Positions 1 through 64,000 of a stretch of DNA of 64,000 nucleotides are shown here, piece after piece. Within the stretch, counting starts at the first letter, position 1, and every line of letters starts with the position of its first letter. The DNA is taken from the NCBI GenBank assembly GCA_007129945.1, contig SKUN01000087.1, forward strand, positions 21,985-85,984, given 5' to 3'. Made by a program: the position numbers and the translations under genes. Under the pieces are notes generated by a model. It was not told the DNA's origin and did not search any database. It saw only the letters and a program-made list of their open reading frames with translations. The stretch comes from Bacteroidales bacterium (GTDB lineage Bacteria; Bacteroidota; Bacteroidia; Bacteroidales; UBA7960).

Positions 1-351
1 GCCCTGCGTCAGCAGATCATCAAACGCCTCATGGAAGAGGGTTTTTTGGATGATCTTCGGTTTGCAAGGCTCTATGCACGTGGGAAATTTTTGAATAACC
101 AGTGGGGGAAAGTCAGGATTAAAGCTGAACTGCTGTCGCGCGGCATTGACGATGCGCATATCATGATGGCTTTGTCTGAAATTGACCAGCAACAGTATTC
201 AGAAATGCTTCATGCCATATTGATCAAAAAATACCACAGCATCCGGGAAAAGAACCGGACAAACCCGGAGGAAAGAACAGCGGCCTATGCCATTCAAAAA
301 GGGTATGAACCCGGCCTTGTCTGGCAATCACTTAAAGAGGCAATAAAGTAA
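1..351 (+). CDS. recX: RecX-family regulatory protein, C-terminal part (5' end lies outside the window)
   Basis: The frame is open from base 1 (ALRQQIIKRLMEEGFLDD...). The helical-repeat sequence LRFARLYARGKF..WGKVRIKAELLSRGI is typical of RecX. Stop at 349-351. Confidence 0.7.
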   Translation, partial: ALRQQIIKRLMEEGFLDDLRFARLYARGKFLNNQWGKVRIKAELLSRGIDDAHIMMALSEIDQQQYSEMLHAILIKKYHSIREKNRTNPEERTAAYAIQKGYEPGLVWQSLKEAIK

Positions 352-377
352 CTGTCGGCAATAAAACAAACAGCAAA

Positions 378-1461
378 ATGATCTATAACGAACACGTAAA
401 AGACATCGCTAAGAGGCTTGATGCCTTGAGGAGGTTTCTTTGACATTGACGGCAAGAAAAACCAGGTCAATGATCTTCAGAAACTGACAGAATCACCCGA
501 TTTCTGGGATGATCCCAAAAAAGCAGAACAGACGCTCAGAAAAATCAGCAGCATCAATAAATGGATAGATGCTTTTGATGAAGCCAGCCAGAAAGCAGCA
601 GACCTGAAAGTACTGTTTGATTTTTACCAGGAGGGGGAAGGTTCCGAAGAAGAGCTTACAGCACAGCATGACGAAACAGTGGCCTTGCTTGAAGAACTTG
701 AGCTGAAAAAAATGCTCAACAAGGAGGAGGACCACCTCAATGCCATTGTTACCATTAATGCCGGAGCAGGAGGCACTGAAAGCCAGGACTGGGCTGAAAT
801 GCTCATGCGGATGTATTTGCGCTGGGGAGAAAGAAATCAGTACAAAACCAAAGTACTGGATATACAGGAGGGAGATACTGCCGGGATCAAAAGTGCCTCC
901 ATTGAATTCGAGGGCGATAATGCCTTTGGGTATTTAAAGGGAGAAAGCGGCGTCCACCGCCTGGTCAGGCTTTCGCCATTTGACGCAAACAACAAAAGAC
1001 ATACGTCATTCGCCTCTGTTTACGCCTACCCGGTTGTGGACGACAACATTGAAATCGAGATCAATCCGGCCGACCTGAGCTGGGACACCTTCCGGTCAAG
1101 CGGCCCCGGGGGTCAGAATGTAAATAAGATCGAGAGTGCCGTGCGGGTAAGACATGCACCAAGTGGTCTGGTGGTAGAATGCCAGGAGACGAGGTCACAG
1201 GGGCAAAACAGGGAAAAAGCCCTCACCATGCTGAAATCTCAGCTTTATGAAATCGAACTGAGAAAGAAACGGGAAAAAATTGATACCATTGAAGACAGCA
1301 AGAAAAAAATAGAATGGGGTTCCCAGATACGGAATTATGTATTCCATCCGTATAAGATGGTCAAGGATCTCCGGACCAATGTGGAAACATCCAATGTGCA
1401 GAATGTAATGGATGGAGAAATCGATAATTTTATCAAGGCCTATCTCATAGAATTTGCCTGA
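378..1461 (+). CDS. prfB: Peptide chain release factor 2, made by a programmed +1 frameshift (frame of 378 up to CTT 438-440, then the frame of 442 onward)
   Basis: ATG 378 opens MIYNEHVKDIAKRLDALRRFL and then hits an in-frame TGA at 441-443. The +1 frame continues DIDGKKNQVNDL... into track ORF 679..1461. That part carries the SPF motif (RLSPFD) and the GGQ motif (SGPGGQNVNK). Confidence 0.95.
429..444 (+). promoter_or_regulatory. prfB recoding site AGGAGG-TTT-CTT-TGA-C (internal SD-like stimulator plus slippery CUU UGA C)
   Basis: The sequence agg agg ttt ctt tga c is read directly. The spacing is the same as in the classical RF2 autoregulatory frameshift site. Confidence 0.9.
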
Positions 1462-1740
1462 GCAACCGCTGCAAAATAACCACAAATACCTGACCCTCAT
1501 AGGGTAAAAAAAAACTTTCATCGCTTTTTTTAACAAAAGGGGTTATTGTTTTTTGTATCAAACAGTTATGCTTTTTTGGTTAATAACTTTCCGTTTTTGT
1601 TAATAATAAGCGGCGAGGATCCATGGTTTTGTTTCTTAACTTCGTTGTCACAACCTGATTTTTTCTCGCAATCCGTAACATTTCCTTAAACGTGTTGGGG
1701 GTCTAAGCCCCTGATGCTGTAAAGACCAAAACGAATTAAC

Positions 1741-4404
1741 ATGGGCAACAAGACAACCATCAGTGACGCAAAACAAGGAAATCAGCAAACAGCAGAAGAG
1801 AAAAACCTGTATGACCAGGTACTGGACAAGCGGGTTCTTCCGGAAGATGAAGCCCCGCAGACGGATGATATGCTCCGGCCCTCCCTGGCCAAATACGATT
1901 ATGAAAAAGTGATAAAAATGGCCACGGAGTATTTTGACGGAGACAGCCTGGCCGCAGGGGTATGGGTCAGTAAATATGCCCTGAAAGACTCACAGGGCAA
2001 CCTGTATGAGCAGACCCCCGATGACATGCACCGGCGGATTGCCAGGGAGATCCACCGTATTGAAAATAATTATCCAAACCCGCTTCCTGAAGAGAAAATA
2101 TTCACCCTTCTGAAAGACTTTCGCTACATTGTCCCGCAGGGTAGCCCAATGGCGGGCATCGGCAATCCTTTCCAGATCGGATCCCTGTCCAATTGCTTTG
2201 TGATCGGGAACCGGGGTGACGCCGATTCCTACGGAGGCATCATGAAAGTGGATGAGGAACAGGTTCAGCTGATGAAACGCAGGGGCGGAGTCGGACACGA
2301 TCTTTCCCACATCAGACCCAAAGGCAGTCCGGTAAAAAACAGTGCCCTTACTTCCACCGGGCTGGGCCCGTTTATGGAGAGGTATTCGAATTCCACCCGC
2401 GAGGTGGCGCAGGATGGCCGGAGAGGCGCACTGATGCTTACGGTCTCGGTCAAACACCCCGATGCGGAAAGCTTTATTGATGCAAAACTCGAACAGGGAA
2501 AGGTGACGGGGGCCAATGTATCGGTGAAGATCACGGATGAATTCATGGAGGCGGTACGCGACGACAGGGAGTTCGTGCAGCAATACCCCATTGAGGCAGA
2601 AAACCCCAAATACATCAAGAAGATCAACGCCCGCGCATTGTGGCAGAAGATCATCCACAACGCATGGAAGTCGGCTGAGCCCGGCATCCTTTTCTGGGAC
2701 ACCGTCATCAATGAATCTGTGCCGGACTCCTACGCGGACCTGGGGTTTAAAACGGTTTCCACCAACCCCTGCGGGGAGATACCGCTGTGTCCTTATGACA
2801 GCTGCCGGCTTTTGGCCATCAACCTTTACGGATACATCAAACACCCATTCACGGATAAAGCCAGTTTTGATTTTGACCTTTTCAGGGAACATGTGGGCTA
2901 TGCACAGCGGATCATGGATGACATCATCGACCTGGAGCTGGAGAAGATTGACAACATCCTCAACAAGATATCCGCAGACCCGGAAGAAGAAGAGGTAAAA
3001 CGGGTGGAATACACCCTGTGGCAGAAGATTCGCGACAAATGCGTGGAAGGCCGCAGGACAGGCATCGGCATCACCGCTGAAGGAGATATGCTGGCAGCGC
3101 TGGGATACCGTTATGGAACGCCGGAGGCAAACGACTTTTCCGTTCAGGTTCACAAAACCCTCGCCCTGGCGGCCTACCGGTCTTCAGTAAAACTCGCCGC
3201 TGACCGGGGTGCCTTCCCTTTGTACAACAGCAAACGGGAAGCAGACAACCCCTTCATCAAACGGCTGAAAAAAGCCGACCCGGAGTTATATGAGGAAATG
3301 CTGGCCCACGGAAGAAGAAATGTGGCATTGCTGACCGTCGCCCCGACCGGCAGTGTCTCCATCCTTACCCAGACTACTTCAGGCATTGAACCGGTATTTA
3401 TGGTGGCCTACAAACGCAGAAGGAAGGTAAACCCCGGCGATAAAAATGTGAAAGTGGATTTTGTGGATGAGGTGGGTGACCATTGGGAAGAATTCAACGT
3501 TTTCCACCAGAAATTCGTTGACTGGCTCATCCTCAACAACTACGACATTGATGAAGTAAAACACATGAAGGAGGATGAGCTGAAAGATGTTATCCAGCGC
3601 TCCCCTTATTACAAAGCTACGGCCAATGACGTGGACTGGGTGGCCAAGGTACACATGCAGGGGGCTGTTCAGAAATGGGTAGACCATTCCATCAGTGTCA
3701 CGGTGAATGTGCCCGGCGATGTATCCGAAGAACTGGTGGGAGACATTTACCAGACAGGGTGGCAGAGCGGGTGCAAAGGAATCACGGTTTACCGTGACGG
3801 GTCACGTTCCGGTGTGCTGGTTAACGACAACAAAAAAGACAAAAACGACTTCAAGGAAACAGATGCGCCTGTAAGACCCAAAATCCTTGAATCAGAGGTG
3901 GTCAGATTCAACAACGACTCTGAAAAATGGCTGGCCGTTGTAGGGTTATTGCATGACAGGCCTTATGAGATCTTTACCGGTAAAGCGGAAGGATTCTACC
4001 TCCCTCCTTACGTGGAGAAAGGCTGGGTCATTAAAAACCGTCTCCCCGGCGGAGAAAAACGTTATGATTTTCAATTCCTTGACAGGGACGGCTACAGAGT
4101 AACCATAGAAGGCCTTTCACGTTCTTTCCACAAGGAATACTGGAACTATGCCAAACTGATATCAGGAATCCTGCGTCACGGGATGCCCATCCCCTCTGTG
4201 GTGGATGTGATCGAAGACCTGAGTCTTTACAGCGACAGGCTTCACACATGGAAAAACGGTGTGGTACGTGCCCTGAAAAGATTTATCCCTGACGGGACCA
4301 AGGCCAAGGGGCGCATATGCAACAATTGCAACCAGGAAGACTCGGTGATCTACCAGGAAGGATGCCTCACCTGTACCAGTTGCGGGGAGAGCAAGTGCGG
4401 ATAG
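1741..4404 (+). CDS. nrdJ: Adenosylcobalamin-dependent (class II) ribonucleotide reductase
   Basis: 887 aa. Long monomeric RNR-type sequence (STNPCGEIPL, TVAPTGSVS) with a C-terminal Cys-rich tail, CNNCNQEDSVIYQEGCLTCTSCGESKCG. Confidence 0.88.
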   Translation: MGNKTTISDAKQGNQQTAEEKNLYDQVLDKRVLPEDEAPQTDDMLRPSLAKYDYEKVIKMATEYFDGDSLAAGVWVSKYALKDSQGNLYEQTPDDMHRRIAREIHRIENNYPNPLPEEKIFTLLKDFRYIVPQGSPMAGIGNPFQIGSLSNCFVIGNRGDADSYGGIMKVDEEQVQLMKRRGGVGHDLSHIRPKGSPVKNSALTSTGLGPFMERYSNSTREVAQDGRRGALMLTVSVKHPDAESFIDAKLEQGKVTGANVSVKITDEFMEAVRDDREFVQQYPIEAENPKYIKKINARALWQKIIHNAWKSAEPGILFWDTVINESVPDSYADLGFKTVSTNPCGEIPLCPYDSCRLLAINLYGYIKHPFTDKASFDFDLFREHVGYAQRIMDDIIDLELEKIDNILNKISADPEEEEVKRVEYTLWQKIRDKCVEGRRTGIGITAEGDMLAALGYRYGTPEANDFSVQVHKTLALAAYRSSVKLAADRGAFPLYNSKREADNPFIKRLKKADPELYEEMLAHGRRNVALLTVAPTGSVSILTQTTSGIEPVFMVAYKRRRKVNPGDKNVKVDFVDEVGDHWEEFNVFHQKFVDWLILNNYDIDEVKHMKEDELKDVIQRSPYYKATANDVDWVAKVHMQGAVQKWVDHSISVTVNVPGDVSEELVGDIYQTGWQSGCKGITVYRDGSRSGVLVNDNKKDKNDFKETDAPVRPKILESEVVRFNNDSEKWLAVVGLLHDRPYEIFTGKAEGFYLPPYVEKGWVIKNRLPGGEKRYDFQFLDRDGYRVTIEGLSRSFHKEYWNYAKLISGILRHGMPIPSVVDVIEDLSLYSDRLHTWKNGVVRALKRFIPDGTKAKGRICNNCNQEDSVIYQEGCLTCTSCGESKCG

Positions 4405-4425
4405 CATCCTGACCAGTTAAACAAT

Positions 4426-4468
4426 AAAGGGTTCGTGACCGATCTGAAAAGATATTCACGAACCCTTT
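4426..4468. terminator. Hairpin between the convergent nrdJ and AbgT genes (13-bp stem)
   Basis: AAAGGGTTCGTGA (4426-4438) pairs perfectly with TCACGAACCCTTT (4456-4468). It is followed by ATTTAT on the + strand. Confidence 0.6.
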
Positions 4469-4481
4469 ATTTATACATAAA

Positions 4482-4510
4482 CCCTGCGGGAGAATATCAC
4501 CCCTGCAGGG
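4482..4510 (-). terminator. Candidate terminator hairpin after the AbgT-family gene
   Basis: CCCTGC...GCAGGG stem. On the minus strand it is followed by TTTAT. It lies 15 nt past the stop at 4525. Confidence 0.4.
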
Positions 4511-4524
4511 AATTGACCGTTGTT

Positions 4525-6105
4525 TTATGTCAGGAAAATATACTCTCCGACACCGATCGGGAGGTTCAGCAGATACCATGCAAACAACAACACCAACCAC
4601 ATCACAAACAAAATGATTGCATAGGGAATAAGCAACGACACAATGGTGCCGATGCCGATATTCTTGTTGTATTTATGGACCCATCCCAGAAGCAGCGGGA
4701 AATATACATACAGCGGTGTCACACAGTTGGTGATGGAGTCACCCACACGGTACATCAGCTGCACAAATGCCGGGCTGTAGTTGAGCTGGGCAAGCATGGG
4801 AATAAAGATCGGGGCAAATATGGCCCATTTGGCTGAACCGCTTCCAAGAAAGATATTCAAAACAGCCACAAGGATCATATACATCACGAACATCATCGGA
4901 CCGACAAGGCCGGTTGCCTGAAGAAAATCCGCACCCGTGATGGCCAGGATGGTATCCAGGTTTGACCAGCTGAACAGGTTGATAAACTGCGCAACGATCA
5001 GCATCAGCACAATATAACCGGACAATTCTTTCATCCCGTGTTCCATCTGCTTCAGGATATCATTGGGCTGCTTGATGGCACCGGTGGCTTTCCCGTAAAA
5101 GTATCCGGGAATGGCAAAGAAGAAAAACAAAATCGGAATCAACCCCCTTAAAAACGGGGAGGGGACGATTCCGCCCGTTTCCTGGTCTCGCAGAGGAGCG
5201 CCTTCAGGTACCACGAGCAGGGCAATCAGTATGATATAAATGAGCAGGGCCAGGCCGGCTCTTCTTAACCCAAGTCGTTCAGTAGGTGACAACTTGCCGT
5301 CGGTCACTTCATGGTCGAAATTTCCGAGCAATTCGAACTTCTGGCAGCGCGGGATGGTATAACGCCGGGCAATGAATGCCCCTCCGAAAGCCAATAGCAC
5401 CGTGGATGCGATCATAAAATACCAGTTGGCTGTCGGACTCACCTCCATGCCACCGGGCATCTGCGAAGTGATCTCCGTACTGATCCCGGCCAGCAATACA
5501 TCTGTTCCCGCAATGAAAAAATTGGCGGTAAAACCGGCAGTAGCCCCGGCATACCCGGCAACGAGACCTGCAATGGGATGAAGACCCATTTGTGCAAAAA
5601 TCAATGCTGCAATTGGTGGCACAATGACCACCCCGGCATCAGAACCGATGTTTCCGCATGCACCGATAATGAAGATCACAGGCAACACCACTTTTCGCGG
5701 CACGGCAAAGGCAATCGTCCGCAAAGCCACCGCAAGCAGGCCGCTGCGCTCGGCAATGGAGACACCCATCAACATCACCAGCACCAATCCGAACGGAGCA
5801 AAATGAGCAAAATTTGTTACCACTTCCTGGACAAACCACCTCAGTCCTTCCCCGCTGACCAGGTTCCTGGCTTCCACCAGGCTGCCATCGTCGGGGTGAA
5901 TGGCACTTACTTTGAGAAAAGCCGTAACGGCACTGACTACAATAATAATCCCGCAAATCCAGACAAAAATCCAAAAAGGATGAGGCAGCTTGTTCCCCAT
6001 ATCCTCAATCCAACGAAGAAAGCCCGTTGAACCGGTATCTGCTCCTTGTTGTGTTGATTCCCCGGCACGATTTTCGTTCCGGCTCTCTTTGTTTTTTTCA
6101 GCCAT
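4525..6105 (-). CDS. AbgT-family (p-aminobenzoyl-glutamate type) transporter
   Basis: 526 aa polytopic membrane protein. The N-terminus ...FLRWIEDMGNKLPHPFWIFVWI and the overall profile match the AbgT family. Confidence 0.8.
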   Translation of the reverse strand: MAEKNKESRNENRAGESTQQGADTGSTGFLRWIEDMGNKLPHPFWIFVWICGIIIVVSAVTAFLKVSAIHPDDGSLVEARNLVSGEGLRWFVQEVVTNFAHFAPFGLVLVMLMGVSIAERSGLLAVALRTIAFAVPRKVVLPVIFIIGACGNIGSDAGVVIVPPIAALIFAQMGLHPIAGLVAGYAGATAGFTANFFIAGTDVLLAGISTEITSQMPGGMEVSPTANWYFMIASTVLLAFGGAFIARRYTIPRCQKFELLGNFDHEVTDGKLSPTERLGLRRAGLALLIYIILIALLVVPEGAPLRDQETGGIVPSPFLRGLIPILFFFFAIPGYFYGKATGAIKQPNDILKQMEHGMKELSGYIVLMLIVAQFINLFSWSNLDTILAITGADFLQATGLVGPMMFVMYMILVAVLNIFLGSGSAKWAIFAPIFIPMLAQLNYSPAFVQLMYRVGDSITNCVTPLYVYFPLLLGWVHKYNKNIGIGTIVSLLIPYAIILFVMWLVLLFAWYLLNLPIGVGEYIFLT

Positions 6106-6196
6106 AATTGTTTTAGATTAGGTTTTGGTGAACACGTATCTTATTTAGAATGATTCTACCTAACACTGCGTAACTCAGCCTGTTGCAGTGGTCAGG

Positions 6197-6204
6197 CAAA
6201 AATA
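6197..6204 (-). promoter_or_regulatory. Candidate Bacteroidota -7 box TATTTTTG for the AbgT-family gene
   Basis: The reverse complement of caaaaata matches TAnnTTTG, about 90 nt upstream of the ATG at 6105. Confidence 0.35.
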
Positions 6205-6253
6205 ACATTTTAACCGAATCCGCATCATTGGAAAACAAAAATGTCAGGACAAA

Positions 6254-6285
6254 AAAAACCCGGCATGAAAACACGCCGGGTTTTT
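6254..6285 (-). terminator. Intrinsic terminator after the EF-G paralogue (bidirectional shape)
   Basis: ACCCGGC (6258-6264) pairs with GCCGGGT (6275-6281). It is flanked by A8 and T5, so the minus-strand RNA ends in a U-run. It lies 20 nt after the stop at 6305. Confidence 0.7.
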
Positions 6286-6304
6286 ATTGTCAGAGGGGAA
6301 ATGC

Positions 6305-8440
6305 CTATTCCTCTTCTTTTTGTTCTTCTTCGTATGCTTTGAGCAGCTGATCCTGCACATCCATGGGCACCTGCTGGTATTCGGCATATTTCATGCCATA
6401 TGTGGCGCGTCCGCTTGTGATTGAGCTCAGGGTAGTTGAATAACGGTTCATCTCAGCCAATGGCACTTTTGCCTTGATGCGCTGATAGTTACCTTCACTT
6501 TCCATGCCCATAATAAGAGCGCGGCGTCCCTGCAGGTCAGTCATTACATCACCCATTTTCTCTTCGGGTACCATTACCTCCACATCATACACGGGTTCCA
6601 TGATCTTGGGCCCTGCATCCCTGAAGGCATCCTTGAACGCATTCCGGCCCGCAAGTTTGAACGAGATCTCGTTGGAGTCTACCGGGTGCATTTTGCCGTC
6701 GTAAACGTTCACAATAATATCACGTGCATAAGAGCCGGTAAGCGGACCTTCTTCCATTTTCTCCATGATGCCCTTCATGATGGCAGGCATAAAACGTGCA
6801 TCAATCGAACCGCCTACAATGCAATTGTTGAATACCAACTTGCCACCCCATTCCAGGTCATACACTTCCTGTTTACGCACAGGGAACTCGGTCTGGTTGG
6901 GCTTGCCTTCCTCATAGGGCTCAATCATCATGTACACCTCGCCGAACTGACCGGAGCCACCTGACTGCTTCTTGTGCCGGTAGCTTGCTTTGGCCGGTTT
7001 GGTGATGGTTTCCCGGTAAGGAATTTTCGGTGAAACAAACTCAACCTCCACCTTGTGAATGTTTTCCAGTATCCATTTGGCCACGTTCAGGTGCATCTCT
7101 CCCTGCCCCGAAACAAGCATCTGTTTCAGCTCTTTGGATTGTTCATACCGCAGGGTGGGATCTATATTATACATCTCTTTCAGAACAGTACCCATCTTTT
7201 CCTCGTCACTGGAATTCTTTGCCCTGATCGCCATGCGGAAATTGGGGTTGGGAAACACAATGGGTTCGGCCCTGACTCCCTGGTTCTTCTGCGAAGTCAG
7301 GGTGTGGTTTGTTTTGGTATCTTTCAGCTTGATGGTAGCTGCAATGTCGCCAGGCATTACCTTTTCCAGCTTCTGGCGGTTCTTGCCTGCAACGGCATAC
7401 AACTGAGACAGTCTTTCTTTGGTTTCTGTATGACTGTTAATGAGGTCGACCGATTCAGCAATGGTGCCTTCATACACCCGGAAGAAAGACATTTCACCAA
7501 GATGCGGTTCCACAGATGTCTTAAACACGAGTGCAACCACATCCTTGCCCGGATCCATGGAAAAAGCATTGCCTTCGGTATCCTTTTCAGGTTCTACTTC
7601 GTTGGGAGAAGGCAGGTTGGCTGTCACAAACTCCAGGAAACGGCCTGCGCCCTGGTTGTGTTTGGCAGAACCGCACATAATCGGATACATGGTCCGTGTG
7701 GCAATCCCCTGGTTGATCCCTTTGGCCAGCTCTTCCTCTGTGAGGGTTCCGTTCTCAAAGAAAACCTCCATAAGCGCCTCATCACTTTCGGCAGCAGCTT
7801 CAATAATAGCGTTCCGATATTCTTCGGCCCTGTCTGCCTCGGCATCCGGGATATCCAGCTCTTCAGGTTTTCCCCCATCGGCCGGAAATTTATACATTTT
7901 CATCTTCAGTACATCAACCACGCTGTCAAAACCCTGCCCGGGATTTACGGGATACTGGGCTATCAGTGCCTTGTCGCCAAACTGTGTTTTGACCTGACGA
8001 ACCGCTTCGTCAAAATTGGCTTTTTCATGCTCCACCTGATTGATCATAAATACGGCGGGCTTTTGAAGACGGCTGACCTGACGCCAGGTAATTTCGGTCC
8101 CGACCTCAACCCCGTTTTGCGCATTGATCACCATTACGGCTGTATCCGATACTTTCAGGGCAGCCACTACCTCCCCGATGAAATCATCAAAACCAGGGGC
8201 ATCGATAATATTGACTTTATAACCATTGTGTTCGGCGTACATCACTGTGGAGTAAACCGAAGCCTGCCTTTCGAGCTCAATTTCACGGTAGTCGGAAACG
8301 GCATTTTTGTCATCCACAGATCCTCTCCGGTTAATTACACCGCCTTCAAACAGCATGGCTTCTGCCAGGGTGGTTTTCCCTGCCTTGGCTCCACCCACCA
8401 GGGCAATATTTTTTAGTTCATTGGTCTGATATACTTTCAT
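6305..8440 (-). CDS. fusA2: Elongation factor G paralogue (EF-G2-like) with degenerate GTPase motifs
   Basis: Full EF-G domain architecture, 711 aa from MKVYQTNELKNIALVGGAKAGKTT. The ATG at 8440 is chosen over the track start at 8596 because homology begins there. Confidence 0.85.
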   Translation of the reverse strand: MKVYQTNELKNIALVGGAKAGKTTLAEAMLFEGGVINRRGSVDDKNAVSDYREIELERQASVYSTVMYAEHNGYKVNIIDAPGFDDFIGEVVAALKVSDTAVMVINAQNGVEVGTEITWRQVSRLQKPAVFMINQVEHEKANFDEAVRQVKTQFGDKALIAQYPVNPGQGFDSVVDVLKMKMYKFPADGGKPEELDIPDAEADRAEEYRNAIIEAAAESDEALMEVFFENGTLTEEELAKGINQGIATRTMYPIMCGSAKHNQGAGRFLEFVTANLPSPNEVEPEKDTEGNAFSMDPGKDVVALVFKTSVEPHLGEMSFFRVYEGTIAESVDLINSHTETKERLSQLYAVAGKNRQKLEKVMPGDIAATIKLKDTKTNHTLTSQKNQGVRAEPIVFPNPNFRMAIRAKNSSDEEKMGTVLKEMYNIDPTLRYEQSKELKQMLVSGQGEMHLNVAKWILENIHKVEVEFVSPKIPYRETITKPAKASYRHKKQSGGSGQFGEVYMMIEPYEEGKPNQTEFPVRKQEVYDLEWGGKLVFNNCIVGGSIDARFMPAIMKGIMEKMEEGPLTGSYARDIIVNVYDGKMHPVDSNEISFKLAGRNAFKDAFRDAGPKIMEPVYDVEVMVPEEKMGDVMTDLQGRRALIMGMESEGNYQRIKAKVPLAEMNRYSTTLSSITSGRATYGMKYAEYQQVPMDVQDQLLKAYEEEQKEEE

Positions 8441-8548
8441 AGCGACATCACAAGGTTTTAACGTGTATAATTCTGTTTTGATTAAGCATATAGTAATTCT
8501 GGCGGCTTCTCCCGATACCGGTTGTTTTTGGGCCGGCAAACAGGCCTG

Positions 8549-8576
8549 AAAAATAGCCACCTGAAAAAAAGTGGCT
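8549..8576 (-). terminator. Candidate terminator after glmS
   Basis: AGCCAC (8555-8560) pairs with GTGGCT (8571-8576). On the minus strand it is followed by ATTTTT. Confidence 0.35.
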
Positions 8577-8629
8577 AAAGTTAACAAAAAAACCAAACAC
8601 CCGGTAAAAAGAAAAAATGGACGGAATAA

Positions 8630-10468
8630 TTATTCCACGGTAACACTCTTGGCAAGATTCCGGGGCTGATCCACATTGCATCCGCGCAAAACAGCAATAT
8701 GATATGACAATAGCTGTAACGGGATGGTCGCCACCAGCGGAACCAGTGCTTCATCCGTTTCAGGTATTTCTATCACGTGATCGGCCATCCCCTTCACTGT
8801 CTGATCCCCTTCTGTCACAATGGCAATGATCACTCCCTTACGTGCCTTTACCTCCTGGATGTTGCTCACCACTTTATCATAACTGCCTTTTTTAGTGGCA
8901 ATAACCACCACAGGCATCTCTTCATCAATGAGGGCAATCGGGCCGTGTTTCATTTCGGCTGCCGGATATCCCTCTGCATGTATGTATGAGATCTCTTTCA
9001 GCTTCAAGGCGCCCTCGAGGGCCACCGGGAAGTTGTAACCCCTTCCGAGGTAAAGGAAGTTCCTGGCATGCTGAAATATTCCTGAAAGTGCCAGGATTTC
9101 ATCGTTGACCTTGAGTGCCTGTTCTACTTTAGCAGGGATGGCATCTACCTCATGAATCAACTGATAAAACCTTGATCTGGAAATGGTTCCCTTCTTTTCC
9201 GCAACAGAAAGCGCCATCAGTGTCAGAATGGTTACCTGGGCTGTAAAAGCCTTGGTCGAGGCCACGCCTATTTCAGGGCCGGCATGCGTGTAGGAACCCG
9301 CGTGAGTTGCCCGTGCAATGGAAGACCCCACCACGTTGCAAATTCCAATGATTGTAGCCCCTTTCGCCCGTGCCAGTTCCACAGCCGCCAAAGTGTCCGC
9401 TGTTTCTCCCGACTGGCTGATGGCAATGACCACATCCCCTTCATTGATCACCGGGTTACGATACCTGAATTCGGAGGCATACTCGACTTCAACGGGAATA
9501 CGGGCCAGGTCCTCAAACAGGTACTCGCCGACCAGCCCGGCGTGCCAGGAAGTGCCGCATGCGACAATAATAATTCGTTTGGCATTGATGATCTTCTGCT
9601 CATAGTCAATGATGCCGCCGAGTGAAATAATCCCTTTGGCTGCATTCAGGCGCCCGCGCATACTGTCTTTGATACTCCTGGGCTGTTCATTGATCTCCTT
9701 AAGCATGAAATGTGGATAGCCGCTCTTCTCGATGGATGAAAGCTGCATCTCCAGGTGATAGATATAGGGGGTCTTTTCCTGGTTCTTGATGGTTTTAACA
9801 CGTAATTTTCCCTTACGGGGAACCACGGCCATTTCTTCATCATCAAGGTACACCACGTTTTTCGTATACTCAATAATGGGAGTGGGATCGGATGCAATGA
9901 AAAATTCACCTTCACCGACCCCGATGACCAACGGACTTCCCTTTTTTGCAGCGATCAGCTGGTCGGGGCATTCCTCTGAGATGACCACGATGGCGTAAGC
10001 TCCCACAACCTGGTTCAACGCCAGCCTGACCGCTTCTTCCAGGTCTGTATGCTCATTCTGCTGAATATCTTCAATCAGATGGACCAGCACCTCGGTATCG
10101 GTGTCGCTGCTGAAAGAATAGCCACGATTCATGAGCTCCGCTTTCAGTGATGAATAATTCTCAATGATACCGTTATGGATAATGGCCAGTTTTCCGGAAG
10201 GGCTGTAATGCGGATGGGCATTCACCTGGTTGGGTTCCCCGTGGGTGGCCCACCGGGTATGTGCAATGCCTGAAGTTCCGGAAGCGTCCTGACCATTGAC
10301 CAGACTGGCAAGGTCATCTACTTTACCATGGGTTTTGTATAACTTAAGCCCTCCGTCGTGCAGGGCAACTCCCGCACTGTCGTAGCCGCGGTATTCAAGC
10401 CTGTATAAGCCTTTTATCAATATTGGATATGCATCTCTGGGACCGATGTAACCAACAATACCGCACAT
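8630..10468 (-). CDS. glmS: Glutamine--fructose-6-phosphate aminotransferase (isomerising)
   Basis: 612 aa. N-terminal MCGIVGYIG (Ntn Cys2), two SIS domains, C-terminal ...KSVTVE. Confidence 0.97.
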   Translation of the reverse strand: MCGIVGYIGPRDAYPILIKGLYRLEYRGYDSAGVALHDGGLKLYKTHGKVDDLASLVNGQDASGTSGIAHTRWATHGEPNQVNAHPHYSPSGKLAIIHNGIIENYSSLKAELMNRGYSFSSDTDTEVLVHLIEDIQQNEHTDLEEAVRLALNQVVGAYAIVVISEECPDQLIAAKKGSPLVIGVGEGEFFIASDPTPIIEYTKNVVYLDDEEMAVVPRKGKLRVKTIKNQEKTPYIYHLEMQLSSIEKSGYPHFMLKEINEQPRSIKDSMRGRLNAAKGIISLGGIIDYEQKIINAKRIIIVACGTSWHAGLVGEYLFEDLARIPVEVEYASEFRYRNPVINEGDVVIAISQSGETADTLAAVELARAKGATIIGICNVVGSSIARATHAGSYTHAGPEIGVASTKAFTAQVTILTLMALSVAEKKGTISRSRFYQLIHEVDAIPAKVEQALKVNDEILALSGIFQHARNFLYLGRGYNFPVALEGALKLKEISYIHAEGYPAAEMKHGPIALIDEEMPVVVIATKKGSYDKVVSNIQEVKARKGVIIAIVTEGDQTVKGMADHVIEIPETDEALVPLVATIPLQLLSYHIAVLRGCNVDQPRNLAKSVTVE

Positions 10469-10479
10469 AAATCAGCTAT

Positions 10480-11838
10480 TTAATTAAATATCGTATAATA
10501 TATTACCAGACGCATCGGATTCTCCTCTCTGCCAGGCCCGCGCAAAACAACACGTGTTGCTCTTTCTGATACCCCGGCAGAAACAACCGTCAGTCCTTCG
10601 TTTTCAAATCTTCCGTCCATTAAATCCTGTACGTACTGTGAAATATTGAATCTATACTCCATTTTCTCCTTGTCCAGATTGCCCCCAAAATAAGAACTTC
10701 CCACATGATAGTCGCTCAGGAAGCCCAGATCGCCGTCCTCCCTGAAGCGCAGAAGCAACAGATTATCGGTCTCGTACAAATCGTCTGTGGCAAAACCTTC
10801 CTGCACAGGCACCACCAATTCCGCTTTATTAATTACCACTCCCTGAAGTTCCGTCAGGTCATCCAGGTAGGGAATATACACATTGGCCCTGGAAACCCCC
10901 AATGATTGCACAAAAAGAAGGCTGTCGCCCTGCGCAAAGTCTTCATGCTCTACCTGGGCCCTCAATGACTCATTGGCCCCCTCAAAGCCAAAGTGATCCA
11001 CTTTTGTGGCCCTTTTGGCAAACTCATTGATCGGAAACTGCGTCATCTGCTGCAGGGTATCATCGTCATTGTGATAGTAAAGCTGGATGGAGGTCATCGG
11101 GGCAAGCATATCAATGGCGTACAATGCCCCAAGGTCTTCTGCATCATCATCAATGGTGATATATAACCCCTTGAACGCATCCAGAAAGTTGGGGACATTA
11201 TCAAAAGCCTCTGTGTCGTTGGCATCAATCAGCTTTTGCCCGTAGGCATCAGACAAGGGTATGCGGATATGCGGAGGCCGAAGAATGGTATCCACCATTA
11301 CACTGTCGGTGGGTGCCGGACGCAGCCGGAAACCATCCGGATCCCTGGTAATCGGATCGGCATAGTGAGGGATCTCAAGATTGGAGAAAAGGGTATCCCG
11401 TGCCGGGAAATTCTCACTTAACTCATACACCCGGAGCTGGTGGAATACTTCCACATTGCCGTAATACTCACCGGTGTAGTTAAGCACGATATGAACGGAG
11501 TCAAGCTGTGGATTTTCGCCCAGCGACAGGTTATTAAAGGGCAAACGGGTTTCTGTGTAAATTCCGGCCCTGGTCGTACCAAATTCAGGATCATTCAGAA
11601 CCCCCAGTATATTGCGGCCAGTCATGTTGGTCGCGACACTGTCATCCCTGGCTGTAACTGCCTGGATGGTGAGGGTATCAGTGGTATTCATTTCCACGGG
11701 AGACTCGATCAACTCCAGGCCGATCTGATCCGACTCTTCACAGGCGTACGCCAGCAACACGAACACGGATAGCAGACCGATCCTTTTCAACAGACTGTAA
11801 AAAACCCCGTAAAAACGGGGGTTGGTGATTGTTTTCAA
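10480..11838 (-). CDS. DUF4270-family lipoprotein
   Basis: 452 aa. Signal peptide with lipobox LLAYAC. The position between a short glycogen-synthase-like gene and glmS is a synteny I recall as typical of Bacteroidota DUF4270. Confidence 0.55.
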   Translation of the reverse strand: MKTITNPRFYGVFYSLLKRIGLLSVFVLLAYACEESDQIGLELIESPVEMNTTDTLTIQAVTARDDSVATNMTGRNILGVLNDPEFGTTRAGIYTETRLPFNNLSLGENPQLDSVHIVLNYTGEYYGNVEVFHQLRVYELSENFPARDTLFSNLEIPHYADPITRDPDGFRLRPAPTDSVMVDTILRPPHIRIPLSDAYGQKLIDANDTEAFDNVPNFLDAFKGLYITIDDDAEDLGALYAIDMLAPMTSIQLYYHNDDDTLQQMTQFPINEFAKRATKVDHFGFEGANESLRAQVEHEDFAQGDSLLFVQSLGVSRANVYIPYLDDLTELQGVVINKAELVVPVQEGFATDDLYETDNLLLLRFREDGDLGFLSDYHVGSSYFGGNLDKEKMEYRFNISQYVQDLMDGRFENEGLTVVSAGVSERATRVVLRGPGREENPMRLVIYYTIFN

Positions 11839-11907
11839 GACTCAAAATTTTAGGTGAACAAATTGGGAACCATTGCAGGTAACCAGAACGCAAAGGTAAA
11901 AAATTTA

Positions 11908-12735
11908 TTATTGCTGCAATACTGATTCCGCTACCAGCACCTCATCGTAAAACGCATTATAGGCATCGATGTAGCTGTCCCTGTCATGGTAGGTCAGGAA
12001 GGGTTTTCCGCTTTCGCGGACATATTTTTCCACCTCAGGATCGATCTCCTCGTCACCAAAGATCACCCCATCTGAATAATCGATGGCCACTTTGCTGATA
12101 TTTTCAAAGCTCGGATCCGCATATTTCTTCAGCACCTCATTGTTTACCCCTTTGGTTTTCATTTTCACAGGCATATCAGCACTGAGTTTTCCGGGGAAAC
12201 CATCATTGTAAACTGAATAAATAACCTTGGTGTCAGAGAACATGGGATTGTCTTTCAATACCTCTTTCAGATAAAAAGGCATCAAACTGGTAAACCAACC
12301 GTTACAGTGAACCACGTCAGGTTTCCAGCCCAGCTTCTTCACGGTCTCAACCACCCCGCGGGTAAAGAAAATAGCACGTTCATCGTTGTCTTCAAAATAC
12401 TCATCACTTTTATTGGTCAGCATAAATTTACGCTGGAAGAAATCTTCATTGTCAATAAAATAGATCTGCATCCGTGCTGACTGGATAGAAGCCACTTTGA
12501 TAATCAGCGGGTGGTCGGTATTGTTGATAACCAGATTCATACCTGAGAGCCGAATCACCTCGTGCAGCTGATTACGGCGCTCATTAATACATCCGTAACG
12601 CGGCATGAAGGTTCTTATCTCTTTCTTTCTTTCCTGAATCCCTTGTGGCAGGTAGCGGCCGACATGGCCCATATGGGACTCTTTCAGGTAGGGGGTAATT
12701 TCCTGCTGAACGAAGAGAACTTTGGGTTTTTCCAT
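11908..12735 (-). CDS. Glycogen/starch synthase-like protein (GT5 N-terminal domain only, short form)
   Basis: 275 aa. MEKPKVLFVQQEITPY...GWKPDVVHCNGWFTSLMPFYLK matches the N-terminal half of glycogen synthases. Confidence 0.7.
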   Translation of the reverse strand: MEKPKVLFVQQEITPYLKESHMGHVGRYLPQGIQERKKEIRTFMPRYGCINERRNQLHEVIRLSGMNLVINNTDHPLIIKVASIQSARMQIYFIDNEDFFQRKFMLTNKSDEYFEDNDERAIFFTRGVVETVKKLGWKPDVVHCNGWFTSLMPFYLKEVLKDNPMFSDTKVIYSVYNDGFPGKLSADMPVKMKTKGVNNEVLKKYADPSFENISKVAIDYSDGVIFGDEEIDPEVEKYVRESGKPFLTYHDRDSYIDAYNAFYDEVLVAESVLQQ

Positions 12736-12816
12736 AAATGAATGAACTTATAAAGTATCCGTTAGAAATATTACACAAAATTACACTTTTTTTTGCTATT
12801 TTTCAAATAATACTTA

Positions 12817-12824
12817 TAGCTTTG
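12817..12824 (+). promoter_or_regulatory. Candidate -7 box TAGCTTTG upstream of panC
   Basis: Matches TAnnTTTG, 77 nt before the panC ATG. Confidence 0.3.
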
Positions 12825-12900
12825 CGGATTTGTTTTTTAGCCAAATTTGCTGGTTTTAATGGCTTATCTACCTGATAAACAGCGATATAAATAGCTCGCG

Positions 12901-13749
12901 ATGGTCATTTTCAATAAAATCAACCCCGTCAGTGAATGGGTCGCCAATCAAAAAAAGGAGGGCAAATCAATCGGTTTCGTGCCGACAATGGGCGCACTCC
13001 ACCAGGGCCATCTTGCCCTGGTTGAACAGGCCGGCAGGGAGAACGACCTGGTGGTATGCAGCATTTTTGTCAATCCCATTCAATTCAACAATAAAGAGGA
13101 TCTGAAAAAATACCCCAGGACCATTGAAAGCGACCTGCAAAAACTTGACGGTGCGGGGTGTGACGTCGTCTTCAATCCTGGTACTGAAGAAATGTATCCT
13201 GCGGGACATCAATCCAAAACTTATGATTTTGGCCGGCTCGATAAAGTGATGGAAGGCCGTTTCCGCCCGGGTCATTTCAATGGGGTCGCCACCGTGGTCA
13301 AAAAATTATTCGACATCGTGCAGCCACACCGGGCCTATTTCGGCCAAAAGGATTTCCAGCAACTTCAGATTGTCAGGTCGTTGGTAAGAAAAGAGAAGCT
13401 TGACATACAGGTCATCGGCTGTCCTACGATCAGGGAAGCCGGCGGACTGGCTCTCAGCAGCAGGAACACCAGGCTTACGGAGTCCCAGCGCCGGGAAGCC
13501 TCCCGGATTTATCAGGCACTGGAGAAAGCCCGTGAAATGTATCCGGAATTCCCGGTTGACCAGATCAAACAACAAATCATTGAGGTGATCGATGCTTCCA
13601 CTGAGCTGGAACTGGAGTATGCAGAGATCGTGCACCCCGACACCCTGCTCCCGGTAACCCGGGCCGGCCGGAATACATCGGCCGTTGCCTGTGTGGCAGC
13701 CCATGCCGGCAAGGTCAGGCTGATTGACAATATGTATTTAAATTCGTAA
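12901..13749 (+). CDS. panC: Pantoate--beta-alanine ligase
   Basis: 282 aa. The motifs [16 protein letters not shown] and SIFVNPIQF are present. Confidence 0.95.
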
Positions 13750-13801
13750 TTTTGTACACGAAGCAACAACATTGCTGATACCGTTGCATAAAACCCGCAT
13801 C

Positions 13802-14146
13802 ATGCTCATAGAAGTATTAAAGGCAAAAATTCACAGGGCGGTGGTTACCGAAGCTGACCTGAATTACATCGGTAGCATTACCATTGACGAAGACCTGATG
13901 GATGCGGTTGGTATCCTGGATAATGAGAAAGTCCAGGTGGTCAACATCAATAACGGCGAACGCCTGGAAACCTACGTCATTAAGGGAGAAAGGGGCAGCG
14001 GCGAAATCTGCATGAACGGCCCTGCAGCCAGAAAGGTCCAGCCCGGTGACATCATTATCATCATTGCCTATGCCTGGATGAACCAGGAAGAAGCCGCAGA
14101 GCACATCCCCAGCATCATCTTTCCGGACGAACACAACAAAATATAA
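13802..14146 (+). CDS. panD: Aspartate 1-decarboxylase (pyruvoyl proenzyme)
   Basis: [29 protein letters not shown] carries the Gly-Ser self-cleavage site. ATG 13802 is preferred to the upstream TTG at 13772. Confidence 0.93.
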
Positions 14147-14154
14147 TCCTCAGT

Positions 14155-15192
14155 TTGAAATCCAGGCTCAGAAGATACGCCAAAGTTCTGCTCTTTCTTT
14201 TCATCGGATTGCTGATCCTCTGGCTTATTACACGAGGCCAGGACGTGGAGCAAATCAGGGAAGAGTTCCGGCAGGCCAATTACGGATGGATCCTGCTGGC
14301 CATGGGTTGCGCACTAATGAGCCATTTTATACGGGCAGTCCGCTGGAACATGCTGATCCGCGCACTGGGATATAAAACCAATCCCTTTCAGACTTTTTTC
14401 GCTGTGATGACAGGCTACCTGGCCAACCTGGCCCTGCCACGCATGGGAGAGATTACCCGTTGCGTCACCCTGAACAAAGCCACCAAAACCCCTTTTAATG
14501 TACTGGCCGGTACAGTGGTGGCAGAGCGTGTGTTTGATTTTTTCACTCTGTGCGCCATCGTTTTCATCACCATTGCCACCCAGTTCGGGTTTCTGAGAAG
14601 TTTTCTGGACAGGATTTTCTGGTCGCCGCTTATTAGGATAAGTGCAGAACACTGGCTGCAAGCTGCAGTTATGGCAGCGGGGTTCATTTTATTGGTACTC
14701 GGGGCCATCCTGTTCATCCGCCGCAAATTCTCAGATCCCATTGAAGGTGGATTCTTTTACAAACTCAAACGGCAGCTCAGGGGATTTGGCAACGGGATCA
14801 AAACCATCATGACGGTAAAGGGAAAAGGGTGGTTCCTGTTGTACACTTTACTGATCTGGGGGTTGTATTACATGACTGTCTACCTCTGCTTTTTTGCCAT
14901 TCAGGCCACCTCTCATCTCACACCGGTTGCAGGGCTTACACTTCTGGCGGTCGGCAGCCTCGGCATTCTGGCGCCCGTACCCGGGGGCATCGGCACCTAC
15001 CACTTCCTTACCATCCTGACCCTGACCGAGCTCTACGGAATCCAGTCTGAACCGGCAACTTCTTACGCTTATATCACCCACGCCACCCAGATCGTGGTGA
15101 ATATTCTCGCAGGCAGTGTTGCATGGATTATATTGTCGATCCGGGAAAAACAACAAGCAGCCCCTTTACAATTCAAGCAATATGAAGCATAG
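14155..15192 (+). CDS. UPF0104 / lysylphosphatidylglycerol-synthase-TM-region-like (flippase-like) membrane protein
   Basis: 345 aa with about 8 predicted TM helices. A TTG start at 14155 is the only start available before the first TM segment. Confidence 0.65.
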   Translation: MKSRLRRYAKVLLFLFIGLLILWLITRGQDVEQIREEFRQANYGWILLAMGCALMSHFIRAVRWNMLIRALGYKTNPFQTFFAVMTGYLANLALPRMGEITRCVTLNKATKTPFNVLAGTVVAERVFDFFTLCAIVFITIATQFGFLRSFLDRIFWSPLIRISAEHWLQAAVMAAGFILLVLGAILFIRRKFSDPIEGGFFYKLKRQLRGFGNGIKTIMTVKGKGWFLLYTLLIWGLYYMTVYLCFFAIQATSHLTPVAGLTLLAVGSLGILAPVPGGIGTYHFLTILTLTELYGIQSEPATSYAYITHATQIVVNILAGSVAWIILSIREKQQAAPLQFKQYEA

Positions 15193-15691
15193 CAAGCACC
15201 ACCACATCGGGACAAAGATCTTTCGTCCGGACAACCACCGGCAACTACAGCAAAAACTCCATTACTGGCGGTTCACGGGGAACCGGATTGTGTTTACCAA
15301 TGGCTGCTTTGACATACTGCACGCCGGACACACAGACTACCTGGCCCGGGCTGCAGACCTTGGAAACGTGCTGATTGCGGGACTCAATACGGATTCGTCA
15401 GTGCACCGTATCAAAGGGGCCAACAGGCCGGTCAACCCGGAAGAAGCCCGGGCAAAAATGCTGGCCTCATTGTCGTTTGTGGATGCGGTGGTACTTTTTG
15501 ATGAAAACACCCCGGAGAACCTGATCCGCCTGGTAAATCCCGACATCCTTGTAAAAGGGGACGATTATAAAAACCGGGAGATTGCCGGGGCTGACTTCAT
15601 CCGCAGCCAGAAAGGCAAAGTAGTTACGCTCCCCCTCCTGGAAGGATTTTCCACCACATCCATCATCAAAAAAATACAACAGCTCCAATAA
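15182..15691 (+). CDS. RfaE domain-II-like nucleotidyltransferase (D-glycero-beta-D-manno-heptose-1-phosphate adenylyltransferase family)
   Basis: VFTNGCFDILHAGHTDYL...PDILVKGDDY. ATG 15182 overlaps the upstream gene by 11 nt. Confidence 0.8.
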   Translation: MKHSKHHHIGTKIFRPDNHRQLQQKLHYWRFTGNRIVFTNGCFDILHAGHTDYLARAADLGNVLIAGLNTDSSVHRIKGANRPVNPEEARAKMLASLSFVDAVVLFDENTPENLIRLVNPDILVKGDDYKNREIAGADFIRSQKGKVVTLPLLEGFSTTSIIKKIQQLQ

Positions 15692-15817
15692 GTCACTGAC
15701 TGATCACGTTTTAAGAAAAAATAACGTTTTACCAGGTCTTTTATCACTATTTTCGCAGGAATTGGTTTAATTCTTGTGTCTCATCATTCTGACCCAATAA
15801 AGATCAACCACATTACC

Positions 15818-17488
15818 ATGAACGACAAACGCAAAGCCCGCATAACGGCGAGTGTATATATGCCTGTCATCCTGGCTCTGGTACTTGCCCTGGGATTTTT
15901 TCTTGGTTTGAACCTTCGTCAGCCCGAGAGTAGTCCTTCCGAGGGGCGTTTTTTCTCCATCGGCTCTGAACGGTATAATAAAATCAATGATATCCTGAAT
16001 TACATCAATGATGCTCACGTAGACAGCATTTCCAGGACAGAACTTGAAGATGAGACCATTAAAAGCATCATGAAGAGCCTGGACCCCCATTCAGCCTACA
16101 TTTCGGAATCCGACTTCCAGCGCATGAACGACCCATTGATGGGGAACTACGAAGGGATTGGCATTGAATTCAATATGATCAAAGATACCGTAGTGGTCAT
16201 TCACCCCATACCCGGAGGACCCAGTGAGCAGGCGGGCATCATGCCCGGTGATCGCATTGTGATGGTCGGAGATACGGTAATTGCCGGCGTGGAAAAGGCA
16301 ACCAACGATATTGTTTCCATGCTGATGGGTGAAAAAGGAACCAGTGTGGATATCTCTGTATACCGGCCCGGGGCCCCTGAACTGATCGGATTCTCACTGA
16401 CCAGGGATGAAATCCCCTCCTACAGCCTGGATATTGCTTACATGGTGGATGAAACTACAGGATTTATCCGCCTGAATAAATTTTCCGCAACCACCTATCG
16501 TGAATTCGACCAGGCATTGTCAGGGCTGAAAGAAGAAGGAATGGAAAGAATGATCCTTGACCTGCGGGGCAACGGGGGAGGATTCATGGAGGCAGCCATA
16601 CAGATTGCCGATGAACTGCTTGAGCCGCAACAACTGATTGTATATACCGAGGGAAGGAAAAGGCCCCGCGCCACGGCAAGGGCGCGTCGCGACGGAAAAT
16701 TTGAGACCCAGCCCCTGGTGGTTCTGATCGATGAATGGTCGGCCTCGGCCAGTGAAATTATTGCCGGGGCAGTACAGGACAATGATCGCGGCCTGGTGAT
16801 CGGAAGACGTTCATTTGGCAAGGGGTTGGTGCAGGAACAGGTGCAGCTTCGCGACGGCTCTGCCCTCCGTTTAACAGTGGCACATTATTATACGCCCACC
16901 GGACGGAGCATCCAGAAACCCTATGACGAAGGGGAAGAGGCCTATTACAGCGAATTTTTTGAACGCTTTAACAGCGGCGAACTTCTCAGCCCCGACAGCA
17001 TACAATTCGATGAATCACTCCGGTTTGAGACTCCGGCAGGAAGGGTTGTTTACGGGGGGGGAGGCATCATGCCGGATATTTTCGTACCCATAGACGGGGG
17101 CAATGACCGGTCGTTCTACAACCGAATTGCGAACCTGGGATACATTTACCTTTTTGCCTTCGACTATGCCGACCGAAACAGGGAAAGCCTGGGGGATTAC
17201 GGGGACGCTGAAACCTTTGTGGACCGTTTCAGTGTTTCAACCCGCATCTACAATGAATTCATGGGCTTCCTGCAGGAACAGGGCATGGATATTCCCGGGC
17301 AGGTAAGCAGGAGCAACCAGGAACTTATCAGAACCAACCTGAAAGCATATATTGGCAGGAATATGTTCGGAGCAGAAGCCTTTTACCCGGTTTTGCATAC
17401 CGTCGACCAGGCCTTTGAAAAAGCCATGGAGGCACTCCGCGACGAAGAAATCATGGCACAACTCAAGGCACCCGCTGCCGAAGATTAA
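15818..17488 (+). CDS. S41-family C-terminal processing peptidase
   Basis: PDZ region, then LRGNGGG and IDEWSASASEI...SFGKG (Ser/Lys dyad context). ATG 15818 precedes an N-terminal TM/signal segment. Confidence 0.85.
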   Translation: MNDKRKARITASVYMPVILALVLALGFFLGLNLRQPESSPSEGRFFSIGSERYNKINDILNYINDAHVDSISRTELEDETIKSIMKSLDPHSAYISESDFQRMNDPLMGNYEGIGIEFNMIKDTVVVIHPIPGGPSEQAGIMPGDRIVMVGDTVIAGVEKATNDIVSMLMGEKGTSVDISVYRPGAPELIGFSLTRDEIPSYSLDIAYMVDETTGFIRLNKFSATTYREFDQALSGLKEEGMERMILDLRGNGGGFMEAAIQIADELLEPQQLIVYTEGRKRPRATARARRDGKFETQPLVVLIDEWSASASEIIAGAVQDNDRGLVIGRRSFGKGLVQEQVQLRDGSALRLTVAHYYTPTGRSIQKPYDEGEEAYYSEFFERFNSGELLSPDSIQFDESLRFETPAGRVVYGGGGIMPDIFVPIDGGNDRSFYNRIANLGYIYLFAFDYADRNRESLGDYGDAETFVDRFSVSTRIYNEFMGFLQEQGMDIPGQVSRSNQELIRTNLKAYIGRNMFGAEAFYPVLHTVDQAFEKAMEALRDEEIMAQLKAPAAED

Positions 17489-17709
17489 GAGCCACATCCC
17501 GTGAGAACCAACAACCAACAACCTCCCAACCTCGTCCTGCGGTCACCGGCTACCCCCACCATCCATAGCCCATGAGAACCAACAACCAGAGGGGGCGCAG
17601 CCCCGAACAAACCAACAACCTCCCAGCCTCGTCCTGCGGTCACGGGCTACCCCCACCATCCATAGCCCATGAGAACCAACAACCGGAGGCGCGAAGCGCC
17701 GACCAACCA
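17489..17709. repeat. Intergenic mosaic repeat locus R1: ~97-bp unit in about 2 tandem copies plus two GC mini-hairpins
   Basis: ACCAACAACCTCCCA..CTCGTCCTGCGGTCAC.GGCTACCCCCACCATCCATAGCCCATGAGAACCAACAACC starts at 17514 and again at 17611. Hairpins GGGGC-GCA-GCCCC (17592-17604) and GGCGC-GAA-GCGCC (17688-17700). Confidence 0.85.
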
Positions 17710-18267
17710 TTACAACCCAATCTCAGGCCCCACTTTTTTCATGGCATTCAGCGAGATCTCCACAAACTCCTGTAAACTTATCCCCAGTTTCTCACACTCC
17801 CTGATGGTATCTCTGTTCACAGATGCAGCAAACGCCTTTTCCTTCATCCGTTTGGTGATCGATTTGGGTTTCACGCTGGCCACCTTCTTGTCAGGATATA
17901 CCAGGGCCGTGGCGGTGATCAGACCGGTAATGGTCTCCCCGGCAGCCAGTGCGTAATGCAGTGGCTTATGCCTTTCCTGCCCGTGCGCCGCCTCTTCGTT
18001 ATGTAGCTTAACAGCCTCAACAATATCGGGAGCAATTCCCTTCTGCTCCAGCATTTTCGCACCCTCCAGGGCATGTACTTCGGGATCTGCACCGGTAATT
18101 TCCACATCCACATCATGCAGCAAGCCCGCAAGCCCCCAGTGATCAGGGTCTTCTCCCAGGCGCTCTGCCAGCGCCCTGAGCACAGCTTCCGATGCCAGGC
18201 AGTGGGCGATCATTTTTTCATTTTTTACATGGGTTTTCAGTAATTCTAAAGCTTCTTCTCTCTTCAT
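17710..18267 (-). CDS. HD-domain metal-dependent phosphohydrolase
   Basis: 185 aa. H...HD motif (AGLLHDVD) in a small all-helical protein. Confidence 0.7.
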   Translation of the reverse strand: MKREEALELLKTHVKNEKMIAHCLASEAVLRALAERLGEDPDHWGLAGLLHDVDVEITGADPEVHALEGAKMLEQKGIAPDIVEAVKLHNEEAAHGQERHKPLHYALAAGETITGLITATALVYPDKKVASVKPKSITKRMKEKAFAASVNRDTIRECEKLGISLQEFVEISLNAMKKVGPEIGL

Positions 18268-18480
18268 GGGAGTTGTTTTAAATCAATATGGGATTTGTTT
18301 TAATCAATTCAACCGTTAATCAACCAGATACACATATGTGCCCGTGGTATCAGCATCCTGCAAATATAGGGCAAAGCACCCGATTCATCCAAATCTGTGC
18401 CGGATCATCCGCCATCATAGGTTTTGCGGAGACAAATAAAATATATTGTCATGTTTTGTAAATTGCAATAATTAAATGTG

Positions 18481-18488
18481 TACCTTTG
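18481..18488 (+). promoter_or_regulatory. Candidate -7 box TACCTTTG (with TTTG at 18455-18458) for the DEAD-box helicase gene
   Basis: Matches TAnnTTTG with a -33-like TTTG 22 nt upstream. Implies a ~150-nt 5' UTR. Confidence 0.4.
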
Positions 18489-18641
18489 CAGCGATAATTG
18501 CAAGAGTTGGGTTTTTACTTGCCCGTTTTCAGAACAAGCGTTACACGCTCCGCAGTCTAATCTCTCCACCTCACCATTTCCTTTTATCATAAATAATTCG
18601 CCGTGCACAAGCACAGGCAATCACTATTATACATTATACAA

Positions 18642-19910
18642 ATGACAACTTTTCAGAATCTGAATTTATCAGCGCCCCTTTTGCAGGCGTTAAAAGGCAA
18701 AGGTTACAAAACACCCACACCCGTTCAGGAAAAAGCCATTCCGGTTATTCTTCAGGGCCGGGACATTTTCGGAAGTGCACGCACAGGCACCGGTAAAACC
18801 GCTGCCTTTGGCCTTCCCCTGCTGGACCTGCTGGAAAACAAACAGAAAGCAGGCCGCCATCCAAGGGCGCTTATTCTTGCCCCCACACGGGAGCTTGCCG
18901 AGCAGATCAGCGAGAGCATCAGGACTTACGGGAAACATACCCGCATCAGCCACACCGTGATCTACGGCGGTGTATCTCAAAAAGAACAAGTAGCTGCATT
19001 ACGCAAAGGGAAAGATATTATCGTGGCCACGCCCGGCCGCCTGCTCGATTTAATACAGCAGAAATACCTCAGCCTTCATGCCGTGGAACATTTCATCCTG
19101 GATGAAGCAGACAGAATGCTGGACATGGGATTCATCAACGACATCAAAAAAATCAGTGCCATGCTGCCGGACAACAGGCAGTCCATGATGTTTTCGGCAA
19201 CCCTGTTGCCGGCTGTAAAAAAGCTGGCCGCCACCATGCTCAGGAATCCTGTCAGTGTGGACATTGAGCCGGACACCACCCTGGACAGCTTCACCAAAGA
19301 ACAAGTATACCACATTGGCCGTGCCTCCAAGGCAGCGCTGCTGCAGCACCTGGTAAGGGAAGAAGGCATCGACCGCACCCTGGTTTTCACCCGGACCCGC
19401 AGGGGTGCAGACAAGCTGGTGAAATCACTGGCCCGGGAGGGGATCATGGCACAGGCCATCCATGGCGACAAATCGCAAAACCAGCGCCAGCGGGCGTTGA
19501 ACCAGTTCAAAAGCCACAAACTGAGCATGCTGGTTGCCACCGATGTGGCCTCAAGAGGCATTGACGTCAGCGACCTTTCCCATGTGATCAATTATGACAT
19601 GCCCGAACAGGAAGAAACCTATACCCATCGCATCGGACGCACAGGCCGGGCAGGAAAAGACGGCATAGCCTATTCATTCTGCAGCCCGGAAGAAAAACTG
19701 CTGCTTAAGGGCATCCAGCGATTTACGGGTAAAAATATTCCCGTGGGCAAAATCCCCGCCGAGTTACCTGTAGCCGAAGCAACTCCCATGCAGCATTTCT
19801 CATCCAGACCATCGGGATCGAAACAAAGCAAAGGAAGTAACGGGAACAAACAGAACTTCAAGCGTAAGAACAAACATTCACGCCGCGAAGTCGGAGCAAG
19901 GATGGCCTGA
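18642..19910 (+). CDS. DEAD-box ATP-dependent RNA helicase with a basic C-terminal tail
   Basis: Q motif (TPTPVQ), AxTGTGKT, DEAD (ILDEADRM), SAT, HRIGRTGRAG. ATG 18642 (MTTFQNLNL) is preferred to the GTG at 18603. Confidence 0.9.
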   Translation: MTTFQNLNLSAPLLQALKGKGYKTPTPVQEKAIPVILQGRDIFGSARTGTGKTAAFGLPLLDLLENKQKAGRHPRALILAPTRELAEQISESIRTYGKHTRISHTVIYGGVSQKEQVAALRKGKDIIVATPGRLLDLIQQKYLSLHAVEHFILDEADRMLDMGFINDIKKISAMLPDNRQSMMFSATLLPAVKKLAATMLRNPVSVDIEPDTTLDSFTKEQVYHIGRASKAALLQHLVREEGIDRTLVFTRTRRGADKLVKSLAREGIMAQAIHGDKSQNQRQRALNQFKSHKLSMLVATDVASRGIDVSDLSHVINYDMPEQEETYTHRIGRTGRAGKDGIAYSFCSPEEKLLLKGIQRFTGKNIPVGKIPAELPVAEATPMQHFSSRPSGSKQSKGSNGNKQNFKRKNKHSRREVGARMA

Positions 19911-19967
19911 ACCGGCCCGGATTGATCATGCCCCGGCGAAATCCAGCGGCAGGATCTCCGGCCCCTT

Positions 19968-21056
19968 CTAACCATCATACGACGGATAATCCACAAAGCC
20001 TTTGGGACCTCCATGGTAAAATGTATCCTTATCAGGTTCCGCCAGGGGAAGTTCTTCCTTTAACCGGCGGACCAGGTCAGGATTGGATATATAAGGTTTG
20101 CCGAAAGCAATCAGATCGGCATGGCCCTGATCCAGCATCTGCCGTGCACTTTCCCCGCTGTGCCCTCCGCAGGAAACAAGGGTGCCGTTATAGCTATTTC
20201 TGTAATAAGGCACAATGGATTTTTTCTGACCGGAAAGCCGTTCTTCAGGGGTCATCATTTCACTCAGGTGGAGGTAAGCCAGGTCGTACTGGTTGAGCCT
20301 GTCGATGATATACCCATAGGTCTGCTCCGGTTGGCTGTCTGCCATTCCCGGTTTAACCGAACGTGGCGACAGGCGCAAACCCGTTCTTGAAGCAGGTGCA
20401 TATTTCAGTACCTCGTCGATCACTTCAAACAGGAAACGGGCCCGGTTTTCAACCGTGCCGCCATATTCATCCGTCCGTTGATTGGTCCCATCCATAATGA
20501 ACTGATCAATCAGGTAGGCGTGTGCCCCGTGGATCTCCACCCCGTCAAAACCAGCCGTCATGGCGTTTTTTGCAGCCATTCCAAAATCCCGGATGGTGGC
20601 CCTGATCTCTGCGGCCGAAATTGGACGGGAGGACTCGTAGGGCAAGCGCCCTTCGGGTGTAAACACCTCCCCCTGCGGACAAACGGAGGAAGCCGCCACC
20701 GGTGCTTGCTGATCCGGCTGCAATAAAGGATGCGAATACGGCCCCACGTGCCATAGCTGCAGGAATATTTTACCCCCTGCTTCATGAACTTTTTCCGTGA
20801 CCAAACGCCATCCCTCAATCTGTTCAGCAGTATAGCAACCCGGCGTACCGGTGTATCCGAATGCCTGCTGAGATATCTGGCTGCCCTCTGCAATGATCAA
20901 TCCGGCGGAAGCCCGCTGCACATAATATTTCGCAATGAGGTCATTTGCCCTGAGTGAGGGTTCCGTGGCGCGGCGTCTTGTCATGGGTGCCATCACTACC
21001 CTGTTCGCCAGCATCAATTCGCCTGATTTAAATGGCTCAAAAAGTCTGTGCATCAT
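19968..21056 (-). CDS. Old Yellow Enzyme-family NADH:flavin oxidoreductase / alkene reductase
   Basis: 362 aa. N-terminal ...LANRVVMAPMTR and GFDGVEIHGAHAYLIDQF are typical of the OYE family. Confidence 0.85.
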   Translation of the reverse strand: MMHRLFEPFKSGELMLANRVVMAPMTRRRATEPSLRANDLIAKYYVQRASAGLIIAEGSQISQQAFGYTGTPGCYTAEQIEGWRLVTEKVHEAGGKIFLQLWHVGPYSHPLLQPDQQAPVAASSVCPQGEVFTPEGRLPYESSRPISAAEIRATIRDFGMAAKNAMTAGFDGVEIHGAHAYLIDQFIMDGTNQRTDEYGGTVENRARFLFEVIDEVLKYAPASRTGLRLSPRSVKPGMADSQPEQTYGYIIDRLNQYDLAYLHLSEMMTPEERLSGQKKSIVPYYRNSYNGTLVSCGGHSGESARQMLDQGHADLIAFGKPYISNPDLVRRLKEELPLAEPDKDTFYHGGPKGFVDYPSYDG

Positions 21057-21104
21057 TAATTCAGATTAATATTCACAACATCCGTTGTCTTTTCGGAAAA
21101 TTTG

Positions 21105-21112
21105 TACATTTG
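21105..21112 (+). promoter_or_regulatory. Candidate -7 box TACATTTG driving the asnA leader
   Basis: Perfect TAnnTTTG. Its end (21112) is 28 nt upstream of the leader ATG. The octamer is identical to the one before the his leader. Confidence 0.5.
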
Positions 21113-21140
21113 ATCTGTTGCAATAAATAAACAACCGATC

Positions 21141-21188
21141 ATGGCCCGGTTTTTCCTCAACAATAATAACAATAACTGTCCACCTTAA
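21141..21188 (+). promoter_or_regulatory. Asn-rich leader peptide ORF (MARFFLNNNNNNCPP*)
   Basis: Six consecutive Asn codons at 21159-21176. It is followed by a terminator and then asnA. Confidence 0.7.
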
Positions 21189-21224
21189 CAACAGGCGGTT
21201 GCTTTGTTATGCCCGATATTTTAC

Positions 21225-21252
21225 AGCCCGCCTTTTGGCGGGCTTTTTTTTT
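21225..21252 (+). terminator. Attenuator terminator upstream of asnA
   Basis: AGCCCGCC-TTTT-GGCGGGCT followed by a 9-T run. It lies 25 nt before the asnA ATG. Confidence 0.8.
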
Positions 21253-21277
21253 GCACACCCCGCAAATCCGATTCACC

Positions 21278-22288
21278 ATGGCAAAAGCCAAAAATATCCT
21301 GGAAACAGAAAAAGCAATAGAAGCGGTCAAACAAACATTTGAGCAGCAACTATCAAAAAACCTGAACCTGAATAAAGTTTCTGCCCCGATCGCGGTGCTG
21401 GAACACACCGGCTTAAATGACGAATTGAACGGAGTGGAAAGGCCGGTTTCTTTCAGGATCAAGGCGTTGCAAAACCAGCGGGCTGTGATCGTTCACTCAC
21501 TAGCCAAATGGAAGAGACTGAGGCTGAAAGAACTCGAGATAAACCGCGGCCAGGGCATCCTGACCGACATGAAGGCTTTACGGCCTGATGAAGACCTCTC
21601 TTCCATTCACTCAATATTTGTGGATCAATGGGACTGGGAAAAAACCATCTCCCCCGCAGACCGTAACCTGACATACCTGAAAGCCACCGTAGTTCAGATC
21701 TACGAAGCCATCAAGACAACTGAAGACAGTATATGCCTGTCAGAACCGGACATCAGGCCATTGTTGCCCGATCAGATCACCTTTATTCACGCGGAAGAAT
21801 TGTTACAGCGGGATCCCCTGTTGACTCCGAAAGATAGAGAAAAAAGGATCTGTAAGGAATATGGCGCTGTTTTCATTATTGGTATCGGAGCCCCCTTGTC
21901 AAACGGTAAACCCCACGACGGACGGGCCCCGGATTATGACGACTGGAGTTCAGAAAATGAAGAAGGCTTCACGGGACTCAACGGAGACATATTGTGCTGG
22001 CATCCCCTGCTGAAGAATGCATTTGAACTGTCATCCATGGGCATAAGGGTAGACCCGGGTGCATTAGACAGGCAGCTGGAATTACGGGCCTGCCAGGAAA
22101 AGGCCGCTTACCCCTTTCACCAGATGCTGCTCCGGGGAGCGCTTCCGGAAAGCATTGGTGGTGGCATTGGCCAGTCCAGAATGTGCATGCAGCTATTACA
22201 AAAGGCCCATATTGGCGAGGTTCAATCCGGCATCTGGCCGGAAAACGAAAGAGAACGACTCTGCAAACAGGGAATCTGTATTTTATAA
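21278..22288 (+). CDS. asnA: Aspartate--ammonia ligase (asparagine synthetase A)
   Basis: MAKAKNILETEKAIEAVKQTFEQQL..., 336 aa, class-II aaRS-like AsnA sequence. ATG 21278 is preferred to the track start at 21209, which would run through the terminator. Confidence 0.9.
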   Translation: MAKAKNILETEKAIEAVKQTFEQQLSKNLNLNKVSAPIAVLEHTGLNDELNGVERPVSFRIKALQNQRAVIVHSLAKWKRLRLKELEINRGQGILTDMKALRPDEDLSSIHSIFVDQWDWEKTISPADRNLTYLKATVVQIYEAIKTTEDSICLSEPDIRPLLPDQITFIHAEELLQRDPLLTPKDREKRICKEYGAVFIIGIGAPLSNGKPHDGRAPDYDDWSSENEEGFTGLNGDILCWHPLLKNAFELSSMGIRVDPGALDRQLELRACQEKAAYPFHQMLLRGALPESIGGGIGQSRMCMQLLQKAHIGEVQSGIWPENERERLCKQGICIL

Positions 22289-22331
22289 AAAAAGCCGTAT
22301 ATTTACTAATACCAAATACAAATACGGCAAG

Positions 22332-22913
22332 ATGAAGATAACTGGCCCTGTTATACTGCTGTCATTGCTTTTTCTTCTGGCTTGCGACAGCGAAATAGAA
22401 ACCATCCGGGTTGAACGGAACAGTTCACTCATTTTCAGCGTGGAGGGATATGAAGAGCCCTGGAAAAGCAGTAACGCAACGCTGCTAAAAGGCAGGTCGG
22501 TTGTGCAACATATCCCGGGCGATCCCCCGGTCAGTGTATTCTTAACCAGACATTTCCTGGTATTTGAAGGCCGCACACCCGGCAACAAGCCCTTCGAAAT
22601 AATCATTACCCTGGATCTGGCTGACACGGATGATCTCCGGCACACTTACACGGCCGCATACCGCAAAGACAAAGGGGGGCTTTACCAGATTTCATTGATT
22701 ATCACCGAAAGCACAAGTCCGTTTGAGTACACAACAGCAGAACTGTGCGGGGAAACATTGGAGGATGCATTTTTCCGGATCGATCGTCATCATGAGGAGG
22801 AGAGCCTCATTGCAGGAAGCATGGAAGCAATCTTATGCAAAGAAAATGACCCTGAACAAAAGTTTATCTTATATGATGCGACTTTCAAAGACATTCGGTT
22901 AGAAACCAATTAA
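22332..22913 (+). CDS. Hypothetical lipoprotein
   Basis: MKITGPVILLSLLFLLAC has a lipobox. 193 aa with no family recognised. The track start at 22155 overlaps asnA and is rejected. Confidence 0.55.
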   Translation: MKITGPVILLSLLFLLACDSEIETIRVERNSSLIFSVEGYEEPWKSSNATLLKGRSVVQHIPGDPPVSVFLTRHFLVFEGRTPGNKPFEIIITLDLADTDDLRHTYTAAYRKDKGGLYQISLIITESTSPFEYTTAELCGETLEDAFFRIDRHHEEESLIAGSMEAILCKENDPEQKFILYDATFKDIRLETN

Positions 22914-22920
22914 CAGATAT

Positions 22921-23832
22921 ATGGCAAGAATTTACAAATGGTTGGTCTTCGCGGCATTTCTTATCCTTGTCGCAGTCCGGGCAAGCGGAGCCACCCCGGG
23001 AGAAAACCCGGTAAACTCCTTTGATGTGATCATTCTCAATAACGGAGAGATCATTCACGGAAAAGTTGTGGAGGTTGGGATCGAACGGATCCGCTACCAG
23101 CGCACCGATATTCCGGATGGCCCTGTTTATGAGATTTTCCGAAGTGAAGTGTTCGCCATTAGCTATCGCAACCAGATAAAAGAATATTTCTCCCCGCATG
23201 ATGAGGGAGTATTTCATCCGGATGCGGGCAAGCCCGGGGAGTTGACACAGACCCCTGAGCACATCCCTGAAGAGGAGAAAGTCTGGTATGCCGGCATACA
23301 GGATGGTGAGCTTCGTATCGGGCTTGGAGCGATCCGGAACCATTCCAGGATACAGGAGGTGGAAGACTACAGGAGCGAAGCGAGCTTTCCGGGATTCTAT
23401 GCCACCTACGTATTCCCTGCCCTCATTAATGGTCTTGATGTGGGCGTTTCAGCGGGGGTCGCAAGCTTCAACTATTCCGACAGCAGGGTCAGCGAATATG
23501 ACCGGTTGATTACAGACAGGGAGATCAGGGAATCACTCTTTTCCATTGCGGCAGTCGGGAAATACAGCATAGGCATGGATTTCCTTTCTCCCTACGTACT
23601 GGGAGGACTTGGCTATACCAATTCAAATGTACGCTCTGACGGCTCAGTTACCTTCACCGATACCGACCGTTCGGTAACAGTACAGGGAGGAGCCCGCAGC
23701 GGGAGCCCGATCATGCTGATACGCGCCGGCACAGACATCCGGATAACAAACGAAATATCCGGATATGTGGATATTGGCACAGGCTTTGCGCTCATTCAGC
23801 TGGGCGGTGTCTTTAAAATCGGTAACCAATGA
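22921..23832 (+). CDS. Hypothetical secreted protein: N-terminal small beta-rich domain plus a C-terminal outer-membrane beta-barrel-like region
   Basis: Signal peptide MARIYKWLVFAAFLILVAVRASG. The C-terminal half has alternating hydrophobic residues and many aromatic/Gly residues. Confidence 0.5.
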   Translation: MARIYKWLVFAAFLILVAVRASGATPGENPVNSFDVIILNNGEIIHGKVVEVGIERIRYQRTDIPDGPVYEIFRSEVFAISYRNQIKEYFSPHDEGVFHPDAGKPGELTQTPEHIPEEEKVWYAGIQDGELRIGLGAIRNHSRIQEVEDYRSEASFPGFYATYVFPALINGLDVGVSAGVASFNYSDSRVSEYDRLITDREIRESLFSIAAVGKYSIGMDFLSPYVLGGLGYTNSNVRSDGSVTFTDTDRSVTVQGGARSGSPIMLIRAGTDIRITNEISGYVDIGTGFALIQLGGVFKIGNQ

Positions 23833-24419
23833 AAACAATAAGGATTACAATCATTGTGCTATTGCTCCTCACCCCAATGGCCAAGCTCTCCGGACAAACA
23901 GCGGATGAACACGCCAGGCCAACGGGCATCACGATTTCTCTGGGTCCTTCGGCCAATTATTTCCATGGTCTTTATGAAGACGGGATTGAAAAATGGGATT
24001 CCGGACGACTGAACTTCCAGCTGAACGGCTTTATCGGATACACATCTGCACACAGCAGGGGTAGAAATATTGTGGGCGTATTCGGAACCGGTGGCTACAC
24101 CAACGAAGAAACATTTCAAGAGATGCTGGCGGTACAGGAGATCTCCACGGATGAATTAAAGATCAATAAGTATTTTACTTTTTACCAGGCTGAAGCGGGG
24201 ATGATACTTGGAAACATCCTGAGGCTCAGCACCGGATTCGGCAGACAGGATTTTGAGACCGTCAATGGCAGCGATAAACTGTACTATTTTTCTTCAACTG
24301 CCGGGCTGCTGATCGGCCTGGGTTCTTTTTCATGGAATATTGATGCCAACCTCCAGTACGGGCGAGACTTTTCAAACACTTCAATGCGCTTTTCCACGGG
24401 GCTGATGGTCAGGTTCTGA
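23829..24419 (+). CDS. Hypothetical small outer-membrane beta-barrel protein
   Basis: Signal peptide, alternating-strand pattern, C-terminal ...TGLMVRF (terminal Phe). Overlaps the upstream gene by 4 nt. Confidence 0.5.
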   Translation: MKTIRITIIVLLLLTPMAKLSGQTADEHARPTGITISLGPSANYFHGLYEDGIEKWDSGRLNFQLNGFIGYTSAHSRGRNIVGVFGTGGYTNEETFQEMLAVQEISTDELKINKYFTFYQAEAGMILGNILRLSTGFGRQDFETVNGSDKLYYFSSTAGLLIGLGSFSWNIDANLQYGRDFSNTSMRFSTGLMVRF

Positions 24420-24458
24420 ACCGGTGATTGCCGTCAACACTCCGGATTCAGGGGATAA

Positions 24459-24497
24459 AGAAGGGGGAGACACACGCTGTGTGCATCCCCCCTCTTC
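24459..24497. terminator. Imperfect long hairpin between convergent genes
   Basis: Outer stem GAAGGGGG/CCCCCCTCTTC and inner stem CACAC-GCT-GTGTG. The minus-strand side is followed by CTTTAT. Confidence 0.4.
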
Positions 24498-24519
24498 ATA
24501 ATCACAAATAAGGGATAAA

Positions 24520-27261
24520 TCAGTTGCCTGTATAAGGGATCCCCTCTTTGATCCATTCGGGAGCTTCCATCCCTTTCAGGTAGTGGTCAAAGTATTCACG
24601 CATCCTGATGGTATAATCAAGCTTATTGGGATATTTCTGCGGATGGTGGGGCTCATCGTGGTAATGGAGGAAAATAACGTCTTTACCGGCCCGGCGCATG
24701 GCCAGGTACATTTCAATGGACTGCTCCCATGGAACGGCCTCATCCACGTCGCCATGCATGATCATCATGGGGGTATTGATTTCATGGGCGTAAAATACCG
24801 GTGAATTCTCGATGTAAAGGTACCGGCGATCAAACAGTGAGGAACCAATACGGCTCTGACCCGTTTCATACTGGAACTGGCGTGCCAGACCACTACCCCA
24901 TCGGATACCGCTGTAAGCACTTGTCATATTGGAAACCGGTGCACCGGCGACGGCTGCGGCAAAAAGATCCGTCTGGGTAACCACATATGCAGTCTGATAA
25001 CCACTCCAGGAGTGTCCGTGCAGTCCTATTGCATCCGGGTCAGCAATACCCATATCAATGATCTTCTGGGTAGCCGGAACAAGTGATTTTACCGCCGACA
25101 TCCCGGGCCTTCCTTCAATAAAATGGATGTCAGGGAGCAACATCACATACTCGTTACTCGCATAATAACCAAAACCGGGCCGGTGATTGATCACTGTTTC
25201 ATTAAAATCATGCAGTCGCTGCGAATATTTCGCATAATAATAGATAAAGACCGGATATTTTCTGGAAGGGTCATAATTGCCGGGCTTGATCACAATGCCC
25301 TGAAGCGGCACCCCGTCAGCAGACTGGTATTCGATCAGCTCGGCCCTGCCCCAGTTAAACTGTTCCACCTGCTGCTGAAGATCAGACACTTTTGTGGTAT
25401 TGCGGAAACGGGTATCGGTAACCCAAAGATCCGGGAACAGATCCTGGGATTCCCGGGTAAACAAAATGGTGTTTTCATCTCCTGAAAGTTCACGCAAACG
25501 AAGGTTTTGTGCCACATCCATCAGCAAGCGCACCTCATTGCCTTCTACAGTATAAATGGCGCGCACTTTCGTGTTATCATTGAAGCCTTCAAGCAAGAGA
25601 TCATCGGTCCGGCTAAAAAGAGGATCATCGTCCAGCTTCCTGATGCGCAGGGAGATCTGGTTGTCACGACCAAAGCCGCCGGTCACATTTCTTGCTTCCC
25701 CGGTGGCCACATTGAATAACCAGATGTCATAGCGGTCATAAAGCAACACCGACACACCATCTTCCATCCAGCCCGTCATCCTGTAACTCGGGACTTCAGA
25801 AGGACGGTCATGGGTTTCATTGTAGAAAGGCACATCAATGCCTTCAGTAAGATTGATATGCTCACCAGTCTGCGTATTGAATGAGTGCCAGTGTTTGTCC
25901 TCAAAATAAAGGAGGTAACTGCCATCGGGCGACAGCGAAGTGACATCCTCAGAAGCCTCCACCACCAGCTGCTTTTCAGCGGTATTTACATTCATCACAT
26001 ACACATCACGGAAAGTTCCCTTCCATGTTCTTAGCTTTGTATAAGGCTGCACTGTTCTTGCGATCACATAATCACCCGCAGTTGCCGGCCTCACATCCTC
26101 CAGGTCTTCATCCGCCAGCTGAACCACCCGCTGATCCTGCATGTGAAACACAGAGATCAGGTTCTGCCGCCTTACCTGGTTCCACATCTGTCTTTCATGG
26201 GTTTTAATGTACGGATCCTCGCCATGCCAGATATCAATTTCAGCCTGTGCCTGAATGGAGTCCAGTTCAGACACATAGGCGGGCTCCTCTTCGGCCACCG
26301 CGGCAAAACGATCAGGGCGGAACCCGAAAAACAAACGCTCCCCGTCATTGGTCCAGCTCAGCTGATTATCGAAAGGCAGAAAATACCCCTCTGGGGCATC
26401 TTCCTGTGAAAGTAATTGCTCAGGGCTTTCATCGCCTGGCCGCCATGTAAACAATGCAGCGGTTTCTTCGGTTTTCTCATCCGTATCCTCTTCGCGGGTA
26501 TAAGCCAGGCGAGGTTCCTGGTTAAACCAGGTAAAACGATTGAATTTCATCTGGTCGCCGGCGTCTATTTCCCGGATATCACCGGCAAGGTCGTCCAGCG
26601 AAAGGGCATACAAGCCGTTGTTGGCCTCAAGGGTGTCTTTTTTTGTAAACACCAGGGTGGTGGCCATACTGTCGACTGTCCATGAATCTACAAAATACAG
26701 CGTGGTTGCGGTATTTCGCTGCAGGTCTTCCACATACAAAGGCGCACCGGCATCTTGCAGCTTTTCATTTTCTTCATCGGAAAGTTCTTCGTTTTCAACT
26801 ACCTGATGGTGGACAAACAAAAAATCCTGGCGTTCACTGAAACGGGCCTGACGGACATCTTCAAACAGTGTTTCCTGGCGGTCACTGGTACGGATCAGCA
26901 CCGCATCGTTGTTGGGCCTGTCAGCAGCACGCACTCCTTCCGTTTCGGCAAAAGGAGGAATCTGTGTAAACAACACCCATCCACCGCCATCGGAAAACCG
27001 GGGGCTCACTCCGCGGGGAACTTCATGCTCCCTCCTGCCATCGGCAGAAACCAGCACGCCATAACCGTCGCCACGATCAGGCGAAGCGGCATAGGCTACC
27101 CAGCTGCCGTCATGATTAATGGTTCGTGAGTCAATGTGATGAAAGCCCATCACATCTTCCAGAGTCATGGCTCGCCGCTCCTGTGCAAAAGAGGCAACAG
27201 CTGCCATCAACAAAATAACAACCGGCAAAAGTTTTTGGGTCATTGATCGGGAAAAAAGCAT
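24520..27261 (-). CDS. S9-family serine peptidase (prolyl oligopeptidase / DPP-type) with a long N-terminal beta-propeller region
   Basis: 913 aa. Signal peptide. C-terminal alpha/beta hydrolase with GLHGHSWSGYQTAY (nucleophile elbow), MHGDVDEAVP, and His in HYHDEPHH. An alternative start lies at 27243. Confidence 0.8.
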   Translation of the reverse strand: MLFSRSMTQKLLPVVILLMAAVASFAQERRAMTLEDVMGFHHIDSRTINHDGSWVAYAASPDRGDGYGVLVSADGRREHEVPRGVSPRFSDGGGWVLFTQIPPFAETEGVRAADRPNNDAVLIRTSDRQETLFEDVRQARFSERQDFLFVHHQVVENEELSDEENEKLQDAGAPLYVEDLQRNTATTLYFVDSWTVDSMATTLVFTKKDTLEANNGLYALSLDDLAGDIREIDAGDQMKFNRFTWFNQEPRLAYTREEDTDEKTEETAALFTWRPGDESPEQLLSQEDAPEGYFLPFDNQLSWTNDGERLFFGFRPDRFAAVAEEEPAYVSELDSIQAQAEIDIWHGEDPYIKTHERQMWNQVRRQNLISVFHMQDQRVVQLADEDLEDVRPATAGDYVIARTVQPYTKLRTWKGTFRDVYVMNVNTAEKQLVVEASEDVTSLSPDGSYLLYFEDKHWHSFNTQTGEHINLTEGIDVPFYNETHDRPSEVPSYRMTGWMEDGVSVLLYDRYDIWLFNVATGEARNVTGGFGRDNQISLRIRKLDDDPLFSRTDDLLLEGFNDNTKVRAIYTVEGNEVRLLMDVAQNLRLRELSGDENTILFTRESQDLFPDLWVTDTRFRNTTKVSDLQQQVEQFNWGRAELIEYQSADGVPLQGIVIKPGNYDPSRKYPVFIYYYAKYSQRLHDFNETVINHRPGFGYYASNEYVMLLPDIHFIEGRPGMSAVKSLVPATQKIIDMGIADPDAIGLHGHSWSGYQTAYVVTQTDLFAAAVAGAPVSNMTSAYSGIRWGSGLARQFQYETGQSRIGSSLFDRRYLYIENSPVFYAHEINTPMMIMHGDVDEAVPWEQSIEMYLAMRRAGKDVIFLHYHDEPHHPQKYPNKLDYTIRMREYFDHYLKGMEAPEWIKEGIPYTGN

Positions 27262-27465
27262 TTTTTGTTGTGTTTTGATTAGTATATTGATGATTTTAAA
27301 AGCCCTGTAAAGGTTTCAAAATTAATGTTTTTTGTGAATTCTTGACTGCAATGACAGGAATTCATGACTGTATTGATCCAAAAAGGGAGGTCAATCCTGG
27401 TTTTTTTAATAAACTGTTGTTTATATCAGAAAAAGTACTTACCATTGCAAATCAATACGGAAACA

Positions 27466-27534
27466 ATGGCACTTCATACCTGCACATATTATATCAGCTA
27501 TTATTACTTTTTTGTCAAACACAAAAGGGGCTGA
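27466..27534 (+). promoter_or_regulatory. Tyr/Phe-rich leader peptide ORF (MALHTCTYYISYYYFFVKHKRG*)
   Basis: 5 Tyr and 2 Phe codons lie within 9 codons (27487-27513). It is followed by a terminator directly abutting pheA. Confidence 0.65.
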
Positions 27535-27575
27535 TACGACTATGTGCTGAAAAAATAATATATAATTTCAACCTG

Positions 27576-27604
27576 AGCCCCGCCAATAGCGGGGCTTTTT
27601 TTTT
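27576..27604 (+). terminator. Attenuator terminator upstream of pheA
   Basis: AGCCCCGC-CAATA-GCGGGGCT followed by a 9-T run ending 3 nt before the pheA ATG. Confidence 0.8.
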
Positions 27605-27607
27605 ATC

Positions 27608-28438
27608 ATGCAACAAACAATTGCCATACAGGGATGCAGGGGCTCTTTTCACGAAGAAGCAGCCATCAGATATTTCGGAAAAGATTTTAAACCGGAAGAG
27701 TGCACTGACTTTGATCATCTGATTAAAACGATGGAGTCGAAGAACGCAGATTACGGGATAATGGCCATCGAAAACTCCCTGGTGGGAAGTATTTTGAGAA
27801 ATCTTTCCATGCTTCGCGATTCATCTCTGCAGATTACCGGTGAGGTCTATATGCAAATCAGCCAGAACCTCATGGCATTACCCGGACAACACATAGGAGA
27901 CCTGGAGGAAGTACAGTCACATCCGATGGCCCTGCTCCAGACAGAAGTTTTTTTTAAAAAACATCCGGCCATCCGCCTGATGGAATCACATGATACTGCC
28001 GGGAGTGCAAGATTTATCGCCCGCAATCAATTAAAAAGAACAGGGGCCATCGGAAGTGCTGCGGCGGCCAGAATGTATGGATTGTCCATCCTTGCCAGTG
28101 ACATAGAAACTGAAAAAGAAAACTTCACCCGTTTTTTGGTGGTGGCCCCCCACCCCGAAACACCTGAACCCCGGCAAAAAGTGAAAGCCAGCGTGGCCTT
28201 TACCGCACTTCACCGACCCGGAGCTTTGTCAGAAATTCTGCAGCCCCTTTCAGAGGAAGGAGTCAACCTCACCATGCTGCAGTCTTTGCCCCTTCCGGGG
28301 AAAACCTGGGAATATATCTTCCACATGGATATGATTTTTGACAATCCGGAAAGAGCAAGAAAAACCATAGGAGTATTCGGAAGTAAGTTAAACAATGTAT
28401 GGGTCATGGGGGTATACCCGTTAGCAGAAACAAGATAA
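27608..28438 (+). CDS. pheA: Prephenate dehydratase (PDT plus ACT domain, no chorismate mutase domain)
   Basis: 276 aa. MQQTIAIQGCRGSFHEEAA...MAIENSLVGSI... and a C-terminal ACT-like region. Confidence 0.9.
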   Translation: MQQTIAIQGCRGSFHEEAAIRYFGKDFKPEECTDFDHLIKTMESKNADYGIMAIENSLVGSILRNLSMLRDSSLQITGEVYMQISQNLMALPGQHIGDLEEVQSHPMALLQTEVFFKKHPAIRLMESHDTAGSARFIARNQLKRTGAIGSAAAARMYGLSILASDIETEKENFTRFLVVAPHPETPEPRQKVKASVAFTALHRPGALSEILQPLSEEGVNLTMLQSLPLPGKTWEYIFHMDMIFDNPERARKTIGVFGSKLNNVWVMGVYPLAETR

Positions 28439-28443
28439 ACGCC

Positions 28444-29301
28444 ATGAATCAATCAAAAACCACATGCATCATCGGACTGGGGCTGATCGGCGGATCAATG
28501 GCCATCGACCTGAAAAAGAGGGGGTTCTCGGATCACGTGATCGGAACAGACACCAATCCTGCCCACCTGGAAGCAGCCCTCAGGCAGGGGATCATCGATG
28601 AGGCCCTGCCTCTGGAGGAAGCGACATTTAAGGCAGATATCACCTTGTTATGTACACCGGCAGGCGCCATCATGCAGTTACTGCCGAAACTGCTGACGCT
28701 GACGGAGGGAACCGGCAAGGTGATCACCGATACGGGTTCAACCAAAGCAGCGATCGCATCATGCGTAAACAATCATCCCAACCGAAAAGCTTATGTGGCG
28801 GCACACCCCATGGCCGGCACCGAAAAATCAGGCCCGGGAGCTGCTTTCAGCGGGTTATTTGACCATCAATGTGTGATCATTTGCGGAAAAGAGAAAAGTG
28901 ATACTGCCGCCCTGGATGCCACCGAAAAATTATTCCGCACATTAAAAATGCACATAACCTATATGGATGAAGACTCCCATGATGTGAGCGCAGCCTATGT
29001 GTCCCACATATCCCACCTTGCCTCTTTTGCCCTTTCGCTATGTGTACAGGAAAAAGAAAAAGACCAAAGAAACATTTTGCGGCTTGCAGGTGGTGGATTT
29101 TCCTCCGCAGTCCGGCTGGCAAAAAGTTCTGGTGAGATGTGGGCACCCATTTTTGAGCAAAACAATCAGCACATTATTGCGGTGCTGCAATCATACATTG
29201 ACAAACTGGAGATCTTTAAGCACCATCTTACGGATATGAACAACCATGAAGTGCTCAAACTGATCAGGGAAGCGAACAAAATAGAGACAATTATCAAATA
29301 A
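28444..29301 (+). CDS. tyrA: Prephenate dehydrogenase
   Basis: CIIGLGLIGGSMAIDL Rossmann motif and AAHPMAGTEKSG. ATG 28444. Confidence 0.88.
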   Translation: MNQSKTTCIIGLGLIGGSMAIDLKKRGFSDHVIGTDTNPAHLEAALRQGIIDEALPLEEATFKADITLLCTPAGAIMQLLPKLLTLTEGTGKVITDTGSTKAAIASCVNNHPNRKAYVAAHPMAGTEKSGPGAAFSGLFDHQCVIICGKEKSDTAALDATEKLFRTLKMHITYMDEDSHDVSAAYVSHISHLASFALSLCVQEKEKDQRNILRLAGGGFSSAVRLAKSSGEMWAPIFEQNNQHIIAVLQSYIDKLEIFKHHLTDMNNHEVLKLIREANKIETIIK

Positions 29302-29311
29302 AAACCACACA

Positions 29312-30112
29312 ATGGAACCACAAGTAGAGCGCAAAAAATCCCGGAGACGGACCGCTGCCAGGCCACAACCGATGATAATCGCCGGACCCTGCAGTGCTGA
29401 ATCCGAAGACCAGGTTTTGCGGACAGCAAGAAAGCTGGCCGCGGGTGAACGAACGGATTTTTTCAGGGCGGGTATCTGGAAACCGCGGACACGCCCTGGA
29501 AATTTTGAAGGGGTGGGCAATGTCGGGCTCCGCTGGCTGCAGCGCGTAAAGGAGGAAACGGGGATGAAAACAGCCACAGAAGTTGCCACCACCACGCACG
29601 TTTATGAAGCACTGAAGTATGGAATTGACTGCCTGTGGATCGGAGCCAGAACAACGGCCAACCCATTTGCCACCCAGGAAATCGCCAATGCGCTCCGTGG
29701 GGCTGAGGTCATGGTCTGCGTCAAAAATCCGGTTAACCCGGATCCCGCCCTGTGGCTGGGAGCCATTGAGCGGATAAGCGATGCGGGGATCAGGGACATC
29801 ATGGCCATTCACAGAGGTTTTTCAAGTTATGGGAAAACACGATACAGGAATATGCCTCAGTGGGCAATCCCGCTCTGGTTAAAAAAGCAAATTCCCGGGT
29901 TACCCATCATTTGTGACCCAAGTCATATTGCCGGAAATCGTGAACTCCTCCAGCACATCGCCCGCCGTTCAGTGCTTTTGGGTTTTGACGGGCTGATGAT
30001 TGAAGTGCACAATGACCCGTCGAAAGCCTTGAGTGACGCAGGTCAGCAACTGACTCCCGAAGCTTTTGAAGTGCTTATGGCGGGAAAATTCAGAAATTCG
30101 TCCTATCTTTGA
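29312..30112 (+). CDS. 3-deoxy-7-phosphoheptulonate (DAHP) synthase, type I-beta, unfused
   Basis: IIAGPCSAES...FRAGIWKPRTRP...WIGARTT...ICDPSH motifs of the KDOPS-like DAHPS family. 266 aa, so there is no room for a chorismate mutase domain. Confidence 0.87.
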   Translation: MEPQVERKKSRRRTAARPQPMIIAGPCSAESEDQVLRTARKLAAGERTDFFRAGIWKPRTRPGNFEGVGNVGLRWLQRVKEETGMKTATEVATTTHVYEALKYGIDCLWIGARTTANPFATQEIANALRGAEVMVCVKNPVNPDPALWLGAIERISDAGIRDIMAIHRGFSSYGKTRYRNMPQWAIPLWLKKQIPGLPIICDPSHIAGNRELLQHIARRSVLLGFDGLMIEVHNDPSKALSDAGQQLTPEAFEVLMAGKFRNSSYL

Positions 30113-30128
30113 GATAAAACACCTTCAT

Positions 30129-31154
30129 ATGGAAACTTTATTTGTTAAAGGAATTCACAGAAACAGCCGCATTCTGGTGGGTGAACCACTGAATTTATTA
30201 AGGGAGCATATACCCGGCCAGAACGTTTTCATCATCACCGATAAAAATCTGCATCGCTTGTACTGCAGGTATATCCCAAGCTATCCTGTTTATGTGATGG
30301 AGCCCGGGGAGGGCAGCAAAACGATCAATAACGCCGCAAAGATCTGCAAATGGCTTATGGACAAAGGGGCCGGGCGTGACGCCTTTATTCTTGGCGTAGG
30401 TGGAGGCGTCGTCTGCGACATGACAGGTTTTGTGGGGTCAATATTTTTGCGGGGGGTGGAGTTCGGTTTTGTCGCCACTTCGCTGATGGCCCAGATAGAT
30501 GCCGCTATCGGTGGGAAAAACGGGGTAAACCTGAACGGATACAAAAATATCATGGGCACGATCAGGCAGCCGGCTTTTGTCATGTGCGACACCAAAATGC
30601 TCAACAGCCTCCCGGAAGAGGAACTCAAACACGGGCTGGCTGAAGCGGTCAAACACAGCCTGATCTCTGACCGTCAAATGTTTGAAATCCTGAAGGATCA
30701 GGGAGAATCATTGCTGAAACTGGATGAAGAGCTGGTATACAAACTGGTGAACCGTTCTGTCAAAGCCAAGATTGAGGTTGTCAACAGGGATGAAGTGGAG
30801 CTGGGAGAACGAAGAAAACTGAACCTGGGGCATACCTGGGGGCATGCCGTGGAAAAAACAGACCGTATTCCCCATGGCCAGGCAATAAGCATCGGACTTG
30901 CATTCGCGGCAAAACTTTCTGAGCACAGGGGGAAATTAAGCACGGCAGAACGCGCAGAGATTGTCAGCCTGCTGATGAAGCTCGGGTTGCCCGTAAAGTC
31001 CGAGACCAACCCGAAAACCATATTTAAGGCGTTACTGAAGGACAAGAAAAAGGAGACCGACCACATCCATTTTGTATTAATGGACGGGATCGGAGATGTG
31101 GTGGTGGAGCCCATCCCCATCCAGGAGTTAAAAGCCTTTGTCAAGTTGCTTTAG
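30129..31154 (+). CDS. aroB: 3-dehydroquinate synthase
   Basis: GVGGGVVCDMTGF, the DAAIGGKNGVN glycine-rich loop, and HTWGHAVE metal ligands. ATG 30129. Confidence 0.9.
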   Translation: METLFVKGIHRNSRILVGEPLNLLREHIPGQNVFIITDKNLHRLYCRYIPSYPVYVMEPGEGSKTINNAAKICKWLMDKGAGRDAFILGVGGGVVCDMTGFVGSIFLRGVEFGFVATSLMAQIDAAIGGKNGVNLNGYKNIMGTIRQPAFVMCDTKMLNSLPEEELKHGLAEAVKHSLISDRQMFEILKDQGESLLKLDEELVYKLVNRSVKAKIEVVNRDEVELGERRKLNLGHTWGHAVEKTDRIPHGQAISIGLAFAAKLSEHRGKLSTAERAEIVSLLMKLGLPVKSETNPKTIFKALLKDKKKETDHIHFVLMDGIGDVVVEPIPIQELKAFVKLL

Positions 31155-31163
31155 AGAAAAATA

Positions 31164-32090
31164 ATGACAAATACAGTCTACGCTGTTTTCGGCAGCCCCG
31201 TATTGCACAGCAAAAGCCCGCAACTGTTCAGCCCGCTGCTGGAGAAGCAACCAAATACCTGTTATACAAGGATCCGGCCGCAAACAGCGGCAGACCTGGC
31301 AGACATTGTCCGGGATCTCGACATAAAGGGTGCAAGCATCACCTCCCCCTTCAAGGAAGATGTACTCTCCCTGATCGACAAAGTACATCCTGCAGCCATG
31401 GAAATTGGTGCAGTCAACTGCATCCGGCAACAAAACGGATATATTGAAGGAGACAACACAGACCATGTAGGCGTAACCGGTGCCCTTCGTGAAGCGGGGG
31501 CCTCCCTGAACGGACTGAAGGTACTGGTACTCGGAGCCGGAGGTGCGGCAAAGGCAGCCATTTATGGCCTGGCACATGCCGGGGCAAAAGTTACAATCAG
31601 CAACCGTACATTTGCAAAAGCCGAAAAGCTGGCCGCCGCATTTGACTGTGAAACAATTCCGTGGGAAGGACCCGGGAAATCCCGCTATTTCGACGCCGTG
31701 GTGTCTGCGCTTCTTCCGGAAGCAATCCCCCCGTTTATGGACTCCCTCAGGTACGAAATATTGCTGGATGCAATTTACAAGCCATCGGCAGTAACCGCTT
31801 TCACCAAAAACAAAGGCATTCCCGTGATCAGGGGAGAGAAATGGCTGATCCATCAGGGTGTGGAAGCAGCCGCATTTTATATCGGGGAGCGACCCCCCCC
31901 TGCACTCCTGGCAAAAATGCTGGCCAAAAAACCCGACCGGGACAAGCTGCAGGTTTTTGTACTGAACCGGTCAAGCCTCAAACACTTCCATCAAAGCGCC
32001 CACGAGCTGGTCATTTCCGGATTCGGCCTGGACGAAACAACCATAAACCGACTGATCGATGAAGAAAAAGAGCTTGCCTTCGGCGGTTGA
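31164..32090 (+). CDS. aroE: Shikimate dehydrogenase with a ~55-aa C-terminal extension
   Basis: FGSPVLHSKSP, NTDHVG, LGAGGAAKA. The catalytic domain ends near ...PALLAKML. The extension overlaps aroA by 32 nt. Confidence 0.82.
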   Translation: MTNTVYAVFGSPVLHSKSPQLFSPLLEKQPNTCYTRIRPQTAADLADIVRDLDIKGASITSPFKEDVLSLIDKVHPAAMEIGAVNCIRQQNGYIEGDNTDHVGVTGALREAGASLNGLKVLVLGAGGAAKAAIYGLAHAGAKVTISNRTFAKAEKLAAAFDCETIPWEGPGKSRYFDAVVSALLPEAIPPFMDSLRYEILLDAIYKPSAVTAFTKNKGIPVIRGEKWLIHQGVEAAAFYIGERPPPALLAKMLAKKPDRDKLQVFVLNRSSLKHFHQSAHELVISGFGLDETTINRLIDEEKELAFGG

Positions 32091-33294
32091 CGGACACATT
32101 CAGGCTCCCCCTTCCAAAAGTGCTGCACAACGGGCCATTGCCATTGCCACGCTGGCAAAAGGCACCTCGGTAATTATCAGGCCCGGAGACTCCGATGATG
32201 TAATGGCGGCCACGGATGTTTCCCGCACACTGGGGGCATCTGTTGAGCAATGGGGTCGAAATCTGCACATTGCAGGTGGAATCCACCCTCCGGAAGCCCC
32301 GCTGCATTGCCGGGAATCAGGGTTGAGCATCCGGATGTTTGCGGGGATTGCCTCTATCTTTTCTGAAGAATTGCAGATGACCGGGCAGGGGAGCCTGTTA
32401 AAGCGTCCTATGGAAGTAGTGGCAACATCATTACAGGCATTGGGCGTTCACTGCAAAACCACTGCAGGAAAACTTCCGATTTATATCTGCGGGCCCATTA
32501 AAGGCGGGGATGTAAGCATCGACGGATCCCTTAGCTCCCAGGTTCTCACCGGCATTCTCATTGCCGCCCCCTTTGCAGAAAAAGAACTCACCCTCCATGT
32601 CAGCCAGCTGAAAAGCAAGCCCTATATCGACCTCACCATGGATGTGATGAGAGCCTTCGGGGTTGAAGCAATCAACGATAATTACGAACACTTCACCATC
32701 CCTTCCGGCCAACATTACAGTGCCTGCCGGTATACCGTGGAAGGTGACTGGAGCGGGGCAGCTTTCCTGCTGGTTGCCGGGGCCATTGCCGGAAAAGTTG
32801 TTGTAGACAACTTAAACCCCCGTTCTTCACAGGGCGATAAGGGAATCCTGGAGGCGTTAAAAGCTTCGGGCGCCTCAGTCAATGTGGCGGGCGAAGTGAT
32901 CCGCGTAGAAAAACACAAACTGAACGCTTTTTCTTTTGACGCCACTGACTGCCCGGATCTTTTCCCGCCCCTTGCAGCATTGGCCGCACATTGCCATGGG
33001 ACAAGCAGAATCCGGGGAGTCAGCCGGCTGCGGGCAAAGGAAAGCGACCGGGCCGCCACACTGATGGATATTTTCTCCAAAACGGGCATCGCCATCCGCC
33101 TTGAAAAGGACACCATGCTGGTGGAAGGCGGGAAACCACAAGCAGCCACCGTGGAGTCACACGGCGATCACCGCATCGCCATGGCCGCCGCGGTAACCGC
33201 CTTGAACGGCACAGGACCGGTACACATTGAAGGGGCAGAAGCAGTAAATAAGTCTTACCCCGGGTTTTTCAAAGACCTTGCGAACATTACATAG
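32059..33294 (+). CDS. aroA: 3-phosphoshikimate 1-carboxyvinyltransferase (EPSP synthase)
   Basis: 411 aa. APPSKSAAQRA, LRAKESDR and HGDHRIAMA motifs. Confidence 0.92.
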   Translation: MKKKSLPSAVDGHIQAPPSKSAAQRAIAIATLAKGTSVIIRPGDSDDVMAATDVSRTLGASVEQWGRNLHIAGGIHPPEAPLHCRESGLSIRMFAGIASIFSEELQMTGQGSLLKRPMEVVATSLQALGVHCKTTAGKLPIYICGPIKGGDVSIDGSLSSQVLTGILIAAPFAEKELTLHVSQLKSKPYIDLTMDVMRAFGVEAINDNYEHFTIPSGQHYSACRYTVEGDWSGAAFLLVAGAIAGKVVVDNLNPRSSQGDKGILEALKASGASVNVAGEVIRVEKHKLNAFSFDATDCPDLFPPLAALAAHCHGTSRIRGVSRLRAKESDRAATLMDIFSKTGIAIRLEKDTMLVEGGKPQAATVESHGDHRIAMAAAVTALNGTGPVHIEGAEAVNKSYPGFFKDLANIT

Positions 33295-33314
33295 AGCCCA
33301 AAACCAGGGCGACT

Positions 33315-33413
33315 GGCGATCGTCCACATAGCAATGAACAAGCCAGGAGGCAGGGCACCGGCGATCGTCCAAATAGCAATGAACAAGCCAGGAGGCAGGG
33401 CACCGGCGATCAT
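33315..33413. repeat. Locus R2: 45-bp tandem repeat, 2.2 copies, between aroA and aroC
   Basis: GGCGATCGTCCA(C/A)ATAGCAATGAACAAGCCAGGAGGCAGGGCACC starts at 33315 and 33360, with a partial copy at 33405. Confidence 0.9.
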
Positions 33414-33432
33414 ACACCCCGGGGGTTTTTAA

Positions 33433-33440
33433 TAACTTTG
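33433..33440 (+). promoter_or_regulatory. Candidate internal -7 box TAACTTTG just upstream of aroC
   Basis: Matches TAnnTTTG, 17 nt before the aroC ATG and immediately after the repeat. Confidence 0.3.
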
Positions 33441-33456
33441 CAAAAATTATCCTCTT

Positions 33457-34440
33457 ATGAACAGCTTTGGCCGCCTATTCAGGACACATCTGTTTGGAGA
33501 ATCTCACGGATCCTCCATTGGCATAACAATTGACGGGTGCCCGCCGGGTATTGCCCTGTCGGAAGATGACTTCGGGGAAGACCTTGGTCGCCGCAAACCC
33601 GTTGCCAAAGGCACCACTCCGCGAAAAGAAGAAGACAAGCCTGAAATTTTATCCGGAATTTTTAACGGATATACCACGGGTGCTCCGCTGACCATCGTTT
33701 TTGCCAACAAAAATGTGCGTTCGGCCGACTACAGCCACCTGACCGACAAGCCCCGGCCGGGGCACGCAGACCTTGTTGCAAATAAACGTTTTCTCGGATT
33801 CAATGATCCCCGGGGCGGCGGGCATTTTTCAGGAAGACTTACCCTGGCACTGGTGGCAGCCGGCGTGGTGGCAAAAAAATTACTGACCGGGATTACACTG
33901 TCTGCAAAACTCATTGAAGCAGGCGGAAGACCGGATATTGAACCGGCGGTCAATGAAGCACTTGAAGAAGGAGACAGCATTGGCGGTTTGATCGAGTGCC
34001 GTGCACAACATATTCCCCTGGGTTGGGGCGAGCCGTTTTTCGATTCGGTGGAATCGGTCATCAGCCACCTGGCCTTCGCCGTGCCGGCGGTCAAAGGGAT
34101 TGAGTTCGGTTCTGGATTTGCCGCGGCGGCCATGAAGGGCAGCACGCACAATGACCCCATCACCAGCAAATCCGGCAAAACAGCAACCAATAATGCAGGA
34201 GGGATCACCGGCGGGCTGACCAACGGCAATGAACTGGTTTTCCGTATTGCCATCAAACCCGCCTCAAGCATCGGGAAGCCCCAAAAGACACTGAACCTGA
34301 AAACCAACAAGGAGGATATTCTGGAGGTCAAAGGTCGTCATGATGCCTGTATCGCCCTGCGGGCGCCTGTAGTCATTGAAGCCATCACAGCCTTGGCCCT
34401 GGCGGATTTCAGCCTGATGACAAAAGCCGTATGCATTTAG
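33457..34440 (+). CDS. aroC: Chorismate synthase
   Basis: MNSFGRLFRTHLFGESHG...RPGHAD...GGGHFSGR motifs. 327 aa. Confidence 0.92.
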   Translation: MNSFGRLFRTHLFGESHGSSIGITIDGCPPGIALSEDDFGEDLGRRKPVAKGTTPRKEEDKPEILSGIFNGYTTGAPLTIVFANKNVRSADYSHLTDKPRPGHADLVANKRFLGFNDPRGGGHFSGRLTLALVAAGVVAKKLLTGITLSAKLIEAGGRPDIEPAVNEALEEGDSIGGLIECRAQHIPLGWGEPFFDSVESVISHLAFAVPAVKGIEFGSGFAAAAMKGSTHNDPITSKSGKTATNNAGGITGGLTNGNELVFRIAIKPASSIGKPQKTLNLKTNKEDILEVKGRHDACIALRAPVVIEAITALALADFSLMTKAVCI

Positions 34441-34591
34441 TTGCCGGCCCTGAAGTCAGGCCGCAGCCCCCCATATGGCTATGCACGCCAATATAGTTAT
34501 GCACGAGGGTGTCCCACCCGCTAACCCGGCCCCGTAATTAGCCTGCCTGATGAACAATGCATAAAAATTTTTGTTTTGTTTAAAATACCAT

Positions 34592-34599
34592 TACATTTG
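34592..34599 (+). promoter_or_regulatory. Candidate -7 box TACATTTG (with TTTG at 34570-34573) for the his leader
   Basis: Perfect TAnnTTTG with a -33-like TTTG 18 nt upstream. The leader ATG is 20 nt downstream. Confidence 0.5.
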
Positions 34600-34619
34600 C
34601 CAACGCTAAAAGATAAACA

Positions 34620-34676
34620 ATGATTTATTCAATCCACCATATGCACCATCATACAACCCCCCGCAAAGGGTGTTGA
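34620..34676 (+). promoter_or_regulatory. His-rich leader peptide ORF 1 (MIYSIHHMHHHTTPRKGC*)
   Basis: 5 His codons lie within 6 codons (34635-34652). Confidence 0.7.
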
Positions 34677-34711
34677 ACGGTGCTGTCGTGGATTTTTCAT
34701 AATTCCAATTA

Positions 34712-34750
34712 GCAGAAAGCCCCGGGAAACACCCGGGGCTTTCTGCTTTT
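34712..34750 (+). terminator. His attenuator terminator 1
   Basis: Perfect 15-bp stem GCAGAAAGCCCCGGG / CCCGGGGCTTTCTGC, loop AAACA, followed by TTTT. Confidence 0.85.
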
Positions 34751-34840
34751 ACGCCCTTATGAAAAACCACATGAACCAATAAGCCCCGAAAAAAGATTCT
34801 TCAAAAAACCAAACAGCACAGACAAAATAATCACAGCAAA

Positions 34841-34921
34841 ATGATCCTGACCCATCAAACCCATCATATACATCATCTGCGCCAGAGGCGGCGGACCGGG
34901 TCGGGTATGATAAGTAGTTAA
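34841..34921 (+). promoter_or_regulatory. His-rich leader peptide ORF 2 (MILTHQTHHIHHLRQRRRTGSGMISS*)
   Basis: 5 His codons lie within 8 codons (34853-34876). Confidence 0.6.
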
Positions 34922-34944
34922 CCATCGAATCAATAAAGACCAGC

Positions 34945-34980
34945 AAAGGGACCCGCCGCTTCAGGCAGGTCCCTTTTTTT
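34945..34980 (+). terminator. His attenuator terminator 2
   Basis: AAAGGGACC...GGTCCCTTT outer stem with an inner GCC/GGC, then 7 T. It lies 22 nt before the hisG ATG. Confidence 0.8.
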
Positions 34981-35002
34981 ATTTCACCCACAAAAAACAC
35001 AA

Positions 35003-35866
35003 ATGAAAAACGACAAATTGACAATGGCCATTCAAAAAAGTGGCCGCCTGAGTGAAGATTCAGTCAAACTGCTAAAACAATGCGGCATCCGCATCCAGAA
35101 CGGGAACAACAACCTGAAGGCCATAGCCAGCGGATTTCCCATGGAACTGATATTTCTCCGTGATGACGACATCCCTCAATATGTGGAAGACGGTGTAGCC
35201 GATGCGGGAATCCTCGGGCTCAACGAAGTGCTCGAAAAAAACAAAGACGTAGAGGTCATTCAGCCTCTGGGCTTTTCACGCTGCCGTCTTTCAGTGGCCA
35301 TTCCCCGGGCCATGGACTACCCCGGGAAGGAATTCCTGAACGGGAAGCGGATCGCCACCTCCTATCCGATTTTACTGGAAAAATTCCTGAAAGAAAACAA
35401 GCTAAACGCTGAGATACACCCCATCAGCGGATCGGTGGAGGTCACCCCGGGCCTGGGCCTGGCCGATGCCATTTTTGAGATCGTCAGCTCCGGAGGCACC
35501 CTGTTGAGCAACGGGCTGAAAGAAACAGAAACGGTACTGGAGAGTGAAGCAGTGCTGATCGCCGGGAAGAACCTTTCTGAACCGGTAAACAAACTGTTGC
35601 AACAACTGCTGTTCCGGATCCGGTCGGTACAAAAAGCCGCAAACAACAAGTATATTCTGCTGAATGCCCCGGAACAGCAGCTCGACAACATCATCTCCCT
35701 GATACCCGGCATGAAGAGCCCCACCATCATGCCGCTGGCCGAAAAAGGCTGGTATTCATTGCACTCAGTCATCAGTGAGGATGATTTCTGGGGAGTCATC
35801 GACAACCTGAAAGAAGCCGGAGCCGAGGGAATACTGGTGGTTCCCATCGAAAAAATGGTCACGTAA
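35003..35866 (+). CDS. hisG: ATP phosphoribosyltransferase (long form)
   Basis: MAIQKSGRLSEDSVKLLKQCGI..., 287 aa. An alternative start lies at 35024. Confidence 0.92.
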   Translation: MKNDKLTMAIQKSGRLSEDSVKLLKQCGIRIQNGNNNLKAIASGFPMELIFLRDDDIPQYVEDGVADAGILGLNEVLEKNKDVEVIQPLGFSRCRLSVAIPRAMDYPGKEFLNGKRIATSYPILLEKFLKENKLNAEIHPISGSVEVTPGLGLADAIFEIVSSGGTLLSNGLKETETVLESEAVLIAGKNLSEPVNKLLQQLLFRIRSVQKAANNKYILLNAPEQQLDNIISLIPGMKSPTIMPLAEKGWYSLHSVISEDDFWGVIDNLKEAGAEGILVVPIEKMVT

Positions 35867-36300
35867 GTAACATTCGACCCACCCGACCCCGTCGGGGTCG
35901 GAGTAATATGTGACCCCGTCGGGGTCAGAAAAGCAAACGTCCAGTACAAATAGCCACGAACATGAGGCCACTTGGGGGTCGGAAAAACAAACAACCAACA
36001 ACCGCTTCGCCCGTTTATCAAGCTATTGGCAGCTTTCCTGACCATGGCCAATGAGAACCAACAACTGTCGGCGCTGCGCGCCGACCAACCCATAAAACCA
36101 CATAACAATGAGCCAACGATCCAAAAACCGTCCGACCCCGAAGGGGTCACCCGTCACTAACCCCGGCCAACGATCACAGAGCCCTAAGAACCCGAAGGGG
36201 TCACCCGTCACTAACCCCGGCCAACAGCCTGATGACCCTCAGACCCCGAAGGGGTCAAACATCACTTACCCTCCGACCCCACCGGGGTCGCACATCACCA
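35867..36300. repeat. Locus R3: array of GACCCC-NNN-GGGGTC hairpins plus shared mosaic modules, between hisG and the conserved part of hisD
   Basis: Hairpins at 35883-35901, 35911-35927, 36134-36148, 36188-36202 (degenerate), 36242-36256 and 36274-36290. GTCGGCGC-TGC-GCGCCGAC at 36067-36085. An identical 35-mer occurs at 36137-36171 and 36191-36225. Confidence 0.88.
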
Positions 36301-37562
36301 TCCTCCCCAACATCACCCGCAAGGACTATGAAAAATTACTCAGCCGTCCTTCCACGGATGCTGCCGGCCGCGAGGAAAAGGTCAGCCAGATCATCCGGAA
36401 GGTAGAAGAAGGCGGAGACAAGGCCCTGCGCAAAATATGCCTGGAAATTGACGGGCATGCGCCACCGGAATTTGAGATCCCCCCCCGGGAGCTGATACAG
36501 GCCGGGAGGGATGTGGACGAGCACCTGAAAACCGCTGTAAGGCAGGCCATGACGAACATCCGGAGCTTCCATGAGGCTCAGCTGCCAAAGCCGGTAACAA
36601 TGGAAACCATGCCTGGTGTTAAATGCAGCATCCGCTACACACCTATAGAAAAGGTAGGTCTCTACATTCCCGGGGGAACAGCCCCCCTGCTTTCCACTGT
36701 ACTGATGACTGTCATACCGGCCACCATAGCCGGATGCAGTGAAATCATCGCCTGTACTCCTCCCGGGGCCTCACCGGAACTGCTCTTTACTTTAAGCCTT
36801 TTTAATATTCGCGTTTTCACTGTGGGCGGAGCCCAGGCCATTGCCGCCATGGCTTGCGGTACAGAAAGCATCCCAAAAGTGGACAAAATATTTGGTCCGG
36901 GTAATGCCTGGGTCACCAGCGCCAAGATGCAGCTGGCCGGTCGCGGGCTGGCCATTGACATGCCCGCCGGCCCGTCGGAGGTTCTGGTGATCGCCGACAG
37001 CACGGCCAACCCGGCATATATAGCTGCCGACCTGCTGTCACAGGCCGAACATGGTGCCGACAGCCAGGTGATTTTGCTGGCCGATAGCATGGACCTGATC
37101 CGCAAAACCATCACAGAAATAGACATCCAGTTAACAAGCCTTTCGCGCAGGGAAACCGCCAGCCAGGCATTGAAGTATGCCCTGGCCATCTGTGTGACAG
37201 ATATCATCCAGGCCCTGGATATCAGCAACTATTACGGACCTGAACACCTCATCCTTTCCGTAAAGGATGCCCGTTCCGTAGCAGAACAGGTTACCAATGC
37301 CGGTTCTGTTTTTTTAGGCAATTTCAGCCCTGAATCCGCCGGTGATTACGCCAGCGGCACCAACCACACTCTTCCCACCGGGGGAGCCACCAGGGCATGG
37401 AGCGGCATCACTACGGCGGCATTCATGAAAAGCATTACCACCCAAGAGATCAGCAGGGACGGATTAATGGGCCTGGCACCCACTGTGCTGCAGCTGGCCC
37501 GGGCTGAACAGCTGGACGCCCACGCCAACGCTGTTCTTCAGCGAATACAAACAGAAAAATGA
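36108..37562 (+). CDS. hisD: Histidinol dehydrogenase (start codon uncertain; the ATG-initiated ORF carries a ~55-aa repeat-encoded N-terminal extension)
   Basis: Conserved HisD sequence begins near ...KDYEKLLSRP (about 36315). The only in-frame ATG/GTG/TTG after the upstream stop at 36093-36095 is ATG 36108. Confidence 0.85.
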   Translation: MSQRSKNRPTPKGSPVTNPGQRSQSPKNPKGSPVTNPGQQPDDPQTPKGSNITYPPTPPGSHITILPNITRKDYEKLLSRPSTDAAGREEKVSQIIRKVEEGGDKALRKICLEIDGHAPPEFEIPPRELIQAGRDVDEHLKTAVRQAMTNIRSFHEAQLPKPVTMETMPGVKCSIRYTPIEKVGLYIPGGTAPLLSTVLMTVIPATIAGCSEIIACTPPGASPELLFTLSLFNIRVFTVGGAQAIAAMACGTESIPKVDKIFGPGNAWVTSAKMQLAGRGLAIDMPAGPSEVLVIADSTANPAYIAADLLSQAEHGADSQVILLADSMDLIRKTITEIDIQLTSLSRRETASQALKYALAICVTDIIQALDISNYYGPEHLILSVKDARSVAEQVTNAGSVFLGNFSPESAGDYASGTNHTLPTGGATRAWSGITTAAFMKSITTQEISRDGLMGLAPTVLQLARAEQLDAHANAVLQRIQTEK

Positions 37563-37581
37563 TCATTAAAAACCCATTACC

Positions 37582-39309
37582 ATGCGCTTTGACCTGCAAT
37601 CATTGATCCCGGAACATATCGCGGAACTGACCCCGTATTCCTCAGCCAGAAATGAATTTGAAGGCAGCGGCTCCGTCTTTCTGGATGCCAATGAATTACC
37701 GGATGCTTTTCCCGGAATGCCTCCCGGCGTGAACCGCTACCCGGGCAAGGAACCACGGGAACTCAGAGAAAAACTCTCAGCGGTTAAAGGAGTGAATCAG
37801 GACAGTATTCTGCTGGGAAACGGCAGTGACGAGGTCATTGATATGATCATGCGTTGTTTCTGCCGGCCCGGTGAAGACCAGATCATGGTCTTTCCTCCTA
37901 CCTTTGGCATGTATGTGGTCCGGGCAAAGGTGAACAACCTGGGGGTGATACCCGTAAACCTTGATGAAAACTTCCGGATCAACCCGGAGAAGGCACTGGA
38001 AAACGCCACTCCTGCCACCAGGCTGATGTTTGTCTGTCATCCCAATAACCCGACCGGGAATGCGCAGACCAAAGAAACAATCATCCGCTTGCTTGAAAAC
38101 TTCAGTGGCATCGTGGTGGCTGATGAAGCCTACATCGACTTCTGCCCCGAAAAAAGCGTGCTTCCCATGATCAAAGATTACCCGAACCTGGTGGTACTGC
38201 AAACCTTCTCCAAAGCATTTGGACTTGCCGGAGCCCGTATCGGGGTGGCTTATGCATCACGGGAAATCATCGGGGTGATGCAGAAAGTAAGCTTTCCTTA
38301 CAACCTGGGGACCACTGCCATCCGGCTGGCTGAAGAAGCGCTCAACAGTTATGCCGTTCACAAAATGAACGTCAGACGGATCACGACCTCCCGCGATGAG
38401 CTGGCCGGCGTCTTCAGGGAGTTGCCGCTGACTGAAATGGTATACCCCTCGGACGCAAATTTTCTGTTGGTCAAAACAAGTAATGCCGACGAGATTTACA
38501 AACACCTGGCGCGGAACGGGATTATTGTCCGCAACCGAAGCAGGGAACCAGGATGCAGCGGTTGCCTGCGCATCACAGTCGGAACGGCTGAAGAAAACCG
38601 GCAACTGGTGGAGACCTGGGCTGCTTATGACCCGCAAATTTTGGAGAAAGAAGATCCAGATGCCTTTGCAACCGCAGGACCAACAAAGAATGCCGGACAA
38701 ATTAAACGGAGTGATGCAGGCAGTCAGACAAAAGTCCGTCAGGCCACCGTACGGCGGCAAACTTCTGAGACCGATATCACGCTCAGGATCAATCTGGAAG
38801 GAAGCGCTTACGCCAACATTCAAACAGGGATCCCGTTTTTTGATCACATGCTGGAACAAATTGCCCGGCACGGCATGATGGACCTGGAGTTGGATGCCAG
38901 CGGAGACCTGGAAGTAGACCCCCATCACACCATTGAAGACACGGCCATTTCGCTGGGCAGGGCGCTCCGGGAGGCCCTGGGTGATAAAAAAGGGATTGAG
39001 CGTTATGGGTTTGAGTTGCCCATGGATGAAAGCCGGGCCAGGGTGCTGGCAGATCTCGGCGGGCGCAGTTACCTGAAGTGGGATGTCCCACTTTCAGGAA
39101 GTCAGATCGGAACGGTACCTACGACCCTTTTTAAACATTTTTTCAGGTCATTTTCCGAAGCCGCTGCCTGCAACCTGCACATTGAAGCCTCCGGAGAAGA
39201 CGACCACCACATGATTGAAGCCGTATTCAAAGCTTTTGCCAGGGCCCTGAAGATGGCAATTGCCGGAAACAATACAGATGCTATGCCCTCCACCAAGGGG
39301 ATGCTGTAA
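37582..39309 (+). CDS. hisC/hisB: Fusion protein: histidinol-phosphate aminotransferase (N-terminal ~350 aa) plus imidazoleglycerol-phosphate dehydratase (C-terminal ~195 aa)
   Basis: The N-terminal part has LQTFSKAFGLAGARIG (PLP Lys). The C-terminal part has TSETDITL...FFDHML...DPHHTIEDT...GEDDHHMIEAVFKA. The linker is ILEKEDPDAFATAGPTKNAGQIKRSDAGSQTKVR. It is a single 575-aa ORF. Confidence 0.9.
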   Translation: MRFDLQSLIPEHIAELTPYSSARNEFEGSGSVFLDANELPDAFPGMPPGVNRYPGKEPRELREKLSAVKGVNQDSILLGNGSDEVIDMIMRCFCRPGEDQIMVFPPTFGMYVVRAKVNNLGVIPVNLDENFRINPEKALENATPATRLMFVCHPNNPTGNAQTKETIIRLLENFSGIVVADEAYIDFCPEKSVLPMIKDYPNLVVLQTFSKAFGLAGARIGVAYASREIIGVMQKVSFPYNLGTTAIRLAEEALNSYAVHKMNVRRITTSRDELAGVFRELPLTEMVYPSDANFLLVKTSNADEIYKHLARNGIIVRNRSREPGCSGCLRITVGTAEENRQLVETWAAYDPQILEKEDPDAFATAGPTKNAGQIKRSDAGSQTKVRQATVRRQTSETDITLRINLEGSAYANIQTGIPFFDHMLEQIARHGMMDLELDASGDLEVDPHHTIEDTAISLGRALREALGDKKGIERYGFELPMDESRARVLADLGGRSYLKWDVPLSGSQIGTVPTTLFKHFFRSFSEAAACNLHIEASGEDDHHMIEAVFKAFARALKMAIAGNNTDAMPSTKGML

Positions 39310-39456
39310 AACTCAAAGGATGCTCTAAAGCTCAAATATGGCCGGCCGGTGATCTGTGCGAGACTGCCGGGAAAGTAAAATCACAAAAATACAGCGCCAT
39401 CGAACCCCCGGCTGGGACACACCGGATCGCTGACAAACACACGTAATTAATCTGTA

Positions 39457-40044
39457 ATGAAACAGAAAATCAAGATCGTACACTACAAAGCCGGCAACAT
39501 TGCCTCGGTACAAAATGCCCTGAACCGGCTCGGAACAGAGGCCGGTCTGGCTGCTTCCCCGAAGGAACTGGAAGATGCAGACAAACTGATCTTTCCGGGC
39601 GTGGGACATGCCAGGCCCGCCATGGAGGTACTCAACCAGCAGGGCATGGACCAGGCCATCAGGGACTTCAGCGGACCGGTACTCGGTATTTGCCTGGGCA
39701 TGCAGCTGATGGCAGCCTCTTCCGAGGAGGGAAACATGAAAGGGCTGGGGATATTCCCGGAGCAGATCAAACGGTTTACGGGTGATCTCAAGATCCCTCA
39801 CATGGGGTGGAACAGTTTGTACGCATTAAAGGGGCCATTATTTAAAGGGGTAGCGGAAAACAGTCATGTGTATTTTGTACACAGCTACTACATGCCACAA
39901 TGCGACCGGGCCATTGCCCTGTGTCGTTATAATCAACCGTTTACGGCAGCCATCAGTCACAATCAATTTTTCGGCCTGCAGTTTCACCCGGAAAAAAGCG
40001 GGAAACCAGGTATGCAAATCCTTCAAAACTTTATTGACCTATGA
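39457..40044 (+). CDS. hisH: Imidazole glycerol phosphate synthase, glutamine amidotransferase subunit
   Basis: GVGHA..., LGICLGMQL (Cys nucleophile) and QFHPEKS. Confidence 0.92.
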   Translation: MKQKIKIVHYKAGNIASVQNALNRLGTEAGLAASPKELEDADKLIFPGVGHARPAMEVLNQQGMDQAIRDFSGPVLGICLGMQLMAASSEEGNMKGLGIFPEQIKRFTGDLKIPHMGWNSLYALKGPLFKGVAENSHVYFVHSYYMPQCDRAIALCRYNQPFTAAISHNQFFGLQFHPEKSGKPGMQILQNFIDL

Positions 40045-40766
40045 TCGCCATCCCAGCCATTGACATTATGGACGCTTCCTGCGTCCGCCTGGTTAAAGGA
40101 CGTTTTGACCAGCAAATGACCTACGACAAAAGCCCCCTCGATACCGCCCGCACCATTGAAGCGGCAGGGATCACCCATTTGCACCTGGTCGATCTGGACG
40201 GGGCCCGGCAGGGCCAACCAGTCAACTTGCAGGTGCTTGAGGCCCTGTCGAAGGAAACATCCCTGCGGATAGACTACGGCGGGGGTATCCGGAATATGGA
40301 ATCGATCTCTAAAATCCTGGAGGCCGGGGCGGAGAAAGTGAACCTGGGAACCTTCCTGTTTTCTGACCCCGACATCCCGAAACGATGCATTGACAGCTTT
40401 GGGCCCGATAAACTGATCGCCGCTGTAGACATCGATAAGGGCCGGGTGGCGGTGAAAGGCTGGCAGCAATCGACCGAAACAGATATTCACACAGCCATCG
40501 AAGCTTTGCTGAAAGCAGGCTGGCGCTACCTGTCGGTGACCGATATCAGCCGCGACGGCACCATGCAGGGCCCGGATCCCGGCTTTTACAGCCCCCTGGT
40601 AAAAATGTGGCCGGCAGCCAGGATCATCGGCGGGGGCGGGGTCGCCTCCATGAAAGACCTTGAACTGCTGAAATCCTGCGGACTCTATGCAGCCGTAACC
40701 GGCAAAGCCGTCTTTGAAGGAAAAATATCCCTCGAAGACCTCAGCCAATTTAACGATCCACCCTGA
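40041..40766 (+). CDS. hisA: ProFAR isomerase (1-(5-phosphoribosyl)-5-[(5-phosphoribosylamino)methylideneamino]imidazole-4-carboxamide isomerase)
   Basis: MIAIPAIDIMDASCVRLVKG...HLVDLDGA. Overlaps hisH by 4 nt. Confidence 0.92.
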   Translation: MIAIPAIDIMDASCVRLVKGRFDQQMTYDKSPLDTARTIEAAGITHLHLVDLDGARQGQPVNLQVLEALSKETSLRIDYGGGIRNMESISKILEAGAEKVNLGTFLFSDPDIPKRCIDSFGPDKLIAAVDIDKGRVAVKGWQQSTETDIHTAIEALLKAGWRYLSVTDISRDGTMQGPDPGFYSPLVKMWPAARIIGGGGVASMKDLELLKSCGLYAAVTGKAVFEGKISLEDLSQFNDPP

Positions 40767-40867
40767 CCCCGAACAACTAACAACCAGCCAGGGCCGTTTA
40801 CCGAACCATTGGCAGCTTTCCCGATCCATGACCCATGAGAACCAATAACTAACTAACCTTTTTGCCC
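40767..40867. repeat. Locus R4: a single ~60-nt mosaic element filling the hisA-hisF spacer
   Basis: CCCCGAACAACTAACAACC...GGGCCGTTTACCGAACCATTGGCAGCTTTCCCGATCCATGACCCATGAGAACCAATAAC shares modules with R1, R3 and R6. Confidence 0.75.
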
Positions 40868-41623
40868 ATGCTTACCAAACGAATCATCCCCTGCCTCGAC
40901 ATTAAAGAAGGACGCACCGTAAAAGGCGTCAGCTTCGGAAACCTCCGTGATGCCGGTGACCCGGTGGAACTGGCTGCCAGGTACTCCGACGAGGGGGCCG
41001 ATGAACTGACCCTGCTCGACATAACCGCCACACTGGAAGGACGCACCACCTTCCTGCGCGTGGTAGAGGAGGTGGCCGCAGCCACTTCCATCCCTTTCAC
41101 CGTCGGAGGAGGCATCGGCAGCGAAGCGGAGGTCGAAAAACTACTCTCAAAAGGGGCCGACAAAGTGTCGGTCAACACGGCGGCCCTCCGCGACCCGGCG
41201 CTCATCACCCGGCTCTCGGATGCCTTTGGGAACCAGTGCGTGGTGGTGGCCATTGATGCGAAACTCATTAATGGCCGCTGGCAGGTGGTCAGTCATGCGG
41301 GTACAAGGTTAACGGACATCGATGCCACAAAATGGGCAACAGAAGTCTGTGATCGAGGAGCCGGGGAGATTCTGCTCACTTCCTTTACGGCCGACGGCAG
41401 CCGCAAAGGCTTTTCCCTGGATATTACCAGTGCTGTGGCAACAGCCGTTCCCGTGCCGGTAATTGCCTCCGGCGGGGCCGGTATTCCAGCACATTTCCTG
41501 GATGTATTCACGCAGGGCCGGGCCGACGCCGCCCTGGCCGCAGGCATCTTCCATTACGGCGTCATCGGCATCCCCGAAGTAAAAACATTTCTGAAAAACC
41601 AAAACATCCCAGTCAGACTATGA
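40868..41623 (+). CDS. hisF: Imidazole glycerol phosphate synthase, cyclase subunit
   Basis: MLTKRIIPCLDIKEGRTVKGVSF...DELTLLDI... ATG 40868. Confidence 0.94.
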   Translation: MLTKRIIPCLDIKEGRTVKGVSFGNLRDAGDPVELAARYSDEGADELTLLDITATLEGRTTFLRVVEEVAAATSIPFTVGGGIGSEAEVEKLLSKGADKVSVNTAALRDPALITRLSDAFGNQCVVVAIDAKLINGRWQVVSHAGTRLTDIDATKWATEVCDRGAGEILLTSFTADGSRKGFSLDITSAVATAVPVPVIASGGAGIPAHFLDVFTQGRADAALAAGIFHYGVIGIPEVKTFLKNQNIPVRL

Positions 41624-41918
41624 AATTCCAAACCTTTAACACACCCAACACCCGGGAGTTCAAAACAAGAATAGCACCCCCCAAATACCCAGTCTGCATT
41701 TTCGAACCTTCGAACTCCCTTCCAGCTTCCACCTTCTACCTTCGAGCTTCCACCTTCTCCCTTCGAGCTTCCAGCTTCCACCTTCCAGCTTCCACCTTCG
41801 AGCTTCCACCTTCGAGCTTCCACCTTCCCCCTTCTACCTTCTACCCTCTACCCTCTACCTTCTACCCTCTACCCTCTACCCTCTACCTTCAACCCTCTAA
41901 CCTCCAAACTCTAACCTT
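41624..41918. repeat. Locus R5: pyrimidine-rich short-unit repeat tract (core 41701-41915) filling the hisF-hisIE spacer
   Basis: Iterated CTTCCACCTTC, GAGCTTCCA and CTACCCT/CTACCTT units. The + strand is almost all C/T. Confidence 0.88.
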
Positions 41919-42569
41919 ATGAACCTCAACAATCTCAATTTCGAAAAAACCGGCGGCCTCATCCCCGTCATCGTACAGGACGCCTCTACCAACATCGTCC
42001 TGATGCAAGCCTGGATGAATAAAGAAGCCCTTACGCAAACCCTTGACAGCGGCAAACTCACCTTTTTCAGCAGAAGCAAAAACCGGCTCTGGACAAAAGG
42101 CGAAAGTTCGGGCAATTTTCTATACCTGAAAGATCTGCTGGCCGACTGCGACAACGACTGCATCCTGGCGAAAGCCGAGCCTGCCGGTCCGGTCTGCCAT
42201 ACAGGGAAAGACACCTGCTTCGGAGAAAACAACCTGCCAGCAAAATATCAACAGACAGTTGCAACAGGCGAAACCGGCAACCCTGCTTTCCTTGAAGAGC
42301 TGGAGCAGTTGCTGAAAAGCCGGCAAGCCGCAGACCCTTCGAAAAGTTATACGGCCAGGCTGTTTGAAGCAGGGCCAAAGCGCATTGCCAAAAAACTGGG
42401 CGAGGAAGCTGTGGAGCTGGCTCTTGAAGCGGAAAGCGGAGATCCGCAACGCTTCATTGAAGAGGCCGCCGACCTGATCTATCACCTGAACGTGTTACTG
42501 ATTGCCCGGGATACGGGCTGGGAAGCGGTGATCGGAGAATTACAGGACAGATATCATCCGGGCCGGTAA
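41919..42569 (+). CDS. hisIE: Bifunctional phosphoribosyl-AMP cyclohydrolase / phosphoribosyl-ATP pyrophosphatase
   Basis: GLIPVIVQD...SRSKNRLWTKGESSGN...CHTG is the HisI part. YTARLFEAG...EEAVELALEA...EAADLIYHL is the HisE part. Confidence 0.92.
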   Translation: MNLNNLNFEKTGGLIPVIVQDASTNIVLMQAWMNKEALTQTLDSGKLTFFSRSKNRLWTKGESSGNFLYLKDLLADCDNDCILAKAEPAGPVCHTGKDTCFGENNLPAKYQQTVATGETGNPAFLEELEQLLKSRQAADPSKSYTARLFEAGPKRIAKKLGEEAVELALEAESGDPQRFIEEAADLIYHLNVLLIARDTGWEAVIGELQDRYHPGR

Positions 42570-42603
42570 TGCCCGGCTTGCCGGTGTTCCCGAAACCCGT
42601 CCG

Positions 42604-44625
42604 CTACGCCTTCATCTGTTTGAAAGCGGCCTTTACATCCTCCACCGGGGCTTTGCAATAACCCATCCCGCAAATATAGATCATGGTTTTGCCGGGCACA
42701 AATCGCTCAGCAAAAACCGGTGGCAATCCAGGCCCGTCAGACTTTCGGGCAGCAAGCAACGCATCCGGCAAAAAACGCTGCAGGAATTTCTCCGATTTTT
42801 CCGTGGCTTGCTCCCCGGTGATCACAATGGTATGGAAAGGAGCGGTGTGATGCAGCAATAAAACACCCCAGTTGGTCATGCTGTGACCATGGCTGCGCAG
42901 CAGGTCCATCATATCTTGCAGCATCCGTGAACTTCGCTGCCCCCATTCCGGTTTCTCATAATAATTGGCCAGGTAAAACAACACCCTGCCCATCACACTA
43001 TTGGAAGCAGGCATCACATTATCAAAAAACTCATAAAACGGAGAGGCCAGCTGTTCAGATTTTTTCGATGAAAATGCCAGCAGATGGGTACCTTCGGCGG
43101 CAAAGTGTTCCAGGGCATGTTCTGTCAGCATACGCGCCGTCTCCAGGTAAGGCAGGTGCATGCTCACCTCATAAAGACGCAGCAAGGCTTTCGACAAAAG
43201 GGCATAATCTTCCAGGAATCCGTCGATGGAAGCTTCACTTCCCCGCAGGGAACGGTAAAGCCGGCCATCTTCCTGCAGAGCATGATTCAGGATAAAATCC
43301 GCTGCCCGCCGGGCCTGTTGCAAAAAACGCTCCTCTCCAAACGCAGCGGATGCATCGGCCAACCCCTCAATCATCAAGGCATTCCATGCCACCAAAACCT
43401 TGTCATCCAACCCGGGCCTGACCCTGTGGCTTCGTACCTCCAGCAACTTCTTCCTGCTGCGTGCCACCAGTTTCCGTAAAGCCTTCACATCCATCTCTTT
43501 TTCCCGGGCGAAAGCTTCATCATCCGGAACCCTCAGCAGGATATTTTTATCCCCTTCCCAAAGGCCTTTCCCACCCACCTGGAAATACTCCCTGATCAAG
43601 GGGGCATCCTCACCGAGTGCCTCATCAATTTCCGGCTCCGTCCATACATAAAACTTCCCCTCTTCTCCCTCACTGTCGGCATCCAGGGCTGAATAAAAAG
43701 TCCCTTCCGGGGATGTCAGTTCCCGCTCCGTAAAAGCAGCGGTATCATACACCACTTCCCGGAACAACGGGTCAGGATCTGTTTTCCAGGCAGCTGCATA
43801 CAACGACATCAGCTGCCCGTTATCGTATAGCATTTTTTCAAAATGGGGGATCTTCCATGCCCCATCGGTAGCATATCGGGCAAACCCGCCGCCCACCTGG
43901 TCATATATGCCGCCCAGCGCCATTTTGCGCAACCCCAGCTGCACCTGTTTCAGGGCTTTTTCCTCCCCGGTTTGTTGATAATAATGCAATAAAAATAGTT
44001 GATTTACGGGCAGGGGAAATTTCGGTGCCCCTTTTGTTCCGCCTTCTGCGGCATCCATTATTCCGATCACATCCCGGTAAATCTTTGCGGCATCCTCCCT
44101 GTCAAACACAGCCTTCTGTTCTTTCACCGGCACAAAAGCAGAATCTGCGAGCCCTTTGGTGATGTTTTCAGCCTGTTGTTCCACATCCCCGTATTGGTCA
44201 TGAAAGAGTTCAGCCACACGGCCCAGGATCTCCAGCCACTGTTCCCGGGGGAAATAGGTGCCGCCCCAGAACGGCCGGCCGTCAGGCAGGACAAAACAAT
44301 TCAGCGGCCATCCGCCCCTGCCGGAAACCAGCTGCACTGCATTCATATATAAATGATCAATGTCAGGTCGCTCCTCCCTGTCCACCTTCACGCAAACAAA
44401 AAAGCGGTTCATCAGCTGAGCCACTTCTTCATCCTCAAAACTTTCCTTTTCCATCACATGACACCAGTGACAGGCCGAGTATCCGATACTGACCAGCAAA
44501 GGCTTCTGCTCCTTCCGGGCTTTGGTCAGGGCTTCTTCACCCCATGGATACCAGTTTACCGGGTTCCCGGCATGCTGCAACAAGTAAGGACTGGTCTGAT
44601 CCTGTAAATGATTTTTGGAGGCCAT
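42604..44625 (-). CDS. Thioredoxin-domain protein of the YyaL/DUF255 family (thioredoxin-like N-terminus plus six-hairpin glycosidase-like domain)
   Basis: [22 protein letters not shown]...[13 protein letters not shown]. 673 aa. Confidence 0.85.
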
Positions 44626-44727
44626 CTGATTTTATTTTTAATTAACCAACAAGTTTTGTTTACATCAGGTTTTGTTTACACGGTTAACGGAACGAGTGCA
44701 TGGCCACCCTCCGAACCCCGAAATCCT

Positions 44728-45621
44728 TTATTTGCCTATTGCTTCCTGGCCGACGGACTCCAATCTGTAATCTTCTGCAGGCTTATCCTTTAGTCCGACA
44801 TACTCCCGGCTGATTTCCCAGAGTTTTTCGGCCACTTCCATATCCCTGGCGTGGCCTGTGGTTTTGGCGATTTTCTTTTTGGCAAAATATTCTCCGGTTA
44901 CATCTTCTACCTCCGGTGAGGTGGCCAGGTAAATACTCGTCTGCGCACCCTTTTCCGGCGAGATCATAAATAAACCGAACAACCACCGGAATAACCGGGG
45001 CATTTTGTCAAACAACCTGGTTTCCACAACTCCCGGGTGAAGACAATTGACGGTCACCCCCTTATCCTCCAGGTCCCGGGCCAACTTTCTGGTAAAGAAA
45101 ATATTGGCCAGCTTGCCCTGGGCATAGGAGCGCATACTCGACCAGCGCTTTTCGCCCTCCAGGTCATTGAAGTTTACAGCAGCCTGCTTGTGCGCTGTGC
45201 TTGACACGTTCACAATCCGGGCAGGCGCACTGGCAACGATGGTATCCAGAAGCAAATTGGTCAGCAGAAAAGGAGCCAGGTGATTCACGGCGAAGTTCAT
45301 TTCGATACCGTTTTCCGACAGCTTCCGTTTGGTTTCCCAGGTACCGGCGTTATTCACCAACAAGTGCAGCCGGTCATATTTTTTACTGAACGAGGCAGCA
45401 AATTGCCGGATGGAATCAAAAGAAGCCAGGTTGCAGTGCATCACTTCCACTTCTTTGTTGCCGGTCAGTTCCGCCAACTCTTCTTTGAAGGCTTTTCCTT
45501 TGTCCATGTTCCGAACCGGAAGTACCAGACGCATTCCCTTTTGGGCAAGCGCAATGGTCGTTACCCGGCCAATGCCCGAAGTAGCACCCGTCACAACAGC
45601 CGTTTTTCCATTTAAATCCAT
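44728..45621 (-). CDS. Short-chain dehydrogenase/reductase (SDR) family oxidoreductase
   Basis: TGATSGIG cofactor motif, NNAG, and a YxxxK context (YAQGKLAN). 297 aa. Confidence 0.85.
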   Translation of the reverse strand: MDLNGKTAVVTGATSGIGRVTTIALAQKGMRLVLPVRNMDKGKAFKEELAELTGNKEVEVMHCNLASFDSIRQFAASFSKKYDRLHLLVNNAGTWETKRKLSENGIEMNFAVNHLAPFLLTNLLLDTIVASAPARIVNVSSTAHKQAAVNFNDLEGEKRWSSMRSYAQGKLANIFFTRKLARDLEDKGVTVNCLHPGVVETRLFDKMPRLFRWLFGLFMISPEKGAQTSIYLATSPEVEDVTGEYFAKKKIAKTTGHARDMEVAEKLWEISREYVGLKDKPAEDYRLESVGQEAIGK

Positions 45622-45710
45622 AGATATGATATTTGGTTAAGTTAATTTTCTCCTACCAAAGAAAACATTTATTTTCATCCATTGTTTACTTTAATACCCA
45701 TTAACCCATC

Positions 45711-46010
45711 AGGCACAAAGCGCCGACAAACCATAAAACCCATGCAACCTCCCGCAAACAACAACCACCGACCAGCAGCCCCGAACTACCCCCTTCTACC
45801 TTCGAGCTTCGAGCTTCTCCCTTCGAGCTTCCAGAAAAACCAACCAACAACTGCATTGGCCATTACCAGACCATAGACAGCTTTCCCATTCTCCGGCCCA
45901 TGAATGAGAACCAACAACCATTTAACCAACAACTGCATGGGCCGTTTACCAGTCCGTTGGTTTTCCCCCTCACTCATCCCATGAGAACCAACAACCAACT
46001 AACAACCTCC
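45711..46010. repeat. Locus R6: mosaic repeat modules in a divergent intergenic region
   Basis: Contains GCGCCGACAAACCATAAAACC, CCCCGAAC, a short CTTCGAGCTTC tract (45789-45833), GGGCCGTTTACC, and two ATGAGAACCAACAACC cores (45904-45919 and 45981-45996). Confidence 0.8.
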
Positions 46011-46015
46011 AAAAA

Positions 46016-47185
46016 ATGTCCCGCACCATGGCCTTCCTTCTGTTTTTCGGCATCGTACTCACCATCTACTTCCTGGGTAACTACTATGTATTTATACGCG
46101 GAATGCAGGCATTGCCCGAAGGCAGCTCAATAAAAACACCCTTTATATGGATTTTCTGGATTCTTGCCGCCACCTACGTAACCGGACGCATCCTGGAAAA
46201 CATATACCTGAGTTACCTGAGCGATGTCCTTGTATGGACCGGATCATTCTGGCTGGCAGCATTGCTCTACCTTTTTCTGGCCGTACTCTTTTTTGACCTG
46301 CTCAGGCTCATCCATCACTTTTTGCCGTTTTTCCCGGCTTTCGTCACCGCCAACATGGACAAGACACGTTACTTTTTGTTTACCGGAACTATCATCGCAG
46401 TGGTAGTCCTGATCACCGGGGGTTTTATCAATGCCCGCAACCCGGCCGTCAGAAACCTGGACATTCAGATTGATAGCAAAAAAACCGGAGAAAGGGACCA
46501 AATACGGGCCGTTCTGCTGTCTGACATTCACCTGGGGACCATTATCGGAAACGGGCACTTCAGCCGTATCGTCGAACAGGTCAACAGTCTCAGTCCGGAC
46601 ATCATCCTGCTTGCCGGCGACATTCTGGATGAAGATCTGGCACCCCTCATCCGTCAAAACACAGGAGAAACATTGAAACAACTGAAGGCACCGCTGGGAG
46701 TATACGGCATCATGGGGAACCATGAACACATCGGCGGGGCAGCCGCAGCGCAAAAATACCTGGAAGATCATGGAATTCAGATGATACGCGACACCGTCCT
46801 GGAGATCGAAGACAGTTTCTACCTGGCCGGACGGGATGACCGCGACAAAGTACGTTTCGGTGGCAGGGAGCGCCTTCCCCTTGAAAAGCTATTGGAAAAT
46901 ACCGATATGGATTATCCGGTCATACTGATGGATCATCAGCCACTGGATCTGGAAAAAGCGGCAAGTTTGGGGGTCAGTATGCAGTTGTCCGGACACACCC
47001 ACAACGGGCAGTTATGGCCCTTGCGTTATATTACACAGTCAATGTACCAAATCAGTTATGGATACAGGAATATCAACGGGATGCATGCCTATGTAACCAC
47101 CGGCACAGGCACGTGGGGGCCCCCGGTGCGGATTGGGAATCGACCGGAAATCGTGCAATTAAACATAAAATTCAATGAGAAATAA
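46016..47185 (+). CDS. Membrane-anchored metallophosphoesterase (YkuE-like)
   Basis: N-terminal TM helices, then LSDIHLG, AGDILDE, GNHE and GHTHNGQ phosphoesterase motifs. Confidence 0.8.
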   Translation: MSRTMAFLLFFGIVLTIYFLGNYYVFIRGMQALPEGSSIKTPFIWIFWILAATYVTGRILENIYLSYLSDVLVWTGSFWLAALLYLFLAVLFFDLLRLIHHFLPFFPAFVTANMDKTRYFLFTGTIIAVVVLITGGFINARNPAVRNLDIQIDSKKTGERDQIRAVLLSDIHLGTIIGNGHFSRIVEQVNSLSPDIILLAGDILDEDLAPLIRQNTGETLKQLKAPLGVYGIMGNHEHIGGAAAAQKYLEDHGIQMIRDTVLEIEDSFYLAGRDDRDKVRFGGRERLPLEKLLENTDMDYPVILMDHQPLDLEKAASLGVSMQLSGHTHNGQLWPLRYITQSMYQISYGYRNINGMHAYVTTGTGTWGPPVRIGNRPEIVQLNIKFNEK

Positions 47186-47230
47186 CGGACGGCAGCTTTT
47201 CAGCCAGGGTTATCAATAAGCACCATGGCA

Positions 47231-47521
47231 TCAGTAAGACACCACTTCAGGTTCCGTTTCCTTCCCTGCCTTCTCTTTTTTTGATTTTTTCCCAAAAAGA
47301 CCACTGAAAAAACCTGACAGGCGGGAAACAACTCCGTATGCGTAACGCGCACCACCGGCGGCACGGCGAAACAAGGTGAAAAAAGTAACCACCTTGCCGA
47401 CGGCCCGAAGACTGTCTGACAGATCTTTTTCCGCCATCAGTGCCTCATAACGCAGACGGGCCTTTTCTACCCTAAGATCCTGCATCGTCCTGACATCTTT
47501 CAATCGCTCAAATGGAATCAT
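47231..47521 (-). CDS. Hypothetical small protein (last gene of a YtxH operon)
   Basis: 96 aa. Its start overlaps the upstream gene's stop by 4 nt. No family recognised. Confidence 0.45.
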   Translation of the reverse strand: MIPFERLKDVRTMQDLRVEKARLRYEALMAEKDLSDSLRAVGKVVTFFTLFRRAAGGARYAYGVVSRLSGFFSGLFGKKSKKEKAGKETEPEVVSY

Positions 47522-47901
47522 GCTTTGCTTTTGTCTTTTGGGTCTGTGGAATCATCCCGGAGGAATAAATTCAGCAAAATACGGATGGCCGCCCTTCCGA
47601 AAATACTTTTCCGCCGGGCAAAAAACACCAATGCCAGCAACAGGTAAAAGCCACCGACAATGAGCATCCCATAGCCATATGAATCAAGCAGGCCACCCAG
47701 AAACCAGGCAGCCGCACCCGATATGAACAACAGTGCGAGCAGCAAAATTGCCGCCACCACCAGATTGGCTATCAGGAGGCTCAATGCCTTCGCAGCCTTC
47801 TCGAACGCCAGAATCCCATAGTATGAAATCCTGGTCTCAATGTACTTTTGGATATTGTCTTTCAGTGAAACAATATGTGCCAGCAACTCCTTACCTTCCA
47901 T
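47518..47901 (-). CDS. Small membrane protein, phage-holin-family/Holin-X-like (2 TM)
   Basis: 127 aa with two long hydrophobic segments. I recall the position after a YtxH gene as a conserved Bacteroidota pairing. Confidence 0.55.
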   Translation of the reverse strand: MEGKELLAHIVSLKDNIQKYIETRISYYGILAFEKAAKALSLLIANLVVAAILLLALLFISGAAAWFLGGLLDSYGYGMLIVGGFYLLLALVFFARRKSIFGRAAIRILLNLFLRDDSTDPKDKSKA

Positions 47902-47919
47902 GAAAGAGATTTAGGGTTC

Positions 47920-48174
47920 TTATTTGTCCGCTTCGGCAACTGATTTCTTCACCTTTGCCCTGGCGTCATCGGCTAAATCACCCACATAATTCTTCAATTC
48001 ATCAAATTTGGTGTTGACCTGTTTGGTGAGTTCATCCGTATACTCCTTGCTCTTTTCCGTCACTTTTTTCCTGGTCTCATCACCTGAACCGGGAGCAAAA
48101 AGAAGACCGGCCGCCACACCTACTGCGGCTCCAAAAATAAAACCAAACAACACTTTTCCGCCTGAATTACTCAT
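47920..48174 (-). CDS. YtxH-domain protein
   Basis: MSNSGGKVLFGFIFGAAVGVAAGLLFAPGSGDETRKK is the canonical YtxH N-terminus. ATG 48174 is preferred to the TTG at 48183. Confidence 0.7.
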   Translation of the reverse strand: MSNSGGKVLFGFIFGAAVGVAAGLLFAPGSGDETRKKVTEKSKEYTDELTKQVNTKFDELKNYVGDLADDARAKVKKSVAEADK

Positions 48175-48454
48175 AATATGCAAATTTTAAGTTAAACAAT
48201 CATTTTAAAAAAATCTACAACCAATTTTTGGCTGTAGTCTACAGGTACATAACAAATATAGTCAAAATTTGATCAAATGCCAACGTTTTGAGCTAATTTC
48301 CGTCAAATGTAAACATTTTGACATCGTTTACGTATATTGTACGAGGGTTACGTACAGGCCATTGTGCTACTATTGATTACTTTTACATATTATAACCCGG
48401 CCTGGCTCTCATCCGATGTATACAAGACCCCGGCAACAATTGTTGTGATCGTTT

Positions 48455-48946
48455 ATGATGAAAAAACAGGAAATCAGCCTACGATACCATGAAGTGGAAA
48501 ACATCCGGGATTTACCGGATGATGAACAAGAGCTGGTAAAGGCAGCCAGGGAAATGACGAAGAAGGCCTATGCCCCGTATTCTTCTTTCCATGTAGGTGC
48601 TGCCATCTTGCTTCAGAATGGTGAGATTGTACGGGGATCCAACCAGGAAAACGGGGCATACCCCAGTGGGTTATGTGCCGAAAGGGTGGCGGCTTTTGCT
48701 GCATCATCCATGTTTCCCCGGATTGCCATGAAAAAGATTGCGGTCAGTGCAAGCTCTCCGGAGTTCCCGCTTGAAGGACCCGTTTCTCCATGCGGAGCCT
48801 GCCGGCAGGTGCTGCTTGAATATGAAGCATCCCAGCAAGTTCCGATGAAAATACTCCTTTCCAAAGAAGACGGTAAGATCATCATTATAGATAAAATCAG
48901 TGATATGCTCCCCTTTTCATTCATTGGCAGCGAATTAAAAAAATGA
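48455..48946 (+). CDS. cdd: Cytidine deaminase
   Basis: CAERVA (HAE/CAE zinc motif) and PCGACRQVL. 163 aa. Confidence 0.88.
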   Translation: MMKKQEISLRYHEVENIRDLPDDEQELVKAAREMTKKAYAPYSSFHVGAAILLQNGEIVRGSNQENGAYPSGLCAERVAAFAASSMFPRIAMKKIAVSASSPEFPLEGPVSPCGACRQVLLEYEASQQVPMKILLSKEDGKIIIIDKISDMLPFSFIGSELKK

Positions 48947-49827
48947 TTCAGATGAAAAAAGCCTTTTTGTTACTGGTCTTGAGTTTGATACTGGGGCCAT
49001 TCAGGGTTCCGGCACAGGAAAAACCTGCTTACCGGATTTATACATCCGACGGGGAACCGGCCACTTATGGGGAAATGCTCACCAAATCCGGTCAGTCGGA
49101 AGTAATTTTGTTCGGTGAGTTGCACAACAACCCCATTGCACACTGGTTACAATTTGAGCTGGGGATGGATCTTTTCACAGAAAAAGACAGCCTGCTGACC
49201 ATAGGGGCTGAAATGTTTGAGGCGGATGATCAGCTATTGCTGGACGAATATTTTGGCGGGGTCATCCAGGAACGACACTTCACATCAGAAGCCAAAGTGT
49301 GGAACAATTACCAGACAGATTACCGGCCACTGCTAGAATTTGCCAGGGAAAACGGACTGGAGTATGTTGCCACCAATATCCCCAGGCGCTACGCCGCCCT
49401 TGTGAACCGCGAAGGATTTGAAGCCCTGGACACATTAAGTCAGCAGGCAAAGCAATACATCGCTCCTCTGCCAATTCCTTATGACCCGGATCTTCCCGGT
49501 TATAAGGCAATGCTGGAGATGGGCGATATGCCGGCCCATGTGAGCGAAAACCTTCCGAAGGCGCAAGCCATCAAGGACGCCACCATGGCCCACTTCATTC
49601 TTGAAAACCTGAAAGAAGGAGGCACATTCCTGCACCTGAACGGCGCATACCACTCCAACAACAACGAAGGGATCAACTGGTATCTCCGGTATTATACGGA
49701 GTTTCCAGTGGAGATCATGACCATCAGCACGGTGGAGCAGGAGCGTACAGAAGAACTCCTGGAGGAAAATTCCGGCCTGGCTGATTTTATTATCGTGGTT
49801 CCCTCAACCATGACAAAAACCTACTGA
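48943..49827 (+). CDS. ChaN-family (DUF399, haem-binding-uptake/Tiki-like) lipoprotein or secreted protein
   Basis: Signal peptide, then ILFGELHNNPIAHWLQFEL, typical of ChaN-like proteins. Confidence 0.65.
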   Translation: MIQMKKAFLLLVLSLILGPFRVPAQEKPAYRIYTSDGEPATYGEMLTKSGQSEVILFGELHNNPIAHWLQFELGMDLFTEKDSLLTIGAEMFEADDQLLLDEYFGGVIQERHFTSEAKVWNNYQTDYRPLLEFARENGLEYVATNIPRRYAALVNREGFEALDTLSQQAKQYIAPLPIPYDPDLPGYKAMLEMGDMPAHVSENLPKAQAIKDATMAHFILENLKEGGTFLHLNGAYHSNNNEGINWYLRYYTEFPVEIMTISTVEQERTEELLEENSGLADFIIVVPSTMTKTY

Positions 49828-50040
49828 GCTGCTGGCCGGCCACAGTCAGCCCACACGCCGCCAGCCTGATTCCGGGCCTTGGCAAGCGGCTTACGCCTTA
49901 ATTCGTCACTCCGGCATAATCATTGTCCGGGTATTCTGATTTTGCCTTCCGGCTGAAAAAAACAACCGCAAACCGCATCGAGCCCTGAACTGCAAGGCCA
50001 TTAATTCCTTTTGGCATATTTTTACCAATATTTACATGCC

Positions 50041-51165
50041 ATGGAAGAAGAATTGCTTTACCAGATTGCCCTTACGCGTATTCCGGGGATAGGAGGTGTA
50101 ACCGCTAAAAAACTGATCCGTTATTGCGGAGGCGTCAGGGAAATATTCCGGGAGAAACAAAATGCACTGAAAAAAATCCCCGGAGTCGGCGACAGCATTG
50201 CCGGTAAAATCGGGCATCACCATGATTTCAGGCAGGCGGAACGGGAAATACACTTTATCCGCAAACATCACATCCGCCCCCTGTTTTACCAGGACGAAGA
50301 ATACCCTTACCGGTTAAAACAGTGCGAAGACGGTCCCCTGCTGTTGTTCGTCAAAGGAAAAGCTAACCTGAATCACCCCCGCATACTGGCGGTGATCGGC
50401 ACCAGAAGCATGACCCCTTACGGAAAAGAGATGTGTGAACAGCTCATTGCCGGGCTGGCACCATACAACCCCATGATCATCAGCGGGCTGGCCTACGGGG
50501 TGGACGCCTGTGCACATAAGTCGGCGCTTAACAACGGTTTACCGACCGCTGCTGCCCTTGGTCACGGCCTTGATCGCATTTACCCTCCCCTGCATGCATC
50601 CCTGGGAAGGAAAATCACCGAAGACGGCGCATTGCTGACAGACTTCCTGTCCGGGAGCAAACCCGAGCGGGAAAACTTTCCAAAGAGAAACCGCATCATT
50701 GCCGGATTGTGTGATGCCGTCATTGTGATCGAAGCGGCAGTAACCGGAGGCGCCCTGATCACGGCCAACATTGCCAATACCTACAACCGGGATGTGTTTG
50801 CCATCCCCGGGCGGATTACCGATCCCTACAGCCGGGGATGTAACAAGCTGATCCGAATAAACAAGGCCCACCTGCTGGAGAGTGCAGCCGACATCCAATA
50901 CATCATGAACTGGGAGCCGCGTAACACCGAAAAGCCGGCAACCCCCCCGGGCCTGTTCGTGGTCCTCACGAAGGAAGAGAAAACCATGACCGGGTTTCTG
51001 AAAAACAACCCGGATGCGGGGATTGATCAGATTGTTTCAGGAACAGGATTCAACCTGAGCAAGGCATCTTCGATCTTGCTCAGCCTGGAATTTAAAGGGG
51101 TGGTAAAGTCTTTGCCAGGCAAAGTTTTCGCCCTCAAATGCGCAACAGAACTGCCGGGGCAATAA
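50041..51165 (+). CDS. dprA: DNA-processing protein DprA
   Basis: LTRIPGIGGVTAKKL (HhH), then a Rossmann-like domain with GLAYGVDACAH and NRIIAGL. ATG 50041. Confidence 0.88.
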   Translation: MEEELLYQIALTRIPGIGGVTAKKLIRYCGGVREIFREKQNALKKIPGVGDSIAGKIGHHHDFRQAEREIHFIRKHHIRPLFYQDEEYPYRLKQCEDGPLLLFVKGKANLNHPRILAVIGTRSMTPYGKEMCEQLIAGLAPYNPMIISGLAYGVDACAHKSALNNGLPTAAALGHGLDRIYPPLHASLGRKITEDGALLTDFLSGSKPERENFPKRNRIIAGLCDAVIVIEAAVTGGALITANIANTYNRDVFAIPGRITDPYSRGCNKLIRINKAHLLESAADIQYIMNWEPRNTEKPATPPGLFVVLTKEEKTMTGFLKNNPDAGIDQIVSGTGFNLSKASSILLSLEFKGVVKSLPGKVFALKCATELPGQ

Positions 51166-51232
51166 ATCCGGAGGCATACCCGGGGGAGACATCAAAAAAT
51201 TTGTACTTTTATTTGCTCCCCCGAAATAAATA

Positions 51233-53059
51233 ATGACCATGCGCATCAGAAAATCTTTCTTAATCAAACCAGCAGCGCTGCTGTTACCAATTGTGCTCAT
51301 ACTGCTTTCCTGCCACGCCCGGGGCCAGGATTACCGGATGAGTGCACTGAGTCTGGAGCTGCGGCTGAATGAGGACGGCTCCATGCAGGTGCGGGAAGAC
51401 CGTGAATTTATCTTTGACGGAGAATTTTCCTTTGTTTACCGGGCCTTTCCTCTGGATGGACAAGCCAGTTTCAGTGATTTCAGGGTATTCGAAGGAGATA
51501 ACGAATATGTGGAAAGTGATTCTGAAGCTCCCGGAACCATGCGGATAACTGAAAACGGAAACCATAAAGAGCTGCGCCTGTTTTTTGAAGCCCGGGATAC
51601 CACACGCACATTCACATTCCGCTTCACGGCTGAAGGAGCCACGGAAAGATACCAGGATAATGCCCTTTTTTACTACCAGCTAATTTCGGATGAATGGGAC
51701 CAGCCCCTGCATAACATCCGTGCACATATTTACCCGCCGGAGCCCCTGCCTGAAGGGGAGCCTGCACACTGGGTGCATGGCTCCCTGGATGCCGTTTCGC
51801 AGATACTTGATGAGGGTGCCGTTCAGGTAAGCCTGGATCGCCTGCCGGCCAACAGCTACCTGGAGTTAAGGGCCCTGTACCCGGCGGAGGCTTTCCCGGA
51901 TCTGCCCGTCATAGAACAAGAGATCCGAGAGGAGGTGATGGCAGAAGCCGCTGCGCTTACCGAAGAGGCCAACCGCCTCCGGCGTGAAGCCATGGAACAA
52001 AAGGCCGGGGAGGAAGCCCGTCATCAAAGGGGCAAACAACTGGTACTTCCGGTCTCGCTGCTATACATCCTGATCTGGGTCACCCTCTTCAGAAAGTACA
52101 GCAAAAAGCCCACCCTTCCCGAGCAACCCGGCGCCTTTACCCGGCTGCCGGCCAAAGACAAACCCGCCCTTGTCAATTACTTAATGAACCAAACTGAGGT
52201 GAACGGCAACGCTTTGGTTTCCACACTTTTTCACCTCGCCTACAAGGACTTTGTCCGGGTCGAAAGCACAGAAGAGCGCAAAAAGGGATTTTTGGGGACC
52301 CGTAAGATCACCGATACATCTTTTATTCTGAACCGGGCATACTGGGAGTCCAACAAGGAAAGTCTGTTGCCATTTGAAAATGAACTGCTGCAATTTCTGT
52401 TTGACGAATTGGCGGAAAAAGAAGATCAGTTATCGCTGAAACGGATGAAAAAGAAGAGATCAGGGATGCAGAAATTTTTCGCTAAATGGAAGAAGAATGT
52501 AAAACAGGAAGGCAAAAATAAAAACTGGTTTGATCACCAAAGCAAAAAAGGACAGCAAACCGGATTTATAATCAGCATTGTCGCCATGCTCGGGTTTCTG
52601 GGACTCACCATATATTACGGGCCCTGGATGCTCATCCTCACAGGACTTGCATTCCTCTCGCTCATTGCCGCCATCCTGATGCTGCAACGCACCACAGAGG
52701 GCGAAAAAGCATACCGACAGTGGAAGTCTTTGCACCGGCACCTGAAAAGATTTAATTTTCAATCAGAAATGGAACAGCTGGATGAAGAGGCGATCAACGA
52801 ATACCTGATCTACGGACTGGCACTCGGCCTGGGACCAAAATACTTCAAGAAACTGACCGGGGGGTTGGAAACTTCCGGTAACACTGCCTATATTGCCTGG
52901 ATCGTATTGCACAATGCCAACCTGCAATCAATCGGAGATACCGTTCACACTGTAATTACGACTACCAGCACCACCATGAGCTCTGCCAGCGGTGCCGGAG
53001 GAGGCGGAACCGCGGGAGGCGGAGGAGGAGCGTCATCCGGCGGAGGGGGAGCGGGTTAA
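51233..53059 (+). CDS. DUF2207-family membrane protein with a Gly-rich C-terminal tail
   Basis: Signal/TM segment, a large extracytoplasmic N-terminal domain, central TM helices, and the tail GAGGGGTAGGGGGASSGGGGAG, as I recall for DUF2207. Confidence 0.7.
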   Translation: MTMRIRKSFLIKPAALLLPIVLILLSCHARGQDYRMSALSLELRLNEDGSMQVREDREFIFDGEFSFVYRAFPLDGQASFSDFRVFEGDNEYVESDSEAPGTMRITENGNHKELRLFFEARDTTRTFTFRFTAEGATERYQDNALFYYQLISDEWDQPLHNIRAHIYPPEPLPEGEPAHWVHGSLDAVSQILDEGAVQVSLDRLPANSYLELRALYPAEAFPDLPVIEQEIREEVMAEAAALTEEANRLRREAMEQKAGEEARHQRGKQLVLPVSLLYILIWVTLFRKYSKKPTLPEQPGAFTRLPAKDKPALVNYLMNQTEVNGNALVSTLFHLAYKDFVRVESTEERKKGFLGTRKITDTSFILNRAYWESNKESLLPFENELLQFLFDELAEKEDQLSLKRMKKKRSGMQKFFAKWKKNVKQEGKNKNWFDHQSKKGQQTGFIISIVAMLGFLGLTIYYGPWMLILTGLAFLSLIAAILMLQRTTEGEKAYRQWKSLHRHLKRFNFQSEMEQLDEEAINEYLIYGLALGLGPKYFKKLTGGLETSGNTAYIAWIVLHNANLQSIGDTVHTVITTTSTTMSSASGAGGGGTAGGGGGASSGGGGAG

Positions 53060-53727
53060 ACCTCTGACAGCAGGTTGTCCAGATTTTCGAATTTCATCTG
53101 ATAATCTACAACCGAACGTCGGATCACCTCTTTGGCATCTTTGGCATCGTAAGTGTGTGTGATCTCAATATCAAGTTGTGTATTGGGAAGGTCTTTATAG
53201 GTAAGAAAATAGTGCTTCAACCTTTCCAGCACTGCCGGCGGGCAATCTGCAATGTCGCGGATGTCTCCGTAAACGGCATCATCTTTCAGCACGGCGATGA
53301 TCTTGTCATCGGCCTGGCCACGATCAATCAATCGAAACCCACCGATTGGATGAGCATCCACCAGGATATTCCCGTGAGAAATGGATTTCTCAGTCAGCAC
53401 CACAATATCCAGCGGGTCATAATCCCCCACAATGTCCTCACGCCCACACTTTTCAATGGCAAAAGCTGCCACTTCAGCATCACACAAAGTCTGCGGAATG
53501 AACCCATACAGGGCTGGCAAAACGTTTGAATACTTCTGTGGCCGATCAATTTTCAGGTACCCGCTGATCTTGTCCACTTCGTATTTGACCGTATCGGTCA
53601 TCACCATTTCAATAAAACAGGTGATCTCATCCGGGGCTTTGTCACCAATTTCCACACCGTGCCAGGGATGTGATTTATAACGCAACCCCATCAGCCGGCC
53701 AATGGGATCCATAATTCTGTTTGCCAT
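53056..53727 (-). CDS. ppa: Inorganic diphosphatase (family I, long Bacteroidota type)
   Basis: HPWHGVEIG...FIEMVMTDTVKYEVDK...YGFIPQT...DPLDIVVL acidic metal-binding motifs. Confidence 0.8.
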   Translation of the reverse strand: MANRIMDPIGRLMGLRYKSHPWHGVEIGDKAPDEITCFIEMVMTDTVKYEVDKISGYLKIDRPQKYSNVLPALYGFIPQTLCDAEVAAFAIEKCGREDIVGDYDPLDIVVLTEKSISHGNILVDAHPIGGFRLIDRGQADDKIIAVLKDDAVYGDIRDIADCPPAVLERLKHYFLTYKDLPNTQLDIEITHTYDAKDAKEVIRRSVVDYQMKFENLDNLLSEV

Positions 53728-53810
53728 AATATCACTGTTTTTCGCAAAATTACAGATAAATTCTCTTTCAACAATTTTTATTAATTTCGCTCGCAGGATA
53801 AATTGCTGTT

Positions 53811-54692
53811 ATGGCCAGGCAAGAAGAAAAAATCATTGGCAGGCGCTTAAAGTCTTCCTATATTTCCACCGTAGTGAGCATTACCCTGGTACTGTTTGTA
53901 CTGGGGCTGCTCGGCCTTATCATCCTTCAGGCACAAAAGCTGTCCGACCACATGCGTGAAAGCATCGCCGTTTCCCTCTTTATTGAGGAAGATACAGCGG
54001 AAGAGCCCATCAGGCAGCTGCAGCGAAGGCTGGATGATATGCCGGCGGTAAGCCAGACCCGGTTTATTTCCCGCGAGGAAGCGGCGGAAGACCTGATGGA
54101 GGAATTAGGAGAAGATTTCGTGGAATTTCTGGGTTACAACCCGCTGACTGCTTCCATTGTAGTCAACCTTACCGCCAGTTATGCCAACCCTGACAGTTTG
54201 CAGGTATTCGAGGAAAGGCTTTCGGCAGAACCCATCGTCAGCGACATCGATTATCAGCGATCGCTGATACATCTTGTCAATCAGAATGTTAAGCGTATCG
54301 GGGCGGGATTGCTTGTATTCAGCATTCTCCTATTGATGATTGCCTTTGCATTGATCAACAACACCATACGTCTGAGCGTTTTTTCCAGGCGTTTCCTGAT
54401 AAAAAGCATGCAACTGGTGGGCGCCACCCAGGCCTTCATACGGAGGCCATTCATCATTCGCGGTGTATTACAGGGCGTTATAGGGGCAGGCATCACCATC
54501 CTGCTGTTGATCGCCACCCTGTACACAGCCCAGCGGCAAATACCTGAAATGACAGCTTTTTATGACACACGTATGCTGCTCACACTATTTGCCGTGGTAT
54601 TGTTACTCGGGATTGTCATCAGCTGGGTTTCCACCTATTTTGCCGTCAGAAAATACCTGAAAATAAAAACCGACTTTTTATATTTATACTGA
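53811..54692 (+). CDS. ftsX: Cell division protein FtsX-like permease
   Basis: 293 aa. N-terminal TM helix, a periplasmic loop and three C-terminal TM helices. MQLVGAT motif. Confidence 0.82.
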   Translation: MARQEEKIIGRRLKSSYISTVVSITLVLFVLGLLGLIILQAQKLSDHMRESIAVSLFIEEDTAEEPIRQLQRRLDDMPAVSQTRFISREEAAEDLMEELGEDFVEFLGYNPLTASIVVNLTASYANPDSLQVFEERLSAEPIVSDIDYQRSLIHLVNQNVKRIGAGLLVFSILLLMIAFALINNTIRLSVFSRRFLIKSMQLVGATQAFIRRPFIIRGVLQGVIGAGITILLLIATLYTAQRQIPEMTAFYDTRMLLTLFAVVLLLGIVISWVSTYFAVRKYLKIKTDFLYLY

Positions 54693-54988
54693 TGCACAAA
54701 AAACAACAAGGCGACGCCCTACTATTTGACAGGCACAAATACACCTGGCTCATCATCGGTCTTGTGGTAACAGCCTTAGGATTTCTGCTGATGATAGGTG
54801 GAGGAAGCGAAGACCCTTCAGCGTTCAGCGATGCCATTTTCAATTTCAGAAGGCTGACCCTGGCCCCCCTGCTGGTTCTGGCAGGTTACGGGATCCAGAT
54901 CTATGCCATTATGAAGAAAACCACCAACCTGTCGGAAAAAGAAAAGCAGGAAAAGCCCGCCAGGTCAACCCCTTCTAAAAAGAAATAA
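54692..54988 (+). CDS. DUF3098-family small membrane protein
   Basis: 98 aa with 2 TM helices. I recall the position between ftsX and uppP as conserved in Bacteroidota. Confidence 0.6.
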   Translation: MHKKQQGDALLFDRHKYTWLIIGLVVTALGFLLMIGGGSEDPSAFSDAIFNFRRLTLAPLLVLAGYGIQIYAIMKKTTNLSEKEKQEKPARSTPSKKK

Positions 54989-54991
54989 CAG

Positions 54992-55786
54992 ATGAGCTGG
55001 TTTGAAGCACTGGTACTGGGCCTTCTTCAAGGCCTTACTGAGTTTTTGCCCGTCAGCAGCAGCGGGCACCTGGAACTGGGCGGCGCATTATTCGGACTGG
55101 AAGACCCCCATGATTTCTTCACCTTCAACATCATTGTGCACGGAGCCACCTTTTTAAGCGTGGTAGTGGTTTTCTGGCGCGACATTGTCCACCTTGTGGT
55201 GAATTTTTTTCGTTTCCGGTGGAACCCCGAAATGAAATTTACCCTCCTGCTGCTGGCCTCAGCCATCCCCACAGCCATCGTCGGTTTGCTGTTTGAAGAA
55301 CAGATTGAACATATTTTTGAAGGGAGGGTGGCTTTTGTCGGGGTCATGCTGCTCATCACCGCCACCTTGCTGGCTCTTACCCGGTTTGCCCCAAAAAACA
55401 AGAAAAATGTCACCCTGAAGAGTGCCCTGGTGATCGGTCTGGCACAAACCTTAGCCATATTGCCGGGAATCAGCCGCAGCGGAGCAACCATAAGCACTGC
55501 GCTTTATTTTGGCATAGAAAGGGGCCAGGCCGTCCGTTTCTCCTTTTTAATGGTCCTGATCCCGATCTTCGGGGCAAACTTCCTGAAACTACTTCGCATT
55601 TCTGAAGAAGCAGGTGCCGGAGCCATGGATGCCACGCCAATGGTCATCGGAGCCATCACAGCATTTATCGCCGGTGTAATTGCCTGTCGGTGGATGCTCT
55701 CCATTGTCCGCCGCGGCAAAATTGAATATTTCGCCATTTACTGTCTGATTGTCGGCCTCGCCGCAATTATTACAGGCAGCATATAA
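54992..55786 (+). CDS. uppP: Undecaprenyl-diphosphate phosphatase
   Basis: LGLLQGLTEFLPVSSSGHL and PGISRSGATI motifs. Confidence 0.93.
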   Translation: MSWFEALVLGLLQGLTEFLPVSSSGHLELGGALFGLEDPHDFFTFNIIVHGATFLSVVVVFWRDIVHLVVNFFRFRWNPEMKFTLLLLASAIPTAIVGLLFEEQIEHIFEGRVAFVGVMLLITATLLALTRFAPKNKKNVTLKSALVIGLAQTLAILPGISRSGATISTALYFGIERGQAVRFSFLMVLIPIFGANFLKLLRISEEAGAGAMDATPMVIGAITAFIAGVIACRWMLSIVRRGKIEYFAIYCLIVGLAAIITGSI

Positions 55787-55791
55787 ATCCA

Positions 55792-56502
55792 ATGACTACG
55801 ACGGAATCTTTACGCGAACAATTTTTGAGCGGGCATGTGATGCTCGTCGACAAGCCTTTTAAGTGGACCTCCTTTGACGCAGTAAACAAAATCAAGTCAA
55901 TGCTGCGTTACCGGCTCGGACTTAAAAAAATCAAGATCGGGCATGCGGGCACACTGGACCCGCTGGCCACCGGCCTGCTGATTATATGCACCGGGAAAGC
56001 AACCAAACAAATTGAACAGTATCAGGGCCTGGATAAAATTTATACCGGAACCTTCATACTGGGTCAGGTTACCCCCTCTTTCGACCTGGAAACCCTCCCC
56101 GAAAAGAACTTGCCATTCCTCCACCTCACCCCTGAAATGATTGACGAGGCCATGCAACAGCTGAGCGGAGAACAAAAACAGCTGCCCCCCATCTATTCGG
56201 CTAAAAAGATCAAAGGGGAACGGGCCTACCATTACGCAAGGCAGGGGCGGGAAACCGAACTGAAGACCAACGACATCCGGATCAGAAGCTTTGAAGCCAC
56301 CAGGGTAGCCCTTCCCGAAGTCGACTTCACGGTTACCTGCAGTAAAGGGACTTATATCCGATCCCTGGCCAGAGATCTCGGTGACATCCTCGGCTGCGGA
56401 GCCTACTTAAGTGCCCTGAGACGCACACACATCGGCAGTTATTCCGTTGATGATGCCATGGGTATGGAATCGATCATCCGGGAATTTGACCAATTCCGGT
56501 GA
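55792..56502 (+). CDS. truB: tRNA pseudouridine(55) synthase
   Basis: KIGHAGTLDPLATGLL (catalytic Asp) and YSAKKIKGERAY. Confidence 0.92.
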   Translation: MTTTESLREQFLSGHVMLVDKPFKWTSFDAVNKIKSMLRYRLGLKKIKIGHAGTLDPLATGLLIICTGKATKQIEQYQGLDKIYTGTFILGQVTPSFDLETLPEKNLPFLHLTPEMIDEAMQQLSGEQKQLPPIYSAKKIKGERAYHYARQGRETELKTNDIRIRSFEATRVALPEVDFTVTCSKGTYIRSLARDLGDILGCGAYLSALRRTHIGSYSVDDAMGMESIIREFDQFR

Positions 56503-56571
56503 ATAAACCCCTTTTTACCCGAAAAGGTGATTTAAGTGTAAAAAACTGTTGACAAGGGCGTTGTAATTTAT

Positions 56572-56579
56572 TACCTTTG
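56572..56579 (+). promoter_or_regulatory. Candidate -7 box TACCTTTG upstream of queA
   Basis: Matches TAnnTTTG, with TTG 20 nt upstream. It lies 55 nt before the queA ATG. Confidence 0.4.
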
Positions 56580-56633
56580 CACTCCTCGTGAGCGATCCAT
56601 ATACATTTACTGAATTTTTCCAACATCTTATCC

Positions 56634-57689
56634 ATGAAGCTATCTCACTTTAAATTTAACCTTCCGGCTGAGTTAATTGCTGAGAAGCCGGTTCCGAACC
56701 GTGACGAAGCGCGGTTGATGGTTCTCCATAAAAGGTCAGGGAATATTGAGCACAAGTATTTCAAAGATATTCTTGGCTATTTCGACGACGGAGATATCAT
56801 GGTGGTGAACAATACCAAGGTATTTCCCGCCCGCCTCTACGGAACCAAGGAAAAAACCGGGGCACAGATAGAAGTATTCCTGCTCAGGGAGCTCAATCGG
56901 GAAGCCAGGCTTTGGGATGTCCTGGTTGACCCGGCCCGCAAGATCCGTATCGGCAACAAACTTTACTTCGGTGAAGATGACAACCTGGTGGCCGAAGTAA
57001 TTGATAATACCACTTCCAGGGGACGTACACTGCGTTTTTTGTTTGACGGCACCTACGATGAATTCAAGACAACCATTGAATCTCTCGGAGAAACCCCACT
57101 GCCCAAGCAGATCAAACGGCCGGTAGACAAGGACGACAAGGAACGCTATCAGACGGTGTTTGCCAAACGTGAGGGTGCCGTTGCCGCACCCACTGCCGGG
57201 ATGCATTTCAGCCGTGAACTGGTAAAACGCCTGGAGCTGAAAGGCGTAGAGTTCGCGGAAATTACCCTGCATGCCGGGTTGGGCAACTTCAGAAATGTGG
57301 ACGTGGAGGACCTGAGCAAACACAAAATGGACAGCGAAGAGATTCTCATTGAAGAGAAAACCGCCAGTACCGTCAACAAAGCCAAAGACAAAGAACAGAG
57401 GATTTGTGCCATAGGAACCACCACCATGCGCGCCATTGAAACTTCGGTATCCATCAGCGGACACCTGAAGCCATACGAGGGATGGACCAATAAATTTATT
57501 TATCCCCCCTACGAATTCAGTGTGGCCAATGCCATGGTGTCCAATTTTCACCTTCCGCAATCTACCCTTATGATGATGGTAGCTGCATTTGCGGGATTTG
57601 ACCAGCTTATGAATGCGTACAAAGTAGCCATCAAAGAGAAGTACAGGTTTTTTACCTATGGTGATGCCATGCTGATCCTGGATGATTAG
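56634..57689 (+). CDS. queA: S-adenosylmethionine:tRNA ribosyltransferase-isomerase
   Basis: [19 protein letters not shown]...[11 protein letters not shown]...AAPTAGMHF...FFTYGDAML. Confidence 0.95.
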
Positions 57690-57738
57690 TGCCGTGTCAA
57701 TGCTACTGTGGCTGGCACGACACTAAGTTAAGACGCCC

Positions 57739-58416
57739 ATGGAAAAATACGTATTGATTACAGCCGGGGGCAAAGGGGAGCGAATGCATTCATCTGTTCC
57801 CAAACAGTTGATGAATATTGCAGGAAAGCCCATGTTGCTCCATGTGTTCGAACGCTTTCTGGCCTATTCTGCCAATCTGAAGTTCGTCCTGGTTTTACCT
57901 GAAGCACACCACAGTGAATGGGAAAGTATCTGTCACCGGTACCACCTCACCACCCCACACACTGTGACCGGGAACGGCCCGACCCGCTTTCATTCAGTAA
58001 AAAACGGACTGAAACAAGTCCCCCACAATGTGCTTGTGGCCATCCATGACGGGGCTCGCCCCCTTGTATCGGTGGAAACCATATCCACTGCTTTCTATTT
58101 TGCTGAAAAGATGGGCAATGCCGTGCCCGTAACCGGCATCACTGAATCAGTAAGGATCAAAGACAATGCCCTGAGCACCCCCCTGCCCCGCGATCGGGTC
58201 AAAGTGGTTCAGACCCCGCAGTGCTTCCGATCCACACAAATCAAAAAAGCCTACGATGTCAGTTACCGGGAATCATTTACGGATGATGCCACCGTGCTTG
58301 AAGCATCGGGAGAACGTGCATATCTTACCGAAGGGAATGCAGAGAACATCAAAATCACTTCACCTTCCGATCTGTTGATCGCCGAAGCACTGTTATCAGG
58401 AAACACCCGGGGTTAG
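57739..58416 (+). CDS. ispD: 2-C-methyl-D-erythritol 4-phosphate cytidylyltransferase
   Basis: ITAGGKGERM...PKQL and VAIHDGARP motifs. Confidence 0.9.
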   Translation: MEKYVLITAGGKGERMHSSVPKQLMNIAGKPMLLHVFERFLAYSANLKFVLVLPEAHHSEWESICHRYHLTTPHTVTGNGPTRFHSVKNGLKQVPHNVLVAIHDGARPLVSVETISTAFYFAEKMGNAVPVTGITESVRIKDNALSTPLPRDRVKVVQTPQCFRSTQIKKAYDVSYRESFTDDATVLEASGERAYLTEGNAENIKITSPSDLLIAEALLSGNTRG

Positions 58417-58447
58417 CCCGTAACCGGCTCACCTTGCCGATACCGCC

Positions 58448-59794
58448 TCAATGTAATTTAACCGCCTCCCCTTTCAATGTGGCAGCACTGCAACCGGTGA
58501 TCTTAACCTGCACATAATCCCCGGGGTTAAATCCCTGATCGGGAAACACCACCACTTTATTGTGTGACGTGCGCCCCATCATCATTTGGTCGGAGCGTTT
58601 GGACGGCCCTTCAGTCAGCACTTCCATGGTTTTCCCGACGTCCCTCCGGTTACTCTCAAGCGACAATGCCTGCTGTTTGTCAATGATGGATGTGAGTCGT
58701 TGGGTTTTTACAGCCTCAGGCACATCATCCGCATATTTTTTTGCCGCCAGGGTACCTGGGCGCTCAGAATATTTAAACATGAAGGCAAAATCAAATCCTG
58801 CCTGATCCATCACTTCCAGGGTTTCATTGAACTCCTCCTCTGTTTCCCCGCAAAACCCCGCAATAATGTCTGTGGAAAGACCACATCCGGGCAAAATACG
58901 CTTAATGGCCGCAATTCTCTCCAGATAGTCCTCACGGGTATATTTCCTGTTCATCCTTTTAAGCACCGCAGAGCTGCCGGATTGCAGGGGCAGGTGGATG
59001 GCGTTGCAGATATTCGGGTGGCGTGCCATCTGATGAAGCAACTCATCCGACATATCCTTGGGATGGGAGGTGGCAAACCGGATGCGCAAACGGGGATCTG
59101 CAGCAGCGACCTCTCCAAGTAATTCACTAAAGCCGGTGATTTTCCCGGACTCGCCGTCCGTCCAGCGATAAGAGTTCACATTCTGCCCGAGCAGGGTCAC
59201 TTCACGGAACCCGTCAGCCAACAGCCGGCGGGCTTCAGCCAAAATCGACCGGGGGTCACGGCTGCGCTCCTTACCCCTGGTGAAAGGGACCACACAATAG
59301 GCACAAAAATTCTCGCATCCGCGCATGATGGAAATGAATGCCGATACCCCACCCGGTGTGTACCGGACCGGGCTGATATCCGCATAGGTCTCATCCGCGG
59401 AAAGCATTACGTTGATGGCTTTTTGTCCGGTTTCCGCATCCGCCATCAGTTCGGGCAGTTGACGGTATGCATCCGGCCCGGCCACTAAATCAACACGCAA
59501 CCCCAGTGTCTTTTCCTCCAGCAGGTCTTCTTTCAGCCGCTCAGCCATGCACCCCAGGACCCCTATCAGCAGGCCGGGCCGTCGCTTTCGCAAATGCTGC
59601 AGTGCACGAAGCCGGTTGACCACACGCTGCTCTGCGTTGTCGCGTATGGAGCAGGTATTCAGCAGGATCACATCGGCATTTTCCGGCGCATCGGTTACTT
59701 TTGCATCGTGAGAGGTCATTACTGAAGCCACGATCTCACTGTCAGAAAAATTCATCTGACATCCATATGTCTCGATATATATCTTTTTGCTCAC
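58448..59794 (-). CDS. miaB: tRNA-2-methylthio-N6-dimethylallyladenosine synthase (radical-SAM methylthiotransferase)
   Basis: KIYIETYGCQMN, CENFCAYCVVP (radical SAM) and a C-terminal TRAM domain. GTG 59794 (MSKKIYIETYG) is preferred to the track ATG at 59866. Confidence 0.87.
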   Translation of the reverse strand: MSKKIYIETYGCQMNFSDSEIVASVMTSHDAKVTDAPENADVILLNTCSIRDNAEQRVVNRLRALQHLRKRRPGLLIGVLGCMAERLKEDLLEEKTLGLRVDLVAGPDAYRQLPELMADAETGQKAINVMLSADETYADISPVRYTPGGVSAFISIMRGCENFCAYCVVPFTRGKERSRDPRSILAEARRLLADGFREVTLLGQNVNSYRWTDGESGKITGFSELLGEVAAADPRLRIRFATSHPKDMSDELLHQMARHPNICNAIHLPLQSGSSAVLKRMNRKYTREDYLERIAAIKRILPGCGLSTDIIAGFCGETEEEFNETLEVMDQAGFDFAFMFKYSERPGTLAAKKYADDVPEAVKTQRLTSIIDKQQALSLESNRRDVGKTMEVLTEGPSKRSDQMMMGRTSHNKVVVFPDQGFNPGDYVQVKITGCSAATLKGEAVKLH

Positions 59795-59965
59795 GAGCTG
59801 TATTTCAATGAATAAGAATAGGAAGCAGAAATTTATTTTTGCAAAATTAATCAAAAATAAGGGCATTGTTGTTAAAATAAGTACCGGGGAATTCCGCGCT
59901 CAACAATCCGCCCCGGTGAGGCATTAATTATAATTTGATTACTTTTGGCCCCCAAAACAGCACAT

Positions 59966-62314
59966 ATGACAAAGAACCTCGTAATCGTTGAGTCCCCCGC
60001 CAAAGCCAAAACCATTGAAGGATTCCTGGGAAAAGACTACACTGTCAAGTCAAGTTTCGGCCATGTCCGCGACCTTCCCAAAAGCAAGCTGGGCGTTGAG
60101 ATCGACAAGGATTTTTCCCCGGTTTACGAAATTCCAAAGGACAAAAAAACAGTTGTCACCGACCTGAAGAAGCTGGCCAAAGAGGCTGAGACCGTCTGGC
60201 TGGCAACGGATGAAGACAGGGAGGGGGAAGCCATTTCCTGGCACCTGGCAGAAAGTTTGAAACTCAAGGAAACAGATTATAAACGCATTGTATTTCATGA
60301 AATCACCAAGGGGGCAATCACCAATGCCATCCAGAATCCGCGCACCATTGACCACAACCTGGTCAGCGCACAGCAGGCCCGTCGTATACTCGACAGGCTG
60401 GTGGGATTCGAATTGTCGCCCCTGCTGTGGAAAAAAGTCAAACCCGCCCTGTCTGCCGGCCGTGTTCAGTCGGTGGCCGTCAGGCTGATCGTTGAAAGGG
60501 AGCGGGAGATTCAGCAGTTTGAGTCTAAGGGGAGTTACCGTATAACAGCTGTTTTCAGTGCAGAACACAAAGACCAGATGGTGCCCGTCCGTGCCGAACT
60601 CCCCCATCGTTTCAAAACAAAAGATGAAGCCCTTGCTTTCCTCGAAAAATGCAAAGGCAGCACTTTTTCCATTGAAGGTGTTGATACCAGGCCCGCCAAA
60701 AAATCTCCGGCACCGCCTTTTACCACTTCTACCCTTCAGCAGGAAGCAAGCAGAAAACTGGGATTCTCGGTTGCACGGACCATGACGGTGGCCCAAAAGC
60801 TTTACGAATCAGGTAAGATCACCTATATGCGTACCGACTCGGTAAACCTCTCCGGAACAGCCATGGCCATGGCCCGTGAAGAGATTGAAAAAGCATGGGG
60901 TGAAGACTATGTAAAACTCCGGAAATATTCATCCAAAAGCAAGGGCGCACAGGAAGCGCACGAAGCCATCCGACCCACCTATATAAATGCACACAGGGCA
61001 GGCAATGACGCCTCCGAACAGAAGCTGTACGAGCTGATCTGGAAACGGACTGTTGCATCCCAGATGAGTGACGCCAGGCTGGAAAAAACAACCATCACCA
61101 TCGCCCCCTCAAAAACACAGGAGAAATTCAGTACCACCGGCGAGGTGATCAAGTTTGACGGTTTTCTCAAGGTCTACCTGGAGTCGACTGATGATGAAGA
61201 AGAGGAAGCCGCTGCGGGATTACTGCCACCTGTAAAAGAGGGGCAGCAACTCCCGCTTGAGGAAATGACAGCCATGGAGCGTTTTACAAAACATCCGCCC
61301 CGCTACACCGAGGCCAGCCTCGTAAAAAAACTGGAAGAGCTGGGAATCGGACGGCCCTCCACCTATGCCCCAACCATCAGCACAGTCCAGAAAAGAGCCT
61401 ACGTGGTAAAAGAAAGCCGGGAAGGAGCCAAACGGGCCTACGAGGTCATCACACTGAAAGAAAACTCCATCACTGACCAAAAGAAACAGGAAATCACCGG
61501 GGCCGAAAAAAACAAGTTGTTTCCCACAGATATCGGCATTGTGGTGAATAACTTCCTGATGGAGTATTTTACAGACATTTTGGACTACCATTTCACCGCA
61601 CGGGTGGAAAGAGAGTTTGACGAAGTGGCTGCCGGACAAAAAGAGTGGAACAGCGTGATCAATGAATTTTACTGGCCTTTCCACAAGCAGGTGGAAAACA
61701 CCCTGGAAAAGTCGGAAAAACACAGCGGGCAGCGCCTCCTGGGCAAGGATCCCAAAAGCGGCCGCAACATATATGCACGGATCGGGCGTTTCGGGTCCAT
61801 GGTACAGATCGGAGATGCCGAAGAGGAGGAAAAACCCCGTTTTGCCAGCCTGCAAAACGATCAGACCCTGGAAACCATCACCCTGGAAGAGGCCCTGGAG
61901 TTGTTCAAACTGCCACGCACGGCGGGGGAATACGAAGGGAAAGAGATGGTGGCAGCTGTCGGCCGGTTCGGGCCATATATCAGACATGACGGCAAATTTT
62001 ACTCCATCCCGAAAGAAGAAGACCCCCTGACCATCTCAGCTGAAAAAGCCATTGAGGTCATCGAAGAAAAGCGGGAGAGTGACCGGAAAAAGATCATTAA
62101 AGAATTTGATGAAGAACCTGAAATCCGCATACTGAGAGGACGCTGGGGACCTTATATCTCTTTCAACAAGAAAAATTTCAAAATCCCCAAAGACAAGGAT
62201 CCGGAAAAAATCAGCCTGGAGGAGGCAAGAAAAATCATAGATAGCGGAACCTCTGACAAAAAACCACGTAAAACCAAAAAAACAACCCCTAAGAAAACCC
62301 AAAAGGGGAAATAA
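59966..62314 (+). CDS. topA: DNA topoisomerase I
   Basis: MTKNLVIVESPAKAKTI (Toprim), ATDEDREGEAI, YMRTDS (catalytic Tyr) and a basic C-terminal tail. ATG 59966. Confidence 0.95.
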   Translation: MTKNLVIVESPAKAKTIEGFLGKDYTVKSSFGHVRDLPKSKLGVEIDKDFSPVYEIPKDKKTVVTDLKKLAKEAETVWLATDEDREGEAISWHLAESLKLKETDYKRIVFHEITKGAITNAIQNPRTIDHNLVSAQQARRILDRLVGFELSPLLWKKVKPALSAGRVQSVAVRLIVEREREIQQFESKGSYRITAVFSAEHKDQMVPVRAELPHRFKTKDEALAFLEKCKGSTFSIEGVDTRPAKKSPAPPFTTSTLQQEASRKLGFSVARTMTVAQKLYESGKITYMRTDSVNLSGTAMAMAREEIEKAWGEDYVKLRKYSSKSKGAQEAHEAIRPTYINAHRAGNDASEQKLYELIWKRTVASQMSDARLEKTTITIAPSKTQEKFSTTGEVIKFDGFLKVYLESTDDEEEEAAAGLLPPVKEGQQLPLEEMTAMERFTKHPPRYTEASLVKKLEELGIGRPSTYAPTISTVQKRAYVVKESREGAKRAYEVITLKENSITDQKKQEITGAEKNKLFPTDIGIVVNNFLMEYFTDILDYHFTARVEREFDEVAAGQKEWNSVINEFYWPFHKQVENTLEKSEKHSGQRLLGKDPKSGRNIYARIGRFGSMVQIGDAEEEEKPRFASLQNDQTLETITLEEALELFKLPRTAGEYEGKEMVAAVGRFGPYIRHDGKFYSIPKEEDPLTISAEKAIEVIEEKRESDRKKIIKEFDEEPEIRILRGRWGPYISFNKKNFKIPKDKDPEKISLEEARKIIDSGTSDKKPRKTKKTTPKKTQKGK

Positions 62315-62329
62315 CTTTTTTGGAATTAC

Positions 62330-63517
62330 ATGGAAATTGCTGATTTTTTTGAACCTGTAAGCAAGAGCGAACTGCTGAAAGACAGCCCGCCACACCCCCT
62401 GCTTCTGGGTCGTTCCATCATGACCAACGACGCCCAAACAGGATTTCCTGACCTGGAACGCGCAGACATTGCCATTATCGGGGTCAGGGAAGACCGTCAT
62501 GCCACCGGAAATGAGGGGTGCTCACTTGCCCCCGATTACGTCAGGAAGCATTTATATCGTTTATTCAGAGGGGGAGGCGATCAGAGAATTGCGGACCTCG
62601 GAAACATCAATGCCGGTGACCAGGTCAGTGACACCTATTTCGCCGTGAGGTCAGCGGTGGCGGAACTCCTTAAAAAAAACATCACACCGGTGATCATCGG
62701 AGGAGGTCAGGATATTACCTATGCCAATTACCAGGCCTATGAATCACTCGGGCAGATCATCAACATAGCAGCGGTTGACTCCCGTTTCGACATTGGCCTG
62801 CATAAAGACGAACCACTGAGCAACACGAACTTCCTCAGCACCATTCTGACCCATAAGCCCAATTACCTGTTTAATTTCACCAACCTGGGCTATCAGACGT
62901 ATTTTGTTGACCAGGACGCCATTGAACTGATGGAGCGGCTCTTTTTTGATGTGTACCGGCTGGGCGTGGTTAAAAACAACATGGAAGATACGGAGCCGAT
63001 CGTCCGCAATGCAGATATGTTTAGTTTTGACATATCAAGTATCCGGCAATCCGATGCCCCGGCCAATGCCAATGCTTCCCCCAACGGGTTTTACGGAGAA
63101 GAGGCCTGCCAGATCGTCCGCTATGCCGGATTAAGTGATAAGCTCAGCTCCATTGGCTTTTATGAGATCAACCCGGCATACGATCACGGGGAGCAAACCA
63201 CCCACCTGGTGGCCCAGATGATCTGGTATTTTATCGACGGATACTACAACCGGAAAAAGGACTTTCCGGATAAGCACATCAAAGACTCGGCAGATTTTAT
63301 CAAGTACGTGGTATCCATAAAGGAATTCCAGAATAAGATCAACTTTTACAAAAGCAAGAAAAGTGACCGGTGGTGGATGGAAGTTCCCTGTCCGCCCAAG
63401 CTGCAAAGCAAATATGACAGACAGTTTCTGGTTCCGTGTTCATACAGAGACTACCAGGAAGCCTGCCAGAATGAAATTCCTGAAAAATGGTGGCAGGTTT
63501 ACCAGAAATTCGTATAA
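62330..63517 (+). CDS. Arginase/formiminoglutamase-fold protein with degenerate metal-binding motifs
   Basis: 395 aa with ureohydrolase-like order of motifs. However, it has GGGQDITY for GGDHS, VDSRFD for DAHxD and FDISS for DxD. Confidence 0.65.
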   Translation: MEIADFFEPVSKSELLKDSPPHPLLLGRSIMTNDAQTGFPDLERADIAIIGVREDRHATGNEGCSLAPDYVRKHLYRLFRGGGDQRIADLGNINAGDQVSDTYFAVRSAVAELLKKNITPVIIGGGQDITYANYQAYESLGQIINIAAVDSRFDIGLHKDEPLSNTNFLSTILTHKPNYLFNFTNLGYQTYFVDQDAIELMERLFFDVYRLGVVKNNMEDTEPIVRNADMFSFDISSIRQSDAPANANASPNGFYGEEACQIVRYAGLSDKLSSIGFYEINPAYDHGEQTTHLVAQMIWYFIDGYYNRKKDFPDKHIKDSADFIKYVVSIKEFQNKINFYKSKKSDRWWMEVPCPPKLQSKYDRQFLVPCSYRDYQEACQNEIPEKWWQVYQKFV

Positions 63518-63660
63518 GCCATTGAACCAATGTACGAAGCGGTGCGAAAACATAGACCGGTTAAAAATATTTGTTGTATTTTTGTCTGTTTTTTATAAAG
63601 AATCAATAACCGGACGATTTTTTCGTTCACACAATAACCGATCGCGTAAAGGCAGCATTG

Positions 63661-64000
63661 ATGATTAAAAAAGGCCTCATTGTATTCTTACTTTCTTTCA
63701 TGCTTTGCGGAATGGCTTTTTCGCAGCAGGAGGCCCAGTTCAGCCATAATATGTTCAACAACATGGGGATCAATCCCGGAGTGGCCGGATTGCGACAGGC
63801 CATATGCGCCACAGCCATCGCCCGTCAACAGTGGGTGGGATTCCGGGATGCGGAAGGAAACCGGCTGAATCCGGAAACCTACAGCCTGAACGTGGATGCT
63901 CCCGTTCCTTTTTTACGTGGCGGGGTTGGTCTGGGCTTCATGCAGGATCAGTTGGGGCCGGAGACCAACGTGGGCGTGAAAATAGCTTACGCCTATCATC
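63661..64000 (+). CDS. PorP/SprF-family type IX secretion membrane protein, 5' part (runs off the window; absent from the ORF track)
   Basis: My translation from ATG 63661 is MIKKGLIVFLLSFMLCGMAFSQQEAQFSHNMFNNMGINPGVAGLRQ...GVGLGFMQDQLGPETNVGVKIAYAYH. The frame stays open to the window end. Confidence 0.8.
   Translation, partial: MIKKGLIVFLLSFMLCGMAFSQQEAQFSHNMFNNMGINPGVAGLRQAICATAIARQQWVGFRDAEGNRLNPETYSLNVDAPVPFLRGGVGLGFMQDQLGPETNVGVKIAYAYH

Follow-up and report, generated by a model that had tools for sequence, protein, structure and literature searches.

A clade-specific family of modular composite repeats in spacers of uncultured soda-lake Bacteroidales

Five of the six intergenic spacers flagged as repeat-bearing in the 64,000-nucleotide stretch analysed here (the window) carry copies of one undescribed, clade-specific modular repeat family. 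These copies are probably non-autonomous composite repeats that turn over through the short linkers joining their modules, and that are mainly selfish or neutral. The family is a new mosaic family of the BOX/BIME/NIME/RPE-like type, and as such an example of a known 'junk-like' kind, not a new type of system. To our knowledge, interspersed repeats of the mosaic type have been well characterised in Proteobacteria and Firmicutes, whereas few descriptions exist for Bacteroidota.

The family comprises five module types, A to E, joined by a 10-nt CA-rich linker, AACCAACAAC. Modules A and B are C-rich, unstructured units of 64-71 nt, whose 3' end is formed by the conserved core CCCATGAGAACCAACAAC. 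Module C consists of GC mini-hairpins, module D of palindromes of the form GACCCC-N3-GGGGTC, and module E of CT-rich heptads. Arrays hold 1-4 units and are polar, running from D through A/B to C, sometimes with E heptads in addition: D opens 20 arrays and closes 1, C closes 23 and opens 4, and E modules were found to adjoin arrays at five loci (L038, L057, L060, L080 and L085). Head-to-tail units are repeated with periods of 63-97 nt, tandem duplicates measure 64-97 nt, and no pair of loci is 90% or more alike.

The flagged spacers are neighboured by the S41 peptidase/HD protein, aroA-aroC, hisG-hisD, hisA-hisF, hisF-hisIE and SDR/metallophosphoesterase genes. The core ATGAGAACCAAYAAC was found, with at most one mismatch, seven times in the window, against 0.02 occurrences expected from shuffled sequences, and all seven copies are on the + strand (positions 17501, 17572, 17669, 36051, 40835, 45904 and 45981). 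Searching the window with A and B profiles (nhmmer) yielded six full units and one partial unit, all of them within the flagged spacers and none outside. The sub-motifs listed in the preliminary description were all recovered, offset by 0-2 nt and on the + strand only. Tandem periods in the window repeats are 97, 54, 45 and 7/14/21 nt; the units follow one another directly, head to tail, at varying periods, and the unique spacers of similar length that characterize CRISPR arrays are lacking, as had been noted before. The features are collected in Table 1.

Table 1. Repeat features mapped in the flagged spacers of the window
Feature	Coordinates	Strand	Remarks
Truncated unit 3' end, core variant CCCGTGAGAACCAACAAC + linker	17487..17515	+	directly after S41 peptidase stop; nhmmer B positions 53-81
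B unit 1, unstructured, C-rich, terminal CCCATGAGAACCAACAAC	17511..17586	+	nhmmer B E=2e-16; fold z=-1.07
C module, mini-hairpin GGGGC-GCA-GCCCC + GAACAAACC tail	17587..17612	+	hairpin finder, fold
B unit 2	17608..17683	+	with preceding C module a 97-nt tandem duplicate, 96% identical
C module, mini-hairpin GGCGC-GAA-GCGCC + GACCAACC tail	17684..17709	+	fold z=-2.65; stems compensatory across copies
R2, 2.4 copies of a 45-nt local tandem repeat, aroA-aroC spacer	33305..33411	+	
Two D modules, GACCCCGTCGGGGTC palindromes, GTAAYATGT flanks	35880..35930	.	after hisG stop; fold z=-4.05
A unit, GCCCGTTTAYC..ATTGGCAGCTTTCC..CCAATGAGAACCAACAAC	35989..36065	+	nhmmer A E=1e-18; PWIY ortholog spacer without A unit
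C module, 8-bp stem GTCGGCGC-TGC-GCGCCGAC + CAACCCATAAAACC tail	36066..36099	+	z=-3.66; another C module stands here in PWHO
D-module block, 3 x 54 nt + one further hairpin	36108..36298	+	in frame with hisD ORF
CCCCGAAC (C 3'-half remnant) + A unit (40771-40849) + TAACTAACC linker	40767..40861	+	
E array, CT-rich heptads CCTTCGA/GCTTCCA, then CCTTCTA/CCCTCTA	41700..41918	+	periods 7/14/21
Decayed C 3' halves GCGCCGACAAACC, GCCCCGAAC + CA linkers	45716..45790	+	
Short E module, CTTCGAG heptads	45792..45833	+	
Two A units, 45840-45918 and 45922-45995	45840..45995	+	nhmmer A E=2e-14, 5e-16
CA-rich linker tail CAACTAACAACCTCCAAAAA, reaching metallophosphoesterase ATG	45996..46015	+	

The shared vocabulary claimed earlier for six loci thus holds for five of them and not for the aroA-aroC spacer. 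Its 45-nt repeat, R2, had been counted as an eighth, diverged core, but is not recognisable as a family member: it gave no match to the A/B profiles even at E<=10, and among the fetched loci it was found only at its own orthologous site, being kept in L053 and absent from PWIY and L092. The flank of R2 is a diverged duplicate of the 3' end of aroA.

In at least four related species of uncultured soda-lake Bacteroidales, copies of the family are scattered over numerous contigs, so the modules are not confined to the window. The loci were collected through an exact match to the core and come from sampled contigs. The exact 18-mer core was present on at least 25, at least 22 and at least 13 contigs in three species-level MAGs, and also on mis-binned contigs of the same samples; contigs labelled 'Halomonas' and 'Clostridiaceae' carry family members. 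Multi-copy matches were obtained from soda-lake sediment metagenomes only, and none of the modules was detected in L091 and L092 across the syntenic aro-his region; the HisD proteins of these two are 79% and 74% identical, respectively. The presence of the family in one clade and its absence from the syntenic regions of the next lineages make its origin datable. Taken with these copies beyond the window, the characterization as a dispersed, non-autonomous, modular intergenic family comparable to REP/BIME elements was borne out.

Comparison of orthologous spacers, which had been proposed as a check, revealed differences by whole modules: gain, loss, duplication and swapping, exactly at the linkers. 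The element at 40767..40861, whose 3' end lies 7 nt before the hisF ATG (40869), has an orthologous copy in L053 (PWHO), whereas the orthologous spacer of the outgroup L092 is 23 nt long and has no element. The same outgroup lacks the whole array upstream of the metallophosphoesterase gene. These comparisons thus show directly that the CA linker is a site of turnover of the recombination or slippage type, in line with the suggestion that the elements spread by recombination. None of them caught an insertion event against a cleanly empty site; 'empty' alleles retain linker or C remnants.

The identical 10-nt direct repeats that bound the units, and the linker left alone at 'empty' sites, would also fit classical MITEs, that is, deletion derivatives of insertion sequences with terminal inverted repeats, with the AACCAACAAC direct repeats as target-site duplications. 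Short inverted TTAGT(A/C) sequences at the D and C ends of arrays point the same way. We consider this origin extremely improbable: MITEs are marked by terminal inverted repeats and variable target-site duplications, but no such inverted repeats were found on units or arrays, the units stand head to tail, and the 'duplication' would have the same sequence at every site. Moreover, no related transposase was found in about 1 Mb of sampled DNA bearing the arrays, and searches of plasmid and phage collections detected no similarity to the family. Together with the lack of Rfam matches, this supports the reading that the modules are not fragments of a known IS or MITE.

The modules differ in structure and in conservation. 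No consensus structure or covariation was found in A or B, whose fold z values lie between -0.6 and -1.6, and the units are poor in G, have little structure and contain hardly any stop codons. D modules, in contrast, fold with z of about -4, and the compensatory stem changes between copies of C reached a level seen in 0 of 500 shuffles. Per-site divergence is 8.5% in the core versus about 25% in the variable part, and the 18-nt core plus linker is roughly three times better conserved than the remainder of the unit. This could instead reflect a protein recognition site or other function of the core. Such conservation would also be expected if the arrays were functional RNA or regulatory modules under selection, serving as Rho-loading or C-rich spacer RNA, as sites of mRNA stabilisation or processing, as CA leaders that enhance translation, or as small RNA genes that tune expression in operons. 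The C-rich, G-poor and unstructured units resemble rut sites and good Bacteroidia leaders (PMC6847099), one and the same 5' UTR bears family arrays of differing composition in three species, and arrays within 35 nt of a start codon are biased to the sense orientation (16 versus about 5, by crude ORF calls). Nevertheless, over all loci 19 arrays are in sense and 19 in antisense orientation relative to transcription, again by crude ORF calls. This argues against a general RNA-level role, and the effects on operon polarity, mRNA stability or promoter supply put forward earlier are hypothetical. The same-strand bias reported earlier is accordingly a property of the window and not of the family. 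In addition, arrays occur in some convergent spacers and in frame within ORFs, and close relatives with the same operons freely lose, swap or lack them. Rfam 15 gave no match in the window at the gathering threshold, and at E<=1 only tRNAs in five repeat-rich loci. Taking these observations into account, selection for an RNA or regulatory function appears very unlikely as the general explanation. The genes flanking arrays elsewhere are diverse (housekeeping genes), and the preference for biosynthetic operons suggested by the window does not generalise.

The statement that the elements never interrupt coding sequence has to be qualified in view of the hisD D block and of arrays inside genes of sister genomes. 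In the window, the only array in frame is the D block of the hisD 5' extension, whose stretch 36112-36298 lies within the only ATG/GTG/TTG-initiated hisD frame available there; it forms a 61-codon N-terminal extension and encodes TPKGS.VTNPGQ repeats. A FemAB-like ORF in L079 holds an in-frame array, its homologs being about 345 aa without the insert and 452-535 aa with it, and in an epimerase in L171 residues 50-148, encoded by an in-frame array, are an insertion relative to PDB 5u4q. In both of these conserved protein genes the flanking domain is undisrupted.

Insertions inside genes imply real mobility, and they are among the observations that speak for REP-type hairpins, moved via single-stranded DNA by a domesticated HUH protein (RAYT) or recognised by a GIY-YIG nuclease of the Ssn type; the active parts would then be the C and D hairpins, with A/B as passengers. 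D modules are long palindromes, and C modules are short GC hairpins with compensatory stems, GNA triloops or GNNA tetraloops and conserved, asymmetric flanks. On the reverse strand C reads NGTC-stem-loop-stem-(T)CYRG (77 perfect copies), which recalls the CGTC-tagged REPs and Ssn-bound NTS/SRM repeats, hairpins whose 5' tag is xGTC and whose 3' tail is CYRG (PMC3733652; PMC11893778). CGTC-tagged REPs are reported to occur in Bacteroidetes, without a dedicated transposase (PMC3733652). However, the tag of C is AGTC, TGTC or GGTC and never CGTC, its stems of 5-6 bp lack A-T first pairs, its loops have 3-4 nt, and the SRM pattern HGTCWYN(0-2)YYVSBRHN(0-5)WNVSBRGN(0-2)RNCYNB (PMC11893778) had 0 matches in 409 kb, so that C has no more than the xGTC...CYRG frame in common with it. 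Neither is there the 20-40-nt imperfect palindrome with an unpaired GTAG-like tag that is the hallmark of RAYT-associated REPs. RAYT (Y1/HUH) genes are typically flanked by REPs, and in Ssn systems a single-domain GIY-YIG (cd10448) ssn gene is flanked by the motifs, whereas the genes flanked by the present arrays are housekeeping genes. A phmmer search with E. coli RayT, a single-sequence query, found no homolog in sampled family-bearing DNA, about 0.6 Mb and about 1 Mb, translated in six frames, a crude motif scan of six-frame ORFs from sampled DNA found no GIY-YIG-like ORF, and about 1 Mb of array-bearing DNA yielded no multicopy transposase or other multicopy protein family adjacent to arrays. 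These searches are a weak test, but the RAYT-driven spread considered in the preliminary description gained no support from them, and we regard mobility of the REP type as unlikely.

In architecture the family is closest to several known mosaic repeats. Like BOX of Streptococcus pneumoniae (boxA-boxB(n)-boxC), it is a short, non-autonomous polar composite with fixed module order and variable internal copy number, mostly intergenic, without an associated transposase, found in a narrow lineage only and frequently in clusters with further repeats (PMC10969869). It differs from BOX in that the module types are more numerous, one 10-nt CA linker is used throughout, the C-rich middle module is mostly unstructured, copies occur in frame within genes and the host belongs to another phylum; the likeness is one of architecture only, no sequence relation is claimed, and Rfam 15 gave no match. 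With the BIME/REP elements of Enterobacteria and Pseudomonas it shares mosaic intergenic arrays of hairpins and short motifs in high copy, lineage specificity and location in operons, but its main units are non-palindromic and head to tail, without GTAG and without alternating inverted REP pairs. The Neisseria intergenic mosaic elements (RS units, dRS3/NTS separators) likewise have 50-150-nt units and a short conserved separator, which in the present family is the non-palindromic CA linker. Rickettsia palindromic elements (RPEs) are also tolerated as in-frame insertions at loops of conserved housekeeping proteins (PMC10969869); they are, however, single palindromes of about 150 bp, whereas the inserts of our family are arrays of variable length, made of non-palindromic units and mini-hairpins, and most of its copies are intergenic. 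BrickBuilt, a MITE/minisatellite of Porphyromonas gingivalis, is a Bacteroidales composite of intergenic leader, tandem bricks and tail in one lineage (PMC4596501). Its 23-nt bricks have no spacers, its ends are small inverted repeats and it has about 19 copies; it has no sequence similarity to the family, which combines several unit types with hairpin blocks and occupies far more loci.

For the composite repeats as we understand them, local dynamics would come from replication slippage or from recombination, unequal or illegitimate, between one linker repeat and another. Turnover would be restricted to units with intact linker and core, and linker and core may be best conserved because only units with both intact keep joining in. 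New sites, including those within genes, would need insertion by a putative enzyme. Translation initiation in Bacteroidia is Shine-Dalgarno-independent (PMC6847099), and sense-oriented units may recreate the CA-rich leader that these ribosomes accept. Such a leader, together with G-poor, weakly structured and nearly stop-free units, would explain why mainly selfish or neutral elements could be tolerated inside operons, directly 5' of start codons and in protein loops.

A more far-reaching version, which we judge decidedly unlikely, holds that the family is a 'translation-compatible' cassette repeat class specific to Shine-Dalgarno-independent Bacteroidia. Its spread would be targeted to the linker, through template switching or through a putative enzyme recognising CCCATGAGAACCAACAAC, and its sense strand would regenerate a functional CA-rich translation leader at each landing site. 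If so, operon spacers, 5' UTRs and protein loops would be open to the units, which would regularly supply proteins with disordered insertions and with extensions of the N terminus (HisD, FemAB-like, epimerase).

The family provides a well-delimited Bacteroidota example with a clear module grammar. Its arrays generate spurious ORFs of 100-160 aa and wrong start calls, they break assemblies, as many matches lie at contig ends, and they can flag mis-binned contigs. The in-frame copies illustrate how selfish repeats add disordered segments to housekeeping enzymes, and, if the link to the CA-rich leader holds, the arrays would offer a natural experiment on the range of sequences 5' of start codons that Bacteroidia ribosomes can tolerate.

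The core ATGAGAACCAAYAAC, the conserved 18-nt end of the A and B units, is present with at most one mismatch in seven copies in the 64-kb window, all on the plus strand, against an expectation of 0.02 from dinucleotide-preserving shuffles of the window. The sub-motifs listed in the preliminary description were each found on the plus strand only, no more than 1-2 nt from the position given for them, and repeat finders recovered periodicities of 97 nt, 54 nt, 45 nt and 7/14/21 nt. A profile search detected six complete A/B units and a single truncated one, all of them inside the flagged spacers. Since the JGI, NCBI and Logan assemblies of soda-lake sediment samples, which are independent of one another, contain the same sequence, the repeats are not an assembly artefact. 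The features discussed here are collected in the table.

Coordinates of the repeat-bearing spacers (neighbours assigned by Pfam) and of associated features
Feature	Sequence	Position	Strand	Content or remark
S41 peptidase / HD protein spacer	window	17489-17709		convergent genes
aroA-aroC spacer	window			holds R2
aroA 3'-end duplicate	window	33255-33297 and 33412-33456		flanks R2
hisG-hisD spacer	window			family array
hisA-hisF spacer	window			family array
hisF-hisIE spacer	window	41624-41918		E array
hisF-hisIE spacer	L089	15249-15388		
hisF-hisIE spacer	L091	15385-15583		
hisF-hisIE spacer	L092	15100-15305		
Short-chain dehydrogenase / metallophosphoesterase spacer	window	45622-46015		divergent genes
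hisD 5' extension	window	36108-36298		D-module block; predicted N-terminal peptide MSQRSKNRPTPK...
FemAB-like ORF	L079	4753-6141	-	in-frame family array
UDP-glucuronate-epimerase-like gene	L171	~2680-3970	+	in-frame family array
Unrelated repeats in his spacers	L091	9788-10000 and 14420-14631		GGCTTTTGGCTTTTAGCTATTGGCTGTTGGC; CCTCTGCGAGCCTCTGCGA
Two-copy tandem repeat, 19 nt	window	39299-39336		hisB-hisH junction
Two-copy tandem repeat, 22 nt	window	18266-18308		upstream of HD gene
His-rich leader ORFs	window	34620-34676 and 34841-34921		MIYSIHHMHHHTTPRKGC and MILTHQTHHIHHLRQRRRTGSGMISS
Terminator-like hairpins	window	34711-34750 and 34945-34980		

The assignment of all six spacers to one family held for five of them. 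The sixth, aroA-aroC, contains the 45-nt tandem repeat R2, which gave no A or B profile match even at E<=10 and among the fetched loci recurred only at the orthologous position in the sister species; R2 was therefore rejected as a diverged member of the family. A diverged copy of the final ~40 nt of aroA (~33255 to the stop at 33294) lies right after R2 and before the aroC start, so that R2 looks like a local junction duplication; its best interpretation is a duplication of local origin, separate from the family. In relatives the aroA-aroC gap is 8 nt (CSSed10_126) or the genes overlap (L092, the more distant of two lineages without the family).

The anatomy of the family was read from 109 copies with their flanks. 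Five module types are connected through a CA-rich linker, which is AACCAACAAC or one of its TAACC variants. The A and B units are C-rich, 64-71 nt long, begin at the linker and end in CCCATGAGAACCAACAAC; A units carry GSCCGTTTACC and CCATTGGCAGCTTCCCC, B units AGCCTCGTCCAAC and GGGCTACCCCCACCATCC. The C module consists of CCGGAG, a GC stem of 5-6 bp capped by a GAA/GCA triloop or a GNNA tetraloop, and GAC(T/A/C)AACC; the motifs CCCCGAAC and GCGCCGACCAACC... of the preliminary description are its 3' halves. The D module is GACCCC-N3-GGGGTC, a palindrome lengthened by GTTACTAAC-type flanks, and the E module is made of CT-rich heptads. In core orientation D stood first in 20 arrays and last in one, C last in 23 and first in four; head-to-head junctions between two arrays also occur.

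RNAalifold predicted no consensus pairs in 34 B and 42 A units, and the folding of these units was no better than that of shuffles (z -0.6 to -1.6), which led us to reject a conserved RNA structure in A/B. In the C hairpins pairing is kept by compensatory changes (98.9% of cells paired, 10 cells with double changes), a level matched in none of 500 shuffles, and the D pair folded with z=-4.05. Rfam returned no family match in the window at the gathering threshold and only tRNAs in five repeat-rich loci at an E-value threshold, so a known RNA family was dismissed; ARAGORN found no tRNA in the window. The intergenic unit periods (64, 65, 69, 70, 71, 79, 82, 93, 95 and 97 nt) do not keep a constant frame, and the reading of the core ATGA as a mini-ORF was rejected. 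We consider a selected RNA or regulatory role very unlikely.

The distribution of the family was determined by scanning species-representative genomes with CCCATGAGAACCAAYAAC. Among the matches listed, multi-copy matches were confined to three Bacteroidales MAGs, T1Sed10_123 (the sister species; at least 25 contigs), CSSed10_126 (at least 22) and SRP252850_co1_85 (at least 13), and to two short contigs from the same samples, binned as Halomonas and Clostridiaceae; the remaining matches listed were single and at chance level. In the metagenome scan only SL_3KL, SL_8KL and Ga0207421 contigs gave multi-copy matches. The family thus extends beyond the window, as had been supposed. DNA identity between the window organism and T1Sed10_123 is 88-91%. 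Typical arrays lie on the contigs NZ_PWEV01000057.1 ('Halomonas sp.' MAG) and PWEO01000001.1 ('Clostridiaceae' MAG), the latter being 84-85% identical to Bacteroidales loci. Both contigs are probably mis-binned, and the repeat could therefore serve as a contamination marker. No modules were found in the syntenic aro-his regions of L091 and L092, the next-closest lineages (HisD 79% and 74% identical); the element-free hisG-hisD, hisA-hisF and SDR-metallophosphoesterase spacers of L092 measure 32, 23 and 104 nt. Taking into account that the multi-copy matches listed are restricted to the clade and that these syntenic regions are free of modules, the family is confined to about one genus- or family-level clade. 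Plasmid and phage collections contained nothing similar to it. That the family is real, abundant and clade-specific is well supported.

Orientation was counted on 82 arrays, with crude ORF calls as gene calls. Between co-directional neighbours 19 arrays were sense and 19 antisense; 10 lay between divergent and eight between convergent genes. The all-plus layout of the window, from which a same-strand bias was proposed, therefore does not generalise, and a sense-strand rule was rejected. A replication-strand rule is disfavoured because orientations are mixed within a few kb. Nor was the proposed preference for biosynthetic operons upheld, flanking genes elsewhere being diverse (transporters, an ECF sigma factor, sugar-nucleotide enzymes, tRNAs). 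Arrays ending 35 nt or less from a start codon were mostly sense (~16 vs ~5), a pattern which both hisF and the metallophosphoesterase gene of the window follow. Bacteroidia rely on unstructured, A-rich, Shine-Dalgarno-less leaders (PMC6847099), and the sense bias near starts fits this reliance, a match that is suggestive only.

The claim that copies lie only between genes is true of most copies; the exceptions are the D block in the hisD frame and in-frame arrays in FemAB-like and epimerase genes. In the FemAB-like ORF a B unit and two A-like units with 63-nt periods are read through in a frame in which the core is translated as HENQQ. FemAB-like proteins without insert have ~345 aa, those of close relatives 452-535 aa, with differing unit number at the same loop. 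In the epimerase, residues 50-148 are made up of C-C-C-B-C-C modules and are inserted with respect to the solved homolog 5u4q; in relatives this insert is shorter, or is represented only by a CCCCGAAC..CCAACAACCAAC remnant. In related soda-lake Bacteroidales such in-frame arrays lie in L079, L171, L212 and L213, and their length varies among close relatives.

Only one in-frame ATG/GTG/TTG is available to the window hisD, at 36108; it precedes the conserved N-terminus by 61 codons, and the D block thus included encodes TPKGS.VTNPGQ repeats. Because this start is shared with three relatives, which have two to four repeats in frame, and because at the residue that is His or Asn in the window clade more distant HisD homologs show a normal Met, the extension is likely to be translated. 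No purifying selection on it was detected (7/6/3 substitutions at codon positions 1/2/3 vs 13/11/68 in the gene body). In CSSed10_126 and P0005, another relative, an ATG is fused directly to the last D hairpin.

The hisF-hisIE spacer consists of low-complexity repeats in all four lineages, including the two without the family: 47-nt CT/A-rich repeats in L092, G-rich complement orientation in L091. Apparently a minisatellite has persisted at this site for a long time. L091 has its own unrelated repeats in the same his spacers, and the spacers of this operon apparently act as sites where repeats in general land or expand. An ORF of 100 codons (window 41620-41922) runs through the CT-rich E array with ATGA overlaps with the hisF stop and the hisIE start. 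Its frame closes after 30 codons in the CSSed10_126 (PWIY) ortholog, so translational coupling was rejected and the ORF is probably fortuitous, arising in stop-poor CT-rich DNA. Two unrelated two-copy tandem repeats also occur in the window. Upstream of hisG are two tandem His-rich leader ORFs, and a GC hairpin with a T run comes after each of them; both ORFs are kept in CSSed10_126 and L091, and only one was seen in L092. This leader looks like a double histidine attenuator; Rfam His_leader gave no match to it.

The suggested search for a transposase covered ~1 Mb of array-bearing DNA and detected beside the arrays neither a RayT homolog nor a GIY-YIG-like ORF nor a multicopy protein family; the genes bracketed by arrays were housekeeping genes. 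On the reverse strand the C module reads NGTC-stem-loop-stem-(T)CYRG (77 perfect copies) and resembles CGTC-tagged REPs and Ssn-related motifs (PMC3733652; PMC11893778), which favours an enzymatic mobilisation directed by the hairpin. However, no match to the published SRM pattern (PMC11893778) was obtained and CGTC does not occur as the tag, so that identity of the C module with SRM was rejected, and with the array neighbourhoods also speaking against it such mobilisation is unlikely. Integron attC-type core sites were rejected on reading the sequences, the flanks being unlike GTTRRRY, and a classical MITE is hardly credible. In polar module order and variable internal copies the family is like the pneumococcal BOX elements (PMC10969869); it resembles BIME and NIME mosaics, shares in-frame residence in proteins with the Rickettsia RPEs (PMC10969869), and has its nearest described Bacteroidales composite counterpart in BrickBuilt of Porphyromonas (PMC4596501). 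By sequence or defining tags it is none of these.

Orthologous spacers differ by whole modules. At the site of a D hairpin in the S41-HD spacer of T1Sed10_123 the window has an additional B unit, and T1Sed10_123 in turn has one C module more. Compared with CSSed10_126, the window shows the gain of one A unit and one C module between hisG and hisD, and between hisA and hisF it has one A unit where CSSed10_126 has one A unit and ten C hairpins. One 5' UTR reads B+B+D, B+C+B+C and C+A+C+E in three species. Another spacer contains a pair of A units in two species and only AACAACCAACAAC|TAACC in the third; since only the linker is kept there, gain or loss is exactly at the linker, as was also seen inside a gene. 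Recent tandem duplicates of 64-97 nt, some spanning B+C, are common. At different loci of one genome no units were 90% or more identical over the 49-nt variable part (median best match 75%), and the core diverged by only 8.5% per site, units not used for ascertainment included. Slippage or unequal recombination at linkers would drive local change, and local turnover may keep linker and core homogeneous. We favour, as a fairly probable reading, that these composite repeats are selfish or neutral and turn over through their linkers.

Follow-up and report, generated by a model that had tools for sequence, protein, structure and literature searches.

Leader-peptide attenuation is known for a narrow range of amino acids (Trp, His, Phe, Leu, Thr and Ile/Val, with Cys and Pro-related cases added lately), and what is known about asnA regulation comes mostly from AsnC of Escherichia coli, a DNA-binding regulator of the Lrp family that is encoded divergently from asnA. 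The pheL leader is 15 residues long and carries Pro before its stop codon. The classical enterobacterial attenuators are trpL/trp (RF00513), hisL/his (RF00514), pheL/pheA (RF01859), thrL, leuL, ilvL and ivbL. In Bacteroidota, the Bacteroid-trp RNA (RF01692) is a trp leader-peptide attenuator (Weinberg 2010, PMC2864571), and ilvE, hisG, aromatic and trp leaders have been described in the transcriptome of Flavobacterium psychrophilum (PMC9723704 and its supplements). T-box leaders, including Asn-specific ones on asnS operons of Firmicutes (PMC2494555), respond to the same type of signal by another route, and a preprint describes polycysteine leaderless short ORFs of mycobacteria as Cys-responsive attenuators (bioRxiv 10.1101/834739).

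A putative leader ORF containing six consecutive Asn codons was found ahead of asnA in the window (i.e., the whole stretch of DNA analysed here, 64,000 nt in length). Judging from its sequence and from modelled RNA folds, this element is very probably a ribosome-mediated (leader-peptide) transcription attenuator that would make transcription of asnA depend on how much charged tRNA-Asn is available. Like the classical attenuators, it has a leader ORF in the range of 14-16 codons that includes consecutive codons for the cognate amino acid, four RNA segments whose helices (1:2, 2:3 and 3:4) are mutually exclusive, and an intrinsic terminator just before a biosynthetic gene; the six Asn codons are comparable to the seven His codons of hisL, and both the length of 15 residues and the Pro before the stop recall pheL. 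It differs from them in that it would sense Asn and target asnA, neither of which was found reported, in its Bacteroidota-type host, and in having no sequence membership in Rfam; moreover, its candidate promoter is of the -7 TAnnTTTG type, no Shine-Dalgarno sequence precedes the leader, and the 1:2 helix has the regulatory codons themselves as its 5' arm. The Bacteroid-trp and F. psychrophilum leaders belong to the same phylum and the same mechanism class, but none of them is for asparagine or asnA. A T-box, like the element proposed here, makes read-through of a terminator depend on how far a specific tRNA is charged, and does so upstream of a gene for the amino acid concerned; a T-box, however, binds the tRNA directly and does not need translation, and none was detected in the window. 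Similar to AsnC, the element would make asnA expression responsive to asparagine; however, AsnC is a protein regulator, and in the window no asnC adjoins asnA, the divergent gene being one for an OYE-family reductase. The mycobacterial ORFs are likewise codon-run leaders for a non-classical amino acid, but differ in phylum, amino acid and architecture.

The leader region of asnA

The contig originates from a Kulunda soda-lake sediment metagenome; its named relatives and the type of promoter point to Bacteroidota. In the asnA leader region, the following features were located.

21105..21112, + strand: candidate -7 promoter box TACATTTG, Bacteroidota-type, 28 nt 5' of the leader ATG (sequence inspection)
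21141..21188, + strand: putative leader ORF of 15 codons, product MARFFLNNNNNNCPP and then a stop, reading ATG GCC CGG TTT TTC CTC AAC AAT AAT AAC AAT AAC TGT CCA CCT TAA; frame kept across 10 loci
21159..21176, + strand: Asn run AAC AAT AAT AAC AAT AAC, six consecutive codons, the proposed regulatory (stall) codons
21166..21180, + strand: segment 1, covering Asn codons 3-6 and the Cys codon; upstream strand of the predicted 1:2 helix (MFE fold)
21180..21188, + strand: Pro-Pro-stop (CCA CCT TAA) at the leader end, invariant in 10 of 10 family members
21193..21210, + strand: segment 2, AGGCGGTTGCTTTGTTAT, predicted partner of segment 1 or, through 21193-21201, of the terminator 5' arm (folds)
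21224..21233, + strand: segment 3, predicted antiterminator partner of segment 2, overlapping the terminator 5' arm (constrained folds)
21225..21252, + strand: intrinsic terminator with stem AGCCCGCC/GGCGGGCT, loop TTTT and 9 T (sequence and consensus scan)
21278..22288, + strand: asnA, aspartate--ammonia ligase, the regulated gene (TIGR00669 equivalog, E 2e-120, 402 bits with the cut-off at 293)

A preliminary description of this region had reported the promoter box, the ORF, the Asn run, the hairpin with its 9 T, the complementary motifs GGCGG (21194-21198) and CCGCC (21228-21232), and the asnA ATG, and all of these coordinates were found to be correct. The short ORF thus lies in the 5' leader, between the promoter box and the structural gene; a cluster of six cognate Asn codons precedes asnA, and an intrinsic terminator separates the leader ORF from it. 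The terminator hairpin occupies 21225-21244 and is followed by a T run at 21244-21252, the first T of which doubles as the last base of the 3' arm; in a consensus scan, its stem comprises eight pairs, seven of them G-C. From the T run to the asnA ATG at 21278 there are 25 nt that contain no promoter-like box. The upstream gene (19968-21056), which encodes the OYE-family reductase, is divergently transcribed, indicating that the terminator is not that gene's own and sits in the asnA 5' leader. Segment 2 begins 5 nt past the leader stop codon, which is within the footprint of a terminating ribosome.

An alternative call for asnA, 359 aa in length with a start at 21209, was rejected. The extension crosses the terminator, the matching upstream reading frame in locus L081 is out of frame with asnA, and lengths of 322-345 aa were found for the ten closest homologues retrieved (P0002-P0011).

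The -7 motif TANNTTTG is not enriched across the whole window (42 found versus 33.9 expected), and the box at 21105-21112 counts as evidence only because the motif is recurrent ahead of the leader in the close homologues. Among these, TAnnTTTG is located 28-38 nt 5' of the leader ATG in eight of ten; it lies at 62 nt in L168 and is missing in L165. The motif also occurs 17-22 nt upstream of several distant leaders. These positions suggest that the box may serve as a promoter element.

The 64 kb contain a single copy of (AAY)6 on both strands taken together, and the expectation from trinucleotide frequencies in this window of 50% G+C is 1.6e-4; Asn runs of at least five codons were obtained in none of 100 first-order Markov simulations. 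Adjacency of the ORF and the hairpin by chance has in its favor that AT-rich intergenic DNA can produce Asn codons, and nothing else, and this explanation is almost certainly wrong given that low expectation and the conservation of the arrangement in many loci.

Predicted folding of the leader RNA

Folding of 21120-21260 with and without ribosome footprints masked, as had been suggested in the preliminary description, produced the terminator/antiterminator switch as well as a 1:2 helix that the description had missed. The unconstrained fold has an energy of -35.9 kcal/mol (z = -2.97) and contains the terminator. The 1:2 helix of the MFE fold pairs 21166-21180 with 21194-21210 over 15 bp (about -17 to -18 kcal/mol) and acts in the model as an anti-antiterminator, sequestering segment 2; its 5' arm is formed by the regulatory Asn codons themselves. 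The 3:4 terminator amounts to -17.8 kcal/mol. The GGCGG:CCGCC antiterminator that had been proposed is present as a pairing, but its extent had to be revised, since the 2:3 helix joins 21193-21201 with 21224-21233 through nine pairs and a bulge (-11.0 kcal/mol), of which just 5-6 are contiguous G-C pairs. The helices of the E. coli trp leader have been given energies close to these.

When the RNA is folded at full length, the terminator prevails thermodynamically whatever ribosome mask is applied. Hence the antiterminator would work only kinetically, as in the classical attenuators, and only folds that end before the terminator 3' arm are informative. Co-transcriptional folds were computed for transcripts ended at 21232 or 21236, ahead of the 3' arm, with ribosome footprints masked on the assumption that a ribosome covers +14 nt from the first A-site base. 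When the ribosome was masked on any of the Asn codons, the 2:3 helix was the best structure of the shortened transcript. When it was masked at the stop codon, the footprint extended through 21200 and the antiterminator was impossible; constrained folding accordingly reproduced the earlier postulate that a ribosome sitting there would occlude it. In the shortened transcript without a ribosome mask, the 1:2 helix formed. Taken together, these computations yield an antiterminator incompatible with the terminator; it can form while a ribosome is stalled at Asn codons but not while one occupies the stop codon. The logic of the trp, his and phe leaders, to which the preliminary description had likened the element, fits these modelled states, which correspond to the classical ones, and the sequence conservation in related asnA loci.

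Under the attenuation mechanism, transcription would start a few bases past the -7 box, and a ribosome would load onto the 15-codon leader. With plentiful Asn, the ribosome would cross the six Asn codons and pause on Pro-Pro-stop, where its release is probably slow; in this position it would cover AGGCGG (21193-21198) and free the terminator 5' arm, so that the 3:4 hairpin and U tract would form and transcription would terminate about 25 nt short of asnA. When Asn-tRNA is scarce, the ribosome would instead stall within 21159-21176, so that segment 1 is covered and segment 2 is left exposed. The exposed segment would then pair with the 5' arm of the terminator while the 3' arm is still to be transcribed, and RNA polymerase would enter asnA. 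If the leader is left untranslated, the 15-bp 1:2 helix would be expected to form, followed by the terminator. Translation of the leader, stalling on the Asn codons, the role of Pro-Pro-stop and the response to Asn are what we infer from this arrangement.

Translation termination is slow after Pro. In E. coli, the pheL and ivbL peptides end in Pro, and in hisL and ilvL a Pro directly follows the regulatory codons. Because termination after proline is known to be slow, the conserved Pro-Pro-stop probably belongs to the regulatory device and is best taken as a brake that would hold the terminating ribosome over segment 2.

Related leaders in other asnA loci and in the window

A close family consisting of the window and nine further loci, with AsnA proteins that are 65-79% identical, was assembled through metagenome and protein-based look-ups; the closest AsnA among species-representative genomes is 60% identical. 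The nine homologous leader peptides, each followed by a stop codon, are MSPFFFNNNNNNCPP, MTQFFHNNNNNNCPP, MTQFIINNNNNNGPP, MTQFFINNNNNNCPP, MTQFFDNNNNNNFPP, MTQFFIHNNNNNCPP, MLKGFFINNNNNNCPP, MMAFFFNNNNNNCPP and MIALYIINNNNNNCPP, and all nine end in N5-6-[C/G/F]-P-P-stop. An in-frame ATG and stop are present in 10 of the 10 loci, and codons 2-6 vary freely. The leader is 15 codons long in eight loci and 16 in L167 and L170, these differences being whole codons that keep the frame.

In an alignment of the 10 loci, mean pairwise identity was 90-98% in the functional blocks versus 41-63% in the spacers, with the following values.

Promoter-to-ATG region: 40.9%
Leader codons 1-6: 63.2%
Asn run: 95.8%
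Cys-Pro-Pro-stop block: 90.4%
Linker from stop to segment 2: 50.3%
Segment 2: 97.8%
Spacer between segments 2 and 3: 43.3%
Terminator arms, each: 95.6%
Terminator loop: 52.2%
T tract to asnA: 41.5%

Within the Asn-codon stretch, nucleotide conservation extends to the third positions. Across the family, pairing was retained at 98.7% for the 1:2 helix (96-100% of cells), 98.7% for 3:4 and 90% for 2:3. No compensatory base changes were found in the 1:2, 2:3 or 3:4 helices of the 10-member family, because these helices are invariant within it, and the covariation argument consequently rests on comparison between families. Of the two outcomes anticipated from an alignment of related loci, therefore, co-conservation of the Asn run with the terminator was observed in the 10 loci, but compensatory changes within the close family were not.

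The genes upstream differ within the close family (OYE reductase, hisIE, HD protein or chorismate-binding enzyme), indicating that the leader element travels with asnA. This bears on the possibility that the ORF and terminator constitute an independent small gene or small RNA and that asnA has a separate promoter. A promoter, a short transcript and a strong terminator could indeed form a stand-alone unit of about 130 nt, and terminated leader RNAs such as rnTrpL can act in trans in other bacteria. However, just 23-33 nt lie between the T run and asnA across the family (in L167, 27 nt from the probable ATG at 1028), and no TAnnTTTG box is found there; the unit accompanies asnA through changes of neighboring genes, is missing upstream of the surveyed non-Bacteroidota asnA loci and was found nowhere else in the window. 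A stand-alone unit is extremely unlikely on these grounds, and the leader is better understood as an attenuator of asnA.

Beyond the close family, other asnA loci of Bacteroidota carry Asn-rich leaders of different appearance that are likewise followed by terminators. The distant carriers include Salinimicrobium (the cultured S. flavum KCTC 42585, L002), Flavobacterium, Flavobacteriales MAGs, Bacteroidales/Bacteroidia MAGs and the cultured Hymenobacter busanensis (58% G+C); no such leader was found upstream of asnA in Chitinophaga, Sphingobacterium, L169 and a few other loci. A recurrent design among the distant loci has dispersed Asn codons, e.g., MMFFNNNNNFNNNNLYKTGLWKSFVV followed by a stop, and a G-rich block (GGAAGGCUAUU or GGAGG) within the 3' end of the ORF that matches the terminator 5' arm. 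In these loci, the Asn codons are interspersed with others, yet they share a single reading frame bounded by start and stop codons, and the RNAs differ in sequence. In seven loci, two units are arranged in tandem; the second unit is mostly a short one, and in many cases Pro follows its Asn run, as in NNNNNRPPP, NNHDPP and NNYP-stop.

Asn enrichment was surveyed at 168 asnA loci, with a threshold of at least six Asn per 12-codon stop-free window no more than 350 nt upstream. The threshold was passed by 20 loci, all of which were among those identified as Bacteroidota-type, and Asn was the top or tied-top residue in each. The 148 other loci showed no such enrichment, and mostly had only 2-3 Asn.

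Antiterminators were sought in 28 units by finding, between leader ATG and terminator, the best duplex with the terminator 5' arm and comparing it with dinucleotide shuffles. The partner of the terminator arm was located mostly at -25 to +19 nt relative to the stop codon, and 20 of the 28 units outperformed their shuffles with p no higher than 0.034. The window's own single-sequence test was weak (p = 0.084), as were those of the distant units L004, L007u1 and L009 (p 0.06-0.13). Two other distant units, L002u2 and L007u2, are odd in that they read through their own terminator. The partner changes along with the terminator, from GGCGG/CCGCC to GGAGGG/CCCUCC and CCGGAGG/CCUCCGG, and further to GGAAGGCU/AGCCUUCC, CAGAGAAGG/CCUUCUCUG and GGUGAACAGG/CCCGUUCAUC. 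When partners and terminators were swapped among 14 units, the matched sum was -150.4 kcal/mol versus a permuted mean of -104.5, and none of 20,000 permutations was as good.

Ribosome masks were applied to 24 units. With the ribosome stalled on Asn codons, 67-100% of the terminator arm was paired upstream in all 24, versus 0-50% (0 in most) with the ribosome at the stop. Only the window's family characteristically has the 1:2 helix, which is not predicted for most of the dispersed-Asn leaders; when modelled untranslated, most of these leaders are predicted to read through.

A scan of the window for sites with a hairpin and a T run identified two further terminators located just ahead of genes, with the following leaders.

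27466-27534: Tyr/Phe leader MALHTCTYYISYYYFFVKHKRG, then stop; its terminator ends 3 nt before pheA-tyrA-DAHP synthase-aroE-aroA-aroC
34620-34676: first His leader MIYSIHHMHHHTTPRKGC, then stop, of a tandem pair before hisG
34841-34921: second His leader MILTHQTHHIHHLRQRRRTGSGMISS, then stop, of the same pair

In the same analysis, the Tyr/Phe and His leaders resemble the Asn leader in their behavior under ribosome masks. Their presence alongside the Asn leader suggests that the organism uses leader-peptide attenuation routinely.

These comparisons also bear on what the Asn codons are for. The terminator and alternative helices could be real but controlled by a protein or ligand, with (AAY)6 serving as an RNA motif, either an Hfq-like A-R-N repeat or the 5' arm of the 1:2 helix. 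Conservation of the Asn stretch at the nucleotide level, including third positions, together with its pairing to segment 2, does point to constraint at the RNA level. However, the ATG/stop frame is kept in all 10 close loci, with length changes in whole codons and with codons 2-6 free; the distant loci keep dispersed Asn codons in one frame despite differing RNA; and the window has similarly built His and Tyr/Phe leaders ahead of hisG and pheA. Bacteroidota are reported to be without Hfq, which also counts against an Hfq-like motif. Control of the helices by any factor but ribosome stalling on the Asn codons is thus very unlikely.

Alternatively, the leader might sense general translation stress or proline/EF-P status via Pro-Pro-stop and not asparagine specifically, as the invariance of Pro-Pro-stop in the family and the Pro runs after Asn in second-unit leaders elsewhere might suggest. 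A ribosome held at Pro-Pro-stop would, however, cover segment 2 and favor termination, not induction; furthermore, many distant leaders have no Pro-Pro, and the common denominator is the Asn run and its linkage to asnA. We regard a proline or general stress signal as very improbable, and asparagine supply as the input that fits the family.

Relation to catalogued elements and significance

Rfam 15, a search of which had been suggested, gave no family at threshold. The whole window had no matches at gathering level, and an E-value scan of 20900-21500 returned only sub-threshold matches carried by the terminator (anti-hemB, suhB, Trp_leader and others). Trp_leader reached 23.6 bits versus a gathering score of 41, and Phe_leader 18.3 versus 55, both mostly driven by the terminator. 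Bacteroid-trp (RF01692) was missing even at E up to 10 in 20900-21500, and none of the 34 matches listed for that interval at E up to 10 was to the T-box. A search for T-box RNAs upstream of asnA in 20 mainly Firmicutes loci also gave none at gathering level. Six homologous Asn-rich leaders of 24-36 aa matched no NCBIfam family at E up to 10.

No Asn leader was found in the literature searched, which included Naville & Gautheret 2010, Korolev 2016, Weinberg 2010, Wels 2008, Ryan 2020 and Guerin 2021 with supplements; an earlier prediction may exist, likeliest in Lopatovskaya et al. 2010. The preliminary description knew of no catalogued Asn leader for asnA, which agrees with Rfam 15 and with this literature. 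Its suggestion of an undescribed cis-regulatory class was overstated, since the mechanism is classical; the amino acid (Asn) and the target (asnA) seem to be what is new. An Asn attenuator would be a new amino-acid specificity in a known mechanism and not a new class.

On balance, we lean towards the view that the element in the window belongs to an undescribed family of Asn attenuators of asnA that is widespread, though not universal, in Bacteroidota and often arranged in tandem. This family would comprise two designs, namely a short leader ending in N5-6-x-Pro-Pro-stop, with Pro-Pro-stop acting as a brake, and a longer leader with dispersed Asn codons and the antiterminator inside the ORF.

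If this is true, Asn would join the small set of amino acids sensed by leader peptides, and a ready-made, compact Asn-responsive switch would be at hand as a part for Bacteroidota genetics. An Asn attenuator would also correct gene calls that extend asnA through its terminator. The tandem leaders and the invariant Pro-Pro-stop would make it possible to test how ribosome dwell at a stop codon relates to the basal level of an attenuator. Finally, a conserved Asn attenuator would show how a large and poorly studied phylum controls asparagine synthesis.

Start codon of asnA in the window

In the public gene call for asnA in the window (protein record P0001, 21209-22288), the protein is 359 aa long and begins at the ATG at 21209, thus spanning the terminator of the Asn leader. 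This start was rejected: the ten closest homologues that were fetched (P0002-P0011) are only 322-345 aa long, and the matching upstream reading frame in L081, another asnA locus, is out of frame with asnA. The true start of asnA in the window is most likely at 21278.

Leaders before pheA and hisG in the window

Leader ORFs rich in other amino acids, with terminators, were also found in the window, as follows.

Leaders before pheA and hisG
27466-27604, + strand: Tyr/Phe-rich leader ORF MALHTCTYYISYYYFFVKHKRG* and terminator; next gene at 27608
34620-34676, + strand: first His-rich leader ORF MIYSIHHMHHHTTPRKGC*; terminator at about 34711-34750; hisG at 35003
34841-34921, + strand: second His-rich leader ORF MILTHQTHHIHHLRQRRRTGSGMISS*; terminator at 34946-34980; hisG at 35003

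Behind the Tyr/Phe leader stands a strong terminator, GAGCCCCGCC-AATA-GCGGGGCT and then a T run; AGGGGCU at the stop codon matches its 5' arm. The cluster that starts 3 nt past this terminator consists of pheA (prephenate dehydratase)-tyrA-DAHP synthase-aroE-aroA-aroC. No Rfam match covers this unit; the leader and terminator are likely an aromatic-amino-acid attenuator. The hisG-hisD-hisC/B genes are preceded by a tandem pair of His-rich leader ORFs with one terminator apiece (34620-34980), and neither leader was matched in the Rfam search.

Leaders and RNA elements of other asnA loci

Seven Flavobacteriia-type loci (L002, L006, L007, L009, L021, L083 and L121) carry two unlike Asn-rich leader-plus-terminator units in tandem, located 150-400 nt upstream of asnA. 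In the first unit the leader is long and its Asn codons are dispersed, and the second has a short leader in which Pro often follows the Asn run; asnA in the window has the short type only. In the second units of L002 (leader 2330-2434, MKYKTTTNINNNRPPPEGEG...) and L007 (2329-2436, MKTNNRNNLNNHDPPTGK...), the ORF continues through the terminator hairpin, and a search for an antiterminator against dinucleotide shuffles found no good one (p = 0.19 and 0.50, respectively). If these two units are functional, the waiting point of the ribosome may be set by the polyproline stretch, and not by the stop codon.

A T-box was found upstream of asnA in 0 of 20 loci scanned, mainly from Firmicutes. Two Clostridiales loci carry a Clostridiales-1 RNA directly 3' of asnA (RF01699; L023 3467-3623, 78 bits; L024 3473-3641, 131 bits).

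The end of the Asn leader in the family

In two family members, the stretch from the -7 box to the leader ATG holds an inverted repeat rich in G+C, GTCCGGTCAC...GACCGGGC (L082 at about 1331-1352, L166 at about 831-853); it is not present in the window or the remaining members.

The leader ends in Pro-Pro-stop in all ten sequences (window 21180-21188 and the homologous positions of the nine loci). Because the Pro-Pro codons are CCA CCT in 10/10 while the preceding residue varies (C, G or F), the constant ending suggests that the way the ribosome behaves as it terminates, the RNA itself, or the two together are under selection.

Follow-up and report, generated by a model that had tools for sequence, protein, structure and literature searches.

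Two different histidine switches appear to stand in series before the his operon of a Bacteroidales bacterium from a soda lake. In the window, that is, the whole 64-kb stretch of DNA analysed here, the gap between aroC (33457–34440) and hisG (35003–35866) holds two units, each formed by a His-rich leader ORF and a terminator. Leader-peptide attenuation is a textbook mechanism that is almost always described with one unit per operon; the tandem arrangement is a rare variant of it, real and conserved as far as sequence comparison can tell. We propose, with a probability of about 0.7, that the units are autonomous attenuators sensing His-tRNA one after the other on a single transcript, which then runs into the his operon. 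Two serial His attenuators behind one upstream promoter were the core of an earlier note made from the same sequence, and this reading is supported by the relatives, by the spacing of the units and by the promoter scan. All elements that the note had listed for the two units were recovered in their places.

Locus and genomic context

The hisG gene (plus strand) encodes ATP phosphoribosyltransferase (NCBIfam TIGR00070 and TIGR03455) and is the first gene of the operon, whose order, identified with NCBIfam, is hisG-D-C/B-H-A-F-IE. Among 1300 small ORFs from both strands of the 64-kb window, only leaders 1 and 2 contain at least five His in eight codons, and no such ORF occurs in 20 shuffles of the window. 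Hence the pair of His-rich leaders is beyond chance. Three ORFs of the minus strand (91, 58 and 57 aa) also overlap this region; none of them matches Pfam, and they were set aside. A generic terminator scanner missed both plus-strand hairpins, because the tail of terminator 1 has only four T and hairpin 2 contains a C.A mismatch.

Distribution and origin of the two units

One genome per species was scanned, which yielded 55 Bacteroidota hisG loci. Nearly all of them have one His-rich leader ORF with a terminator, and thus a single His attenuator is ordinary in the Bacteroidota. The closest relatives of the window are Bacteroidales MAGs, mostly from soda-lake sediment, and all members of its clade are MAGs. 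Both units, in the same order and with both terminators, are present in 13 sequences (the window and 12 fetched loci). A pattern scan of metagenomes adds two tandem species, and all four unit-1 matches in it are followed by unit 2 and hisG.

In the HisG tree, the tandem species fall into one monophyletic clade, where 15 of the 18 members of known state, with HisG identity to the window of 76–97%, have both units. Three lineages have lost one unit: L008 retains only unit 1, situated directly before hisG, and L005 and L010 retain only unit 2. The sister group (L014, L015, L018, L021) has unit 2 only. Hence each unit seems able to work alone, and the losses show that the second unit is dispensable.

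The units are not recent duplicates, as they share no similarity beyond the His codons: local alignment outside these codons does not exceed that of shuffled sequences, and covariance models built for the units score at background level on each other's sites (15–35 bits). The unit 1 model (R1) gives 79–137 bits, and only on unit-1 sites. The unit 2 model (R2) gives 86–137 bits on unit-2 sites and still 41–53 bits on the single leaders found in the sister groups and in more distant Bacteroidales. The comparison of relatives, which the earlier note had proposed as the way to find the ancestral state, points to unit 2 as the ancestral His attenuator of the group and to unit 1 as a later gain. On the sequence evidence, unit 1 is a single addition, inserted between the promoter and the ancestral unit 2, and each unit has occasionally been lost. 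The clade thereby documents modular gain and loss of attenuators in the Bacteroidota.

Structure of unit 2

The leader ORF of unit 2 (MILTHQTHHIHHLRQRRRTGSGMISS*, 34841–34921, plus strand) contains five His in eight codons, at 34853–55, 34862–67 and 34871–76. It is conserved in 21 species, and the position of the stop codon varies, so that the predicted peptides are 14–27 aa long. Terminator 2 (34945–34980, plus strand, −21 kcal/mol) has the form AAAGGGACC-C-GCC ... GGC-A-GGTCCCTTT followed by T7. The hairpin itself (34945–34976) has one C.A mismatch, three T of the T7 run (34974–34980) lie inside its stem, and the terminator ends 22 nt before the hisG ATG (35003). In the alignment of 19 species, 89.5% of the cells in this hairpin are paired, compared to 31–64% when it is slid, and compensatory changes are seen at eight of the twelve pairs.

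For the antiterminator of this unit, the earlier note had proposed the pairing of CGGGTC with GACCCG. Only 67.5% of its cells are paired, which is indistinguishable from shuffles, and the comparative data support another helix instead. The segment GCGGCGG (34888–34894, plus strand) pairs with CCGCCGC (34953–34959); with one more base on each side, GCGGCGG(A) at 34888–95 pairs with (C)CCGCCGC at 34952–59, that is, with the apical part of the 5' arm of terminator 2. The five core pairs are 97% paired in 19 species, and three of them are kept in all 19. The other evidence is that both partners of two core pairs have changed, with L010 and L012 carrying GGCAGA/UCUGCC and L011 and L040 carrying UUGCGG/CCGCAA. 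When the nascent RNA is folded with a ribosome on the last His codon, this antiterminator forms wherever the footprint spares region 2.

The anti-antiterminator (34854–34911, plus strand) consists of two helices. The local hairpin is formed by UCUGCGCC and GGCGGCGGA (34876–83 with 34887–95). In the long-range helix (34854–62:34903–11), the His codons, AUCAAACCC in the window and CAUACCC in most relatives, pair with GGGUAUGAU. Taken together, 87% of the cells are paired, compared to 30–43% when slid, and five pairs show compensatory change; RNAalifold predicts both helices independently. Thus the predicted terminator, antiterminator and anti-antiterminator helices of unit 2 are all supported by covariation. 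In L040 and L009, the leader stop is situated just before region 2, an arrangement like that of the trp paradigm. The leader ORF of the window continues across region 2, where the local hairpin would re-form behind the translating ribosome.

Structure of unit 1

The leader ORF of unit 1 (MIYSIHHMHHHTTPRKGC*, 34620–34676, plus strand) contains five His in six codons, at 34635–34640 and 34644–34652. An ORF with the His run and an end of the form ..P.(K/R)GC* is conserved in 16 species, and the His residues are retained through CAC/CAT changes.

The His codons form the 5' arm of the putative anti-antiterminator hairpin (1:2) at 34631–34694 (plus strand), whose 3' arm is GGGUGUUGAACGGUGCUGUCGUGGAU; the z-score of its MFE fold is −7.2. 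In 14 species, 81% of the cells are paired, compared to 31–51% when slid, with compensatory change at five pairs. RNAalifold likewise yields the outer helix, together with an invariant CAUC:GGUG helix.

Terminator 1 (34711–34750, plus strand, −33 kcal/mol) has 15–16 perfect pairs, the loop AAACA and a TTTT tail, with stem bounds at 34711/34712 and 34746/34747. Its core, GCCCCGGG-AAACA-CCCGGGGC, is conserved in nearly all 16 species together with the loop, whose conservation is unusual. With 4 U, the U-tract of the window is short, and that of L052 is interrupted.

The earlier note had seen no convincing antiterminator for this unit by eye. A candidate has now emerged, without covariation, in the pairing of GGGUGUU (34668–34674, plus strand) with AACACCC (34728–34734). 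The former consists of the Gly codon, the Cys codon and the initial U of the UGA stop (34674–34676). The latter comprises the loop of terminator 1 and the first three nucleotides of its 3' arm, so that, unusually, the candidate does not engage the 5' arm but the loop and the 3' arm. In the alignment, 94% of the cells are paired, compared to 7–67% when slid, and covariation is lacking since there is hardly any variation on either strand. In the GGG UGU UGA codons, the synonymous sites are conserved, and unusually so. In L013, both partners have changed (GGG-UGC-UGAUU and AAUUA-U-CCC, read directly from the sequences) and yet remain complementary.

Terminator 1 persisted in every equilibrium fold, whichever His codon carried the masked ribosome footprint. 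Therefore the unit 1 model rests on kinetics, and as the decision would be kinetic, equilibrium folding is uninformative and nascent RNAs were folded instead, from just beyond the His-stalled ribosome to the third base of the 3' arm. The GGGUGUU:AACACCC pairing is in the MFE structure of 14 of 16 species, along with short inner helices in which the terminator 5' arm takes part. With −16 to −24 kcal/mol, this fold is about as stable as the core terminator. It is likely, given these models, that GGGUGUU:AACACCC is the antiterminator of unit 1.

Another possibility is that regulation now depends on a single unit, with the other reduced to a decaying relic, or to no more than a stabilising hairpin or a partial terminator that acts constitutively. 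It would fit the existence of single-unit relatives in both directions (L005 and L010; L008), the weak U-tail of terminator 1 in the window and L052, and the invariance of the candidate antiterminator, which leaves it without covariation. We nevertheless consider it unlikely. In 15 species both units preserve their ORF, His run, 1:2 hairpin and terminator, whereas the sequence separating them, 0 to 293 nt long, cannot be aligned. Further, the His codons survive synonymous changes, the pairing in both units is far above the slid controls, and an intact ATG, His run, stop and loop at 76% HisG identity are unlike a relic. Both units are best read as working attenuators.

A probable single promoter for both units

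A match to the Bacteroidetes-type promoter, with the −33 box TTTG, an 18-nt spacer and the −7 box TACATTTG, is situated at 34570–34599 (plus strand). The strict pattern is observed eight times in the window, compared to 2.1 expected, and of these copies only the one preceding leader 1 is near hisG. Every tandem relative has a box of the form TAC(A/T)TTTG or TACTTTTA 20–30 nt upstream of leader 1. From its position, the promoter at 34570–34599 appears to serve the whole leader and the his operon. A sigma-70 promoter scan was at chance level and is irrelevant for the Bacteroidota.

The inter-unit spacer, measured from the T-run of terminator 1 to the ATG of leader 2, is poorly conserved and takes 90 nt in the window (34751–34840, plus strand). 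Its length in the tandem species varies between 0 and 293 nt, and the spacers cannot be aligned with each other. In six species (L040, L062, L012, L009, L013, L011) it is 0–9 nt, with L040 and L062 at 0 nt; in three it is 26–35 nt, and in five, the window included, 89–134 nt (the others are L001, L052, L006 and L007); in L002 it is 293 nt, where a repeat-containing insert separates the units. The motif TAnnTTTG, strict or with one mismatch, is absent from the spacer of the window, and the strict motif is absent from the spacer of every tandem species. The claim of the earlier note that no promoter lies between the units therefore holds for this motif throughout the clade. A spacer of 0–9 nt leaves no space for a separate promoter and 5' UTR of leader 2, and together with the absence of a Bacteroidetes-type promoter between the units this indicates that the units are read in series. 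We regard the spacing as the strongest evidence for serial reading.

If, on the contrary, the units were independent, unit 2 would have its own promoter and unit 1 would be a His-responsive gene for an sRNA or peptide acting in trans. The spacers of 89–293 nt in six species (the window, L001, L052, L006, L007, L002) would have room for a non-consensus promoter, leader peptide 1 has a conserved C-terminus (..GC*), and there is a precedent for attenuator products with trans function, rnTrpL/peTrpL of Sinorhizobium (PMC7298713). Still, this is the least probable of the alternatives considered here and very unlikely: the ATG of leader 2 follows the T-run of terminator 1 within 0–9 nt in six species, no spacer contains TAnnTTTG, and every copy of unit 1, including the four metagenomic ones, is situated directly upstream of unit 2 or hisG. 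Moreover, the conserved GC* end matches the terminator loop, and its synonymous sites are conserved too, which points to a constraint at the level of RNA rather than of the peptide.

The serial reading also bears on the relation to the upstream genes. The stretch from the aroC stop (34440) to the his promoter showed no hairpin with a T-run, the upstream neighbour is aroC or aroA in most relatives, and the aromatic operon (pheA...aroC) has its own Tyr/Phe leader attenuator (27466–27606). Unit 1 might then be mainly an insulator against read-through from the terminator-less pheA...aroC operon, with the His ORF making the stop conditional. This is improbable, as the aroC–hisG synteny also occurs, without unit 1, in sister species equipped with unit 2 alone, and the his promoter lies upstream of unit 1, so that his transcripts meet unit 1 as well. 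Unit 1 also accompanies hisG in L006 and L007, where the upstream gene is aroA, not aroC, and hence it is not simply the terminator of the upstream operon. At that, insulation would be compatible with the serial attenuators. Conservation pattern, spacing and synteny count against the relic, independent-promoter and insulator explanations, all of which are disfavoured.

Proposed mechanism

In the model of two serial attenuators, the promoter at 34570–99 would drive a leader of about 400 nt with two ribosome-mediated attenuators, followed by hisG-D-C/B-H-A-F-IE. When charged His-tRNA is scarce, a ribosome translating either putative leader would stall on the His codons and cover the 5' arm of the anti-antiterminator hairpin. 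The freed 3' arm could then pair with a part of the terminator, and termination would be prevented. The terminator would form under the opposite condition, with ample His-tRNA, and also on an untranslated leader: a ribosome that has reached or passed the stop codon, or the hairpin folding again, would then keep the 3' arm sequestered.

The pairing partners would differ between the units. In unit 2, GCGGCGG(A) would pair with the apical 5' arm of the terminator, following the classical 1:2 / 2:3 / 3:4 logic. In unit 1, GGGUGUU would pair with AACACCC, with additional pairing from the short inner helices that involve the 5' arm. GGGUGUU would be covered by a ribosome that occupies the stop codon and exposed by one stalled on the His codons.

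As the polymerase has two terminators in its way, overall read-through would be the two separate probabilities multiplied. The tandem arrangement should therefore, by inference, reduce basal expression and make the response to a lack of histidine steeper.

A bolder version of the model, which we put forward only tentatively and hold to be doubtful, is that this is the first natural case of two attenuators for the same amino acid, of independent origin, placed in series and maybe coupled to give a near-digital output. In the six species where the leader-2 ATG abuts unit 1, the hairpin of terminator 1 could occlude the start region of leader 2, and leader 2 would be translated only on transcripts in the antiterminator fold of unit 1. 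As an untranslated leader would default to termination, only translated leaders would antiterminate, and the outcome would be an ultrasensitive, near-digital response to His-tRNA charging. The clade offers natural variants with both units, with unit 1 alone and with unit 2 alone, and spacers from 0 to 293 nt, so that the predicted gains in dynamic range and steepness are directly testable. If the coupled reading is true, the clade is a ready-made system for learning what the tandem arrangement buys a cell.

Comparison with known systems

Both units have the parts of a leader-peptide attenuator: an ORF with codons for the cognate amino acid, His, a codon-bearing 1:2 hairpin and an intrinsic terminator. 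An antiterminator mutually exclusive with the terminator (2:3) was found for unit 2. The two sensor-plus-terminator units lie between one promoter and the first gene of the operon, which makes the arrangement a tandem. The Rfam His_leader model (RF00514) includes neither unit: it gives only 25.7 bits (E = 0.13) for unit 1, compared to the gathering threshold of 49, and does not match unit 2. The other Rfam matches (such as rimP, F6 and GcvB) are below threshold, driven by the terminators, and were rejected.

The enterobacterial hisL leader resembles both units in having an ORF with His codons, a codon-bearing hairpin, alternative structures and a terminator before hisG. It senses charged tRNA-His by ribosome stalling, and the same logic is proposed here. 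However, hisL is one unit rather than two, and its seven His codons form an uninterrupted row, whereas the His codons of the window are interrupted (HHxHHH and HxxHHxHH). A further difference is that here the promoter is of the Bacteroidetes type, and the start regions are A-rich and have no Shine–Dalgarno sequence.

Single His leader-peptide elements upstream of hisG have reportedly been predicted in other Bacteroidota by Vitreschak et al. in 2004. In Flavobacterium psychrophilum, structured elements or clues of leader peptides precede hisG and other amino-acid operons, again with no Rfam match (PMC9723704). RNA-based regulation of amino-acid operons in the Bacteroidota is poorly charted and lies outside the Rfam models. 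By its sequence, unit 2 appears to be part of a single His-leader element that is lineage-wide in this phylum. Those other loci have one unit, while the clade of the window has an additional, different one.

The earlier note knew of no tandem leader-peptide attenuators. This is too broad, as the mgtCBR leader of Salmonella carries the tandem attenuators mgtM and mgtP (Lee and Groisman 2012, PMC3641672), which respond to different signals; the statement stands for the same signal, in so far as no tandem leader-peptide attenuator for one amino acid was found in the full-text collection searched, which is weak evidence given that most subscription journals lie outside this collection. Like the window, mgtCBR has two short ORFs in one leader, each controlling alternative stem-loops and elongation into the operon. 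Its units act independently and additively and were called a singular example (PMC3641672). They sense ATP and proline and have no intrinsic terminators (PMC3641672), whereas in the window both units have His codons, a canonical hairpin with a U-tract and the cognate amino-acid operon downstream.

Tandems for the same signal are known among RNA sensors: glycine riboswitches come in pairs, and T-boxes can be doubled, as with the His T-boxes of Enterococcus (PMC3766115, PMC9413887). Such pairs have been used to argue for sharper, more digital responses, and same-ligand tandems are thought to be sharper or more cooperative (PMC3766115, PMC9413887, PMC3641672). With tandem riboswitches and T-boxes, including the SAM and B12 pair upstream of metE in B. 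clausii, the window shares the placement of two complete cis-regulators in one 5' leader. Riboswitches and T-boxes, however, sense the ligand or the uncharged tRNA directly by RNA, while in the window units the sensor would be the translating ribosome. A conserved pair of unrelated attenuators for the same signal thus carries the tandem principle into translation-coupled sensing. Double T-boxes are said to come from recent duplication (PMC9413887), in contrast to the two units of the window, which are unrelated in sequence.

The aromatic operon leader and the aroC–his junction

The pheA operon, comprising pheA-tyrA-DAHP synthase-aroB-aroE-aroA-aroC, appears to be preceded by one Tyr/Phe leader-peptide attenuator (27466–27606, forward strand). 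Its small ORF, MALHTCTYYISYYYFFVKHKRG, has five Tyr and two Phe within ten codons, and is followed by a hairpin (GAGCCCCGC..GCGGGGCT) with a T9 run; pheA (27608) begins 3 nt past the end of this element. The leader is kept in the related loci L061 and L063 as MTQFA(S/C)T(F/Y)(F/Y)ISYYYFFVKHKRG. This genome would thus rely on a single attenuator in the aromatic operon and on two in the his operon.

No terminator consisting of a hairpin plus T-run was detected in the stretch that separates the stop codon of aroC from the his promoter (34441–34569, forward strand). Hence transcripts of the aromatic operon may run on into the his leader, and this read-through, too, may be under control of the His attenuators.

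Leaders in other Bacteroidota

Single His leaders are present on the forward strand in two distant Bacteroidota loci, L042 (2857–2981) and L047 (2859–2982). In these leaders, e.g. MKQTIHIHHHHLLPIGKPC*, the hairpin that holds the His codons has the Cys-stop end (UGU UGA) at its tip, a layout close to that of unit 1, the first of the two attenuators in series before hisG. This likeness hints that unit 1 may have derived from a lineage with a single His leader of this type, but the model scores are only 23–25 bits. Another element, a weak match to the covariance model of unit 1, is seen on the forward strand in L024 (262–388) and L025 (281–407), where a hairpin and a T-run come after the small ORF MNLSVQNIWWWHSVISNNWGM. 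The ORF contains three Trp in a row; the element, from a Tenuifilaceae MAG, is probably a Trp leader-peptide attenuator.

Repeats and gene structure in the two operons

The hisG–hisD spacer carries an array of about eight short palindromes (35885–36303, forward strand), GACCCCG-NN-GGGGTC, with a period of 27 or 54 nt. The array partly overlaps the 5' part of hisD as annotated (ORF from 36108 onwards). The hisD model match starts only at residue 92 of this ORF, and thus the true start is probably further downstream; the repeats are probably intergenic, REP-like hairpins. The aroA–aroC spacer holds a direct duplication of 45 nt, its two copies being 96% identical (33312–33401, forward strand). 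The related locus L002 has an insert of about 290 nt between unit 1 and unit 2 (about 2533–2820). The insert, also found in L061, contains a 55-nt repeat (..aaacaaccgcttcggatc.tttccatccgg.tgcag..) three times; hence the inter-unit spacer tolerates mobile or repetitive DNA.

In the window, a single ORF of 575 aa (37582–39309, forward strand) encodes a fusion of HisC (histidinol-phosphate aminotransferase; residues 11–345) with the imidazoleglycerol-phosphate dehydratase portion of HisB (residues 385–575).
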